64,000 bases of DNA. Origin: Raillietiella orientalis (taxonomy: Eukaryota). The stretch lies in contig JAYWIR010000007.1 in NCBI GenBank assembly GCA_036172245.1, forward strand, positions 496,001 through 560,000. Reading direction: 5' to 3'. The position numbers and the translations under genes are program-made. Shown here piece after piece: positions 1 through 64,000 of the stretch (position 1 is the first letter of the stretch; the number at the start of each line of letters is the position of its first letter). The notes under the pieces were generated by a model. The model had not been told where the DNA came from. It searched no databases and saw only the letters and a program-made list of their open reading frames with translations.

Positions 1-3000
1 CGCCGTCGTCGCCCCCCGAGGGCACGCGTCCTGATACGGGAATAAGGCCGGCCGCCGTCGCTCTGTGCCGACTGGAAGGGAGCGGAAGCTCCGTGTCCCA
101 GGACGGACGGGAAGTGCCGGGTGCTTGTCGCGTGCGATCCCGACGAATTCACGCGCGCATCCCTTCCCCCTCGAGTGCGCACGCGGTCGTTGGGCTCACC
201 TCCGCATTCTGCTGCGACTGGAGAGCGGCAGTGGTCGCCGCCGCGTTGTGAACGAGGCGAGTGGGCCGTCTCTGAGATCTCTTCCGAGCCGAGATGGTTG
301 GCAAGCAGGAAGGACCAGGCTTCCTGAGTCCTGCCGGCCTTGACTGCGACCCCGTTTGTGGGTGGTCCTAGGGACTGACTCTCGCCTTGACCATCTCCGC
401 CGTCTCCCTGATCCGGCTCTGGCTCTGGCTCCAGGATGCCTTGCGGACGATGTCCTTTCCGTTTCCTGGAATCAGCAGCCTCTGCTATCGGCGACTCGTC
501 TTCAGTCGTGGTGGATCTGTGCCAGGCCTCACTGTCACTCCCGGAGGCGTCGGCAGAAGCAGAGCGACCCCGCTTATTGGCTCAACGCCAGTCGTCGGGA
601 GCTCCCCCGGGTGCAGCCCTCCGGTGGTGTGAGGCCCCTCTTAGAAACGTCGTGAGTTCCACGTCCGGGGTCCTGAGAATTCCGAGAATCTGAAAGGGAC
701 GCGTCCGGTGTCGAGAGTTCTGGACCAGCACGGCTGTTGTCCTTCCCCTCGTGGATCTGCGTGAGCGCGCAAGTCGAACCCTTACACTTGGCCTCCCCTG
801 GTCAGCCGGCGTCAGGCAGACCCCACGAACTTGTGGAACGATGGCGTGAGCGCGAATGGAGCATTGGCATGCTTCTGCCTTTTCCCTGTCTCAGGGAGGT
901 CAATCTGAGCGCCTCCATCGAACGACCGCTCGCCCACGGTGCTCTTTCAAGCAACACCTCTTCTGAAGAGGGAAGGAGTCCTCTCCCGCCGACCCACCCT
1001 CGGGATCTTCTGAGTGGATCCTGGTGCGGTTCGCTTCCGAAAGGCGTTCGGGCTGGATGCATCTGGGTGTGAGATGCTGCTGTGTTCCCTTGCACTCGGG
1101 ATTGTGCTCTGCATGCTCCCGGGTCGCCGAACTTTTCCTTGACTTCCTCTCGTGAGTGGCCTGGATTTCGGCGCTCAGAGTTGCGTTGCTGCCGCTATGC
1201 TGCCGCTGTTGTCATGGTCTCTCTCCCCCTTTCTGCGACTGCTGCCGGAAGAAGTCCCAAGCCAGAGGGTTTTCCTTTGGCGAGGACCTGCCGTCTCTCC
1301 TTCTCAGGAAATGCGGCCGTCTCTTCCGGGATCGAGAAGGGCATCCTTTCGGTCCGCAGACTCCTGCCCTCGGCCCACGAGCCGCTGCCGCTGCTCAACC
1401 GTCGCTCCCGTGGTTTCCGGAACGCGGAGGTGCCGGCGACGTTCCTTGGGGTGTGCTTAACGGTCACTGCTGGATGATCTTGAGGCGAGGTCGGTGACCT
1501 TGGCCGAGAAGACTTTTCTGAAGCGTCGTAGCTGCCTCACGACGATCTAAGCCGCCACCATCCTCTCCGCTCGGGTGTGGCTGTCAAGGCGAAAGGGGAA
1601 GAGGGATAGTCCAGTGTCAGGGCTCCATAAGCCGCTCGGTTGACCACCTCGCGTTGGAGTGTGGTCTGGGTCCCGCGTTCAAGGAACTTGCGACTCCTGG
1701 CGACTAGGGTGCGCCGCGAGGCGTTGCCGGAGAGGTTTCCGGGAACCCTGCAGCATCCTTTCTTCTTCTCTGGGTCCCCATCTAGCCTTCCGGAGCGAAG
1801 TTCCGTGCTCCCAGGGAAACCAGTCTTCGGCAAGTGACTGAGAGGAGCTGCACGCGGGAGAGTCTCGCAGTAGGGCTGGCCGACTGTTGGCGGAAAAGAG
1901 CTGGGAGTAGGTTGCATGCACCCCATCCTCTCACAGATCCCGGGTGGAAAAATTCCGTGTCGATTTCCCCTTTGGCAATGCCGCGCGTTCGTCCTCGCGC
2001 ACCATCCGGCAGCCGGCTCGTGAGGGTGGCGTCGAGTGGTGGGGGTGTCTCGACGCGTTCCCTTCGGCGGCGCGTTTGGTGAACTGGGCGCGCGGCGCAT
2101 GTCCTCGGCTTGAGGCAAGGGGGAGGGGGGGATCGGAGCATACCGGGCTTCCGCCTCGCTCCGTGGGTGGGCGCAGCACGTGGTCCCTCCCCAGCTGTTT
2201 CTCTCTCTCCCCCCTTCCTCTTCCTGATTTTCCTTTAATGCGCCGATAATGCACCCTGAAGCAAAACCGAGCGCCAATACGGAGGGGCGAACAAACAAGC
2301 AAAGGAGTGAGGTGGAGGGGTGATTTCCGCTTTCCAAGACTGCCACTGCTCTCTGGGTGGCAGCAGCGTGCACCGATGAGGGGCGCGGTTTGACTTCCGA
2401 GAGCTTCCAGCGCATGGGGAGGACGAGACTGAGCAGTGCCGCAGACGCTCTCTCGAGCACCCCCTGGCGCTGGGGTACTGCATGCTTCCTCCTTCTCTCA
2501 TCCTCTCCCGCTCGTCTCCCTTGAAAAATGTCTTCCGCATCCGAATTTCCGATGTGCAGACCACGGATGGGGAAAGGGGAAGGAAGGAAAGACATTTCAC
2601 GTCCCGGAAGCCGATCGATCCTATCGGCGTGGCCGCAGCTGGGACTGCTCGTCCGCTGGGAGTGCTCTCGACCCGGGAGGAGGGGGAGGAGGAGGAGGAG
2701 GAAGAGGAAAGAGGGGGGGGACACCGTTCCCGGATGCTGCTGTTTCTTGCGACTGTGCTTTCCTTTCTGTTTGCCGAGGCGCTCCGCCTTTGCACTCTTC
2801 TTGGAAACACCGAAGCGCTCTGATCTCACCGGAATCAATGCGTGACGGCCTCCATCCCCCTCCCTTCTTCTGTCCCCCTGCCGCTGCCGCCGCCTTCTGG
2901 GATGGAGGGAAGGTTGTTTAGACGTAGAAGTCCTCTGGTCGGTTGCGCACTTGAGCGCGCATGGCGCATGCCCCGTCTCCTTCGCACCCGCCGCAGCTTT

Positions 3001-4851
3001 GGGAGAAGGGTGCGAGGATGAGCGAGAAAGAAGGAGGGTGAGGGGCAGTACTCGGGAGAGTGAGGTCCAGATGCCATCCCGCAACCTTTCTTTTCATCTC
3101 CGACTGGCCCGCGAGGTAACCACGCCAGTACCATCTCTTCTTTCCCCACTCCTTTTGGATTTGTCGGAAACGGGCGAGGCGGTCAAGGGAGGGACAGAGG
3201 AGGACTGAAAGGCCTTCTGGGGATCTCAGGCTCCAGGAAGGACCCCCCTGAGCCAGATGGGAAGGGAAGGGGAGCTGTGGAGGTCCGCCTCAGGCAGCCT
3301 GGGAAGGTGAGCGGCGGCAGGAGGCATCGCGCCTTCTGGGGTGCTGCGGTGAGGGTAGCTGTGAGAGGGTAGGGGTTGGCGAAGACACAAGAGCGGATCG
3401 AGGGGAGAGAGCTGCATCCTTCTTGACGATCCCATTTGGCCGGCTTCGAGGAGCCCTTCAGCTCCTCCGAGGTACAGGAGGAGCTCGGATGTTGAGCGGC
3501 GACATCTCCCTGTACCTCCCCGCTACCGGGATCACGTTGCGTCCCTCTTTCCTTCCTCTTCCTCCTCCTTACCTGAGAGTGGTCCGTGCCTCTTCTCTCC
3601 TCGGTGTCGTCTTCGGCCGCTGACCCTTTCCCGATGGTTGTCCTGCTGCGCGCGACCTCGCTGATTGTTCTCCTGGGATATCCTCTACGCCTGCGGTGTC
3701 CGCGATCCAGGAGGAAGGCAACCAGAAGCAGAAAGATCTTCTACACACCTTCGACCCCTAGCGGTACCGTCGGTCCGAAGGTTCCTCTGGGGTCATCGTG
3801 GGGGGGGGGAAGCCTCCCGAATGTGGTGACTCCAAGGTTTCCCTTTGCCCTCACCTCTCAACCTCTCTCCCTCAAGCCTCGAGGGTAGGAACGCGCCTGC
3901 TGAGTCTGCATGGGGGAGGGAGGGGCGAGGTATCCCTCTAGTGAACGTACGTCATGACGTCCCTCGGATTAGGCGCAGGTCTGGATTACGTGGAGTGTTT
4001 CCGGAAACTCCCGTCAGCTGCGAGCACCAATTCCCGTCCTCTGAATGCTGCTCTGGACCCGAAATGTGGATCACCCAGCCGTTTATTCCACTCTTTCCAC
4101 TGTGATCTTTCCTCCTTTCCTCCCCTCTTCTTCCTTCTCCTACTTTCCCGAATCCCGTTCACCTGTTACGACTTCGCCCCGATACGATGAGAACGTCGCG
4201 ACGCGGGAGAGGAGGAGGAGGAGGACGGAGGGTGCGGCAGCCACGCTGCCACCTGCTTCCCGGGGAACCGTTAGGGAACGGGTGAAGATAGCGGAGGGGA
4301 AGAGAGCAGCGAGCCTGATAGGGGACGGTGCCGGCTCCCGTCTTCTCCCAGAAAGCCGTGGCTCTCGGAGATGCTGAGCGAAGGCGTCGCTGCTGTTTCT
4401 CACTCCTGCGCCGCCTTCTGCCTAAGGGTATCACCGCTCCCCCTCGCTTTCTCGAAGATCGAGAGGGCGAGGGGGCGAGGAACAGAGGATATCCGACCTC
4501 CTCCGGGCTCCCGGAGCGGACGCAGACCTCCCGCCCCGTCTTTCAGCCGAGGCGGGACCTTTCGTGCGCGTCTGCCATCTGCCGGGATGTTCTCAATTGC
4601 CCCCCTTTCAGATCCTTTAGCTTTAGGGACTCATATTTCCTTGTCCTTGGCCGGTCGAAAGCCCCTTCCGTGACAAGCAAAGAAGAGACGGTCTCCATGG
4701 GGAGGGAGGAAAATTTCCGCTTCTTCCCTTAGTCCCCTTCCGCTTTCGCTGCACTCGGTCCTGGATCTCCGTGGCAGTCGCATCTGATTCCTCCCCTCCG
4801 GTGTCTTCGCAGATTCTCCCGGAGGTGCGCCGCCTATCCTCGCTTTCTGGA

Positions 4852-7800
4852 ATGTCCGTCCCTCCCAAAGTGGGGGACGCGGCTGCTGCTGCTGAGGAGC
4901 TGCCTTCCCGGAATGTGTCTGTGCCCGTGGGACCCGTCTTCCAGCCGGAAGCCGTCGTTGCCATATCATGTCTCTACGCCTTCGTCTTCGTCACTGGAAC
5001 CGTCGGCAACGCCATGGTCGCCCTGGTGACCTTCTCCAACAGGGACATGCGCACCTCCACCAACATCTTCCTGGCCAACCTCAGCATCGCCGACCTGCTG
5101 GTCATGTTCACTTGTCTGCCCACAGCCTTCCTGGAGCTCCACTCGCGACCGGAAGTCTGGAGCATGGGCGAGCTTCTGTGTAAGCTAGGAAGGGTTGCTT
5201 CGTCTCTTGCTCCCCCCGGGAACGCTGCCCACTTCTCGGAGCTGCGTGCTTCTTGCAGGGGAAGCGCCTTCGCAATGTCCCCCGTTCTGGACTCTCCTCT
5301 CAGAGAGCAGTAAAGCAGGAACTGGGGGGCAGGGTCTTGCTGGACCTGGGCTCCGCAGGAGAAAAAGAAGCAACTGAGGAGGGAGAGGAGAGTGAGAGAA
5401 GTGCACGCAGCAGCAACGCCGCCTGCGAGATGCTCCTCTTACTCAATCCAGCCCTTGGAGGGATTCTTCGCCGTCTTCCTCCTTTTTCCCGCCGGACAGT
5501 CTCATTCCTTCCAGGAGGACGCGCTGCGAGCAGTGTCTCGCCTTCGCAGCCCGCAGTTCGCTCCTTGGACCGGACGGGGCCCTCTCAGCCCTCGCAAGGA
5601 AGGGATGTTCTGTGCTTTTCAAATATTCCGCCAGAGGCCCCCGTCCCCTGTTGGCTCGGGCTCGGCCGCTGGACTTCAATGACCTTCAGGAAATGCTGTG
5701 TGGTCGTCTCAGCCACCCAGAGACAGTCTGACGGGTCCGAGGCTGGGACTGCGGGGGGAATCATCTCCTCCCATGTCCCTCCTATTCCTTCTCGCTCCAT
5801 CCGGGATGCTTCCAAGACGCCTTCCTGGGAAGGGGGACTCCATTGAAAAGCGTTCTCACCAATCAGCCGTGCCCCTTCTGGACTCCATAAGAGGGGACGT
5901 CCCTTTTTCCTTTCGCAGAAAAGAAAAAAAAAAAAAAAAAACCTGTCTTCGGAGGCCACCAAAATCCTGCTGATCTTTCTCTTGCCTCTCCGCGCTCCAG
6001 CCGGTATCTGGACAGCGCCCTCTGTCTCTGCTCTCCCTCCGGCGGCTCCGCGATCGATCCCGGGCGGACTTCCTGTCCTGTTGTCCCTCTGTTTGGGTGT
6101 GATGCTCAAGCGCACCCACTGCCCTTGCAGGCCGCATCATCCCGTTCGTGGAGCTGCTGGCGCCACACGCCTCCGTGCTGACCATCGTCGCCATCACCTT
6201 CGAGAGGTACTACGCCGTGCTGACCCCTCTTCAGGCAAAGGTCCGCAGGTTGACGCAGTGGCAGACGTTCACTCTGACCGTCGCCATCTGGTGTCTGTCC
6301 GGCTCGCTGACAGGGTGAGTCTCTGCGGGGCCCCTCACTGCTCCCGCACGCGCGTGGGGAGCGCTGGTCGGTGGAGAAGGGGGGGGTCGCGCGATTCCCC
6401 GCCGTCCCAGGCCAATTCTGGGGATCGCCGTGTACAACCCGCGGACGCACTTCCTCGACGGGAGCGAGGCTCCCTCCTGCTACACTCCCATCGAGTCCTT
6501 CTGGCAGAAGTTCTACTTCATGTCGATGCTGACCCTCTTCTACACGCTGCCCTTCGCCATCCTGGCTGTGCTGTATGCCAAAATCGGGCGCAGTCTGCTG
6601 AGGCGGCGGGGTGACGAGGTCGGCAACTCCTGCCAGCTACTCCGCAGCCGGCGCCAGGTCGTGGCCATGCTGGCCGTCGTCGTGCTCGTCTTCTTCCTGT
6701 GCCTGCTGCCCTACAAATGCCTCACCGTCTGGATCATGGTGAGTGCGTGGGAAAGGGACTGCCCGTACGCGGGGGGAGGAGGTGGAGAGGAGCAGGGACC
6801 GAGTCCACCGGCCGCGTCCACCTTTCCTACCTATCGGCAGCCACTGCCTTCCATGTCGCGCCGACCGCCACCCCATGCTCAGCCGCCTCCCAGGCGAAGG
6901 CGGGCCTCTGCCTGCCGCCGCATCCCTTCTCAGCTGTTGTTGGTTCCTCTGGCTTTCCTACGACGGAGACGCGCGCCTCCCGAATGGATCACTCTCCCAG
7001 TGCGTCGAGACCTTTCGCTTGGCTCGGCCTTCCTGAAAGGCACGGCGCTCCCCTCTCGCGCGCCAGCCCTTCTTGCTTCTTGCCCGGTGCCCGTGCCGGC
7101 GCAACGCGCTCCTCGGCGACGCGCCGTCGTCCAGCGGCTTCCGGACAGGGGAGCCACGGTGCGCAGGCGACACGTTTGCCCAGCCTTCCAAATCCCCTGT
7201 ACCCGCATCAGCGCACCTGAGCGCGACTTCCCCCCCGTCAAGGGTGCTCCAGAGCAGGGAGGAAAGAGGAGAAACCGAGTGGAGGGAAGAGCTGCAAGAA
7301 CAAAGAGACAAACAAAGCAAACACTGCGAGGGAAAGCACCGCGGTTACGTTTATTTAGGCGTCTGGAGAGTGGGCGTCCCTTGCAGCATCCGGAGCAGCA
7401 GTGAGAGCCAATGGAAATTGAATTTCTTGGACGGCTCGAATAAACATTTGTTTTCCGAATGATTTCTGCAACTGAGTCCGTGTTCACGTGATTCATATTA
7501 GAAATCTCATTAGTGTACGTGATCTAAGATTCCGGATGTGTACACCCACGAGCCAGATTAATGATCCAAGGGCTGATTAAAAGTCATTCCCGCTATAAGA
7601 GATACATTCGTTTCCAACCACGAAGACGATCGACAGGAAAAAGGGGAAAAAAAGGAAGGAGAGAAACGGATCTTGGAAAGTTCGAGAAAGAGGAATCGAG
7701 GAGCTCGCAGAGTTCGGAGGAACGGAGCAGGAAACGAATCGCGCAGGACGATCGCAGAGCGCGAGCCCGGAAGCGAAGTGTCCGTTGGTTTTGCCAATCG

Positions 7801-8910
7801 CCTAGCCACGGCCGTCGAAGAGAGCCGGCGCGTCGGAAGGCGGGGGAGGAAGAGGCCGGTGGTTTTGTCCCGGGACTAATTGACCGTGACCCGGCGGCAA
7901 TAAATCACAGGTAAGCAGCCGGGCTGATCGACACGTTTCCGATCCATTAGCGACTGACGCAAGAGGAAGAGGAAGCAAACGAACAGCCGCGGTCTCCGAA
8001 GTGATTTGTCCCGTCTGTCGGTGGAGGAAGAGGCTTACGGAGAGGAGATTCACCCGCTCCGCGCGAGGCTTCTTCCTCCGTCGTTGCCCGGCGACTTGCT
8101 TTGAATGCGGGGATGCGACGGAGACAGACGCGGTTCGGGCGCCATCTGGACGACATCGCGGCGCATCTGCCACCCCTGCCGCTGCTGCAGCCGCCTTGTC
8201 GTCCTTGCCGATGAACTTTTCCTTTCCTTCTTTGCGACCTGTCATCGATCTCTTTTTCGGACGAGCGCGCGATCGGTTCCGCGCCCCGGTTCCCTGACAC
8301 CTTCTCCTCCACCGGGCCCCTGCACGGCTAGCGCGACGCTGGCGGCAGCACGCCTGCGCTCACCAGGAGCACTCTCTTCCAGGTGGCGAAGGAGGAGGAG
8401 CTGGGCAGCCTGGGGTCCCGGAAGTTTCACTCCATCTTGCACTTCTGCCGCCTGATGACGTACGCCAACTCGGTGGCGAACCCCCTCATCTACAACGCCA
8501 TGTCTTCCAAATTCCGGAAGGAGTTCCGCAGGATCTGCTCGCGCGCCCACGCCTCGGGAAGGTTCGACGTCTCCGGGAACGACTCATCCTACCGCACCCT
8601 CTCGACGAGCACCATTGCTCCCCTCCAGCGGCGGCGCGCGCCAGCGCTGCGCCTTCACACGGATCAGGACATGTCCTCGCGGTGCAAGGCCGTCGACGCC
8701 GACTGGGACGGGGAAGCAGCCGTGCCATTCCTGCCCTCCGGCGACGGTGCTGAGCTCCTCTTCCTCGACGACTTTTCCGGGAAACTGGGCCGCAGGGATC
8801 GCCCCGACCCAGGGACGAACGGGCTCTCCGGCGGCGAACTCGGCGGGGTGGGCGCCGCGACCTTTCCGTCTCGCACCTGCCACCGGGACGCGTTCCTCGG
8901 GACGAGGTAG
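4852..8910 (+). CDS. ETHR: ETH receptor-like (GHSR/TRHR-related) class A GPCR, paralog 1; join(4852..5179,6131..6314,6411..6738,8383..8910), ~455 aa
   Basis: Four exons join in frame via GT-AG introns (phases 1, 2, 0). 7TM motifs: GN (TM1), RTSTNIFLANLSIADLLV (TM2), CRIIPFVEL...HASVLTIVAITFERYYAV (TM3), ECL2 Cys, RRQVVAMLAVVVLVFFLCLLPYK (TM6), NSVANPLIYNAMSSKFR (TM7/helix 8). AATAAA at 9274. ETHR call is from recalled motif similarity; the start codon is uncertain. Confidence 0.85.
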
Positions 8911-10254
8911 GAGACGTAGGAGGCACGCGTTCCTGTCCCTCAACTCCTGCTCCCTTTGCGTCGCCTCCCCCCTACAAAGTTCCATATTCTGGAGCCACTG
9001 GCCCAGAAAGGACGGCCTCCATCCTTGGCGCATGACTGTTTCCTTCCGTCTCTTTTGCCACTGCCCCTTGCCCCCTTTCCTTACTCCAATCAGCAGTGTT
9101 CGTTGGCGCCCTACACTAGGACGCCGCAGACAGGAGCTCGGTGGACGGTCAGCTCCTCGATGCCTAGATCTCCAGGAGACCACCGCCAGGGGGTTCCCGA
9201 TTCGGCATAGCGGAAGATCGTCTTCCTCTGTGAGGGACACCGCGAAGGATGCCGCCCCTCCCGCTACTCGACCAATAAACCAGAGAGGTCATCCTTCCAC
9301 CCAGGGAGGCTCGACTGGAGGGCGGCGCCGTTGCCAGACCTTGTAGCAACGTTCATGAAGCAGCAGTCGCAAGGGAAGGGGTAGGGGAGGAGGGGAAGGA
9401 AGGGGAACGCCGGGCAGGGGAGGAAAGGTCGCGAGCCTCGAAGAGGACGTGGCGGCGGCTCCGACTCGAACGCCTGGAGGGGCGCGTGCTCAGGCTAGTC
9501 CGGGTGCCTCCAGAAGAGCCTCTGAAGGGTGGCCCCGGGTCCCAGAAGCTTTCCCGTTGCTCTGAGAAAGGGCAGGCAGCAGGACGACGTTCCCGTGGCC
9601 AGTGGTCCTCTCTTCCTACTCGAGCGAGCGGGAGACGCGAAAACACGGGGTGATGAGCTGCCTGATCTCCTTCCCTGTTCCCGAGAACACTGAGCCAGTT
9701 CCCGCGGAGACACGGGGAGGGAGCGCTGCCTTCCAACAGAAGTGCCTGTCGCTGCTCTTTCCGAGAACGAGGACGCCATCTTCCCTCATTCCGCGTTGGG
9801 GAGGTCCATTTGCAGGTCCGGGATCTTTGAGTCTCATCGCCTCCTATCCCTCACCAAGAGATAGGAGAAGGACTTATTTCCTTCCAGAGAGGAGTCCCTG
9901 GGATTAAGGCGCGAATATCCTGAGTTGAGCTGTCGCTTCCACCCCTCTTTCTCCCGCTCCCTCGAATGGACGTCCCGCCGCGGCGTGTCGTGGGCTTTTC
10001 CTTGGTTCAACCTCTCCGGGGGTTCTCTCGGCTCTATTTCGGGGAACAGAACGCTTTTTCGCTCTAAGAGGGCCCTCTTCTCGCCCTTCCTTCCCTCCGT
10101 TAGCCGTCGACTGGACCTTCTGCGAGGCTCTTTATTTGCCGCCCTCGGCAGCAGCGCCGCAGTTGACTTCTCTCCTGGAGCTGCCTGCCCGGCAGGGGCA
10201 CCTCGCCCCATGATACGCAAATCGTCCGGGGGGGCAAGGGATCTCCACGTCTCA

Positions 10255-13200
10255 TCACTGGCTGCGGCTGTTGCCAGTGACGCAGGAGGTGGAGACCGCG
10301 GTGGTGTGGGTGGAAGAGGTGTTGGAAATGGTGACGGTGGTGACGGCGGATGCGTTGCGGATGCCTCCGCCAGAGGGAGTTCCTCCGTGTTGCGAGGCCG
10401 CGGACCCGGACGGGAGGAAGACCCGTCGGAAACCGGCCCGGAACTTTGTGGACATGGCACTGTAGACAAGCGGGTTGACGGCGGAGTTCATCTGCAGCAT
10501 CAGGCGCGCCAGGAACACGCACGTAAGGAAGAACTCCTGGGAAGGCAACACCGGCAGGAGATCCAGCACGGAGATGCAGACGATGAGGAGTTTGAAGGGC
10601 AGGTGGAAGAGGAAGAAGAGGAAGATGACGACGGCCAGCATGCGCACCACGCGGCGGCGACCGCGGGCCTTGGATTTGCGCCCGATGCGTGGCTCGTCCA
10701 GCAGGCGCCGGACGATTTTGCGGTAGACGAGGGAGCTGAAGACCACGGGAGCGACGTAGAAGAGCAGAAGCGCCCCGTAGTGGTACAGTTTCTCAGAGAG
10801 GCTGTCGATGTGCGTGTCGCAGGTGGGGCGAAAGCTCGCGTCTGTGAACTCCTGCGTGGGGTTGAACTCGGTGATGAGCACCACGGGCCTGCAAGCGACA
10901 GGAAAGAGGAGGTTCGTGGGTCTCTCAGACTTGCACGGATAAGGGGATGGACGCTGGGAGGAAGGAATCGCCTCTCGCTTGCTTCCTTCCTCCTCCCCCT
11001 TCGTTTCCTCCCTCAGGAGCGCGGGGAGAAGGGCGCGTTCGCATCGCCCACTCACCCAGAGAAGGCGGCTGCGCACGCCCAGATGGCCAGTACGGCCGCT
11101 ACAGCCCGCCGCCTCGAGATTTGCAGCGTCGCCCTCAAGGGGTGGACGATGGCGTAGTAGCGCTCTAGGCTGATGGCGATGACCGTCAGGACCGATGCGT
11201 TGGCCACGAAGGTCTCCAGGAACGACAGCAGGTAGCCTAGAAGGGTGAAGGCTAGAGGAAAGGGGACAGGAGGGAACCATTCCTTCCCTCTTCCCTCTTT
11301 CCCTACGCGCTTTCTGGAGAACCGCATTTGCTCACTGAAGACAGGAAATTGAGTACCGTCCCTCTAGGAGACGCTTGCCCATCTAACTTGCCTGGAGTGG
11401 ATCCTTTTCTTTCTCTCCTGAACCTCCTCCGCTCCGTCTCCTCCACTATCCTCCTCATCCCATTCCCAAGCGGGACCCAAGGGGCTTTCATTCCTTTCCG
11501 GACACTCTCCTTCCCTCCATCCCTTCCTGCGACACTAATAAACGTCTCCCGGGGCGACGAGCCACCGGCGGACGTGCTGCGCCGGGCGAACCAGCGTGGT
11601 GCGCGCCCGCCTTTCCAGGATTCAGAGAAACGTAAGAGGAAGGACAGCGGACCTTCCCTTGCCCTTCTTCCTCTACAAAGGAGGGGATCGAAAGGCAGCC
11701 GATGGGAAGACCCCCACACACATGCACCCTTCTCAGGCAAGGCGCCCTTTGGAGTGGGCGAGCAGACTCCAGAAGGCACTTCTCGGGAGGGGCGAACGTC
11801 TTCCTGTACCAACCCTATCCCCTTCGGGGATGTGCGACAGTGACCTCTGCAACACACTACTTTTCTGCAGAACCCCCGTCGGGAAGACGACCTTCGCTCT
11901 CTGCTTTCCCGGCTGGCAGTGAGGGGTGACTAGGGAAGAATCTGCGTCTTCCTTCCTAGGGCGGCATCTCGAGAGCGGAAGGTCTCCCTTGCGCATCGCC
12001 TCTGCCTCTGGACCTCGGCGGGCCAGCCCAAAGGCAGAGCACGGTCGACGGTCGCGCAATCCCGCTGGATTCGGAGACGAGGAGCTCCAGGAGAAGAGAC
12101 TCGGTCCAGCTCCGGTGTGTCAGCAGCAGTTCACGCTCTGCCGCACGAATCCTGACCAGGAGAATTCGTCGTGAAAGTCAACCCCGGAGCGACAAGCGGT
12201 AAATTCGATTGATGGCACAGGCAGCAAAGGGCCAGGCCGGTCGGTCGCGTTTCGGAGAAAAGCGGAAGCTGAGAGGGGGAGAGACCTCTAAGAGGAAGGA
12301 CCTCTGATAATCCTGGAGCTGATGGAGATCGCAAGGAGGAGAGGGTAGCAGAGCTGGTGGAGACGTAGGCTTGGATGTCCGTAGAAAACACCCAGGGCAG
12401 GAGACTCCTTCAGCTCTCCAGAGGTTGTGACATCACTCCGCTCCAGGGAAGAACCGTCTAGGAGTTCCTCCTCCCTGTAGCGTCAAGCTCACCCCCGTCA
12501 GTAGGAACCGGTTCCCGCGCTGAGCAGAGGGGACAGAAGCAGCCGAGCGAGCCGCGTAACTTCGCCCTCCCTCTTCGAGGGGAGCAGCCGCGGAAGGGGA
12601 AGGCAGTGCTTCTTTCGGAGGGAACGAACGACCTCCTTATCCGAAAAACACTTGATGAACTCGCCCGTTTCCGTTCATAAAACGAGCCACATTGCTGCTG
12701 TCCGCTTGTCAGGTCCGAACTCGCACGGCGGCCCGATTTGCGGCTCGGGTTGGCGTTTCGAGATTCCACCGGCTTCACGGGGGGGTAGGGAAAGCAGAAG
12801 GAGACGTTCCGGATCCTTCGATCCCATCCCTCTTCAGTTTCGTTTCCTCTTCCCTTCCTGAGGGAGGCGTCTGGCTTTTGCTGCGAGCCATACGTTTCAT
12901 AACAGACCAGGGCTTCTTTTTTCGAAACACCGGAGCGGGGAAGAGGAAGAAGAAGAAATGCCTACCGAGCGAAATTCAATTGGCGAGCTGAACTCGCGAG
13001 CGCCAGCGGCTCCTCGAGCGACGCAGACTCTCGGAAGTGAGGAACCGGTGACAAAGAGGCAGCGAGATGCTCGATCCTGCCTTTTTGTCTGCGTTTGACG
13101 TTTTGCCGCGATTTCCGCACGTGGGAAGAAGGCCGAGATGGAAGAGAGTTCGCACGGGGGCGTGCGCCTTACACTCCTGCCGTAGAGAGAGGGGATCGAG

Positions 13201-15916
13201 GAACTGACACGTTGAGCGTTTCCCAGTGCATCAGGCCTGGAACGAATCCGGAACCGGCAGCCTGTCTTCCCTCATCTTCGGGTGGTTTCCGGAAATTCCG
13301 TCGAGGCACGGATGAGGCAGGGGCGCTCACCTGACAGGTTTGCTCGCCGCTTTCTCATCGGGTCGACTGCTAGCAGTCATGTTTGTGGAGTAAGATCCAT
13401 TCTTCTCTTCACAAGTTGGTTCTTCTTGGAGGGAACGCCCGCCGTGTTTACTCAAGCGACGCCTGAAGACCCGCATGCTCGCCGATGAACAAGGGGTCAG
13501 TCTCTTTTAATTTACACAGAATCGGAAGAGCGGCGGCTGCCGCTCCCGGTTGCCGGAGCTACACGGTCTGTAGATCTCAGTCGCAAGTTTCCTTCTCTTC
13601 GCATGATCGAACCGGGAACCTTGTCCCTTCTTTCCAACGCTGACGTCGAAGGCGAGGAAGGCTCGTGCGGTGAGAAGGGATTTCAGCCGGGAAACCACAA
13701 GCACAGAGTGCAGACGCCCAATTTCGAAACCGTTCTCCCGAAGGTGCCTTTGACGGGAAGGAAATAAGAGAGGGAGAATCTTTGGGGTGCGTTCAGAAGA
13801 GTTTCCAATGCAGTCCCTCTTCATCCCCTGGGGATCGACCTTCCCTCCATTCCTTTTGCCCCGTGGTTCTCGTTCGAGGAGAACGATGCTTTGCTTTTCC
13901 AGATGCCTTACCTGTCTCTCGGGCCCCGAGCTTCACATCTCTTTCTCTCTGGCTCCATCTATGGCCCCTGTGTTCTCCGTTGCTTCTACCCCACTCTTCG
14001 AGTGTCATCCATCTCCTTCGCTGCCGGTTCGGCAGGCATAGTGACGGAGGGAAAGTCTTTTTTTTCTTTACCCCTTTCGGATGGAGTAACGAACGAAGGT
14101 AGAGGTGGTCTGCTTTGTGGATGCAGCCGCAATTTTCATTTCGTACTCCTTGTCGTGGAGACAAGACGGGGAGCAGCGTAGATCGCCCGGCGAGCTGAAG
14201 CCGCCCGTGCTTCATGGAACAACACGGAGAGAGGTAGAGGAGGTGGCAAGGATCAGGTTGCCCTGGGAGAAAAGCGTCGCCAGGAACGCCTCCTTCCTTC
14301 CCCTCCCCTAACTACTCCCTTATCCGGTGGCTGCCAGCGCGAATTTCGAGGCGGAGAAGGACGAATTTCTCCTCTCCTCCTTCCGAACCCACTTGGGGGA
14401 GAGGGGAAATTTTCCCCTGGCTGCGGACGGACTCGTACGTTACTCAGGGAGAAGCTCATCCCGTTGTCGTCATGGGTACGGCTGATTCAGCAGATGGGAA
14501 GCCATCCGTCCATCCCGCCTCCCCTCCCCGGTATGAGTGTCCTTTCCAAAGAAGCTTCGCCCACCCAACGGGGAACGCTGCACCGTCGCAGGACTCACGT
14601 GCAAGGCTACACCCCTCCGAGGAGAGAGGAGGTCCCTCCCATCTTCGAAAAGGGGAAAGAGGGGCTCTTCCACGCTGAGTCTCCCGAATCCTCCCAGGTT
14701 ACGTAAACGCTGAGCGGGTGCTCATCAGGACGCTCCCTCCCGTGGCGCGCTCCTCCTCGACGGCCTTCCCCAACCAACCGTCCTTGGTGGCTCCATCGTT
14801 CTTCTCCCGGCTCCCTCCCTTCCTACGCTTTCTTTTGCCATTCTCCCGCTCCTGCTTCCCCACTCCACCGGACGCCCTTTTCCATCTCGGCCTTCTTCCC
14901 ACGTGCGGAAATCGCGGCAAAACGTCAAACGCAGACAAAAAGGCAGGATCGAGCATCTCGCTGCCTCTTTGTCACCGGTTCCTCACTTCCGAGAGTCTGC
15001 GTCGCTCGAGGAGCCGCTGGCGCTCGCGAGTTCAGCTCGCCAATTGAATTTCGCTCGGTAGGCATTTCTTCTTCTTCCTCTTCCCCGCTTCGGTGTTTCG
15101 AAAAAAGAAGCCCTGGTCTGTTATGAAACGTATGGCTCGCAGCAAAAGCCAGACGCCTCCCTCAGGAAGGGAAGAGGAAACGAAACTGAAGAGGGATGGG
15201 ATCGAAGGATCCGGAACGTCTCCTTCTGCTTTCCCTACCCCCCCGTGAAGCCGGTGGAATCTCGAAACGCCAACCCGAGCCGCAAATCGGGCCGCCGTGC
15301 GAGTTCGGACCTGACAAGCGGACAGCAGCAATGTGGCTCGTTTTATGAACGGAAACGGGCGAGTTCATCAAGTGTTTCCCTCACTGGTCAGGTCGTGAGG
15401 CGTGCACGATCGATCCAGAGGCGACGGTGGCTTTCGGTGCCGGAAGTTCTCACGTGAGGTGGTGCCATGGGGAGGGGAGGGGAAGGGAAGGGGGAATGTT
15501 TAACCTGACTTACACATGACTTTCCCGAGAACCCACACTTCAAGGGGAGAGTACAGTTCAATCACTGCGGTTGGCAAACAAAAAAGCAGGACGAGAAGAT
15601 CAGCTACGCTAAGATTCAAAAGAAAGATATTTGTCGAATTTCTGAGCTCTTTGTTGATGGTCACTACAATCATTACAAGGAGATTTCCCGTGACTCCTGA
15701 CAAGAAGATCAGAGCGTAGAAAAACGTCCCAACGATCTGCATTTGGAAAGAAAAGTACTCGTTGGAACCTAACGGTCCTTCCTCCTGGTGGTGCTGACCA
15801 GATGTGTTCCATGTGGACGTTTCGGCGGATCCGGATGCAGCAAGCATCTCCATGCTTGCCGCCAGCTGCCGTGAGTTCTGGGAGGGAATGCTTTTTCCGT
15901 CACAACTTACCTCCAT
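10255..15916 (-). CDS. ETH receptor-like class A GPCR, paralog 2; complement(join(10255..10888,11056..11236,15514..15916)), ~405 aa
   Basis: Three exons join in frame with the same first two intron positions and phases as paralog 1 (T|GC Cys before TM3; GG|G in TM4). Motifs: RNSTNIFLLNLSVADLLV, NASVLTVIAISLERYYAIVHPL, RRRVVRMLAVVIFLFFLFHLPFK, MNSAVNPLVYSAMSTKFR. Minus-strand AATAAA at 10131-10136. Start could be a downstream ATG. Confidence 0.85.
12646..13143. repeat. Left arm of 498-bp inverted repeat (in GPCR-2 intron 1)
   Basis: Reverse complement of 14880-15377; mirrored ORFs 12692..12991(+) and 15032..15331(-) are identical except one residue (mismatch at 12933/15090). Confidence 0.95.
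14880..15377. repeat. Right arm of 498-bp inverted repeat
   Basis: Reverse complement of 12646-13143; spacer 13144-14879. Confidence 0.95.
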
Positions 15917-18900
15917 CGGCCGAACTGCCACCGAAGACAGATGCAAGGGTTGGACAGCAGAATCCCTGGAAGACTTCACGGGATTCACAGGCTTCTAGTC
16001 TCCTGGGGGCTGCGCGTCTCGGGAGGCGGACAGTGCGTTCTACCTTCCACTCCCTGAATCATAGGGAACCGTGACAACGATCCAACACTCGACGAAGGGG
16101 TCCTGGGGGCTACTGAGGATCTCCCTCCCCTCGGTGCAGGTGTCCTCCCTGCCTAACCCAACCCTTCCACCTCCCTCTGGAGACGCATGATGGCCGTCGG
16201 GTGCCACCGATATCCCTCTCCTCATTCCCTTCTCCGCTGCTCCGCTCCCGTGCTCTCTTCGCGTTTGCTGCTGCTTTCTCGTCGACGACGACCTTTGCCC
16301 ACGGGACTGCGGATAGCCAGAATTCCAAACGAGATGGGGTATTCCCTCAGCCTTCGTTGCCAAGCAGGAACCTTGCTCCGGGATCTAGAAAGTGCATTTT
16401 TTTCCCCTCTCTTCCTCTCTCATGAGGAACAGCATTCTGGGAGTCTCGAAAGAGATGGACAGAATTGGTCTCGGGGTTTGCAGGGTAGATCCGAGGGATC
16501 TGTTCTCTTGTGAGTCGCCTCTCTCCGTGGACCGGGATGGTTCCGGCTTGCTTCGAAAGGTACCCGCGTGAGTCAGTCAATGACCTGCACGACAAAGATG
16601 ATCGTCGAAGTCCGTCTGGCTGACGCGGACGGGTTGCCGAGAAAACCCTCTGCAAGGAGGGTGTGTCACTCGTTACTCAGTAGGCTGAGGTACTCAGCCC
16701 GAGCTGTGCCATTGGCGCAGGTGAGGGAAGGGAGAGGGGGATCTTGGGATCAGCATCTACTGGAGGAGAACGGAGCCGGAAGACGGAAAAATCCTCAGCG
16801 TCCTCTAGGTGCAGCATTCGCTCGCAATTTCCGACGGCTCCCGGCTATCGAATCCGACCTTTCCCAGTACAGGCTTTGAGAGCGGCTCCTCAGCGGTCTC
16901 ACGGAAACAGGTAGCAGACGGGATAGGGCAGGTGGAACTCTTCCTCATTCTTCCTGTTCGTGTCCTGTTCCTCTTTCTCCTTCTGTGGAAGAACGCAGGA
17001 AAGGATGCGCGGTACAGGAATCATCCAGGCGTCCTCTGCGGCGGCTGGATGGAAAGTCGGGATACAGAGGATCCGCAGAGGGAATTAGGGAGAAAGTGTC
17101 AAGCCGCCATTGCAAAGGGGAAGAGCAACATCTGAACCACTTGCCTACGAGCACAGTAGGGGTGGTGAGACTCTGTCCTAAGGACAGAGAGGGCAGACGG
17201 CTTCCAGAAGTCTCTCTGCTTCTCATGGAGAGATCAGAAGCGTTCCAGGAGGACCTACTTCTAACTCGTGCTTGACCTTTTCTCTGCAGGGCCGATGGCA
17301 GCAGACTCCTTCTCGTAACCTGGATCTCACAGTTCCTTGTGCAAGGGAAGGGAAGAAAGCGAGCTGCCCTTCCTCTAGGACTGGATGAGAAATCGTGCCC
17401 GAGGGAAGAAGGGCCTCTCTCCGGATCTTTCCCGAGTGCGATCCCGGGGGGGTCAAATGTTCTTTAAGAACATTTTCGCCCTGTGTCAAGATCCAGATTT
17501 ACGAAGGTGAGGTAGAGAGAGGGAAGTTGACCTGAAATCGGTGGCCCACGGCGATTCAGCAGGAGCTCCACCGGCTGGGCAGCACATGAGACTCGCGCTA
17601 GATGTCTTCATCCCTCCCTGCCGCACGAACCCCACACGTCTATGAGGAGTGCAGGCATATAAATTTCTTGAGAAGAGCCATCAAGAACATATTTCCTGAG
17701 GGAAAGGGCGCTGCGTGGCATGTGCAACCCGGAGCTCGGCCGGAGTCCGTTCTGAATGGCTGATGCCTTCGCAGCCAACACATCACCACGGAAGCTGATT
17801 CTGATAGGAATGGCAAAAGTCTTGTTGATACTTCTCCTTTTCTTCCTCCCAGGGGTTATCCTCCTGCTGACATGTGACCCAAACGTGTGGTGTCGACACT
17901 TAACATCTGACCTTCGGGTGACGACGCATTGGCGTCTCCGCCGCCAGGCATTTTCTTTCTGCCGTCACTCCGCCGGAAGGAACGAACAGGAAAGGGTTCT
18001 CCCAGCCTCAGGAAATTTCCCAAAGGCTTCGCATCTGTGTACGAGTGACTGCTCACGAAAGCGGACCACGAGAGTGGCGTGGTTTCCGTGACTCCAGGAG
18101 GCAAATTCAGATCCTATCCCAGAGGGACCGATTCTGTCCTGGAGCGACTGATGTGAAGTTCACTGGATGACAGGACACACCCTGACCCTTCGGTCGCGAC
18201 TGCTGCTTCTCCTGACAGTCTTCCCACGTGACACCCACGCTATTGTTCCAAGTCGACACGGAGGCCTCACCTGACCAGCACCAATGGAATGCCCGCGTTC
18301 GTCCTCCTTGCGGCCTCAAATGGCACCTCCTGTTTTTTCCAGCCTTTCGTGAGCGGAATCGTCCCTAACGTGCGTTACTGGCAGCCTCGCCAAAAAAATC
18401 TACGAGGCGTGGCACTCCTAGGATTCCTCCTCCGTTTCTCCAGGACTCTGTCTTTCATTTTGTCTCATTCAACCTCATCCTCTTTGCTTTCCGAGTTGTT
18501 CAGATAACCCCCAGAGGGGTTGAAGCAGACAGGACAAAGACAGAGCCTAAAAAACGCCGGCAGACTTCTGTCCTCTCCTTTCGACCACCATGGGGGATGA
18601 TGCTGGCGAAACCAGGACAAGACGTGTAAGCATTCTGGCCTTTGCCGCTCCCCTCCATGCTTGGAGCTTGGCTGGATGCTTCCTGATCGCGAATTCACGG
18701 GACGGTGCTTTTCCCGTTGGCCTCACTCAGTGAACGGGATGAATGGTCAGCAGGCGGACTTTGCGACCTTGCTTTTCTCCAGAAGCATTAACTTTCCCCT
18801 CCACTGCAAGAGACGCAGTGCAGTACGCACGGTTTCCGTGTTCCGCTTCGTCATGCCCGGTGTCGGCGACGACATGAGGAGAGAGGTGTTTCGCTCAGGT

Positions 18901-21900
18901 CCCTGTTGGTTCTGGATTCGGTTCCGCGCTTGCTGGGCCCAACTGGCGCGCAACAACAGGCAGAGAAGAAACTGGCTGGTCCAGTCGAATCCCTCCGTCT
19001 CCTCCGGTTTCCTAACTCGGCTGTTTGAGGAACGGCGCGACGGAGAGCGATCGACAGGAAGAGAGCTGGGCTGCGTCCTACAGGTGTCCCTTTCCTGAGA
19101 TTGCCACGTCGGCAGGCAGTCTTCTCGGGGACAGGGTTTTCCCGATGTGTGCTTCTGCAAGCGCTTTCGGCTGAGAGCCTTCGATTGGTGAAGTGACCAC
19201 ACGGACGTGCACGGCGTCGCGTGTGCGCTTTCGAGGACCACGCGCAGGCAGTAACGTGGCTGGCGCTTGGCAGAACAAGTCGTCCTGGATCGTCCCTTCC
19301 GGAGATGACCTTCGAAAACTCGTGACTGCGTGACATCCGCATGCCAAAGGGGGATGTGCAGATATGCGAATCAACTCCCCTCGCACCGTCGCAGGTAAAT
19401 TATCGGAAGTTCGCGCACGGTGACCATCCATTTTGCAGCCTTTTTCTTCCAGAGAGCACATGGAACGATAGAAATGATTCATCGCTTCGGAACGGTCGGT
19501 GGAAATATGGAAACAGTGGGCGTTCCGCACGCAGATAGGATAAATCTCTAACAGTCGTGTTCATTTGGGCTTTTATTGGATTTATGCTTCTCGGAGAAGC
19601 GGCCTGCTCCCCAGAAGCCACGGTCCCAGAGTCGGAATGCTTGCAGGCCGTTTCCGTGGTTCGTCTTTCTGCCGCGGAAACTTTTTTCTTGCTTTTCCGG
19701 TGGAAACAGTTCGAACAGATGCAGTCGAATGAGGCCGCTGGGAACGAAGGCTACTTTGTCTTGGATGCAGGGGATACGCTGCCCGCGCTAGATTCCTGCT
19801 TGAAACGGAGCTCGCGTTTTAAAACGCTCTGTGCACCTGGCCCACTGCCACACGGATGCGGAGGAGCATCTCTGGCGGTTCCGTTCGCCAAGCGCGCAAT
19901 CTGGCTGGCTTTCCTGCCCTGGGGCACCGGAACCCGCTCTCTGTTTCCGTTTCCGGCTGTTGGGAACATCGCAACTTTTGCAGCTGTTCCTCGAGTCCTG
20001 ACCTCCGATTCGTCCACCTTTGAGGAGGCTTCGGTCTGACGATCCATCTCGAGCATGGAATTTCCGCTGCCCCCACCCGGAGCTTCCAGAAAAACGGGGG
20101 TTGCGACAAGCCCACGGTGGTGATAGCAATGACCGAAAGACCAGACTCGACAACCAGTCCTCGAAAACACTCTCCCACCGAAAAATCAGGCATCGAGTAA
20201 ACGCCGGAACTACCAGAGTCAGGAACCTATGGGGTTTCATCCATCGTGCCAACTCTCCGGTTCCTTCGTGCACCGTGGGTGCCATCTCCGGATGTTTGAA
20301 AGAGAAATTCGAGAAAGTTTTGCGAGTAGATGCTAGAAGAGAAAAACAGTGCACTTCCTAGCTTTTTTTCAGGAGAGAGAGAGCGGGAGAGAAAAAAAAA
20401 TGCCGCATGTCACATCTGGCATTGTGGTTGTCAGGTGTGGAGTGGTTAGCCTAGGCTCATCCTTGCCCACTCGGGCGTCGTCCCAGTGTAAAATCTGTGG
20501 GGAAAAAAGAATCCTCCGAACAAGATCCCTCTGCTTGAAGGACTGATTTTCCCGAAGAACGTGTTCCAGGATTCGGGATCCGAGCACTGAAGGCGAGGGC
20601 CTGGATGGAAGTCCACTCCTGTGGTTCCAGTGGACCAGCGGCAGACCTGACGGGACAAGGAGAGGACCAGTCGCTCCTGCAAGCGGCGCTTCTTTCAAGG
20701 ACCACTGAAACGCCGTTTTCGGAAACGAGAAAGGGATGGCTAGGGATGGGTGAGTTCACAGTTCTTGTAGGAGAGAGAGAAAGAGAACCGTGCAACGACG
20801 GCCCCCAAACAGGAAGTTTCGAAACCGTTTCGTTGTGGTGAGTCGAAGTGGTCATGGAGATGCATCTGACCCCGTGCTTTTACCTATTCTGCACTGAGGT
20901 CTTTCCCTCCTCCTTTAGGAAGGGCAGCAGAGGTCGTGGGGAGGAAGGAGGAAGGCGGCAGCGCGTGGGATGCCTCTGAGAACAGTGCCGGACGTGGCAA
21001 CGGCAGAGATCATGGCGGCGCTCGAGCCGTCCCTTCCACCTGTGCCTCACCCCCTCGCCCTGGGACTCTATACCCTTCCTCCCCACCTCCACCCCACTCA
21101 CTCGTCTCCCGAAGTCCGTCGAGGCAGTCCAGGAGGAACTCATGGTCGCGTCCATTTGTCCCGCCTTACCACGGGCGACCAGGTGAGACGCCATCCCCCG
21201 GGACCACGGGGCCAGCTCCCGCCAGAGAGAGCGTGCACGCAAGAGCGTGTCTCTCCCCCCCCCCCCTTCCCTCTCCTCCTCCTCGCGGCAATTGTGAGAA
21301 ACGAAGGCACTTACTCTGCTTCCCGGACGGGCAACGGGACGAAAGGCGACGCACCGCAGAGGCTCAGAACCGGTCACTGAGTGTGGCGGGACACGTCCCC
21401 GGCTTCTGCGACTTGATCCCGCTGGGATCCTCCGCTTCCTTCTCCCTCCCGCTTCCTGAGGTGCTCCGCCGACGGAACGGTCGTCTCTCTGCGCATGGAT
21501 TCTGCGCAGGCGACTCTTCCCCTTCCCCCTTTCCCTCATCCGATCCTCCGATTCTCTTTTCCTGGAGAACCTGGAGAGGCTACGGCAGAGATGGCAAGGA
21601 AAAGGAAGAGGGAAGAAGCAGAGAGAAACTAGGAGAAGTAGGGAAGAGTGGATATTCCGAAGAGTCTCTGTTAGATTCGCTGGATGCTGCCGAGGAGTCT
21701 CCCTTTCCTGGCTCTTCCCAGTTTGGCAACGGAATCGGCATGCCGTCTCTGGGAAGCGGATGGTCGGAAGCGCGCCAGGAGGAATGACCGATCCGCCGGA
21801 AGTCATTGGAACCAGAGATAAGGGCCGCCTCCTTGCCACAAGTCTTTCCTCCCTCCCTCCCTCCCTCTCTCCCCTCCTTTCCCTTCCGCTCCCGCGAACC

Positions 21901-24108
21901 GCCGCTAGAGGAGGATGGAGGACGAGCGGTCCCGCATTGCAGCAAAGCAGGGAGAGGGGAGAGAGGTCGTTCCTCCTCCCGAGGTCACTGATGGCCGCCT
22001 CGGAAGCCCTCGAGGGAACCTCTGCGAGCACTCGAATAACCCTCCTCTCCCTGCTGATTCGGCCATCCGACGCGAAGCATCCGCCCTCTCACCCGTCCTG
22101 GGGCCTCCGGCCCGGTCTCCATTTGGGGAAAGGGGACGGCGCTCTCTGGAATGAATAAGGAAGAGGAGGAGCGAATGTCGAATCGTTCGCTCTTCCTTGA
22201 ATCCCCTGTGGCAACCCCGAGGATCCCCTGGATTTCCACGCTCCCTTTCCAAGGGACTCTGGACTTTTTCCCTGTTATTTTCCAGCGGTGGTGCCCGCGA
22301 AATAGGTCACTCCAGGCCACCGCTCCACCCCAATCCCTTCTTTCTGTTTCCGGCCGCCACCCTCGGAGAATCTCACTTTCGTACGGCGCCGGCGTCCACT
22401 TGGTTCTCAGCAGGTCCTCCCTTGCCCAGCGTGTCCTACAACCCTCCCTCCCGTACACGGGAGAACGGAAAAGTCCGCCCTCCCTTCCCCTCCCTCAGAA
22501 CTCTCTTGTCTTCCCGAAAGGCGTGATCTCACGTTGGAAGGCCTTGGTCCCTTCAATAGGGGAGGCGAGGCAGCGGTGGCACCGAAAGGACGTGCGAGGG
22601 TCATCTGGAAGAGACAGAGGTTCCTAGAAACCGCAGGGCTCAGAGGAACCAGCGGCTCCGGGACAGTTGCAGTGGACACCCTAGAGAGAAGCGAGAAATC
22701 TACCCCTTCCTTCTCTCTTTCCCCTCTATCTCGAAATCCCTTTTTCTCTTATCCAGGTCCGTCAGTCCTTCCCCTCTTCGTCCTCGTGCTCTGGCAGCTT
22801 CGGGAGGGGTCCCTCTCCCTTAACGAGTGGCCATGGCAGAAGCCAAGGAAAATGGGGAGGCAACAGGTGAGACGGGAGGGAGCACCGGGACCAGCTCCGT
22901 AGGTCGGTGCCGCTCCTTATCCTGTTCTCCCAAACGGGATCATCATCGGCCTTTGGGCAAAACGTCCCGAGGAGAACGCGCATTACCGAAAGCCGCCGTC
23001 GCTTATTGCGCCATCTCGTAGCCGAGTCGGTAACTGCGAAGCGTCGCTTCGTACATATGTCAGTGGCAGCTTGGGAGTCCCCTTGGCAGCAATAAATCCT
23101 GGTTTCTTTTTCATCTCCGGGACACCCAGGAGACCCCCTTATCCCTTCTCTCTGCTCCTCGAGAGTGTCTCGGAAGTCCCGGACGTGCGAAAGGAGGAGT
23201 GTTGCTAGGAGGTTGCACCGACGTAGATGCGAGCGCCTCCCTTCCAGAATTCGCGTTTCCTTGAGATTCCGTGGAAGGGAACGAGAACTGCTGTGCTCCA
23301 GAGATCCCGGTACCCTGCTGCTTCCATTACGTGGCCCCTCCCCTTACCTCCGCGGAAGCCGCGAGAAAACAAGCCTGTTCCCCAAGGAGGACAGGCGTGG
23401 TGCAGGGAAGGTGCCGGGAAGAAGGGCGTGCGCCTTTCATCCCGGCGGAGCGTCCCTTCCGGTGCGCCGATCGAGAGAAAAGGCGGGAAGGACGGGGTCG
23501 GGTGAAATCTGGGCGCTCCACAGACGTGGGAGGGTGTCACCCCGGTACTGGTGGCGCCTTCAGCGGACCCTGCGCCTTGCTGCGGCGCAATGGCGCTCTC
23601 GTCGTGCAGCCTGCCGGAGGGCCGACCCTGTTGACCCCTGGGAGCAAAGGGAACTTACTCCCTCCGGCTTTTCGTCCCCCAAGCTTTCCAAGGTAGCCGG
23701 GGGTGTCCCCGGGAGCGCTAATGACTCAGTCCTCTCCTGCAGTCTCTCCCGAAGGACGGGACGATTCCCGGAACCTCCTCGTCCACGCGGCCGAATCCCC
23801 GACTTTGCAGAAGCGGGAAAAGGCGCCGCCCCGCGCACCTGCTGGCACCCAGGTGGAGGAGGCAAGAAACGCGGCGGAAGTGGGTTTTGCAGTTCTCTCG
23901 GGCGGCTCTCTGGGGGAGTTCGCACTCCCGGGAAGGAGGATCCTCTGGAATCCAGGCGAGGTGCGGGAACGAAGCTTCTTTATTGCTCCCGGCCGGGGCC
24001 GAGGAAATGCCGGTGGTTTCGTTCGGATGCCCCTCGGAGCGGTGCCCACCGGCCCTGCATGCTCCGGGAAGGGTCGTCCTGGAGGAGGGAGCGGCAGCAA
24101 CCCGCTGC

Positions 24109-24810
24109 TTACCAGGCCACCACGGGGCTCGCACCGAAGACGTCCCAGGCGACCTCTTCGCTGCCACTCTCCTGGGAGGCGTCCAGGCCCCAGTCGGCGT
24201 CCAGGACGTGCCCCAGGGAGAGCGCACAGCCCCTGGGCTCGCAAGGCACAGGAGGCCCTAGCGTGTCCCGGGGCTCCCTGCGGTTGCAGCCGGGGGGTAT
24301 GTCCTGGGGCAACGACCTGCAAGGAGCACTCACGAGAAGAGGACCTTCAGCAGCTCCTGAGAGAAGGACGTCCCCCGGAGGCTACTGCTCTCGCAGATGA
24401 ACCTGCGCAGGCAGGAGTCCCCGTCCTGGTGAAGCAGGGAGGAGAGGACGTTGCCAAGGAAACGGAAGGCGTCCTCCCGGCTGGTTCGCATCTTCCTGGA
24501 AAGCAGGATCCACGTCGTGGGCGAAGCCGGAGGGGCGGAGCAGAGTCCCATGGGGAGATTCCACCCTCCTCCCATCCCCCGCCTCCCCGGGAAGAGAGGT
24601 AGGGGAGTAGCTGGGAGAGGGAGGATCCTCCCTGGACAACCGGAGTTACCTGCTGCTGGAAGCGGCATCCACGATGAGCGTGTCCAGCAAGATGACGTAG
24701 GCGAAGGTGGGGAGAGCAGGGGAGCTGAGGTAACTCGGCTTGGTCACTCCAATGACCTCCACGTCCACGGATACGCTGGTGAGCAGGTGCGGTCTCGAGG
24801 TGATGGACAT
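24109..24810 (-). CDS. DM4/DM12-domain protein A (subtype 2); complement(join(24109..24277,24334..24495,24650..24810)); 5' end unresolved
   Basis: Core exon REDAFRFLGNVLSSLLHQDGDSCLRRFICES...QELLKVLFS; upstream exon with RPHLLTSVSV...YVILLDTLIVD; last exon PCEPRGCALS; phase-2 GT-AG introns; minus-strand AATAAA at 23979-23984. Confidence 0.75.
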
Positions 24811-26599
24811 GCCGAAGGCGCCTTTGGAGGAGAGGGAGGGCTGTCAGCCACGCCGGCGTAGGAACGACCGCCACCTTGTGCCAGGAATGCCGCGTGCTGC
24901 TGGGGCTCTCCTATTCGGAAATCCAGGGGGGGACCCTCGCGAGAGAAAGCTGGCGCGGTGCTCCCTTGGATCGCCCAGCCGGGCTTGGCCTCCCTCTTCA
25001 CGCTGCAGAAGCGTGCTGCCGCCTGCAGGCGCGCGGGCGCTCTGTGTGGAAGGGAGGATGGGGGGAGAAGGGGGAGTTCGTTCAAGAGCAGCAGCAGCAA
25101 TTTGACGCTGACACAAGGATCGAATGACACTGCAGTCTGTCCGCCCGGAGGACCTCGCGCCCGCAGGCGCCTCGCCGTCCCGGAAGGCGATGTTCCCAGC
25201 TCGCCGCTTCCGGCGACGCGCCGATTCTGCCGAGAGCTGCCGCGAAGAATCTCCCTGACCTTTCCGACGGGAGGTGCGCCGCTGCGAGCCATGACTGCGC
25301 ACCCAGACGGTGCTGACTTCTTCCACCTAAATTTGCAATTTGCAACATTTTTTTCTTCCTTTTTTGTTGCCCTGCATTCCACGAGCGCCATCGTCTGATT
25401 GCGCCCAGTCCAGTCATTAAGCTCGTTAACTTGGAGTCTGTAGTCATGCCAGGGCTGGGAGTCGGCTGGAAGGGGGATGGATGGAAACATCGATTTCGTT
25501 CATTCCTTGACAGTGGCGCTTGACTACACGAAGATGGCTGCAGCAGCCATCGTCCCTAACGGCCTCGTGGACCCATGGCTCGCGGCACCCTAGCTCACTC
25601 CTCCCAACCGTCATGCGGACGTCCTCGCATGTCCAGTTCAGCCGAGTCCAGTCCAGTCGCGCGTGTCACACCCGCAGCTCTTTCTTGGCGTCTCGAGAGA
25701 CCCTCCGGGTCCTTTTCCTGTCTTCCCTGCTGTCCTTCTAGCTTTTTTTTAGTTTTCTTTTGGTTCGCAGAGTACCTCAAGGACCGTCGCGCCCCTGGCG
25801 GCAGCACAGCAGCTCTTTAACTCTGATCCACGCCACCCGAGGGTGCATGCAATTCTTCAAGGTAAGGAGTACCCCGGGAGGATCACCCTATGCATCCAGA
25901 AAGGGATCCGGAGGGTAGAGTCCATTCCTTTCACGCCTGAGAGGGAGCCCAGAAAAGAAATCTTTTTTATTCTTTCTGGAGAGACCCCTGAACGGGTCCG
26001 CTCCCTTTTTCTTCTCCTCTGAAGAGAACCCCTAAGGGAGACTTCCGAATTTTCTCTGGAGGGCGCTCCCCGAAGGGAGCGGTGCGCTTCTCTGCACTCT
26101 GGAGATATATCATCAATCCACCAGCTCCATGGTACGAGACGGAGAATCCATCCACGAGGGGGGAGGAACGGCTCCTCCGCACAACCTGAGGGGAACCCCG
26201 AAGGGAAGAGGACTGCTTGATTCTGTTTCCTGAAAGGACTTTGGAGGGTCAACTCCCGATCCCGGCCACTCATCGTGGGGATCCGGTATGAACCTCTACC
26301 GTTGCCACACCCGAAGTCCAGCCAGAGCCACCTTTCAGGGATAACTCACGACGCCATCCCCCATCTCTGGGAGCCGACTCTTTCCGAGTATTCGAACCCG
26401 CAACGCTTGGTGGTGCCACTCACGGAGACCGTGACCACTTGGCCTCCGACGCAGTCACTAAGCTCCATGGTATGGGATGGGTACGCGGAGGGGAAGGGGA
26501 GGGTCCACCTCTCTTTTGCACAACCCGAGGGGAGTTCCCACCCCTTGATTCTGTTTCCTGGAAAGACTCCGGAAGGTCAACTTGCGATCCGGCCAGCCA

Positions 26600-26827
26600 T
26601 TGGAGGCGTCCACCAGTGCTGCACCCGAATGGGCCAACCAGCGTCACCTGCGTGGGGGTAATCGAAACCCATGACGCATTCCCCGTTCTCGGCGTCGCCC
26701 CTTCCCGGGGCGGGATTCGAACCTGCCAGCGTCCCGGACGAGCGTCCTTCCCACCGGTTGACCCTGACGTTGGGCGAAGCGCTCCCTTCCGAATGCGCCG
26801 CTGGGCGCTTTCCGCTCGGCTAACGGC
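26600..26827 (-). mobile_element. tRNA-derived SINE-like element, copy 1
   Basis: Minus strand carries A-box-like TAGCCGAGCGG (~26812-26822) and B box GGTTCGAATCCC (26712-26723); the body aligns by eye with 31030-31160. Boundaries approximate. Confidence 0.6.
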
Positions 26828-29800
26828 GGAAGCTTGCGGGGGAGTGGGGGGCGGGCAGATGGGAGCCAACGCGTCCGTCAGTGACCCCGGGCTGCGACGG
26901 CGCTCGGGTCGGCCTCCCCCTCCTGCTCCCGGGCTGTCCTTGGCCAGGAGATGCGTCCAGTCGGACTCTCTCCTCGGAACTCCTGTGCCTGTCAACTTCC
27001 TGCGGTATCCAGGCACCGCGAGCGGATCTTCCTCCTCGCGGGCAAGGGGGACTTCACAGTGAGCCGATCTCCGCTCCCGCGCCGTCCTCTCTGTCACTGC
27101 TCCTTGGCGACGGCTCGGCGCGTCCAAAGGAAGGGACACCGACCTCCGCTCGAGTCCAGGGCCGATCCTGGCTTCTTAGGGGGGGAGCACTCTCGTGACG
27201 CCGTCGCCATCCCCGCACAAAACCCGCAGGTCACCGGCCGACGCGGCGCCGCATCGCTGCTCCACGGGACGTGCAGCGAAGCTTGCCATGACGACGGTCC
27301 TTTCAGCGCAGGGGATTTCCAGGGATTTCCAAGAGTCTCCAGGGATTCTCTCCAGCAGATGACCAATAATGCGTGATGTAAGGAACGTGGCATAAAGGGA
27401 GAGAGGGAGGGAGGAAAGGATAACGGAGATGCACCATGCGCGCTCAAACGGCGGCTCGGGAGATCGCATGGCCGGGTCGACAAGACGCGAGATGCGGGAT
27501 GGGGCACGCAGGCGACACGGGCGGTGGAAGCGCCAGGACGAAAGTAGCGCCTGAGGTCATCCATTTTTTTCGCGACGGGATTCGTCAAGAAAGGCGGAAA
27601 GAAAAGACCAGAGAAAAAGGGGTGAGGGAGGAGTGGAGGATGTGGGGAGGAATTCACGCGAGAGTTCAGGGACCAGTTGCGCCATCCCTGGAGTGCGCGC
27701 TCAGCTGCCTGCTCGCCACCACGAGCGTCCCCAGGTGAGCGGCTTTCTGATCACCCGCAGAGTTCCCGGGAACGTGAACACCGAGAGCACCAACACCCTC
27801 TCAGCTCACCCACTCAGGTTGCGCGTGCTCGCCCCCCTCCTCCGTCCATCCCACCACTCCCCTCCACGCTGCGGCCGAAGTGGCAGCGTGCGCGGGACTG
27901 GTTCGGTGAGCGCGCGTGTGCCGCCGCCCCGTGCCCCACGAACCACGAGGAGGAAGTTGGCGAGTGACGTCATCCTGGGGGGCCGCCGCTCCACTGCCTC
28001 TCACCCGAGCAAACGTGGACTCTTCCTTCCCCACCTTCCCCTTCTGATTCCCCGCTCGCCTGGCCCGGTGGCTCTCCGGGGCGATCAACGGAAGACTCTC
28101 GCCAGCTGTCCGGGCCGTCCCGCGGGACGGGATGAAGTCGCGAGGAGGGCCCTCGCTCAAAGGGCCACCCGAGAACCCGACCTGCCCGAAGTTTTGGGAA
28201 CGAAGTTCCCCTTTACTACAGTGCACGGGGAAAGAGGAAAAAAGAGGATTCCACCCGGCGGACCGGTACCGGGAGGCCGCACGGTTGACCCCGAGCGTGA
28301 CGCGGGCGACGGATGCTCGGCTCCCGACGGAAGCGCGTGGTCTCAGGCGCGCACGTGTCTTCCCGTCGGACGTTGGCCGAGCTTTGCTGCGCTGTTCCTA
28401 TCTAGCCCGCGTCTCGGCGGCAGGGGAAATCAGCAAGGCAACGGCAAACAGAAATCCAAATCAGATCGAAAAGAGGCTGCTGACCCCGGTACCAACGAGT
28501 AACGGTGGTAACGACTGCTTCTCGCTGCGGCTGGAGAAAATCGAACCAGCGAGTCCTGGAGCAGCGAGGGAAACCCAATAAACCTCCACCGTTCCCTTGC
28601 CCGATTGACGACGTGACTCGGGTTTTTTGCTTCGTCGCTTAAGAAGCGAACCGAGTGTCCCCGACCACGCTGGAGATCCGCCTCCGTTCCAGCACCCTCC
28701 CAGCTCTCTCTCTCTCTCTCTGTCTGCTTTCCCCCGACCCTGTCGCTTTTCGAGTGCTGCTGCAGGGAGCCTGGTTCTTCCCCCCTCCCTCTCTCGCCGA
28801 GCGAACCGCCGAATCCGACCGACAGAGAGCTCCCTTTCGCGCTTCCCGGCAGCCGACCATGAATCGCGTGAATTTCGTCCTCGTGACGATGCGTACGCGG
28901 GCCAGCAAGGGGCCAACGAACACATCTCGGCAGCAAGCAGGCCCCAAGCAAGGAGATCTCGTACGCGTGGACAGGAAAAAACGAGAGAGAACGAGTGATC
29001 CCGCGGAGAATTCTGCGGAGATTTAGCGCGCAGCGTGGCATCGCTCTCGCCGTTGTTACCTGGTTACTGCCCTCACTCGCCCGACGACGACTGCACACTC
29101 GGCCCGAATGGCTCCTGGATCTTCGAGGTTTCGGCCCCAAGCAATTCGTAATATACAGCTGTTTTTTTTTTTTTTTTCTTTCTCGTTCCCTTCTTCTTCT
29201 CCTTTCTTCCTCTTTGGAGCATGCTGATCGAAACACGAGATAATTCTTTCCGGTCACCCGACATGCAAATCGTCTCAAACACTTCTTCAGCCTATTAAAA
29301 AAGACCTGTGATTCAAAGTGTCGTGAGAACGCTGACGCACATCTGTGTTGAGACTGCAGCTCGTGCACGTGTCGTCCACCCCAGACGGCAGTCGTGCAGC
29401 CGACTGCCAAACCTTCTGCAAAGGGAACGCGGTTGCCCACGGTTCCCTCGTCTGCTCCCTGATGCGTCCCCTAGCAGGAAGGCCGGTTCCGGGGTCGTGT
29501 CAGGGTCCGCCCAAACTGCCGCGGAAAGATGGGCGAAAGCTCAAAGTTTTCGCGTAGAGCCTTGGATCTCGGTTCCATCTCCCTCCAGATCTTTGGTAGG
29601 GGAGCTGGCAGGGAGTCCGGAACGGTCAGCTTTTGTCTCGGACTGTTTGCCGCAAACAGCGCCGTCACCGACGACAGCAACCGAGTGGATTTCTTGAGCT
29701 TCCTCCTACGTGGCACTTTGCCTACCACCACGAAAACCGAGAGGGCGCGGAATTCCACGCTGCGATCCATCGTGTTCAGGAGGAACGGAGTCGTCTGCTT

Positions 29801-30999
29801 GCAATCCACGGCGGAGGAGAAACTCGTCTTCGGACAGGGGAAAACATCCTTTTTTAAAGAATTTCAGGATCGAGCGGGCAATAGATCCATCAGATCCTCG
29901 CGTTGCTGCGTGCGGCACGGGGAAGCCTTCCAAAGGGCCATTCGAAAACGGGCTTCAGCGGTGGGATCCATGAGGGAGGCGAGAGTGGGTGGAAACGTCG
30001 GCACCTTTCACCGGGCGGATGCTGCAGCGGCCTGGCCCTCTCCCCGTCAGAACTTCGATCCTACAGTCGAATGGTCCAGCACGCACGGCTGGCAGTTCCT
30101 CAGCTTTCTCTCTCTCCTAGCGTGTTCGGTTTCGAGGAAACGAAGCGGAGCACGCGGGCGATGGCAGGCGACATAAATCTCGGCGTTTCCTTCTGCTTCC
30201 CGAGTTGACTGGGGCCGCACACAAGGTTACTCCTTTCTTCGGATCCCTCATTATCCCTTTTTTGCGGAGCGCCTTTTCGTCCGAGATTTGCATCCCCTAG
30301 GTTGCAGCGCGTTTGTTCTTGAGGAAAAACACGCCATGGTGCCTGATCGTAAATGATCGCATCGTTATTGACTCGTAACGTGTAGTTTGGACTCCTCCAG
30401 ACAAAGAAATGTTCCCGTGGATGCCTGAATGCTCACGGACACATCTTTCTTTTCAGCTTGCATCCATCCTCTTCTTGAGCATCTCTCGCGAAAAAAAAAA
30501 GCCTCTCGCTTAATGATTCATGAGCGCAGCTGCAGTTTCGTCACGTACTCCGGCCCCGGTGCGCACGACATCCCCGAACGCTTAACTTCCGCGTAACATC
30601 CACCACTCGCCCTGCGTGGTGGCAGCTCCTTCCGGTTTTGGCTCGTTAAACGGTGCGTCGCTTTCGAAGGACGCAGGTGGGCCTCCGTGTGGCGAAAGGC
30701 GTCTTCGGGACGTCTTCGTGCGGTCAACGGGAATGGAAATCCCGGGACTTTGAACCCGCCGCAGCGCTTTTCCCGGCAGCTGACTTTGCCGCCGTGACCT
30801 TGTTTTATTTTCAGATCCTGGCGCTCCTCTTTTCGGCAAATGTTGCGGTCTTTCATCACTCCTGGTGGCCTGGGATTTGTATGTGTCCCGGCGCTACTTT
30901 TCACTCCTGGTAAGCGACTTCCGCATCCGCTCAGTCCTGTTTCGCCCGTCGCCCCCAAGCAGTCTTTTGGCGTTCCACGCTCTGTGCCCGTCAGTTCGC

Positions 31000-31190
31000 G
31001 TTGGCCTGCAGCGTGTGGACACGTTCTCGGTAGCGGGTTCGATTCCCACCCTGGAAGGGACCGATGACCGAGAACGCGGGGTACGTCGGGGGCTGGTAAC
31101 TCGAAAACCCCCAAGAGATGACTCTGGATCGCCTACTCGGGTGCGGCACTGGTTGACACCCGGTCACGCCAGGGCATTTATTTATAAAAA
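31000..31190 (+). mobile_element. tRNA-derived SINE-like element, copy 2 (5' degenerate)
   Basis: B box GGTTCGATTCCC at 31036-31047 followed by CCGAGAACG...ACCCCCA...TCGGGTGCGGCACTGGT shared with copy 1; ends in an A/T-rich tail. Confidence 0.55.
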
Positions 31191-31900
31191 ATAAACACCT
31201 GTGGCAGGACGTTTGATCCCGTTACTCACAACTACGAGAAGGAACCCGCCGGGAACCGACACGCAGGCCAGCAGGGCTCGCCTCTGCAGCACAGGGGAAA
31301 GGGAGACAAACAAAAAGAAAAATAAAACAACAAACGCACAGCCAAAAAATGAGGGGGGTCGGGAAGGGATCTCCGGGTGCTGGAGGGAAATCTCTGCATC
31401 CTTGTAAGGATGCCGGCAAGTTCCTGTTTTATGGTTCCCAGATGGGGCCATCTTGACGCTGTCCTCATGAAGAGGACAGCAAAATGGATGGAGTCCCTGT
31501 CGTTCTGGCCTCCTCTGGTGCTGCTCCATGCAGCCGCGATCCCGCGTGGGCGGCAAAATGCTGGTAGGGATGCGGCCTGCCAGCGTGTCGGCGTCTCGCA
31601 GGAAGAGGCGCTTTGGAACGTCTCTGGCATCGCCGTCGGGGGTTCCAAGGGTCGCTTCAAAGTGTCCCCAAAGCGGCCGGAGGGCAACACAGTCCACTAG
31701 GAGGTGCAGGAGGGATTCCCACTCCCCGCACCTTGAACAGTTCAGATACACCCCTCCCCCCCGTGTCCAATGATCCCAGTGGGTGTTGCACGAGAGGCCC
31801 CAGTGCAGTAGCATCAACGCCGACCCCTATCTCTTAAAGAGGAAGGTGAGGGTATTTTCACAAGCAACGGGTGCCACTGCGCTGGTCCTCATGAACACTG
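31180..31900 (-). mobile_element. 5'-truncated L1/Tx1-like non-LTR retrotransposon, 3' fragment, copy 1
   Basis: LHWGLSCN...NCSRCGEWESLLHLLVDCVALRPLW (CCHC zinc knuckle typical of the ORF2 C-terminus), then a T-rich 3'UTR shared with copies 2 and 3. Boundaries approximate. Confidence 0.7.
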
Positions 31901-33854
31901 GCAGGTGCGGCACTGGTGGAAGCCGGAAACTCCCGGATTGTCCCAGTTGATTGGTCGAGATTGGAAGTGGGGTCCTTCCAGGGATCGAGGGGACATTCCT
32001 CTGCAGGGAAGTCAACCCCCTCAGCTCGGGGGACATCCTCCATCGCGTGTCAGGTAGTTAGCTGATTGATACTTCAAAGAAGCGCGCTGCTCCCTTCGGA
32101 GAATAGGAGAAGGAAACAGGGTGCGGCTCCCCCTAAGGTGGTGCTCAAGGAGTTTCGTCAGCACCCCCCTCCCCCTCCCCCACCCGGAAAAGAAAAAAAA
32201 AGGTCGAGAACGGGGCGCTTGCAGGCTCGACGCTTTTTAAGGAGTGCCGCCACCTCTCTCGGTTTCTGCGGTGACCTCTCTTTTCGAAGGATCCCTTCCC
32301 CCGTGGGGTTCGGAAAGGTCCCACCCAGGCTAACCACATCTCGGCTTGGAAACAGAACGTTGTCGCTCTCACTGGGCCTTCCCTTCCGGAATATGGGAGA
32401 CTCCGGTATAAACAGGCGATTGATTTGCGCCGTGCCATCCTCGAGACGCGGTCAATTAGCGGGAAGCACTCTGCCACCAGGACGGTGCTCCTGTGGTGCG
32501 AAGATGGGGAGGGGCGGGGGAAGAGGGGAAGCACCGGCAGAACTTCACGCTGGTCGAAAACGCCCAGCAGGGTCGCCGGCTGGAAGGGTCACAGAGCCAC
32601 GGACGGGGGTCTTTCGTGTGCTCCTCCACTCCCGCCATTCGAAGGAGAGCGGCGCGGGCAACCCTAGAGTCGGTGCTCTCCGTCGTGAGGACTCGCGTCG
32701 CCCGCAGTTGCCGGAGGCCATTGCGCTGTCAGCAGTCGTACCGTCGCGTCGTCCGGTTTCTCTCCAGGGTTTCCGGCCTCCGCGGGGAAGGTTCGCGGCG
32801 GAAGAGTGGCGTGCCCTTCCTCTTCCGGGGTGCGAGCGCGCGGCATCCTTGGCGTTCGTCCCTACTTTCCTTGGCGCTACGCCTCGCTCGTTTCCCGCCG
32901 TATGTTCTTGGCGCACCGTCTTGCGCAGTCGTGCTTGCTATGGATTCCCGTTTCCAGTCGGAGCGGCGCGACATCCCTGTTGTTCTTGGGATCTCTCCTT
33001 CCCTCCACCAGAGATTTATGGGAGCAAACCCTTGAGCTGGATTTCGATTCTGTTTTCGGTTTCTCACTGCGTGCTTCTGCGATTCCATCGCCTTCACTGT
33101 TTAAGGGTCACGTCCTGGAGGTCACGCAGTTCGTGGTCCCCGTCTTCAATCCGCGTTTTCCCACCTCATCTTCGTTTCTGCCTGCTTCTGCTGCATAGGG
33201 AATTCGTCCGCGAGAGCGCATGAAGCCGCAAGCGGGTCGGGAGCCACCCGAGGAGCTTGCAAGAGCCGCTGCCCTCGCCTGGAAGCCGTAGGAACGTTAT
33301 TCCTGGACGCCTCCTGAGCCGCTCTTTCGCTTTCCCTGTTCCAGGCTCCTCGGGCAGCTACTCCGAGTGTCTTCCCACTCCTCCTCTCCTCCCCGGAGCG
33401 GAGAAAGCGCTCTCTGCTCCGCGAAAGGCGCTGGCCTCGGGTCCGCACCCGCGCGCCTGGGGCGGCGCTGGTGGGGGAGTCGTCTTTCGCGCTCACGGTC
33501 AGAGGTCAGCGGGGGACTCCGGAGAGCGCTGCGCGGCGGCCGGGAACCTCAGCCGAGTCGCCGGACCGGCTCCTCGGAGGTTCATCGTCCCCCGGCAGTG
33601 GGCGCGTGACCTGCGCACCAATTGGGTCCGCACAGATTACGAGCGAGGAGAGAGGTCAAAGGAAGCATCCACACGGACTTCCACGCGCGCGCGCCCAAGG
33701 GCGATCCACGCACAGACGGGGGTGGCCTACACGTCTGGAATCCGGTCCGACTCACGGAAGGGTTCCCGTGAGGCGCTCACGACCACCGCGCGCGCGCTGC
33801 CGGCGGCTGATTAAGGAAGATCACCCGGATGCTCCGGAACGTTTATTCCAAATA

Positions 33855-34220
33855 CAGTGGTACCTCGGTACTCGACGGTGTCAGAACTCGTCAAACTGAG
33901 TACACGTCGCGTTTTGACGAAGAAAAATGTTTCGACACTCGGCGCATGCTCGGAACTCAACACCCTACTCTCATGATGAAACGAGTGAACGCTTCAGTCT
34001 CATGGTAGCTCGCGAACAGTACCAAACACTTCCATAAAGTGCGTCCCGAATCGTTCCTTTTTTTGTGTGCTTTCTGCGCGTTTTAAGCGTTAATCGTGGG
34101 TCTTGAAATGGTTAAAAATGATACCAAGAAACCTAGCAAGGAGCTCGTTCGGTTCTCGTCGGTTTCGACACTCCTCACGAGTTCCGGAACCAATTGCCGA
34201 CAAGTGCCCAGGTACCACTG
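33855..34220. mobile_element. pogo/Tigger-like (Tc1/mariner superfamily) MITE, 366 bp
   Basis: TIRs CAGTGGTACCTCGGTACTCGACGG / CAGTGGTACCTGGGCACTTGTCGG (20 of 24 match), flanked by TA at 33853-33854 and 34221-34222; AT-richer interior with no transposase. Confidence 0.85.
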
Positions 34221-34279
34221 TAAAAATAAACATTCACAATCGCCGTGGCTGAACTGGTGGTCCATCCACTTTCTTTTCA

Positions 34280-34990
34280 GAACAATCCTGCCGCATTACC
34301 GTTGCGCAGACCGGTGGGTTCCTCCACGGCAGCAGAGGGGATAGAGGGCAAACAAAAACAAACAAAAATAAAAATAAATTTGGAGGGGGACAGGCAGATA
34401 CGGGAAGGGATCATGCCCTTCTGGGTTCGGTCCCCTGCGTCCTTTGGAGGATACTGGCATGCTCTTGATGCATGTTGTTTTCCAGATGGGATCATCTCAT
34501 TGCTGTCCCGATGAAACAGGCGGCGGAGTTGATGTGGCACCCCTGTCTCTGCGTCCTCTTGCGTCGCTTCAGGCGGCGATGATCCCGCGCAGGCAGCGAA
34601 GAGCTGCTGCTAGGGAGGTTACTGGACGAAGGGCTTCGCGTAAGAGGGGGCCTTACAGCGTCTCTGGAGTTGCCTCCGGGGGTACCTGGGATCTCTGGAA
34701 AGAGTTCCCAGAGAAGTCGGAAGACAACAACACAATCTACGAGCAGGTGCGGGAGGGATTGTCTCTCCCTAAACCTGGCACAGTTCGGGCTCACTCCCCT
34801 TTCTCTATGTCCAGTGACGCCAGCGGCCGTTGCACGCGAGACCCCGGTACAGCAGCAGCAGCAGCGCCAACTACTGCCACTTTGACGGGAGGGTGTGGGT
34901 GTCCAAGAGCACTAGGGGTCACTGCAGGTCTCCCTCCTCCGGAACACCCAGTGGCTCGCCCAAGTGCAAAAGTCCACTGGGGGTCGCAGC
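34280..34990 (-). mobile_element. L1/Tx1-like 3' fragment, copy 2 (degenerate)
   Basis: PNCARFRERQSLPHLLVDCVVVFRLLW and a 3'UTR (T-run, CCCTCTGCTGCCG..CACCGGTCTGCGCA) matching copy 3. Boundaries approximate. Confidence 0.7.
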
Positions 34991-36406
34991 GTCGGTGAGC
35001 CGGACCGTCGTCCACTCAGTCCTTTCCTCTTTCCAGAGATACACCAACGTCCCATCTAGCCGGAAGGCTGCTGCACGTGTGTTCCTTGGGAGAGGGCAGC
35101 GCTGCGGCGAGGGAGGTTCTTCCTTCCCGTGCATTCTTCACGGGACGTTCCAGGATCTCCGGAGCGAGCGGTAATTGTAGGGCCTGTACAGAGAAGGTCG
35201 TGCACACGAAGGTGTAGGAAGGAGGGGACGGAAGAGCTCCTCCTTGCTCCTCCTCCGCCGTCTTCTGCAGCCCCGCCTCCCACTCCTCCCTGGCCGCCTC
35301 CGGGCGCGGGGGACCCGGTGAAGTTCCTCGCTCCCGGTGGAAGAGGAGGAGATGCCCCCGCGGATGACCTCTCCTTCCGGTTCCGGGGTCGGAGACCTCC
35401 TGAGCTCCGCTTTGTTCCTGACTCCGCGCAACCGGCATTCCGGAGGAGGGCGGCGTCTTCTCCTCGATTCCTTCGGGATCTCGGGGAAGCTCCTCCCGCT
35501 TTCGTCTGGCCCGTCCTGGAGATCGGGTTTCTCGAGCGGATGCTCCTCCGCTGCTCCGTTGAGAGCAGCGCTCGGTCCACGTGCGTAGCCAGATGGTCTC
35601 ACGGCAGTCACAAGACGCGAGCGGCTCGTTGGCTTCGGCGCCTCCGGCGCACTGGTCTTCTAAGAGGGGGAGTCAACCTTCGACCCTAATTCGGGGTGCC
35701 ACTGCGCGGGACTGCCGGCGGCAGGAGGTCCGTCCGTTTTCCGGGACTCCTTCCCCCCTCCCCTCCCCCGAATTTGTTATCCTTCTCCCAGGACACGTGC
35801 GCGCAGCCATCTCCTTCGCGTGTGCACGAGCAGGTTGCGCGGCTCTGAGGTTCCCCTCCTCCTTCCCCTGAGGGAAGAAAAGCGCCTCTCCCTGCTGCCA
35901 ACGGGAGGCGAAGAGCGACGCGACGTCCCCTTCCTCATCGGTCATCTCTCGACTCACGGAGCCGCTTCCCCAGGAGGACTCCTCCGCGCTCGCCGCGTGG
36001 CGCTAAGGGGGAAGGTGTCCACGCCCGCCATCGGCGCGCTTAAGGAAAACAAGGAGGAGGAGGGAGACATGACTCCTGACACTCTTGACTCGCAGCGCGA
36101 CACCGGGAAGGATGAGGGAACTGGCCGCGCGTTCCGGGGGTCAGCAAGATGCCGTGGCGCTCCCAGCGGAGGCGAGTTCATTCCGGACACGTGCACCCCT
36201 TCCTGATTGGCCGGCGCAGCGTGCGGCTGCAGGCCCGGCTGCGCCACGTCTAGCGCTGCGGAGATGCGGCGGTGCCGCGGAGAGGGGGGGGGGTCGAGAG
36301 CTCCGCCCTGTCCATCCGATCGCGCGTGCGGCGGTCTGCCTCCGTCCGAGCGCGCGCACGCGCGCAGGACGCTGGCGGACGGGTGGCGGGCTCTGCAGGA
36401 GCGAGG

Positions 36407-37271
36407 ATGGCTGCGGCGCAGCGGTGGTGCTGCTGCCTTACCGTGGCTTGGATCGCCTGGTGGTGCCCCGTGGAGGCCGTCATCCACAACCCACTGCAGG
36501 CCTCCTGGCAGTGGGACTCCATCTCTATCACCAACCTTCTGAGTTTGCCGCAGTTCGACGAGCGGGACCAGCTGGTCCGGAGGCTGGGCAGCGTCACCAT
36601 CCGCTTCACGACGAGCGTCAGTCTCGGCACATTGCTCAACAATACCAAGCTGCTGGAGCTGGGAAGGAGGAGGAGGTGAGAGGGCGCTCAAGAGGGAGGG
36701 AGGGGGAGCAACGCCTCTCCTCCTCCACCTCTCGCTGCCTGCGCTCCCCGAGAACCCGCTCTCTCCAGGCGCGACGTCGGAAGCGACTACGGGAGGGCCA
36801 TGGAGCAGGTGGAGGACCTCCTCAGTTCTGTTGGGCTGGATGGTAGGAACTGCGTCCTGCGACTCATCTGCGAGCTCCAGGAGTACTCGGTCGGCTCCAG
36901 GTCCTTCCTCGGGGAGCTGCTCCACGAGTTCTTCACGTGAGTTGCGACTGGAGGGCTCACGTGAGGGCGGGGGAGAGAAGGAAGAGGAGGAGGAAGAGTA
37001 AAGGGGGTGTGGGAGAGCGAGAAGCTAGGAGGGAGGGCGGCGACCTCCTTTTTCCCCCCTCCTCCTTCCTCCCCGCGAAGTCACGACTCCTTCCAGGCCG
37101 ACGACTCACCTCTGCCGCAGCAGTCACGAACACTGCAGGGCGAAGAGGCTCGGGGAGAGCCGCAGTCCCCCCTCCTGCGGTACCTCCTTCCGGAAGTGCC
37201 CGCTGTCTATCTGGAATCTGCTCCAGCACGTCCGGAGCGCGAGGGCATCCTCGTCGCGCCTTCCGCAATAA
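36407..37271 (+). CDS. Secreted DM4/DM12-domain protein B (subtype 1); join(36407..36675,36769..36936,37097..37271), 203 aa
   Basis: Signal peptide (CCCLTVAWIAWWCPVEA); core VEDLLSSVGLDGRNCVLRLICELQ...FLGELLHEFFT; C-terminal SCGTSFRKCPLS; AATAAA overlaps the stop codon. Confidence 0.88.
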
Positions 37272-37825
37272 AAAAAGTCTTGCCAGTAGGGAAGCAGAGC
37301 CGAACCTGGGAGCGTCCTTTCCGGGAACGATCCAGGAAGCAGGAACGGAGAGGTCGGGAAGGGGAAGACGGTCTCGCGCCTGTCAGTGGCCCCGGAAGTG
37401 CCCCCCCGCCCTCTGTGGACGGCCGTGCGTTTCCGGGAGCAAGGATGGATTTCGGGAGAGAGATGGATTCCCTTCGGTGGTTTCCTTCCGGCGATGTCCT
37501 TGGAATGGTTCCCTCTCCTCACTGCTTCTTCCTGCGAGCGCCCTCGAACGGAGGAGAGGAACGCGGCGGAAACGCCCCTCTCCGGCCCGGGAACGCTCGG
37601 GGCGGCGCGCGCGAAAACAGCGTCGCTCCCCTGTCCGCCGACCCCGTGTCTCCCCTCTCTCGACCTCGGTGAATAGGAAAGGGGGCGAGAAGGAACGCCT
37701 CTTTCCCTCCCTCCCTACTTCCCACCCTCCCAGGCAGGCGAACGACCCCATCGGCAGCGTCCATCCCAGGCTGCTGCTTTATTCGTGCGCTTCTTCTCCA
37801 GGGTGGTGGCGCCTCGAGGTCGCCG

Positions 37826-39065
37826 CTACGGGCCGCAGGTCTGCTGCTGACTGTAAGCGGCGGCATATCTCGCGTAGTCCTCCAGGCTGGAGATGGACAG
37901 GGGGCAGCCTCGGTAGACCTTCCGGCAGGACGTTGCTCCCGTCCCCGCGGACTTTGCCTCTGCGTAATCCCCGGAGCTTCCCGTCGGCCTACGGAACGAC
38001 TCATCCCTGTCGGCCGCCCCAGCAGGCGCGAGCCCGCGGCAAGGACGGGACTCACGATAGGATAACGGAGAGCAGGCGGCCAAGGAATGACCTCTCTGCC
38101 AGGCGGTGCTGCTGCGCCTCGCAGACCAGGCGCAGCACGCAACTCCTCCCGCGGAACCCCATCTCGCTGAGGGCCCGAGCGATCCGGCCCAACACCAGGA
38201 TCTCGTCTTGGAAGGCGCTCCTGCGGAAGAACAGGAGGAATAGTTGGGAGGGAGAAAGGTCGGGAGTCACGCCTCGGAGGCTGTTGTCGAGAGCCCCCTG
38301 GTCGGGTGCCTACGCTCCAGCAGTGGAGGGGCGACGCTCCCTTCGCGCGCTTTCGCCAACATAGCCGAGCCGGACGCTGCCTCGTTGCCGCCCTTTGGAT
38401 GGCGTCATCGGCAGGGAGGGGTCGCCGCAGGCAGAGTCACACCAGCGGTGCCACGACTGCCACCGACGCTCCCGTGGGTTCGGATCTTTGACATCGGCGC
38501 TGCGGTTGGGGAAAGAATTCGCCCCACCATGTGGATGACGTCATCTCGCTGGGATGCTGCCGCGCCATGACCGAGGCTAGAGCGTTCGACAGCCCCACCT
38601 TGGGCCTCCTCCTTCCTCCCGACGTGAGTCCGGAGCTTTGCTTGCCCGACCCCCTCTTACCTGCCCAGATTGAGGAAGACGCTGTTGTTCATGGCCTGCA
38701 GCATGTCCACGTAGATGGGGAACTCCATAGACAGCGCCCCGATGAGCTTGTAGGCGCCGTCCACTTGCGTAAAGGACGGCACGTGGATTTTGTTCTCGAA
38801 CCTCAGCGTCGCCAGGCGCATTGTTGCCAGCAGGGGGTCGATCCTGGTGGCCGGGTCCCACTCGCCTCCCGCGCGCCCCAGCAGGAGGCACGCAACGACA
38901 GTCGCCGCCGCTGCCGCCGAGCTGCCGCCTCTGTAAGGAGTCGTCGGTGGAGGAGCGGACGGCGAGGAACAGGACGGCTTCCGCTCCCTCCCGTTCCGCC
39001 CCTGGGAAGACTCACCTCCCAGCCGGGATCTCTCGCGCTGCCGCCGAGGGCCAGCGGTGCACCAT
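37826..39065 (-). CDS. Secreted DM4/DM12-domain protein C (subtype 1); complement(join(37826..37988,38056..38220,38661..38930,39016..39065)), 215 aa
   Basis: Core ALSEMGFRGRSCVLRLVCEAQ...FLGRLLSVILS; last exon DYAEAKSAG...SCRKVYRGCPLS; hydrophobic leader AAAAATVVACLLLGRAGG; minus-strand AATAAA at 37778-37783. First exon less certain. Confidence 0.85.
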
Positions 39066-39838
39066 CGTGCTAAGGGAAACCAAATCTCGGAGTCTACAGA
39101 TCTCCGGTCCCCTCATGCTGGAAGCGCCGGCCAGCCTAGGGCGCATCTGCTCTGCTCCTCACGTCAGGGGAGAGAAGCGGAAGGGGAGAGAAGGGAGCGC
39201 CCCTCTCTCCCCTGCCGCTTCCCTTTCCGATCGCGATGGCCCAGTCGGCCCGCGCTCTTCTTCCCCTGCCTGCATATCCGCTCCGCTCTTCTTCCGGGTC
39301 GAAGTCCGTCCATCGCCACGGGCCGCGTGGAGTTCGCCGCAGCGTCCGACCGGCAGGAGCCCAAGCCCGCTGCTGCCGTCCGGCAAAAAGCAGCCCGCTG
39401 CCCCTTTGGAAGCGCATTTTCCCCCCGTGTTTCCCGGTAAGCCTGAGGAAGGGGGCAGGGGGGAAGTCCCGGCTCCCGTTTCCCTCCACCCTCCCTTCTT
39501 CCTCTTCCTCCTGCCGAACGACTCACGTTCGTTGCCTCCTGTCTCCCCGCAGTCCCACTCCTCGATCCGTCTCCAGGTAGGGGTCAGACCACGAGGTGGT
39601 CTTCTATCATTCCTCCTTGGACCGGGCACCGTCTCCGCGGATCCGACTCGGCACTTCCCGCGGAAAGGAGAGGTTGTCGAGGAGGTTCACAGCGCACATG
39701 CGCAGAGTGGCGGGGCGAGCGCGAAGTCAGCGATTTTTAAAGGTCCCCTCTTCCTCCCCCCCCTTCTTTCCCGTCCACCTCCCCGCGTTTCCCAGGTGCG
39801 ATTCCCGAATCTCTAAACTTCTAGCAGCGCCTGACGCC

Positions 39839-40657
39839 ATGTCAGTCACCACCGCCTTCCTCTCCAGACCGGTCTGGCACTTCAGCGTGACCCTGTCCAA
39901 CCAGCTGTTGACCGACGAGAACCTGGACGGCGTCGGCATTGTTCGAGACATCCTCAACATCATGCTGAGCTTCTCCATCTTCCTGGACACCGTCCTGGAC
40001 GACCCGCTAAACCCGAGGTAACAGGTCTGCGGCTCATCCGACCCTCTCCTCCCCTCCCCTCCCCTCCCTCCCTCTCTTCTGAGCCATCCCTCGGGTCGAG
40101 CGGGGCAGTCTTTTCCTCGCGTTGGAGGGAAACTGGGAGCAAAAGGACCGGAGGAGGAAAAAGGGATCGGCGCCTGCTCTCGGGAGGTTGCCTCCTCCCC
40201 CCTCCCCTTCCCACTTCCGGGACCCTCTCTCCGCTGCGTCCTGTTTTCTGGTGCCAGCTGGCGGCTCCTCGCAGGTCTTTCGAGGAGCAACAGGCCGAGT
40301 ACTTCTCCGCCATCGTCCATGTGGTCAACTCCCTCGGGCTCAGCGGGAGGGCCTGCCTGCTCCGCCTGGTCTGCGAGATCCAGCATCTCGACGCCTCCCG
40401 CCTGTCGACCGTCGGCCGGGTCCTGAGAGAGCTCCTCACGTGAGTGTCGCCCTCTCCTCACAGCCGCCCCCAACTCGGAGTGGTCGGTGGCACCTCCCAC
40501 CCCCTCCGTCACTGTGAGGGATTCTTCGCCCAGGCCGTACAACCGGACGTGGCTGAGCGGCGACGACATGTACAGGGAAGCCATCAGGAGCAGCCAGGTC
40601 CCCCGGGAAGACTGCAAGGCAATGCACGGCAGCTGCTTGCTGTCGCTCGTGCCCTGA
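39839..40657 (+). CDS. DM4/DM12-domain protein D (subtype 2); join(39839..40017,40275..40439,40534..40657); 5' end unresolved
   Basis: SIFLDTVLDD exon; core VVNSLGLSGRACLLRLVCEIQ; last exon MYREAIRS...DCKAMHGSCLLS; phase-2 introns. Confidence 0.83.
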
Positions 40658-42230
40658 CACCTCCCAGACGACCTCTCTGCTCGGCTTCGGGACACCCGGA
40701 GGCCGTCTCGAAGGAAAGACCCTACTCTCCACTGCTCGGCATTAGAATCCCTCGAAAGGAAGGGAGACTCCACTACCTGTCAGGTCTCTCGGCGGAATAC
40801 GGGAAGGCGGGATGCCACACGGAAAGCGCCCTGGCCATCGGAGGGAATCCCGAACATCGATCTGTGCCACTCCCCGCCTTGAATAAGTGATAGTGACCGA
40901 TCAGATCAACCCAGACTTTTCTGTAATCCCTGCAGGGCCCCACTTAATCTATAAATAAATCCACGTGACCACCTGTAGCAGTCGAGGAAGTCTATTTATA
41001 GACACAAAAACTTGCACCATGCAGTCCATACGCCCTTCTCCATGTGCGAGCAGATCCACGTATCTTCTCAGTCCATAGTAAAATCCACTCCTTGGCCTCC
41101 ACCTGCTAATGAACCCACTTTTTTCCTCCCGGGCTACGAATAAAATCCATGTATTTTGCAGGCAGGTCCACGGCCTACAAAAGGCCCTTCGGCTGTACAC
41201 GACTCTGCGTCGTGCTCGAATAGGTCCATTCGCCTCCTCCTCGATCTGCTCTCGTGCCAAGGGGGAGGGGGATTGCGTCGCATACGCAGACCTCCTTTCC
41301 AGCCCCGGGTCCTGGATAGGGAGGCACTTCACCTCTTCATTTTAATCCGCCTTATCCTCTCAGAGTCTCCGCCCCTCCTATTCCTCCACCGTTTCGAGGT
41401 CAGGATTTTCACTGGCAGTGGTCCTTCCCTCCCCTTCCTCTACCCAGAGAGAGAGAGGGTCGACGTCCTTCGTCTGATGTCATAGCATGGCTTTTCGACC
41501 GCACGCTTCTCCGTCCGAGGACTTCCTTCCGGCGAGAGTGTCCTGAAAGGGTTCTCGCCCTCCTGCCGACTCCTCTTGCAGGGATGCGGGCGCAAGAAGC
41601 ACCCTCGCCCTTGCGACTTTACCTTCCCAGGGTCTCAGAATTCACGGTAAGTTCCATTTTTTTCCTTGTGTTCCAATACCGCTCTCGGAAAAGTCCCGCT
41701 TGTCCCAGAGCTCGCGCGTGCCATCCGTCCGTGAGTTTCGACGCGCTCTCCGGGAATAACGTTCGCCTTTGGTTCGGTGCTGGTTAGAGGGTAGGGGTGG
41801 GGGGTGAGGTTTGAACTCGAGAGAGGAAGGGAGGGAGGGTCGCGTTTGCGCGTCCTTCCAGGATCCTCTTCTGTTCAGACAGCTGGGAAGAATCAGCACT
41901 TGGACGGACACTGCGTCCTACCAAAGACAGATGGATGTCCCCGCATCCCTGGATCATCCCAACGCTTTCCTGACTGCATCGTTGATGGCACGCCCGGCTA
42001 TTGTTGAGAACTCTCCCCATCCATTGTCGCACCCGATTTCCTGCATCCCAGACGAAAGTTTCCACCGGGAGGACTCTCTCACCGGAGGAAGCGGCAGCAA
42101 GGAGGGAAGGGGAAAGGGAGGAGGGGGTGGAGAGGGGGAAAGAGGAACAATGGCAGACAGCGGGGTAGAGAACTCAAGGTCAGTCCGGAAGAAAGGAGTA
42201 CTCATTCTCTCATGTGCTTTCCCCCAGACC

Positions 42231-42950
42231 ATGGCATCCCCGAGCAACGTGCTGTCCGGTACCATGACAACTGCCCTGCAGTTAAAGCCGAATCTGTGGA
42301 CGAACATCCAGGTGAACAGCGAGCTCATGGACGGAAGGAGCCGGGAGAAACATCACCCTGCGCCGTACATGCCGATGGCGGCCCTCACGTTCATCTTGTT
42401 CCTGGACAACCTGCTGGACGGCTTCGACTCTCCCGGAAGGTGGCACTTTCGTTCCGTTCTATTCCCGAAGGGATGACATGCATGGGTTCTTCCCTTCCTA
42501 CTACCCCCGCTCCTCCTCTCCCCTTTTCTCCCGCTTTCCCCAAACCGCAGGAACCTTCGGAGAGAGGACCAGCGCTGGGTGTTCCAAGCGATCGAGGACT
42601 TCCTCCTGCGTCTGCAGTGGGCGAACGGGTGCGGCTGTCTGCTGCGATTCGTCTGCGAGACCCGGAGCCACGTGCTGAGCGAGAGGGGCCTCTGGGGGCA
42701 TCTGGTCTCGCTCGTCTTCGCGTAAGTTCGGGCCCTCCTCTCCTGGGGAGTCGCGCGGAGGCAGCGGTCCCACGAGGGCCTTCATCCGACCAGGCCGAGG
42801 GACGGCGAACGCGGGTTCCCCGCTAGGTTGCGCACCGCGTGGGTGGCCGGCGGTCTTCCACGGATTGACTGCATCCGGAAGTATCCGGACTGCCCGTTCT
42901 CCTTGCTGCAGATCCTGGACCGCGACGCTGTGAGAGCATCCTGCGGGTAG
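42231..42950 (+). CDS. DM4/DM12-domain protein E (subtype 2); join(42231..42439,42551..42721,42794..42950); 5' end unresolved
   Basis: KPNLWTNIQV...FILFLDNLLD exon; core IEDFLLRLQWANGCGCLLRFVCET...LWGHLVSLVFA; last exon DCIRKYPDCPFSLL. Confidence 0.85.
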
Positions 42951-44077
42951 CAGCCGAGGGCGAGGTAGGAGCGTCCCAGAGGCAAGTCGAAGCGGCGATC
43001 TTCGAGTAAACCCGTGTTTCCCGAAAGCAGTCTCCGTACGGGAAGCTCAGGGAGGCCCCCCGTTACCCTTCTTGGGGTCCCACGCCCGAGAAACCGAGGG
43101 CGTCTTCGTCACCCGTGCTTCGTCCTGTGGCTAAGCAGGAAGGAATTGCCTTCGTTGCTCCGGCCCTCGGGAAGAGGGCAGCTCGGAGCGGGAACGAGGA
43201 GTCTCTTCTCTCGGCTTCCCTGACGCAGCGCACGGACCAGAGCGGGGAGTTATCCCCTCGGTGGAAGGGGATCGCCCCTCCCTTCCCTTGCGCACTGAGG
43301 GAACTGCGAGCAGAGTGGGAGCTCCACCCCATCGCGTGCTTCTTCTGCTCCTGCGGCAGGAAAACCGTTGAGCCAGTGAGCCAGGAAAGGTCCCTCCCCC
43401 GGCTCCTCCTTCGTCTCTCTCCCACCGGAGCTCGTTCCGGGGGAAACGGGAAGAAAGAAGAAACAACCGTCGTTCCTGGAGGGAGTGTCTCTGAGTGGAA
43501 TGCCTTTCCAGGAGATTCTTCCTCCCCCTCTCTTGCCGAACCTTCGCGCGCATCCCTGGAGAGAAAGAACTCCGAAGGGCGAGCACGTCCGCTGGTAGGG
43601 ACAGAGGAGGGATGAGGAAAAAGGTCGGGTAGGAGGCGAAGGGAGGGGCTAGCTTTAGTGGACTCCTCCCCTCCCGGCGTCGGACGCCTCCTCTCATTGG
43701 GGTGGCAGTTTTTGGTCGCCCGAGGGAGCTCCGGCAGGTGATCTGCGCGTCACCCTTTCCTGAGGCACGCCCTTACCTGGCAAATGGGGGAGAGGGGTAG
43801 GATGAAAGGCCAAAAGTTCCTCCTCCCTACTGCTGGCTATTGAAGGGACAGTGAGGAGGCTGCTGCAGGGATCAAAGGATGCAGCTGTCCTCGAGCAGAG
43901 ACCCCCTTCCTCGACAACACGCCCAGGCGCCGCCGCCAGCTGCTCGCCCCCTCTTCCCGGAGCTCCCACTTACCCAACTCCCCCCCCTATCTCCTCCCGA
44001 GAACACTCTCGAAAGTGGGCCGCCGCCGGCGGAGTCTCGTCGGATTGCGATCATCGTCCTGCGCCCTCCCTTTCCCA

Positions 44078-44720
44078 TCAGCCTCCGGAGATGCGAACGG
44101 CTCCCGGGAGGAACACCTGGAGCAGGGAGTGCGGACATCCGCGGTGCCTCTCCGCGCACCCTCCGCCGTCGCCGCCCCTGTCCTCCTCAGCGTCTCGGAG
44201 CCATTTCAGGAGCGGATTCCCGGCGTCCTTGGGTCTTGTAGGAGGAACGGAGGGTCAGGGGAGGTGGCCTGCCACCTCTCTCCCCTCTTTGGGGGTGGAG
44301 GGAAGGAGGACAACTCACGTCAGCAGCAGGGAGAGAAGTTCTCCCCAGAATCCTATCCGGCGCAGCCCGCTCTCCCGGCTCTCGCAGACGAAGCGCCGCA
44401 GGCACAGCGTGCCTGCGGACCCCACTAGCCGCTCCAGGAAGCTCGCGACCGTCCGGAAGATCCACAGCTGGTCCTCCCCCAAGCTCCTGGAGGGAGACGG
44501 GAGGGCGGGTAAAGGGGTAGAGGGGAGCCGCTCACCTCGTCCCGGGAGCGTCCAGGAGCACGTCCAGGAACAGCGTGTGGATGAGCCCCACGGCGTAGTT
44601 TTGGCGCACGGGGGGTCGACTGGCTCCATCTTGCTCCAGGAGGTCCGCGCTCACCTGGAAGTTGGTCCACAGGTGCGGGGCCCGCTGCATGATGATGGCT
44701 ATAGTGCTTGAGGTGGCCAT
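44078..44720 (-). CDS. DM4/DM12-domain protein F (subtype 2); complement(join(44078..44234,44319..44486,44536..44720)); 5' end unresolved
   Basis: APHLWTNFQV...TLFLDVLLD exon; core FLERLVGSAGTLCLRRFVCES...FWGELLSLLLT; last exon GCAERHRGCPHSLL. Confidence 0.83.
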
Positions 44721-46825
44721 CACCTCCTCCTCTCCACTGAGGCGGCGACCTGAAGGGGAGGTGCGGAAGGACCGAGGAGAGTGAGATGGGGTTGGGAAAC
44801 CCAAGAGCACCTTTCCCCCTTCGCCCCTTAAGAACCTCGGCGTCCGCCCGCGGGGGAACACGTAGATGCGGTGCAGGGGGGAGGAAGGCTGCACTCCCTG
44901 CGAGGGCTGCCCTGGAGGGACGGGGGGCGAAGGAGGAGCATGCAGGGATGAGGAACCGCCCCTTGGGATTTCCCCCTCCCCCATCCCTCCTCAGCCGCCC
45001 TCAGTCTTGAGAAAACGACTCTAGCCCAATGGCCCTCCGCACCCCGGGAGCTGAGTGGGCACCGACCCGCGCCGCTTCCTTCTTCCCGGGGGACCGAACC
45101 GAGGAAAAGGGGGTCGATCAGAGAGAGAAAGGATCAAAGGGTCACCCACCCGTCCCTAGAAAGCTAAACGGGAGGAACTCACCTAGGATGCTGCTGGACC
45201 TCTCGGACGCAAGGGAGGAACTCGGAGGCGTTTTTTCTTCCCAGGGGAGAATCCTCCCGTCTCAGGCGGGGGTGAGGGTGGAATAAGAGGGGAGGGAGGG
45301 GGAAGGAAAACGCGGTCTCCTCCATCCCCCTCTTCTCTCGCGCGTTCCCTCCCGATGCTTATCGGCCAGTCGGGGCGACGTGCTGATGACCCCCGGCTCC
45401 GCCCCCTGCCTCCGCCACCGGGACACTCTGCTTCTTTCATCAGAGGACCTCACACATATGGCTTTCCCAGGTCAGGAGGAGTTAGGCCGCTCGTTCACTT
45501 CCCCTCTGGAGATAACTCCTCTCCCATTACTCAGAAAAGAGGGATGGAGGAGCGTTTGCTCGCGCGTAACGGGGGGAGGAGGAAGGTGTACGAATTAGGG
45601 AAGCGCCCACTTCTGACTCGCTCGCGGCAACCCTAGCAGCAGCTTCCCGGAAGCAGCGCTGGATGGGGGACGAGGAGCTCTCGGAACAACCTCTCTCGAC
45701 TATCCCAGGCACTGGGGATCTCCGCATCCTCACTGCGAGTCCCGTCGGCTCCCAGGTCCCCTCGAGCCTGAAGAGGAGCCGGCCGTGACTTCCGGCAGCT
45801 CACTTCCCACAGGTGAATCCCCCTCTCATAGGAGCGGGGGACTGGAAGGGTGCAGAAAAGGAAGGCACGGTAAGACAAGATTTTTTTTTTTTTTGGACCT
45901 CCTCCGCTCGTGGAGCAGGAAGGGGAATGAAGGGGATAGAACGTTCGTTCCCTTTCCCTTACCCAGCAGCCGTTCGGTTCCTTCAGGAGGAGTACCTTAG
46001 AGAAGTCGGAAACAGGGTGCTCCCTTCGGAGCAGCTTCCGAAGCACGTGGGCCGGTCCACACGTTTCCACTCTCTTTGACAGTGGCTCTCTTCCTTTGGA
46101 CATCGAATCTGCAGCTACCGTATTTTCCCTCCGAAGGAAGCAGCGCCTCAGCGGCATCTTCCTTCAGCTCCTCCAGCACTCCATCCCTTCGACCGAGGAC
46201 GGACAACTCTCTATCTCCTCACTAACTCTCTCTAAGATCTCTCCTTGAAGTGCTCTCATGAGACAGGACAAAGTCATCGTGTTGACTTCCGGGATCAACC
46301 ATTTCGGGAGCGTACTTTTTCCATCCGGTTCTTGGGAACAAAGCTTAGGTAAGCAGAGCTGAGTTGCAGGCTGGCAGCTGGCGTCCTGAACAAATGGCTC
46401 TTCCGTCTCCCTCGCCGGCCAAAATGACTGCTCCGATTCTATGGAGCTTCAGAGAAGTGAGGGGTCAAAAGTCTATCCCTTTGGAAAACCTAAGGATGAG
46501 ATCCCGTCACGATAAAGAATAGCCTTTCGGTGTTCCAACAATCTCCAACAAGTGCGGCTTTTGGGGAAGGATTCTTGCGAAACCTGCGATGTGATTTCGA
46601 CATGGGGTGAGTTCATCTCCTGGTACAGCTGCGTTTTTCCGTTTAAGATCGGCAGAACAAACATTCGCTGGAAAGTCACCCTGAGGGCTCTTCGCTAGTC
46701 GATCGTTGCTTCCTGCTAAGTCTTCAAATTCGTTCTTGCGGATGGAAAAGCCTCTGCTTAAAGGACACGGATATGCAGTCGACTTTATCAAATGCCCGGC
46801 TGCTGAACCGGTGAAATGTCGCATT

Positions 46826-46947
46826 TTTAACAATGCAGCATGGAAATTCGCCAACAATGGTGTGCTCTTTTAACAATGCAGTATGGAGATTCGATAACAA
46901 TGATACGCTCCTTTAACAATGCAGTCTGAAGAAATAGCCTAACAATG
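46826..46947. repeat. ~43-bp tandem repeat, about 3 copies, with six AACAATG motifs
   Basis: TTTAACAATGCAG starts at 46826, 46869 and 46912; AACAATG at 46829, 46853, 46872, 46896, 46915 and 46941. Confidence 0.85.
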
Positions 46948-47636
46948 AAGCTGCAGGGAACGGCGGGAAAGAAATCTCTTCAAATGCAAAACAGCACTGC
47001 GAAGGTTGAAAACAAAGAATTCGTTTGCTTTCGTGTGAAATGCATTAATGAGAGGTTTGAATGCGTTCAAGAGAGAGTAAGAAACAGTAAAACATAAAGC
47101 GGAAAGCAAGAGGTTTGGTTACAGCAATGCAAAATTTCCTTGCAACTCTCTCTACTACTATCTTTCCTGACAGCTCTCAATGCCGAATGCTAGCCTCTTA
47201 CTCTCAGGAAGTTTCCTTTTTCCTCGTTTCTAACAGGCAAGCTTTCCTTTCCTGAATGAAGATGAATCGATTGCATTTTAAGAGCTCGTAACTCGCTCAA
47301 GACCCGAGAATTTGCAGATCGGAAACCCTGCACCCATCACCGATCGATAGGGTCAAGTAGCAGCAATGGCGCGCCTCTTGAACGGTGATCTCCGCGACAA
47401 TGTCCTCGAGAATGGTGGAGCCTTCCCTCAAATGCCATTTTTTGCAGAGCTTCCTCCGGATCGAAAGACCCTCCCGAGATCTCAGCAGCCTCAGAACCAG
47501 CGCTGTTCTTCCGATCGGAAGGTGCTAAGGCGACTTCCTCGCTCTCATGGTCAGGCCGGATCGCAACTTTTGTCGAGGATCGGCTCTGAGGAAAAGGAAA
47601 ACAAAGAGCACCGTTAAAGAAAGATTTAGAGGAAAA

Positions 47637-47674
47637 GGAAACGTGGAAGCATCGGACGATGCTTCCACGTTTCC
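47637..47674. repeat. Perfect 18-bp inverted repeat with 2-nt spacer
   Basis: GGAAACGTGGAAGCATCG-GA-CGATGCTTCCACGTTTCC. Confidence 0.9.
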
Positions 47675-49351
47675 CGCAACTCCGCCACCATCTCGGGACA
47701 CCTTACGGATGATCCAAGGGAACATGAACGTTCCCTGTTACAATCCCATGGTGAGGACAACTATTGCCCTCTTCATCACCGCTATCCTTGTGCGGTGGTG
47801 GAAGATGAACGCCATAACAGCCGTATCTCCGATGGAAATCCTAAAAGGGCTCATCCAGAAGGAGATCGGGATCAGGAATTGTGGACGAGTGCCAACCTGG
47901 ACGTACCGTTACATCCTGAAGAGGATTGAGGACGACTCAAGGGCAACGACTACGACCAACCCACCCTAAGTGCAGAACCCAGTGTTACCCCAGAAGCTGA
48001 CTTCCAAGTGTCATTTGTGAAGTGCTTGAGATGTATGAATGAGATTGTAGCGTGAATGATAAAAATAGAAAATAAATTTACCCCACTTCTTGTGGGACTT
48101 TGGGAAAATCGAGATCTCTATGTACGGCAAGCAACCCGGCATCTCAGGACCTGACTGTAGCCCCGATTCGCAGCCCCCAGGCAAGAAAAGAAAAAAAGAC
48201 TTGCTCCGTGTCCTTGGTCCAGGCGCTGCATTTGGCTCTGAGGAGAGAATTCCGTTTGAAGAAGGCTCCAGGGAGAAACGCTGCTGGAGAGCATTCAGTC
48301 CACTTTAAGTCTCTCCCTTGGCAAAGCGCCTCTGCGTGTTCCTCCGTGAAATGTCCTTGGAGACAGGAAGGGCGAGAAAAGATAGATAAAAGAGAGGAAT
48401 AGAGATAGAACAGAGATAAAACAGAGGAGCGAATGAATCCTTCAGGGCATCGAACGGTTGCAGCCGCAGGGGCGATGGCCAGCCATCTGCACGTCACGAA
48501 TACCATCCGAGATACTCTGCAACTTTCCATCTCCTGCCGGACATGGTGTGCGTGTTAGCGCACGCTTCCTGCCGGGAACGGATTTGCTTCTCTGCACGCG
48601 CATCCGACCATCATGAGGGGCCAACTGGGCCGCCTTCGCCACTCTGCAGCCCTAGACCCACTCTCCCCTCATCCCTCTCCGCCAGCCACAGTCATTCCCG
48701 AAGAGATCAAAAAAAGATCCCCTAGGGAAGCACTCCAGGCTCCGCGCTGTCCGTCCGACCAGGAGCGGACTCTCCGCATCCTACCAGGATCCAACGGAGG
48801 CCTCACCCAAGTCACCCTTCTGCGCAGGAATGCTCTGATTTGGTGTCTTTGAGGCCCTCTCGGTCTGGTGAGCCGGACATCGGTTATTCCTGGATATAGA
48901 GAAAGGTCCTGGAGGAGTCCTGGAAGGTCTGGATCCTCCTACCATTTTCTCAAGGCTATCGCCCTCGGATCCACCTCCTTCTCCGCGTCAGCCCTTCGAA
49001 GGAATCGCTCCCCCTTGCCTACCCACCCGCCCCTTCTTCCCGGGAGATTCTCACTTCCCGCGGCATCCTCCCCAAAGAAACCATCCTGTTCTCCCACACC
49101 ATTGATCCGGGCGCTTGGGACCCTCGGAACATCCCAGAAGTGAAAGGAAATGCTTTATTGCCCGATAAGGTGCAAAGGAAGGTTCCCTCGCGTTGTCCGG
49201 AAGGAGTTCCCAGACTCTTCCTGGATTCTCGGGAGCTCTCCTTTCGTTTTTTTTTTTATGGGGAGTCGGCGCGCGGAGGCCGCCACCCTCCCCCTCCTCC
49301 TCCCGCCGTGGCTTCTCAAGGAGGAATCATCAGCAAGGTACTTGGGTTTCC

Positions 49352-50305
49352 TCAGGGATCTTCCTCGTCGACCAGCTGGATAGGGCATTCCGGGAACAGC
49401 TGGGAGCACGGCACACTAGAGTTCCCTTCGGACGGGGATACACTTGATGAAAAGGTCCACCCGTCCAGGGAGGATCCCTTCAACCTGGAATTCGGAAAGG
49501 GTAAGGGGGCGTCTTTGATAGAGGGAAAGACCGGACGGGAAGCCCCTGGGGGATTCTTCTCCCCCCCTCCTCCCCATCATCTCAGAAGAAGGGGGGGAGG
49601 TATTTTCCCTGCTCCTCTCCTGCTCTTCCGGCCTTCTTCCTTCCGTGGAAAAGCACCACCGATTCCGGGGGGAAGATCTCCTCCGGAAGCCCTTCCGCAG
49701 AGCAGTCGGTGGTCATCGGCACCCGGAGCGAAGGGGAGAGGGAGCTGACCTTCCCTCTCCCCTCCCCCTGCCGAAGACCTCCGGGGCGATGTCGGCGTCC
49801 CCATTCGTCGCTTGCTGTCCCGGGAAGACGAGAAGACTCACGTGAAGAAAGCTCGGAAGAGCCGCGCCCACGCTGACAAGTGGTCTCCGCTTCCCCCGGT
49901 GAGGACCCACTGGCGGTGAGCCGAGCAGACAAAGCGCCGCACACAGGAGGCGCCGTCGACACCCACGAAGGCGAGTAGTCGCTCCAGGGCGCCGAAGAGG
50001 TCCAGCTGCTGCTGCTGCAGGGCCCTGGAAGCGAGAGAGGGCACTCCCTTCTCGGGACGGGAAGTGCCGGAGGGAAACTCCCCGGCGCCGTCCCGAAAGG
50101 GCAGGCGACAGTGGTACCCTCCCCCTTGCACTCACTACCTGTGCGTGGGCACCTCTGAGACCAGTGTATCTAGGAACAGTATGAGGGGCAGGCTGAGCCC
50201 CACGTTGTGCCTCTCCCTGCGGACGGCGTCCAGGTCGTCGTCCGTCAAGTAACTTTGAGAGAGCCCCACGGTGATGAGCCAGTTGGGCCGAGCTCCGATG
50301 GACAT
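49352..50305 (-). CDS. Divergent DM4/DM12-domain protein G (subtype 2); complement(join(49352..49484,49842..50024,50139..50305)); 5' end unresolved
   Basis: RPNWLITV...LILFLDTLVS exon; core LERLLAFVGVDGASCVRRFVCS; last exon PCSQLFPECPIQL; minus-strand AATAAA at 49154-49159. Confidence 0.78.
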
Positions 50306-51263
50306 CCCTAGAAGGTCTGCGCGTCCAGGAGGAGCAGGGTCGATGGAAGGAGAGGAAAGGGGAAAGAAGGGGTCCACCCTCGCGTTCCTGCCGCTTACTC
50401 TTCGGGTCTACCCACAAGGGGTGCGGGCCAGGAGACTTCTCCTCCTTCCGCATCCCCAAGGACGCCAGGAATCGTCCTCGCGTTCCGTGGCAGCCCGCCG
50501 CCACAGTTCCCACGAGGACACTCCCCTAGTCCCCGGCAGGAGTCTCCCCCCCACCCCCTCAGCTCCTTCGCACATGCACCTGCCTGATGCCCCCCTCCCC
50601 CGAGGTCGTTCCCCTCTTTACCTGCCTCACGAGAGCGCGGGCTCTCGCGGTCCTCGGCCTCGTCCTGAGCGCGCACCACTCCAGACCACCGCTGCCTGCT
50701 TTCTGGTGCTCCCGCAGGGCGGCAACCTGCGAGGAGCTCACGCGCGCGCGGGCAGGCGAAAGCGCGCCCCCTGCGGCTGCCCGCGTGAATACACCGCGGG
50801 AAGGCGAGGGGACCACGTAAGGGAGTCTTCCAAGAGAGGGGCCGGGAAAGAGGAAGGCAACAGACGAAGACAAGCGACGTCGCTCCCGCCTCCCACGGGA
50901 GCTCGGGGACTTCCCCCTCCCCCCCTTATCCCTTCCCAAATCCTTCCCGAGGAGGGGGCACGCCTCTGTCCCGGAAGGCGTCCGCCTGTCGCGACGCACC
51001 CCTCGGCGGCAGCCAACCTTCCCGGTGGTGCCCTCGAGGCCGGGGGGAGGATGGTTCCCCTCCTGGAGGAGGAGCACGGTGCCTGCAGGGGTGCAGCGAA
51101 CCTCTCTGGGAGCCTCCCCTCCTCCTCCCCATTCGGTGGCCCCTAGCCTCCAGGGGAGAGAGTCGCTTGAGACCTGCTGCAGGACGACCCGCGTTTATTC
51201 GCCGCTGCGCATCCCTTCCCCGTCCGTTCGGGACGGAAGCTGCCAGAGGACGTCCCTTCTTGG

Positions 51264-52034
51264 TCACATCCCGGGGACGCCCTCTGGGAAGAATCTCTCC
51301 AGGGAGAAAGTGCAGAGGTGATAGAGGTGGGCGCAGCGCGGTGTCGCGCCGGAGCGGCCTGCTCGCGCCGCCCTAGAGTACTCCAGGAATTCCCGCCCTC
51401 CCGTCGACCTGGGCCTGGAAGAAGAGCCCGGCAGGCGGCTGCCCGCGCCCCGCCTCCCCCACACTCACAGTAGGAGGTTCCCGAGGAATTCCCAGAGGAC
51501 GGACCTCTCGTCCAGGGCGAAGGTCTTGAGCTCGCAGATGAACCGCCGCAGGCACTGCTCGCCGTCCAGGCCGTAACCGCGCAGGAAGTTGCGCACCCGC
51601 CCGTACATGGCCAGCTGCTGAGCCTCCAGGGATCTCAAGGGGAGAAAGGGACGGTCGGTCGAGAAAGTCGGGTGCGCGGGTGGGGAAAGGGAACCCCCTT
51701 TGTTCCTCCCTTCCTTTCGCGAGCGAGCGATCGGGTGGGCGGCGCCGACCCCCACTGACCTGCCGAACTTCCAGAGGGCGCTCTCGTTGGACAAGCCCTC
51801 CAGATTGACGAAGACGAGGAACTCGATGATGCCGACCCCAAGGTAGCGGTAGCTGCCCCGGGCCCTGTTCAGGAACGGGAAGTGCAGGGTGCTGCGGAAG
51901 CCCAGCACACCCAGCCGGGACGTGCCCTCCTTGAAGCGGGCCGAGGACCCAAGCCCATCCCCGTCCACGGGGACGGGCGTACCAGCCGGCCCCAGCGCCA
52001 GCAGCAGCGGCAGCAGCAGCCCGCAGGCGCACAT
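51264..52034 (-). CDS. Secreted DM4/DM12-domain protein H (subtype 1); complement(join(51264..51414,51469..51633,51760..52034)), 196 aa
   Basis: Signal peptide MCACGLLLPLLLALGPAGT; core FLRGYGLDGEQCLRRFICELK; last exon EYSRAARAG...RCAHLYHLCTFS; minus-strand AATAAA at 51194-51199. Confidence 0.87.
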
Positions 52035-52795
52035 AGCTGTCGTTCTCTGGCGGCGCCGGAGCGAGTTCACGGAGAGACGGTGACGCCGCGGGCGGGAGTG
52101 AAATGGCAGAGAGCCGCCCCCGCCGCCACCTCCTCCTCCCGGAAGCATCCAGGAAGGGCAGGGAGGAGAGGAGCGGCTTCGCGCCCGAGAAGGGTCTGGC
52201 AGGAGGAGGGAGGAGGAGCGAGCCGGCCAGTCGCCCCCCGGGGCCCCAGAGTGGTCTCCCTGCAGCGCTCGGAGCGTCCCGCTCTTTCCGGGAGGAAGGG
52301 GAGGCAGCCCGAGAGAGCGATGGTCCCGTTTCTCAGAAGATCCGCATTTGCTCCGATTTTCCTCCCTCCCTTCGCACCCGTTGAGCCCAGAGGGGTCCAG
52401 GTTCGCTTCCTTTGAGCCCCGGAGTGCACTGTCGCCTTGGAAGCGCTCCTTCGGAGGAAGGGGAGAGAGGCAAGTCTCCCGGAACAGCCTTTCGGAGAGC
52501 AATTTGCCCTCCGAAAGACCTCCTGGGACCCTTTGCCTCCTCTCCTGGAATCGCCTGGGAATCGGCGGGAGGAGTTGCTCTCCCCCTTCTTCCCCCCTCC
52601 CCGTCCATCCCGCAAGCTCACGCCCCGCAGCGGCAGACCTCGGAACGTTCCCTCGGACGGGCGCTCTGCCTTCGCTCTCTTCCCTCCCCTCCTCTCCTTC
52701 CAGAAAGTCCAGGAGGGACACCTCGGTATCCTTCGGGAACGGAATTTCCTTCCTGTTTATTTTGAGGGTCCCGGAAGAGCAGGAGACGGGTCGAG

Positions 52796-53437
52796 TCACC
52801 CGAAGGCGTAGGGGCAGCTCCTCCGGTATGGCTCGCACGTCCCGTTGGCGGATATCCCGGCGCGGTGCGCCTCCTCGTAGTCGCCTTCCGGGTCCAGGAT
52901 CCCGTCCTGCACGGATTTTGGCCTGCTACAGGGAGTCAGATCCCTCCCAGTGCCGGCTTCGCTCACGTGAAGAGGGTCGCGAGGGCTCGCCCCAGGACGG
53001 TGCGCTCGAAGTAGGGCAGCCTCTTGGTCTCGCAGACGAGGCGTAGCATACAGGGCCTTCCAGCGATCCCGTGGGTCGTCAGAGCTCCCTCCAGGGACCG
53101 AAAGAGCGCCCTCTGGTCCTCGGCCAGGCTCCTGCGAGGAACGGAGAAGGGGAGGGGGAGCAGCGTGAGCTGCCGGGGCGGGAAGAGGGGAACGCCCCCC
53201 TGACTGCAGGCCTCACCTCCTTCCCCCGGGCGCTCCCGCGTCGATGAGGTTGTCCAAGAAGAGGGTCACAGCGATCCCGAAGCGGAGGAGCCCACGCGTG
53301 ACCTTTCGGCCGTCCAACTCGCTGCCGGTGTTCACCGGGCCCGTCACCGTGGTGGTCAGCGTCCACCTAGAGCGCACCTGCAGGATGGACTCGATGGGCG
53401 ACGAAGTCAGCTGGTAGGGGGAGAAGAAGGATGCCAT
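52796..53437 (-). CDS. DM4/DM12-domain protein I (subtype 2); complement(join(52796..52922,52967..53131,53217..53437)); start uncertain (possible acceptor at 53411)
   Basis: VTLFLDNLID exon; core LEGALTTHGIAGRPCMLRLVCETK; last exon DYEEAHRAG...TCEPYRRSCPY; minus-strand AATAAA at 52756-52761. Confidence 0.83.
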
Positions 53438-53713
53438 CCTTTCCAGCGCGCGCCTCGCTCCGCACTCTCGGGATGCGTTCTCTCCTGGCGGCAGCGGCCG
53501 GCCAGGACGAACGGTGCCGCCACGCGCCTCCGGCCGTCGCGGCGGGGTGGCGCTCGCGGGGGAGGGAGAGCCGGCAGCCGGAAAGAGAGGAAGCGGAAGG
53601 ATCCGGCGGAAGGAGACGTCCTCCTTGGCCTCCCGTCCCTCTCCCCCTTTTCTGTAGGCCACGCACGTCGCGGGGTCGGCGGCCCGTCCACGTCGTGCGC
53701 GTACCGCCGGGAG

Positions 53714-54543
53714 ATGGCGACCGCCGCTTTCCCGAGGAGGACGTCGCGGCGCCGCTGCCGCCTCGCTGCTGTTGCCGTGCCCCTTCTCTGCTGCGTCTGG
53801 GGGGTCCCCTGCGCCCGCGCGGCCCTGGAGGGTCTCGAGGACCTCACTCTGCGCCCCACGGTGTTCAAGCTGGACCACGTCCTCAACCTGCCCTTCATGA
53901 AGCGCGTCAACGCCGCCTGGAGGTACGAGTCGGTGATGCAATTCCGGTTCAACGTCTTCGTCAGTCTGCCCGCCCTCACCAATGGCACCAAGTTGTACGA
54001 ATACCACCTGGGCAGAAGGTAGGCCACCACCACCCTCTGCCTCTCCCACCCACCCCGCCGGTCAGCGACCAGAGGCGGCGGGTTTGGTCAGCACAAGACA
54101 ACCCCGGGCCACCCTCTCCTCCAGATCCAAGGAGGACGAGCAGCTGTCGGCCTTCCGGCGGGTCGAGTCCTACCTGGACAGCCTGGGCTTTGAGGGCCGC
54201 TCCTGCCTGCTGCGGCTCATCTGCGAGGTCCAGAAGTATCCCTTCCGCCACCACTCGATCTTCGGGGAGCTCCTGCACAGGTTCCTCACGTGAGTATTCT
54301 GCCGCCTCCTCCCTCTCCCCTACCCTTTCGCCCTTCCCTCTTTCTCCCCCCAGGCCGTTCCAGAACTCCCGGAAGTCCTTCGGGAGGTACCTCCAGGCAG
54401 AAAGGGAGGGCAGGGAAAACGGAACCGTCTGCCACCGGAGGTACGAGGACTGCCCCTTCTCCCTGCGGTCGCTGGTCAGGAACACCTTGGGGTCGGCTCC
54501 GCCGGCAGCAGGGGAAGTCTCCCCGACATCGGAAGAGCAATAA
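53714..54543 (+). CDS. Secreted DM4/DM12-domain protein J (subtype 1); join(53714..54018,54125..54289,54354..54543), 219 aa
   Basis: Signal peptide LAAVAVPLLCCVWGVPCARA; core VESYLDSLGFEGRSCLLRLICEVQKYP...IFGELLHRFLT; last exon RYLQAEREG...VCHRRYEDCPFSL; AATAAA overlaps the stop codon. Confidence 0.9.
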
Positions 54544-56779
54544 AGAAGGAGCATCGCCGGGAAGCACCTTTCCCTTGAGAAGGCGAAGGACGCGCACCTT
54601 CCTTTTCGCGGCAGGGAGCGAAGGGTGACCCTACCGACGCTCAGGGAGAGCCTCTTAGGAGTGGGCAAAAGCCGGACGCTCAGGACGCAGCGTGATAGGC
54701 GGGCAGCCTCTCTTAGAGGAGAAAGGGCACGAGGAATCCAGCAGCGCACGCTGCTTCCCCCTTCTCTGGGAGGTGAGAGGCGGCCCTTGGAGGCGTGCCA
54801 CTCTGTCGCTGAGGATGCTGCCGAGGTGGCGGAAGGTCAGCATCCCCACAGCGCCTGTCCTGTCGGAACGAAACAGGTGAAGAGGAAGCGGGGGCATGGA
54901 GGCGGGCGACCGACGAGGACCGCGAGAGGCAGAGCGCCTGCAGAAGGGTGGAGGTCTGGAAGAAACTCTGGGCCAACGAGCGCCCCCGGCTCTTCGCGCG
55001 AGCGTCTCGCGGGAGAGAAGAGAAAAATTCCATCTTCTACCGCAGCGAGGCGCACCAGCCCAGAATCCGCCGCTGAAGAGGAGGAGCAGAGGGCTTCATC
55101 CCGTCTGCGCGCCGCCGGTATCCACGGGTGCTTCGAGAGCGCTCCGGACCAACGCTGCCACGTCCAGATATCACTCTGTGTTCGGCGGACGCACACGCAG
55201 AGCCCGGGTGACTCCATGACCCCCTGGCTCCTTGATTCCTCCTTCCACCTTCCTGAATGGTCGACTTCATCCGCGGAGAGGAGTTCGGCTAGCGAGCCTC
55301 CCAGGGACCTCAGGAACTCCCGGGTCCGCCAGCCTCCTTGTAGACTGAGGGCGTGTCTTTGGGACGTGCCCCACCTTTCCCTACTCGGCCCCTGAAACTG
55401 CCCCACAAAAGGGACCGCGGGAAGCGTCAGGAGGACCGTGCGGAAACAGACGCTTGCTCGAGCGAAGTGCTCGCGACACCGGGAGGAGCGACGTCCCTTT
55501 CCACCGCGCTCTCACCCACCCTTAAGAGACTGCAGAAAGGATTCGCCTGCCATGTGCTCTCGTTTTCCTAGCGTGTCCGGCTTCCCGCTTAAGTGTTTCC
55601 AGTACGAAGTGTTCAAATAAGGCGGTTGAAGCACTCCATCCACCTTCCTCCTTTCCTCCTCCTCTCTCTTTTGGGGACCTGCTCTAGGCTCCTCAGACGC
55701 CCTTTTCTCCTTCTGAAGAAACATTTTGCGACCCTCAGGAGAGTTCTGGTTTTCACTTCGTCGCGACCATCTCCGCACGGTGTTGTCCTTGCCGTATCGG
55801 ATTGTCCTTGCATCCTTGTCCCGGCTCGCTCCTGAATCGGATTCCACTGCCTTCTTGCTGCGGCTGCTGTTCTACAAATTCCACTGCGTTGTTGTCCTGT
55901 TGCCGCTGCATCTTGTGGATCCTTCGCCACAGGCGCTCCTCGTCGACACGGTAGCAAGGAGAATCCAGGTTCCCGAACGCGGGTCCGTGATGGCGGCGCT
56001 ATCTGCCTCCTCGCCCTCATCACGGCCCACCTTGCGCTGGGAGCTTCGTCTGCAGAGACAGGAAGTCATCCGCACCTTCCTCCTCCTTCTCATCCTCATC
56101 TTCATTTTTGTTCTTATCCTATTCCTATTCGTCTCCTTTTCCTTCCTTTCTCCTCTTCCTCTCTTTCCTCCTCCTCTTCATCGTACCTTGCAGAGGCTGT
56201 AACCAGAGAACCCTGTGTCCCTTTCCTCCCTATCTTTCTGCATTTATGCATTGTCCCCTTCCTTCCGCTCTGGACTTTCGACGCGGCCGACCTGGCAGTA
56301 GGGCAAACTTTTGTTCGCTTCCTGTGGGAAATCTGTTGCCACGATAATTGCTTGTTTTGCTTTTAATGAGATAAACGCCCCGGCGCGACCGGATGTCAAA
56401 ACGCGGCAGCCATCGCAGCTCCTAAACGTCCCTCGTTCACCGACACCTCTTCAACGACGATGGAACAGAATGTTTGTCACCCCTCTCACTGACGGATGCA
56501 GGGAGATCGATCCGGGGCAGCAAAAGGTTTTCGTGTAACCCCCGCTTCGGACTGAGGGTGGTGGAACCTGAGATCTCAGAAAAAATTCAGGTTCTCTCGG
56601 CCATTTCCAGAGACCAGGCCATCGGCGCTGGTCTTATCCGAAGTGAGAAGCCCCGTGAACGTCTTTGCCAGCAACCGCGACTTGCTCCATGCTCTCGAAC
56701 GACTTTGCCTCAGCGAGTTCGCAACATCTTTTGTCATATAGCAGCAAACGACGAGATCCTGATGCTGCTGATGAAGATT

Positions 56780-56809
56780 CTGCACGATCGGAAGCTTCAG
56801 ATCGTGCAG
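56780..56809. repeat. 30-bp palindrome with one mismatched pair
   Basis: CTGCACGATC-G-GAAGCTTC-A-GATCGTGCAG. Confidence 0.8.
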
Positions 56810-58439
56810 TGAAGCAGCTCTGGACCGCTGAGACACACCTTTGCAGAGTGTTGCCCGTGCTTCTTGCACTTACTCGACGTTGAAATTTTAAAGTCCTCGG
56901 CAGTACAGTAAAAAGTAGGTAAAAGCAGTGCTTTGGCACTTTCCGTTACGGCACAGCATTCGGCACCGAAGACACGTGCATCTTACCGTTGGCAGTATGG
57001 CAGAATCCCATCTCAGTATACAAGACTAGAAAATTGTCTCATCAGGTTGTTTTCGTCTTATGGAAAGAAAACCTCGTCCAAAGGTCCACAGTGCTCCAAC
57101 ACGCAGTTTCTTTTCCGTTGCCAAGTAGGCTGCTTTACAAACCCTCCAGTCGTTTTTCCGTCTACTTACTCTGAAATTCCTGTCAGTGAGCTGGAGTATC
57201 AGCCGTTAGAACAAACTGTGAGTCAGGCCTGTCCCCAGCTGTCCCAGGCTAAAAGGCAACATCCCGGTTATATAACGCAGCTGGACGTCCCGGTTTCTCC
57301 GAGATGACTTTGGTGGCCAGCCGAAATAGCTACTCCCACGCTGGTCACGTGCTGGGACACGTTCAATCCAAAAAGCAGGAGAAGGACTCGCTCGGATGTG
57401 CTATTGAAACTCCGAAAGCGCACGACCTCAGTAGGGTGAAACGAAGTGCAAGGCTGGAACGAGAAGCTAAAAGGTCTGCGATCTCTCTGCCCCCCCCCCC
57501 CCATTTCGCAGTCTCCCGTGTACATCCACATGATGACGAGCACGCTTTTTTCTTTGTATCTCGTCCAGCACAGGAGTACACGCCAGAGTTCCAGTTCAGG
57601 CTTTCCTAACCAAATACTTGGTAAATCCTTCAACCATCGTTTAAAATGCAGGTGATCCCGTCGGAAGGTAAAGCTCGTGACAACAACGTCACGTTAGTAC
57701 ATAATTCTATGCGATACAGTTGCACACGAAGCTACATCACGAAAAACTATCATTACATACAAAGCATAAGAATGAGTGATGCTTGGCTATTAACTTGGTT
57801 TCCTTTGTCTGATGCAAAGAGACAGACACAGGCCAAGCCAGGGAGCTTCCCTGCCTGCGATTGGGGAAACACTTCGTCTTATGCAACTGCCATTGTGTCT
57901 TCCGCGTCCTGGAGGCCCTGCTTTTGCACGGCACCTTTGACATGTTTGCTCTGCGGCGGGACTTGGGATATTTCCTCCCTGATTTGGGAGCAGAGAACAG
58001 AAACTTCAAAGTCATTCTGGAACAAAAGGTCCTCCCTCCTCCTTCCTCCCCCCCCCTTCCCCCTTTGCTGTCGCTGGCAGGATTTTTTGTTCCATATCAG
58101 GATTCCGTCCGAACGAAGGCGATTGGCGATTCCTGACTTTCGGAAAATGAACTGCCAAATAAATACCAATTTAATTAATAGGATCATCAATACTAATCTG
58201 CTGTGTTAGCCAAAAATGGTAGCATCAATCTAAGTAGAGCAATACCAGTCCGTTAGTGAGATTAACCAATTCACCATGATGACTGTGAAGCAGAAAAATA
58301 TGAAAAGTGCGTGTACAGAATTTTTTCGTTCGTTTGGCGACTGAAGTTGGACAAATCGCAGGAATCGACAGAGCAGGACTCGACCGGCAGAAAGGGACAC
58401 TTCGCTTTCGCTTATCCTTGAATCCGTCCGGGAAACTCC

Positions 58440-59155
58440 TTCTACCCCACACGGACTCCTCTGCGCTGGGGAGAGCTACTGGACGTTCCTACTGGGCTAC
58501 TGAAGTGGCCCCGGTGCTCATGGACACGCACACACCCTCCCCATGAAGTGGCAGCAGTCGGCGCCTTTGGTGCTGCATTGGGGTCTCCCATGCAACGCCC
58601 GTCGACACCACTGGACGCGGGGGAAGGGGGGTTGTCAACCCCAACTGTGTTAGGTGCGAGGAGAGAGAACGCCTCCCCCACCTGTTGGTGAATTGTGTTG
58701 CCCTCCGGCCCCTATGGGAAAGCTTTGCTGCGACCCAAGGAATCCCTCGTGGCATCCCTGGGGTTGCCACGATTCGACCCCTCTTCGTTCGCGACGCCCT
58801 ACGGCCAGCGGCCTCCCTTGCAGCCCTGTGCTGCTGCCTGCGCGGGATCGTCGCTGCGACGGGAGGACCCAGCGACAGGGATGCCAGCGAATACGCCGTC
58901 CGCTTCCTGAGGATGGCGACGGCGATGGCCCCACCTGGAATCCAGTATCCAGCAACAGGCATCCTCCAGAGGATGTGACGGACCCTCCCAGCAGACCTTC
59001 CCACTCCCTCCCCAGTTTTGTTTATTTTTTTGTTTTTTTGCCCCCTCCCCTCTGCTGCCGAGGTGGACCGCACCGGTCTGCGCACCGGTGACCCGGCAGG
59101 CTGCCAATATCTAAGGCATGGCTGGACCACTGGTCCAGTCACAGAATTTATAAAG
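58440..59155 (+). mobile_element. L1/Tx1-like 3' fragment, copy 3 (best preserved)
   Basis: LHWGLPCN...NCVRCEERERLPHLLVNCVALRPLW, stop at 58978, then a T-rich 3'UTR homologous to copies 1 and 2. Boundaries approximate. Confidence 0.75.
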
Positions 59156-59766
59156 ATTGATTCGAAAGAATAGACGCCCCGGCGCACCCGGGTGTAAAGG
59201 GACACTCCTTCTCCCGCTGCTTGCTTCCCGCAGCGCTAGAGGCGTTGGCGTAGCCGAGCGCGTTGCGCGGGACGGCCGCCCACGTCGCTGGAAGCGCAGG
59301 GAGACGCGTGGTGTCCCCTCGCTTTATGCCGTGCCCCCCCCCCCCCCTCCAGTCTTACGAAGTCTGGTGTCACTCAGCGTGGTGGTGGTCCTGCGAAAGA
59401 AGGAAAAAGCCAGAGGGCCATTTTTTTTTTTTCTTTCTTTCTTTCTAGCGTTTACATTTCGATGGTTTCGAAATGGTGATGTTTCCGTGAACGCTAGCCA
59501 ATAAGCAGTACCGAAGTTGGGCAATTTCACGGTAATAAGTACCGGGTTTTGTCACAGTAAGGGTAAGACTTCCCAAAGTACATAGTAAGCACCTTCCCTA
59601 AATGAAGACTTGAGAGGAAGTCCAAGCCATGTTCAAGTTTGTTGAGAACACTTTCGACGTGCCCCCCCCCAAAAAAAAACAAAAAAACAGATAAGAGTTG
59701 CGTTGCGCGCAGTATGTATCAGCAGTGATTGTGGGAAGTCGCAATATTTGCAAGAAATAGGCAAAC

Positions 59767-60811
59767 ATGAATATATTGCCCAAAAAACGGTAATGCCGCC
59801 GAGCACTTGAAAATTCAGCTGCAATTCTGTTTTAGATGGCATGTGCGTACCAAAGCAAATATAGCACGTGTAAGGAAAGATGAAGCAAAAGCAGAACAAG
59901 AAGAAAAAGAATTGCAACGCAGAATCCAGCTTGCTGTATGTGATGTACAAGTAAATTTATGATTTCTAGCTTGTATTCAGGAACAAGAAACACGAACAGC
60001 ATTTCTCAGATCTCGTGCACGCCGTACCAGTGCACTTGCTAATGACAATAATGCAAGTATAAGTATTCAGGATAAGCAAGGACATGTTAATTTTTTTGAA
60101 TCCCTCGAGGAGGGAGAAAAACAGCATGCCGTCAATGTCGAGCATGAGCAGGAAAAAAAGGAAGAACAAGAGAAATATGAAAAAAGCATCGGCTATCTTA
60201 CATACTTGGGTCAGGGATCATTTGAAGCGCAGCATGAGCAAGCATGGTATGATAAAACACCACTGAGAAATCAGCCATCTGCAGATAAAGCGGAAGAGAA
60301 TCTCAAAAGCAAACTACGAGAAGATCCTTTAATAGATATTCAAAAACACTTGGGCATTAAAAATACTAAAACATCCAAGGTTTCCACAAGTAAAGTTCAG
60401 CCAATAGCTTCACCCTTGCCAGAATTAGAAATCCCAAGACTGACATACAAAAAACATAAAAAAAAAGGAAAACAATCTAGAAAGAAGCAATCAAAGAAGA
60501 AAAAACGATCAGATTCTAGCAGCAGTAGTAGCAGCAGCAGCAGCAGCAGCAGTTCTGATAGCGATCAGAAGCATAAGAACAGCCACCAACCTGGCAGACC
60601 AACCAAATCCATTGAACAGCTGAGAAGAGAACGACTTCAAAGGGAGCAAGAGGAACAGATGAGAGTCAGAGACTTATTGAAAAACAAGAAAGATGAAACA
60701 AATGAAGCATCACAGTCTTCTAGTGGCAGTAAACGGATGTATAACTCTCAGTTTAACCCTGAATTAGCTAGGCAAAACTATGACAAGAAAGATAAGTATT
60801 GGTTACAATAA
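59767..60811 (+). CDS. LENG1: Leukocyte receptor cluster member 1 homolog (Cir_N domain); join(59767..59789,59836..59935,59981..60811), 317 aa
   Basis: Spliced N-terminus [52 protein letters not shown], Lys/Ser-rich tract, [24 protein letters not shown]; introns of 46 and 45 nt. Confidence 0.9.
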
Positions 60812-63800
60812 ATTGTCATGAAAATGTGGGGTGTTTGGTTTTGCTAAAGTGGTTGCATAGAAGCTCATGAAAGTCAATTGGCTCACAAATTTTTTTGAAA
60901 GCCTTAAAACTGGGATCTTCGCACTATAAGTATTCTTTGAAATGATTTCTTTTTGTGTGGTAGTTGATGTTCTGGAGATTTGTTCAAATTGTTTTTCAAT
61001 TACCAGGTTTCAAGTTTTTTTGGTTTGCTAGTCAGCAATAGCAATTGTACCATCTTGAAAGTTTGCTGTTATTTGCTGAGATGTTTTTTTGTACCAAATC
61101 AGTTTGTTTAAAAATCTTGTCTACAGTTCACACACACTATGTAATTCCCTCATATTTTTACTGAATGAATATGCAATGCATAACTTGTAGCAAGTGTTGT
61201 GTTGTGATCAGTGTTACTTGGGACTGCTTCAAGATTTTCATGAGCAGAGAAACAAGTACTGAAATGTCAATACACAAACTTAGTATTCAGTCACATGATG
61301 TAAAATTATTTCCCAGAAGATCCATTCAAATTCCTTAATTCACTCTGTGTGGCTCCATTAATTTGCATCTGCAGATAACAAGTTCTGCACAAACCATCAC
61401 TCAAAGAGTAAGCAAGTGATTGTGAAAATGCACTCTATTTGCAAATGATGCATGAGGATTGCATTTCATAAAATCCACAGCCACAGAAGGCAGGGAACAG
61501 GTCTTAAACTGAAAGTTTTTTGAGGATCCAGCACACCATAGGTGATATTGTTTGTGAAAACTCCAAAACACATTTTGAAAGAAAAATTAATGATTCCCGA
61601 TTATTCGATTTGATTTGGGTTAATCATTTGAATGTAGATGACTGTTTCAAAAGCCCCAGGTGCTCTGCAATGCCGAATTCCGCAATGAGGCTTCCTTGAG
61701 AAATGTTTTCCTGGAAACAAGCAGGAAAGCCCTTCCCTTCCGGCAACGGCCAGCATGGGAAGAACATGTAAAGAAAACGTATTCCTCGCAGACTTCCGGC
61801 CGGACACTCTCACGTTCAACACTTTTTGTTAGCATCCAAACAGTGTCTTTGGAGAGAGCGTTTCCGCACCGTGAGCACCATTGGAGCCATCTTTGCCGCA
61901 AGCAGAAGTTGGCCTGCACTACACACAAAAACCCGAAGAAGTGAACGATGAAGACGATGAAGGGGCGCTGCTTATCAGTGAAAACTCATTTCAAGCTGTA
62001 AGAAACAGACGAAGGCCAGCTTTGCCTCCTATTTCTTTTTCTTGGCAGCTGGGCTGCGGTGCGAGCTGTTCCTCTCGCCTCCCGGCTTCCGTGGCAGCTA
62101 GAGCCGTTGTGCAAGCTGTACAGCTTTCTGTACAGCTTACATAAGGGTGTTTGTATAGAAAACACGAGGTTCCCCGCAAAGATGTGGGAGGTGTGAAAAC
62201 AGCAGCCTGCATAGATACCGTACTGCTGAAAAAACGTACATTTTGCAGTACAGGTGGGAGTCCCGAATTGGCACCTCTTCCAGGGAACCGGTTGAAATTT
62301 GAAGCTACACACAGATTCCTGGTGGAGAAGTCGCCACCACCTCCATCGTTACGGAGGATCATGGGCTCGCAGACTCTTCTCAGTTGGAAAGACAGTTGAA
62401 AGGCAAAATTGGCTACGTAGGACGAGCAGAAAATCGATCCACGCTGCAAACAAATAGGTCATTCGAAGAAACACAGTCAGTCCAAGATCAGCAGCGAAAC
62501 GTCTTGAGGACACGCTTCAGGTGAAAGAAGGAGCAGCCCGGCACAGTCGCAGGACCTAAACCTCGCCATAATAAATAGGGTGCGACTGCGGCCTGAAGAG
62601 CGCACGCTCGTTTCGTCGGAATCAGTTCGTTTATATTTTACTGATTCCATTCATTTTAAAGAAGGTAGCGTAAGCAAATGGAGCAGGGGGAGCATTTCCA
62701 TCCCAGGCTTCCAGCACACATCCCAAGAGAACTGAATGCTCGAGCGCACACCACTGCTCCCTGATGTGCTCCGCCTGTCGTCGTGTCTTCTCCGCTCGAT
62801 CCCGCTCCGGATCCCAAGACCACGGACGTCGAACGGAAGTTGCTCTACCGTCGAGAGTGCTCTCCTTCGATGGCGAAGTGAAGAACCGGTCCTCCACGTC
62901 TGCTTCCCTTCCTTCGCCGCATCTCTTCTAGCGCCACGGTTCCATGCCCTCCTTGCGACGTGCGGGAGGATCCAGAAAAGCTTCGGTACCTTATGCTAAG
63001 TCGCTGTGCCAACAAGTCGGGAAGGAAAGGCGTGCCAACAAGTCAGCATGCAGGCACCTATGTCAGCTTCCTGGTGTCGCAAGACCTGGCCTTTCCGAAA
63101 GGGTGCAAAGTACAGTGTGATCCCATGGGGCTCAATCCGTGAGAAGGACAAAAAAGGCAGCTCATATGCGTCCTCCGCGCGAAAACAAAAAAAAAAAATG
63201 AAAATGAAAATGGAGCACCGGCACCAGAGGAATAGTCGCTCTAAGACATCAGATTTCCAGCATGTGCAGAAATAATGATGCCGTGGAGGCTTTTGTTTTT
63301 GTCTTGCTTTTTGCTTGGCTTTTTTCAAAGTGGTTTCGCGTGTCCATGCTCTGGCCCACGATCTTCCCGAGTGAGCTCGAGTACAGCATCAAAGCAGGCT
63401 CCTCTGATCGACGGCAGGAGATGGTCAAGCTCGGCTTGACCTTGCAAACGTGGGCGATCAGTAATTCAAAGTTTAAACGATGGCGTTCAAGCAACGGAAG
63501 GAGCAAGAAAGTCTTTGCTTTACAACTCCCCTACTTACCTCACTAAGTAGGGGAGCTGACCACATTCCCAGTGCCACTTGGGCCAGCAAATCTTCGGGCT
63601 TACTGGAAGTGTTTATGCAACTGCGTGGATGAAGGTTTGGCAATTGGCGCACTGCAGGAGTGGGACAGAAAGGGTGTCTTGGTACTTTCTTTCCAGGCTC
63701 AGCACCAACGTGTTCACCACGGAAATCTACCGCGCCGTGCTGCTCACCTGAGACTGCGAGACGAACAAATGAACCGGTATCCCGGATGGACAGAGTCACA

Positions 63801-64000
63801 GAGTGAAAGCTGGTGGACTCGAATCAACCGATTCTGGGAATGGGTTCCCAACTGCGATACTGGATCTGGTGCTCCAGGGCGATGGGAAGGAGTGATCATG
63901 CATTGCTTGCCCCTTCGAATTGTCAGCCGCAGCCGTAGGGGAGGCACGACAATGAGAGTAGGTACTGCGAGCCTAACCCCCCACTCCGTCGTTAGGGAAA

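Follow-up and report, generated by a model that had tools for sequence, protein, structure and literature searches.

The family PF07841 is catalogued in InterPro as IPR006631, 'Protein of unknown function DM4/12', and it ranks among the largest animal gene families that lack a known function. DM4/DM12 is mentioned rarely in the searchable literature, and then only in passing, in keeping with the original prediction's description of a poorly characterised family. One report counts 30 DM4/DM12 genes in Drosophila melanogaster (PMC8664486); another ascribes to the family four highly conserved cysteines (PMC12825958). In honeybee larvae, nine to ten DM4/12 genes change with larval age, and DM4/12 genes share one enrichment table with cuticle and chitin-binding proteins, a co-listing that is not accompanied by a functional test (PMC9764631).

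We analysed a stretch of 64,000 nucleotides (hereafter, the window), in which positions 24109–54543 hold exactly ten genes of three exons each, A to J, four on the plus strand and six on the minus strand (Table 1); the feature is bounded by the stop codons of gene A (24109) and gene J (54543). These gene models are predictions from the DNA sequence, and the choice of start codon is provisional in A, D, E, F, G and I. The spliced coding sequences (CDSs) are all multiples of three, contain no internal stop, and would specify proteins of 155–219 residues. All 20 introns have GT..AG borders, and both introns are in phase 2 and occupy the same alignment positions in every gene; the donor context is AG/GT at the end of exon 1 and NN/GTRAGY at the end of the core exon (exon 2), in ten of ten genes. 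Intron lengths vary (154 and 56 nt in gene A, 49 nt for intron 1 of F, 44 nt for intron 2 of I, 357 nt for intron 2 of G), and a purine occupies acceptor position -3 in two cases: F intron 2 (AAG) and H intron 1 (GAG). A six-frame scan of the window for the CxxRxxC motif returned 20 matches, half of which are the homologous core exons, the other half being scattered chance matches. The residue that follows the second core cysteine is Glu in nine genes and Ser in gene G, and the second cysteine pair, in the last exon, has the spacing Cx6C in every gene except A, where it is Cx4C; the four cysteines themselves are kept in all ten copies. Furthermore, five core-exon residues (R1, G25, C28, R31 and C34) never vary, despite core-exon identities to J of only 27–46%. 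Six genes have an AATAAA no more than 300 nt past the stop codon (about 0.09 would be expected per 300 nt); neither AATAAA nor ATTAAA occurs within 800 nt past the stop of B, E, F or J. The original prediction had described ten intact spliced genes with this motif, cysteine pair and common intron phase, mostly with a nearby AATAAA, on mixed strands, and in all these respects it holds.

Table 1. Positions of the ten genes in the window, with match scores (bits) and the distance of AATAAA past the stop codon (nt). Core, core exon against PF07841; spliced, spliced model against the database-homologue HMM.
Gene	Span	Strand	Exons	CxxRxxC	Residues	Subtype	Core	Spliced	AATAAA
A	24109..24810	-	24810-24650, 24495-24334, 24277-24109	24413	163	2	22.6	35.4	125
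B	36407..37271	+	36407-36675, 36769-36936, 37097-37271	36851	203	1, signal peptide	39.3	117
C	37826..39146	-	38661 (and upstream), 38220-38056, 37988-37826	38141		1	39.7	106	43
D	39839..40657	+	39839-40017, 40275-40439, 40534-40657	40354	155	2; head-to-head with C	30.4	99.4	297
E	42231..42950	+	42231-42439, 42551-42721, 42794-42950	42636	178	2	30.1	84.2
F	44078..44720	-	44720-44536, 44486-44319, 44234-44078	44404	169	2	22.3	87.2
G	49352..50305	-	50305-50139, 50024-49842, 49484-49352	49945	160	2	21.7	65.4	193
H	51264..52034	-	52034-51760, 51633-51469, 51414-51264	51554	196	1, signal peptide	31	99.7	65
I	52796..53437	-	53437-53217, 53131-52967, 52922-52796	53052	170	2; head-to-head with J	33.8	109.8	35
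J	53714..54543	+	53714-54018, 54125-54289, 54354-54543	54204	219	1, signal peptide	48.9	141

Evidence that these genes belong to the DM4/DM12 family was derived from two profiles. When Pfam was run on single-exon ORFs, PF07841 matched all ten core exons (E 1.1e-12 to 3.4e-4), nine of them at or above its gathering score of 22 bits (22.3–48.9 bits, J being the highest); the exception, gene G, falls 0.3 bits below that score at E 3.4e-4. These matches extend over profile positions 1–51 of 86 only, because an intron splits the domain. The last exons on their own gave sub-threshold PF07841 matches (positions 60–86, 12–14 bits) in C, I and J, and none in the other seven genes; no other Pfam family was matched by core or last exons. 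We also built a surrogate local HMM solely from 67 database proteins, all of them PF07841 and none from the window. This profile matches all ten spliced models (E 1.8e-39 to 4.2e-7, Z = 1e6) and covers nine almost completely, from the N-terminal hairpin (see below) through the second cysteine pair (in gene D, residues 2–153); in gene A it aligns at positions 26–124 of 201 only. It detects no eleventh copy or fragment in the window, the best match outside the ten genes having E 0.63. In the ESM Atlas, 99% of the nearest cluster is PF07841 and Arthropoda is its most frequent phylum; with a score of 0.88, this match is no more than a lead, and the word 'arthropod' in the original prediction reflects the range known for the family. 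The sequence matches thus identify A–J as members of DM4/DM12, as was originally proposed, and the four conserved cysteines predicted for the family are present throughout. The further proposal of the locus as a candidate for an undescribed system is not supported: the ten genes are additional members of a known family, of which Drosophila is reported to have 30 (PMC8664486).

The paralogues are highly diverged, with pairwise protein identities of 17–40%. In a tree of 77 rows, B, C, H and J group together (SH-aLRT 91) and E pairs with F (SH-aLRT 97; 40% identity); all ten lie inside one starred clade of 50 rows (SH-aLRT 95), in which the 'window' label needs two changes. All ten genes have long branches (1.0–2.0). 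On this topology, two ancestral genes could suffice, with a lineage-specific expansion on long branches after them, and the claim that the array is old is upheld only in part. GC content at the three codon positions is 0.60/0.48/0.86, versus 0.66 in the introns, and three-base GC periodicity marks the exons of the array and the GPCR exons, not the gaps between them. When the CDSs were shuffled, 3–44 of 2000 trials per gene remained free of stops. Deep divergence, the intactness of every copy and this strong coding signature argue together for selective maintenance, as the original prediction had it. We consider it very probable that the locus is a tandem array of ten DM4/DM12 paralogues that arose from at least two ancestral genes by local duplication and inversion, under purifying selection: repeated duplication and inversion would give ten paralogous three-exon genes, purifying selection would keep them all intact, and each gene would encode one compact domain.

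Another key observation to emerge from this analysis concerns the predicted fold of that domain. Structure prediction had been suggested as a check, and the AlphaFold2 (AF2) model of a database relative, P0039 (67-row alignment), is confident (pLDDT 86.4, pTM 0.68): a long β hairpin (strands 12–25 and 34–48) is followed by a helical bundle. A Foldseek search of this model against the PDB yielded no match at E <= 0.001. We also modelled a read-through of gene H (exon 1, intron and exon 2), in which the order of the elements is as in P0039; its pLDDT is 83–94 for the hairpin and 72–94 for the helices, and it drops to 46–53 in the intron-derived part. By these models, exon 1 would supply the long two-stranded hairpin and a short helix, exon 2 three helices with CxxRxxC(E) on the middle one, and exon 3 one more helix and a loop that carries the second cysteine pair. 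The two cysteines of CxxRxxC lie six residues apart on a helix and cannot bond mutually, so the four cysteines likely form two disulfides; judging from the helix geometry, these most likely tie the C-terminal loop to the helix of the CxxRxxC motif. Such an arrangement would point to folding in the secretory pathway.

The N-termini, which we judged by hydropathy, divide the ten proteins into two subtypes. Subtype 1 (B, C, H and J) combines a predicted signal peptide with a conserved N-x-S/T site, which stands at a common alignment position in all four genes (N-N-T in B and N-G-T in J, both at the end of exon 1). The N-terminal 9-mer hydropathy of B, H and J is 2.24–2.98 (H 2.98, J 2.82), whereas in C a signal peptide depends on the use of an upstream exon. 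Exon 1 of C has its first in-frame ATG at 38821, and this choice of start codon is provisional; upstream of it, in the frame of exon 1, there is a signal-peptide-like stretch without an in-frame ATG. A probable extra 5' exon would begin with an ATG at 39146, 39116 or 39065, end at 39016 with a GTGAGT donor, and join an acceptor at 38931/38930, the upstream exon and the acceptor both being in phase 2. We conclude that B, H, J and probably C are most likely secreted proteins, with a cleavable signal peptide and an N-glycosylation sequon. Proteins of subtype 2 (A, D, E, F, G and I) begin directly at the domain, without a detectable signal peptide: their best 9-mer in the first 40 residues scores 0.82–1.70. 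A search of 1.5–2.5 kb upstream of A, D, F, G and I revealed no hydrophobic exon that starts with an ATG; in E, translation from another in-frame ATG, at 42150, would give the protein a weakly hydrophobic leader. The same split is seen among database relatives, about half of which have a leaderless start (Met at the same profile position), and only 14 of the 67 have a strongly hydrophobic N-terminus.

That the ten genes might be chance open frames with chance motifs in GC-rich DNA is a reading with virtually no probability left. Half of the CxxRxxC matches in the window are indeed accidental, and spurious long ORFs are plentiful (342 of at least 100 residues); but PF07841 matches every core, a profile free of window sequences recovers all three exons at the same ten loci and nothing else better than E 0.63, all 20 introns keep their splice sites and phases, and three-base periodicity follows the array and GPCR exons and is absent from the gaps. 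The Pfam matches, the independent HMM recovery and the coding signature together refute it. Decay of part of the array is harder to dismiss, though still improbable: A, G or both could be unexpressed or functionless relics that have not yet acquired a stop codon. Gene A is the most diverged copy (terminal branch 1.97, against a median of 0.55), sits 11.5 kb away from the other nine, scores just 35.4 bits against the HMM with its C-terminal third unmatched, and has the aberrant Cx4C; G (branch 1.66, against the same median) lacks the Glu after the second cysteine, carries an insertion in its core, misses the 22-bit cut-off and has the long second intron. Moreover, GC-rich DNA is poor in stops, and 23–42 of 2000 shuffles of the A and G CDSs stay open. 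Against this, both genes retain the four cysteines, two in-phase GT..AG introns, a high GC3 (0.85 in A, 0.78 in G) and an AATAAA, and their long branches are the extremes of a trend that all ten genes share.

Greater weight belongs to doubts about where the proteins go. The six leaderless genes fit poorly with a picture in which all are secreted, and they weaken, for those six, the extracellular or cuticular reading that was first put forward. It is conceivable, if on the whole unlikely, that subtype 2 is not secreted and that its members are intracellular or membrane proteins whose cysteines have some other purpose, redox or metal binding for example; at most four of the ten genes would then be left to the extracellular reading. 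A hydrophobic N-terminus is missing from all six, each has a purine at -3 of its ATG, gene A has an in-frame stop 12 codons upstream of the ATG, for five no signal-peptide exon was found in the 1.5–2.5 kb upstream, many of the 67 relatives are leaderless with Met at the same profile position, and in BLASTP alignments the first residue of D stands opposite the first residue of four database proteins. On the other hand, both subtypes keep the four cysteines without exception, and subtype 1 is predicted to have clear entry into the secretory pathway. The database proteins are automatic predictions, and a close relative among them, P0048, carries a signal peptide at the very place where other relatives have their first Met, so leaderless models may miss a short 5' exon; gene C illustrates how an extra intron can split a leader. 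Under the preferred interpretation, we tentatively suggest as the most likely role that the DM4/DM12 paralogues of this array are small secreted proteins with a structural or binding function in an apical extracellular matrix or a moulting programme, diversified by duplication. Indirect pointers to this role come from the honeybee larval data cited above and from two planthopper Osiris proteins that carry the domain. A quite speculative and very unlikely reading is that the subtypes are two co-operating forms of a single fold, one without relatives among solved structures: secreted glycosylated proteins and leaderless partners. One subtype might be, for example, a cargo or ligand, and the other a handler that stays in the cell or leaves it by an unconventional route. 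Both head-to-head pairs, C/D and I/J, unite one gene of each subtype across 277 nt (between the ATGs of I and J) to ~1000 nt, and their common upstream regions would, if there is such a partnership, permit co-expression; the mixed make-up of both pairs has a chance probability of ~0.29 and is a lead, not evidence.

The preferred interpretation, an array of duplicated and selectively maintained DM4/DM12 paralogues, adds ten intact, highly diverged members to the family. It also offers several handles: a three-exon map in which exon borders track predicted structural elements, the split between signal-peptide and leaderless proteins, and a confident predicted fold without a significant match among solved structures. 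The two subtypes, as read from the sequences, and the modelled fold of a relative are what is new here. No new kind of system emerges from these points; their value is that they make the family more testable, for instance by secretion assays or analysis of disulfide pairing.

Comparison with other clustered families places these genes more precisely. The Osiris family (DUF1676, PF07898) is likewise a clustered insect multigene family with conserved cysteine pairs and unknown biochemical function, and in the planthopper Nilaparvata lugens the gene models of Osiris17 and Osiris24 carry Dm4_12 beside DUF1676 (PMC12825958). However, PF07898 was absent from the core and last exons of all ten genes and from the 245 scanned of the window's 342 ORFs of at least 100 residues, and also from the scanned database relatives, of which 31 long ones carry PF07841 alone. 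The window proteins differ further from Osiris in having no C-terminal transmembrane segment of that type: outside the leaders, their best 19-residue hydropathy is 1.16–1.65, and it falls in a strand of the hairpin. Insect chemosensory proteins are small, secreted and helical, with four cysteines in two short-range pairs. The window proteins resemble them in small size, predicted helix content, two close cysteine pairs and clustered, diverged paralogues, and by analogy they might work like ligand binders; there is no match in sequence or fold, and the DM4/DM12 model has a long β hairpin, which chemosensory proteins are not known to have, and places its first cysteine pair inside a single helix. 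The closest likeness is to DM4/DM12 itself. The window genes do depart from described members, in that their 50-row sub-clade stands apart from database proteins with a signal peptide and a longer N-terminal extension, six of the ten lack a signal peptide, GC3 reaches 0.86, and their best identity to any of 150 database representatives is 24–42%. Nevertheless, they share with the family the Pfam match, the four cysteines, the predicted CxxRxxCE helix, the small single-domain proteins and the many paralogues per genome.

The ten DM4/DM12 (PF07841) genes A–J are intact and comprise three exons each; the original prediction of a ten-gene array was borne out in every element, and the end coordinates that it gave coincide with the A and J stop codons. 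Read in six frames, the 64-kb window has 20 matches to the CxxRxxC motif. Ten of these fall in short ORFs between 24.3 and 54.3 kb that align with one another and are the core exons (exon 2 of each gene); the other ten are scattered over the window and unrelated. All ten core-exon ORFs match PF07841 in Pfam (E 1.1e-12 to 3.4e-4), and nine reach its 22-bit gathering score, with gene G at 21.7 bits. Each match spans only positions 1–51 of the 86 in the profile, which fits a domain that is split by an intron. At the codon level, the 5' side of the core exon shows a pyrimidine tract and AG, then a single base with which an AGR codon is complete; at the 3' border of the exon, GTRAGY follows the second base of a codon. 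The upstream exon of each gene ends at AG/GT, likewise two bases into a codon, and a last exon downstream supplies the second Cys pair and the stop. Our gene models join these exons by coordinates, from the sequence; the resulting coding sequences are all multiples of three in length, contain no internal stops and encode 155–219 aa. All 20 introns are GT..AG, phase 2 and short (44–440 nt; the two shortest in the array are 44 and 49 nt), and a purine occupies acceptor position -3 in two of them (AAG in F intron 2, GAG in H intron 1). The second intron of gene A is 56 nt; a 17-nt alternative was rejected in its favour.

Because the G+C content of the window is approximately 59%, long open frames are common (342 ORFs of at least 100 aa), and one rival reading is that A–J are chance ORFs. 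We give that reading practically no credence: it is refuted by the PF07841 matches of the core exons, by the matches to a family HMM, and by the CDS shuffles and GC periodicity. The HMM was built from 67 database DM4/DM12 proteins without any window sequence; at Z = 1e6 each of the ten spliced models matches it (E 1.8e-39 for J to 4.2e-7 for A), in agreement with the family originally assigned. Its six-frame scan of the whole window finds 16 ORFs at E ≤ 0.01, every one of them from A–J, and the best match elsewhere in the window is only E 0.63; there are thus exactly ten copies and no fragments. When each CDS was shuffled, between 3 and 44 of 2000 trials per gene stayed open. G+C at codon positions 1, 2 and 3 of the ten genes is 0.60, 0.48 and 0.86, compared with 0.66 in introns, and a GC-periodicity scan gives a signal at the DM4/DM12 exons and at neighbouring GPCR exons, and none in the gaps at 25–36 kb and 45–49.3 kb. 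AATAAA lies within 300 nt of the stop in six of the ten genes, where about 0.09 are expected; it was not found within 800 nt of the stop in B, E, F and J. That A or G is a decaying copy we regard as quite improbable. The family HMM match to gene A is restricted to positions 26–124, and this gene has Cx4C; gene G lacks the E after the second Cys and falls slightly below the Pfam cut-off. Nevertheless, both retain their cysteines, splice sites, GC3 bias and AATAAA. Selective maintenance of the array, as originally claimed, is well supported by sequence.

Upstream of the cluster, five ORFs that match the rhodopsin-family GPCR domain cover different parts of the PF00001 profile, so that they represent three or more GPCR genes, or parts of genes, with introns. 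For the strongly periodic frame near them there is no Pfam match; this frame could be an overlooked exon, perhaps from one of the adjacent GPCR genes. Both gaps in the array are devoid of Pfam matches in ORFs of at least 100 aa and of GC3-periodic ORFs of at least 50 aa. Pfam was run on 245 of the 342 window ORFs, the other 97 being inside cluster segments; Rfam and tRNA scans found nothing. The base composition is odd for an animal gene cluster: G+C reaches 0.67 per 2-kb window at 50–54 kb and drops to 0.39 at 60–62 kb.

Features of the window, with positions in nt unless marked otherwise
Feature	Position	Strand	Remarks
Rhodopsin-family GPCR (PF00001) ORFs, n = 5	4627-7401; 10258-11363; 15503-15994	+; -; -	E 3e-12 to 8e-15
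192-aa open frame	8332-8907	+	GC3 0.87; local GC3 minus GC2 0.62, a very strong coding-like periodicity
Genes A–J	24109-54543	4 on +, 6 on -	
A–B gap	24900-36200		11.5 kb
47-nt direct repeat in A–B gap	26216-26262 and 26544-26590		85% identity, spacing 328 nt
Candidate upstream exon of gene C	ATG 39146, 39116 or 39065; donor AG/GTGAGT 39016/39015; phase-matched acceptor 38931/38930		Well-formed
F–G gap	45100-49300		4.6 kb
AT-richer island in F–G gap	46–48 kb		GC 0.49
43-nt tandem repeat in that island	46826-46932		
CAG-type 12-nt tandem repeat	60517-60553		Short; near 60.5 kb

Searched against 1.84 billion representatives, a profile made from the ten core exons (alignment A1) matches 700 proteins at E ≤ 1e-3, of which 65 reach E ≤ 1e-10. 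Against the 150 best of these matches, the top BLASTP identity of the spliced models is only 24–42%, so neither the genome's own proteins nor close orthologues are among those 150. PF07841 is universal in the sets of relatives tested: all 10 in one set, all 31 of the long relatives and all 67 in alignment A2 (the source of the family HMM). The 31 longer relatives were screened for domain fusions and carry PF07841 alone, with no other credible domain; among their remaining matches no stretch passes by itself. Since 22 of these 31 have two or three DM4/DM12 copies, local duplication is common elsewhere in the family; the copies are either genuine repeats or tandem genes merged in prediction. Word-index protein searches with the J core (at the longer lengths), with the H read-through (exon 1, intron 1 and exon 2 translated in one frame) and with the neighbouring GPCR ORF gave no match. 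The closest ESM Atlas cluster is DM4_12, in which Arthropoda is the commonest phylum (score 0.88, a lead only); with PF07841 excluded, that search gave no usable match.

The fold was modelled by AlphaFold2 on a database relative, P0039 (33% identical to gene I), with the 67-row alignment (pLDDT 86.4, pTM 0.68). The model begins with a long beta hairpin (residues 12–25 and 34–48) and a short helix, continues with three helices that include the CxxRxxC helix, and ends with one more helix and the C-terminal Cys loop. In the window genes, exon borders separate these blocks from each other (hairpin / three helices / last helix and loop). A model of the H read-through has the same order of elements (pLDDT 83–94 for the hairpin, 72–94 for the helices), and its intron-derived residues 92–133 reach only 46–53. 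Foldseek against PDB and BFVD returned no match at E ≤ 0.001 and a profile search against PDB sequences none at E ≤ 1, so the predicted fold has no recognisable solved relative in these collections. The best PDB TM-scores from Foldseek, 0.24–0.32 over about 75 columns, are to RNA-phage coat proteins, a likeness that we judged to be a partial hairpin resemblance and set aside. A homodimer prediction for P0039 (score 0.01, mark 0.32) is neutral on self-association. In this predicted fold the CxxRxxC cysteines would sit six residues apart on one helix and could not bond with each other; each would then probably pair with one of the two in the Cx6C loop and so fasten the C-terminus to the helical core.

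Full-length alignment and the tree divide A–J into two subtypes. B, C, H and J cluster in the tree (SH-aLRT 91), and in all four exon 1 carries an N-x-S/T sequon at its end. The N-termini of B, H and J consist of M and a hydrophobic leader (9-mer hydropathy 2.24–2.98); gene C has a leader-like stretch in frame with no ATG before it, and the candidate upstream exon would plausibly provide its start codon. The predicted disulfide arrangement, the signal peptides and the conserved sequon point to secretion of this subtype. In the other six genes (A, D, E, F, G and I) the second hairpin strand carries a shared F/L-L-D motif, and the protein starts with M-A/S exactly where the homologous region begins, with no hydrophobic leader (0.82–1.70). 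An array of extracellular ligands or cuticle components, as originally suggested, would require a signal peptide in these six genes, which show none. That this second subtype is not secreted is possible, if rather doubtful. No upstream signal-peptide exon (ATG, hydrophobic stretch and GT donor; 2.5 kb strict, 1.5 kb relaxed) was found for A, D, F, G or I; a leaderless start is also seen in many of the 67 database relatives, a strongly hydrophobic N-terminus occurring in only 14, and residue 1 of gene D aligns by BLASTP to residue 1 of four database relatives. On the other side, one close relative (P0048) carries a signal peptide at precisely the leaderless start position, so the leaderless models may have missed 5' exons. 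Two candidate signals were discarded: the sole upstream exon for E (41584), which is distant and probably due to chance, and a phase-1 AG just 5' of the ATG in five of the six leaderless genes, for which we estimate a chance expectation of about 0.57. Also of interest are two head-to-head pairs, C/D (38821-39839) and I/J (53437-53714), each of one signal-peptide and one leaderless gene spanning a short shared upstream region; the start codons of I and J are only 277 nt apart. Upstream of the ten genes, within 300 nt of the ATG, CT/GA-rich words are enriched (one 7-mer, for example, in nine of the ten genes against 2.3 expected), but random sets equal this maximum, and we therefore do not propose a shared promoter motif.

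All ten genes lie inside the starred tree clade of 50 rows, the 'window' label needs two changes on the tree, and the terminal branches of the ten are long (1.0–2.0 versus a median of 0.55). Such a pattern is consistent with two or more ancestral genes, each of which expanded locally and then diverged strongly. Only E and F pair closely (40% identity, SH-aLRT 97). At the DNA level, repeats among the genes are confined to core-motif segments at 60–80% identity, so no recent duplication has taken place; at paralogue protein identities of 17–40%, synonymous sites are saturated. The array is plausibly old, as had been proposed, the tree pattern stopping short of proof of great age.

As to role, we tentatively suggest, on slender outside support, that the proteins are small and secreted and serve the apical extracellular matrix or the moulting programme in a structural or binding capacity. 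A full-text literature search by family names and accessions yielded three papers and nothing beyond them. In passages of the first, 9–10 DM4/12 genes shift with larval age in honeybee larvae and appear in one list with cuticle and chitin-binding families (PMC9764631); an excerpt of the second places the DM4/DM12 domain in two planthopper Osiris gene models (PMC12825958); and, according to a passage of the third, Drosophila has 30 DM4/DM12 genes, all described there as uncharacterised (PMC8664486). A–J thus add ten members to a family that is known but uncharacterised, rather than forming the undescribed system for which the original prediction proposed them as a candidate.
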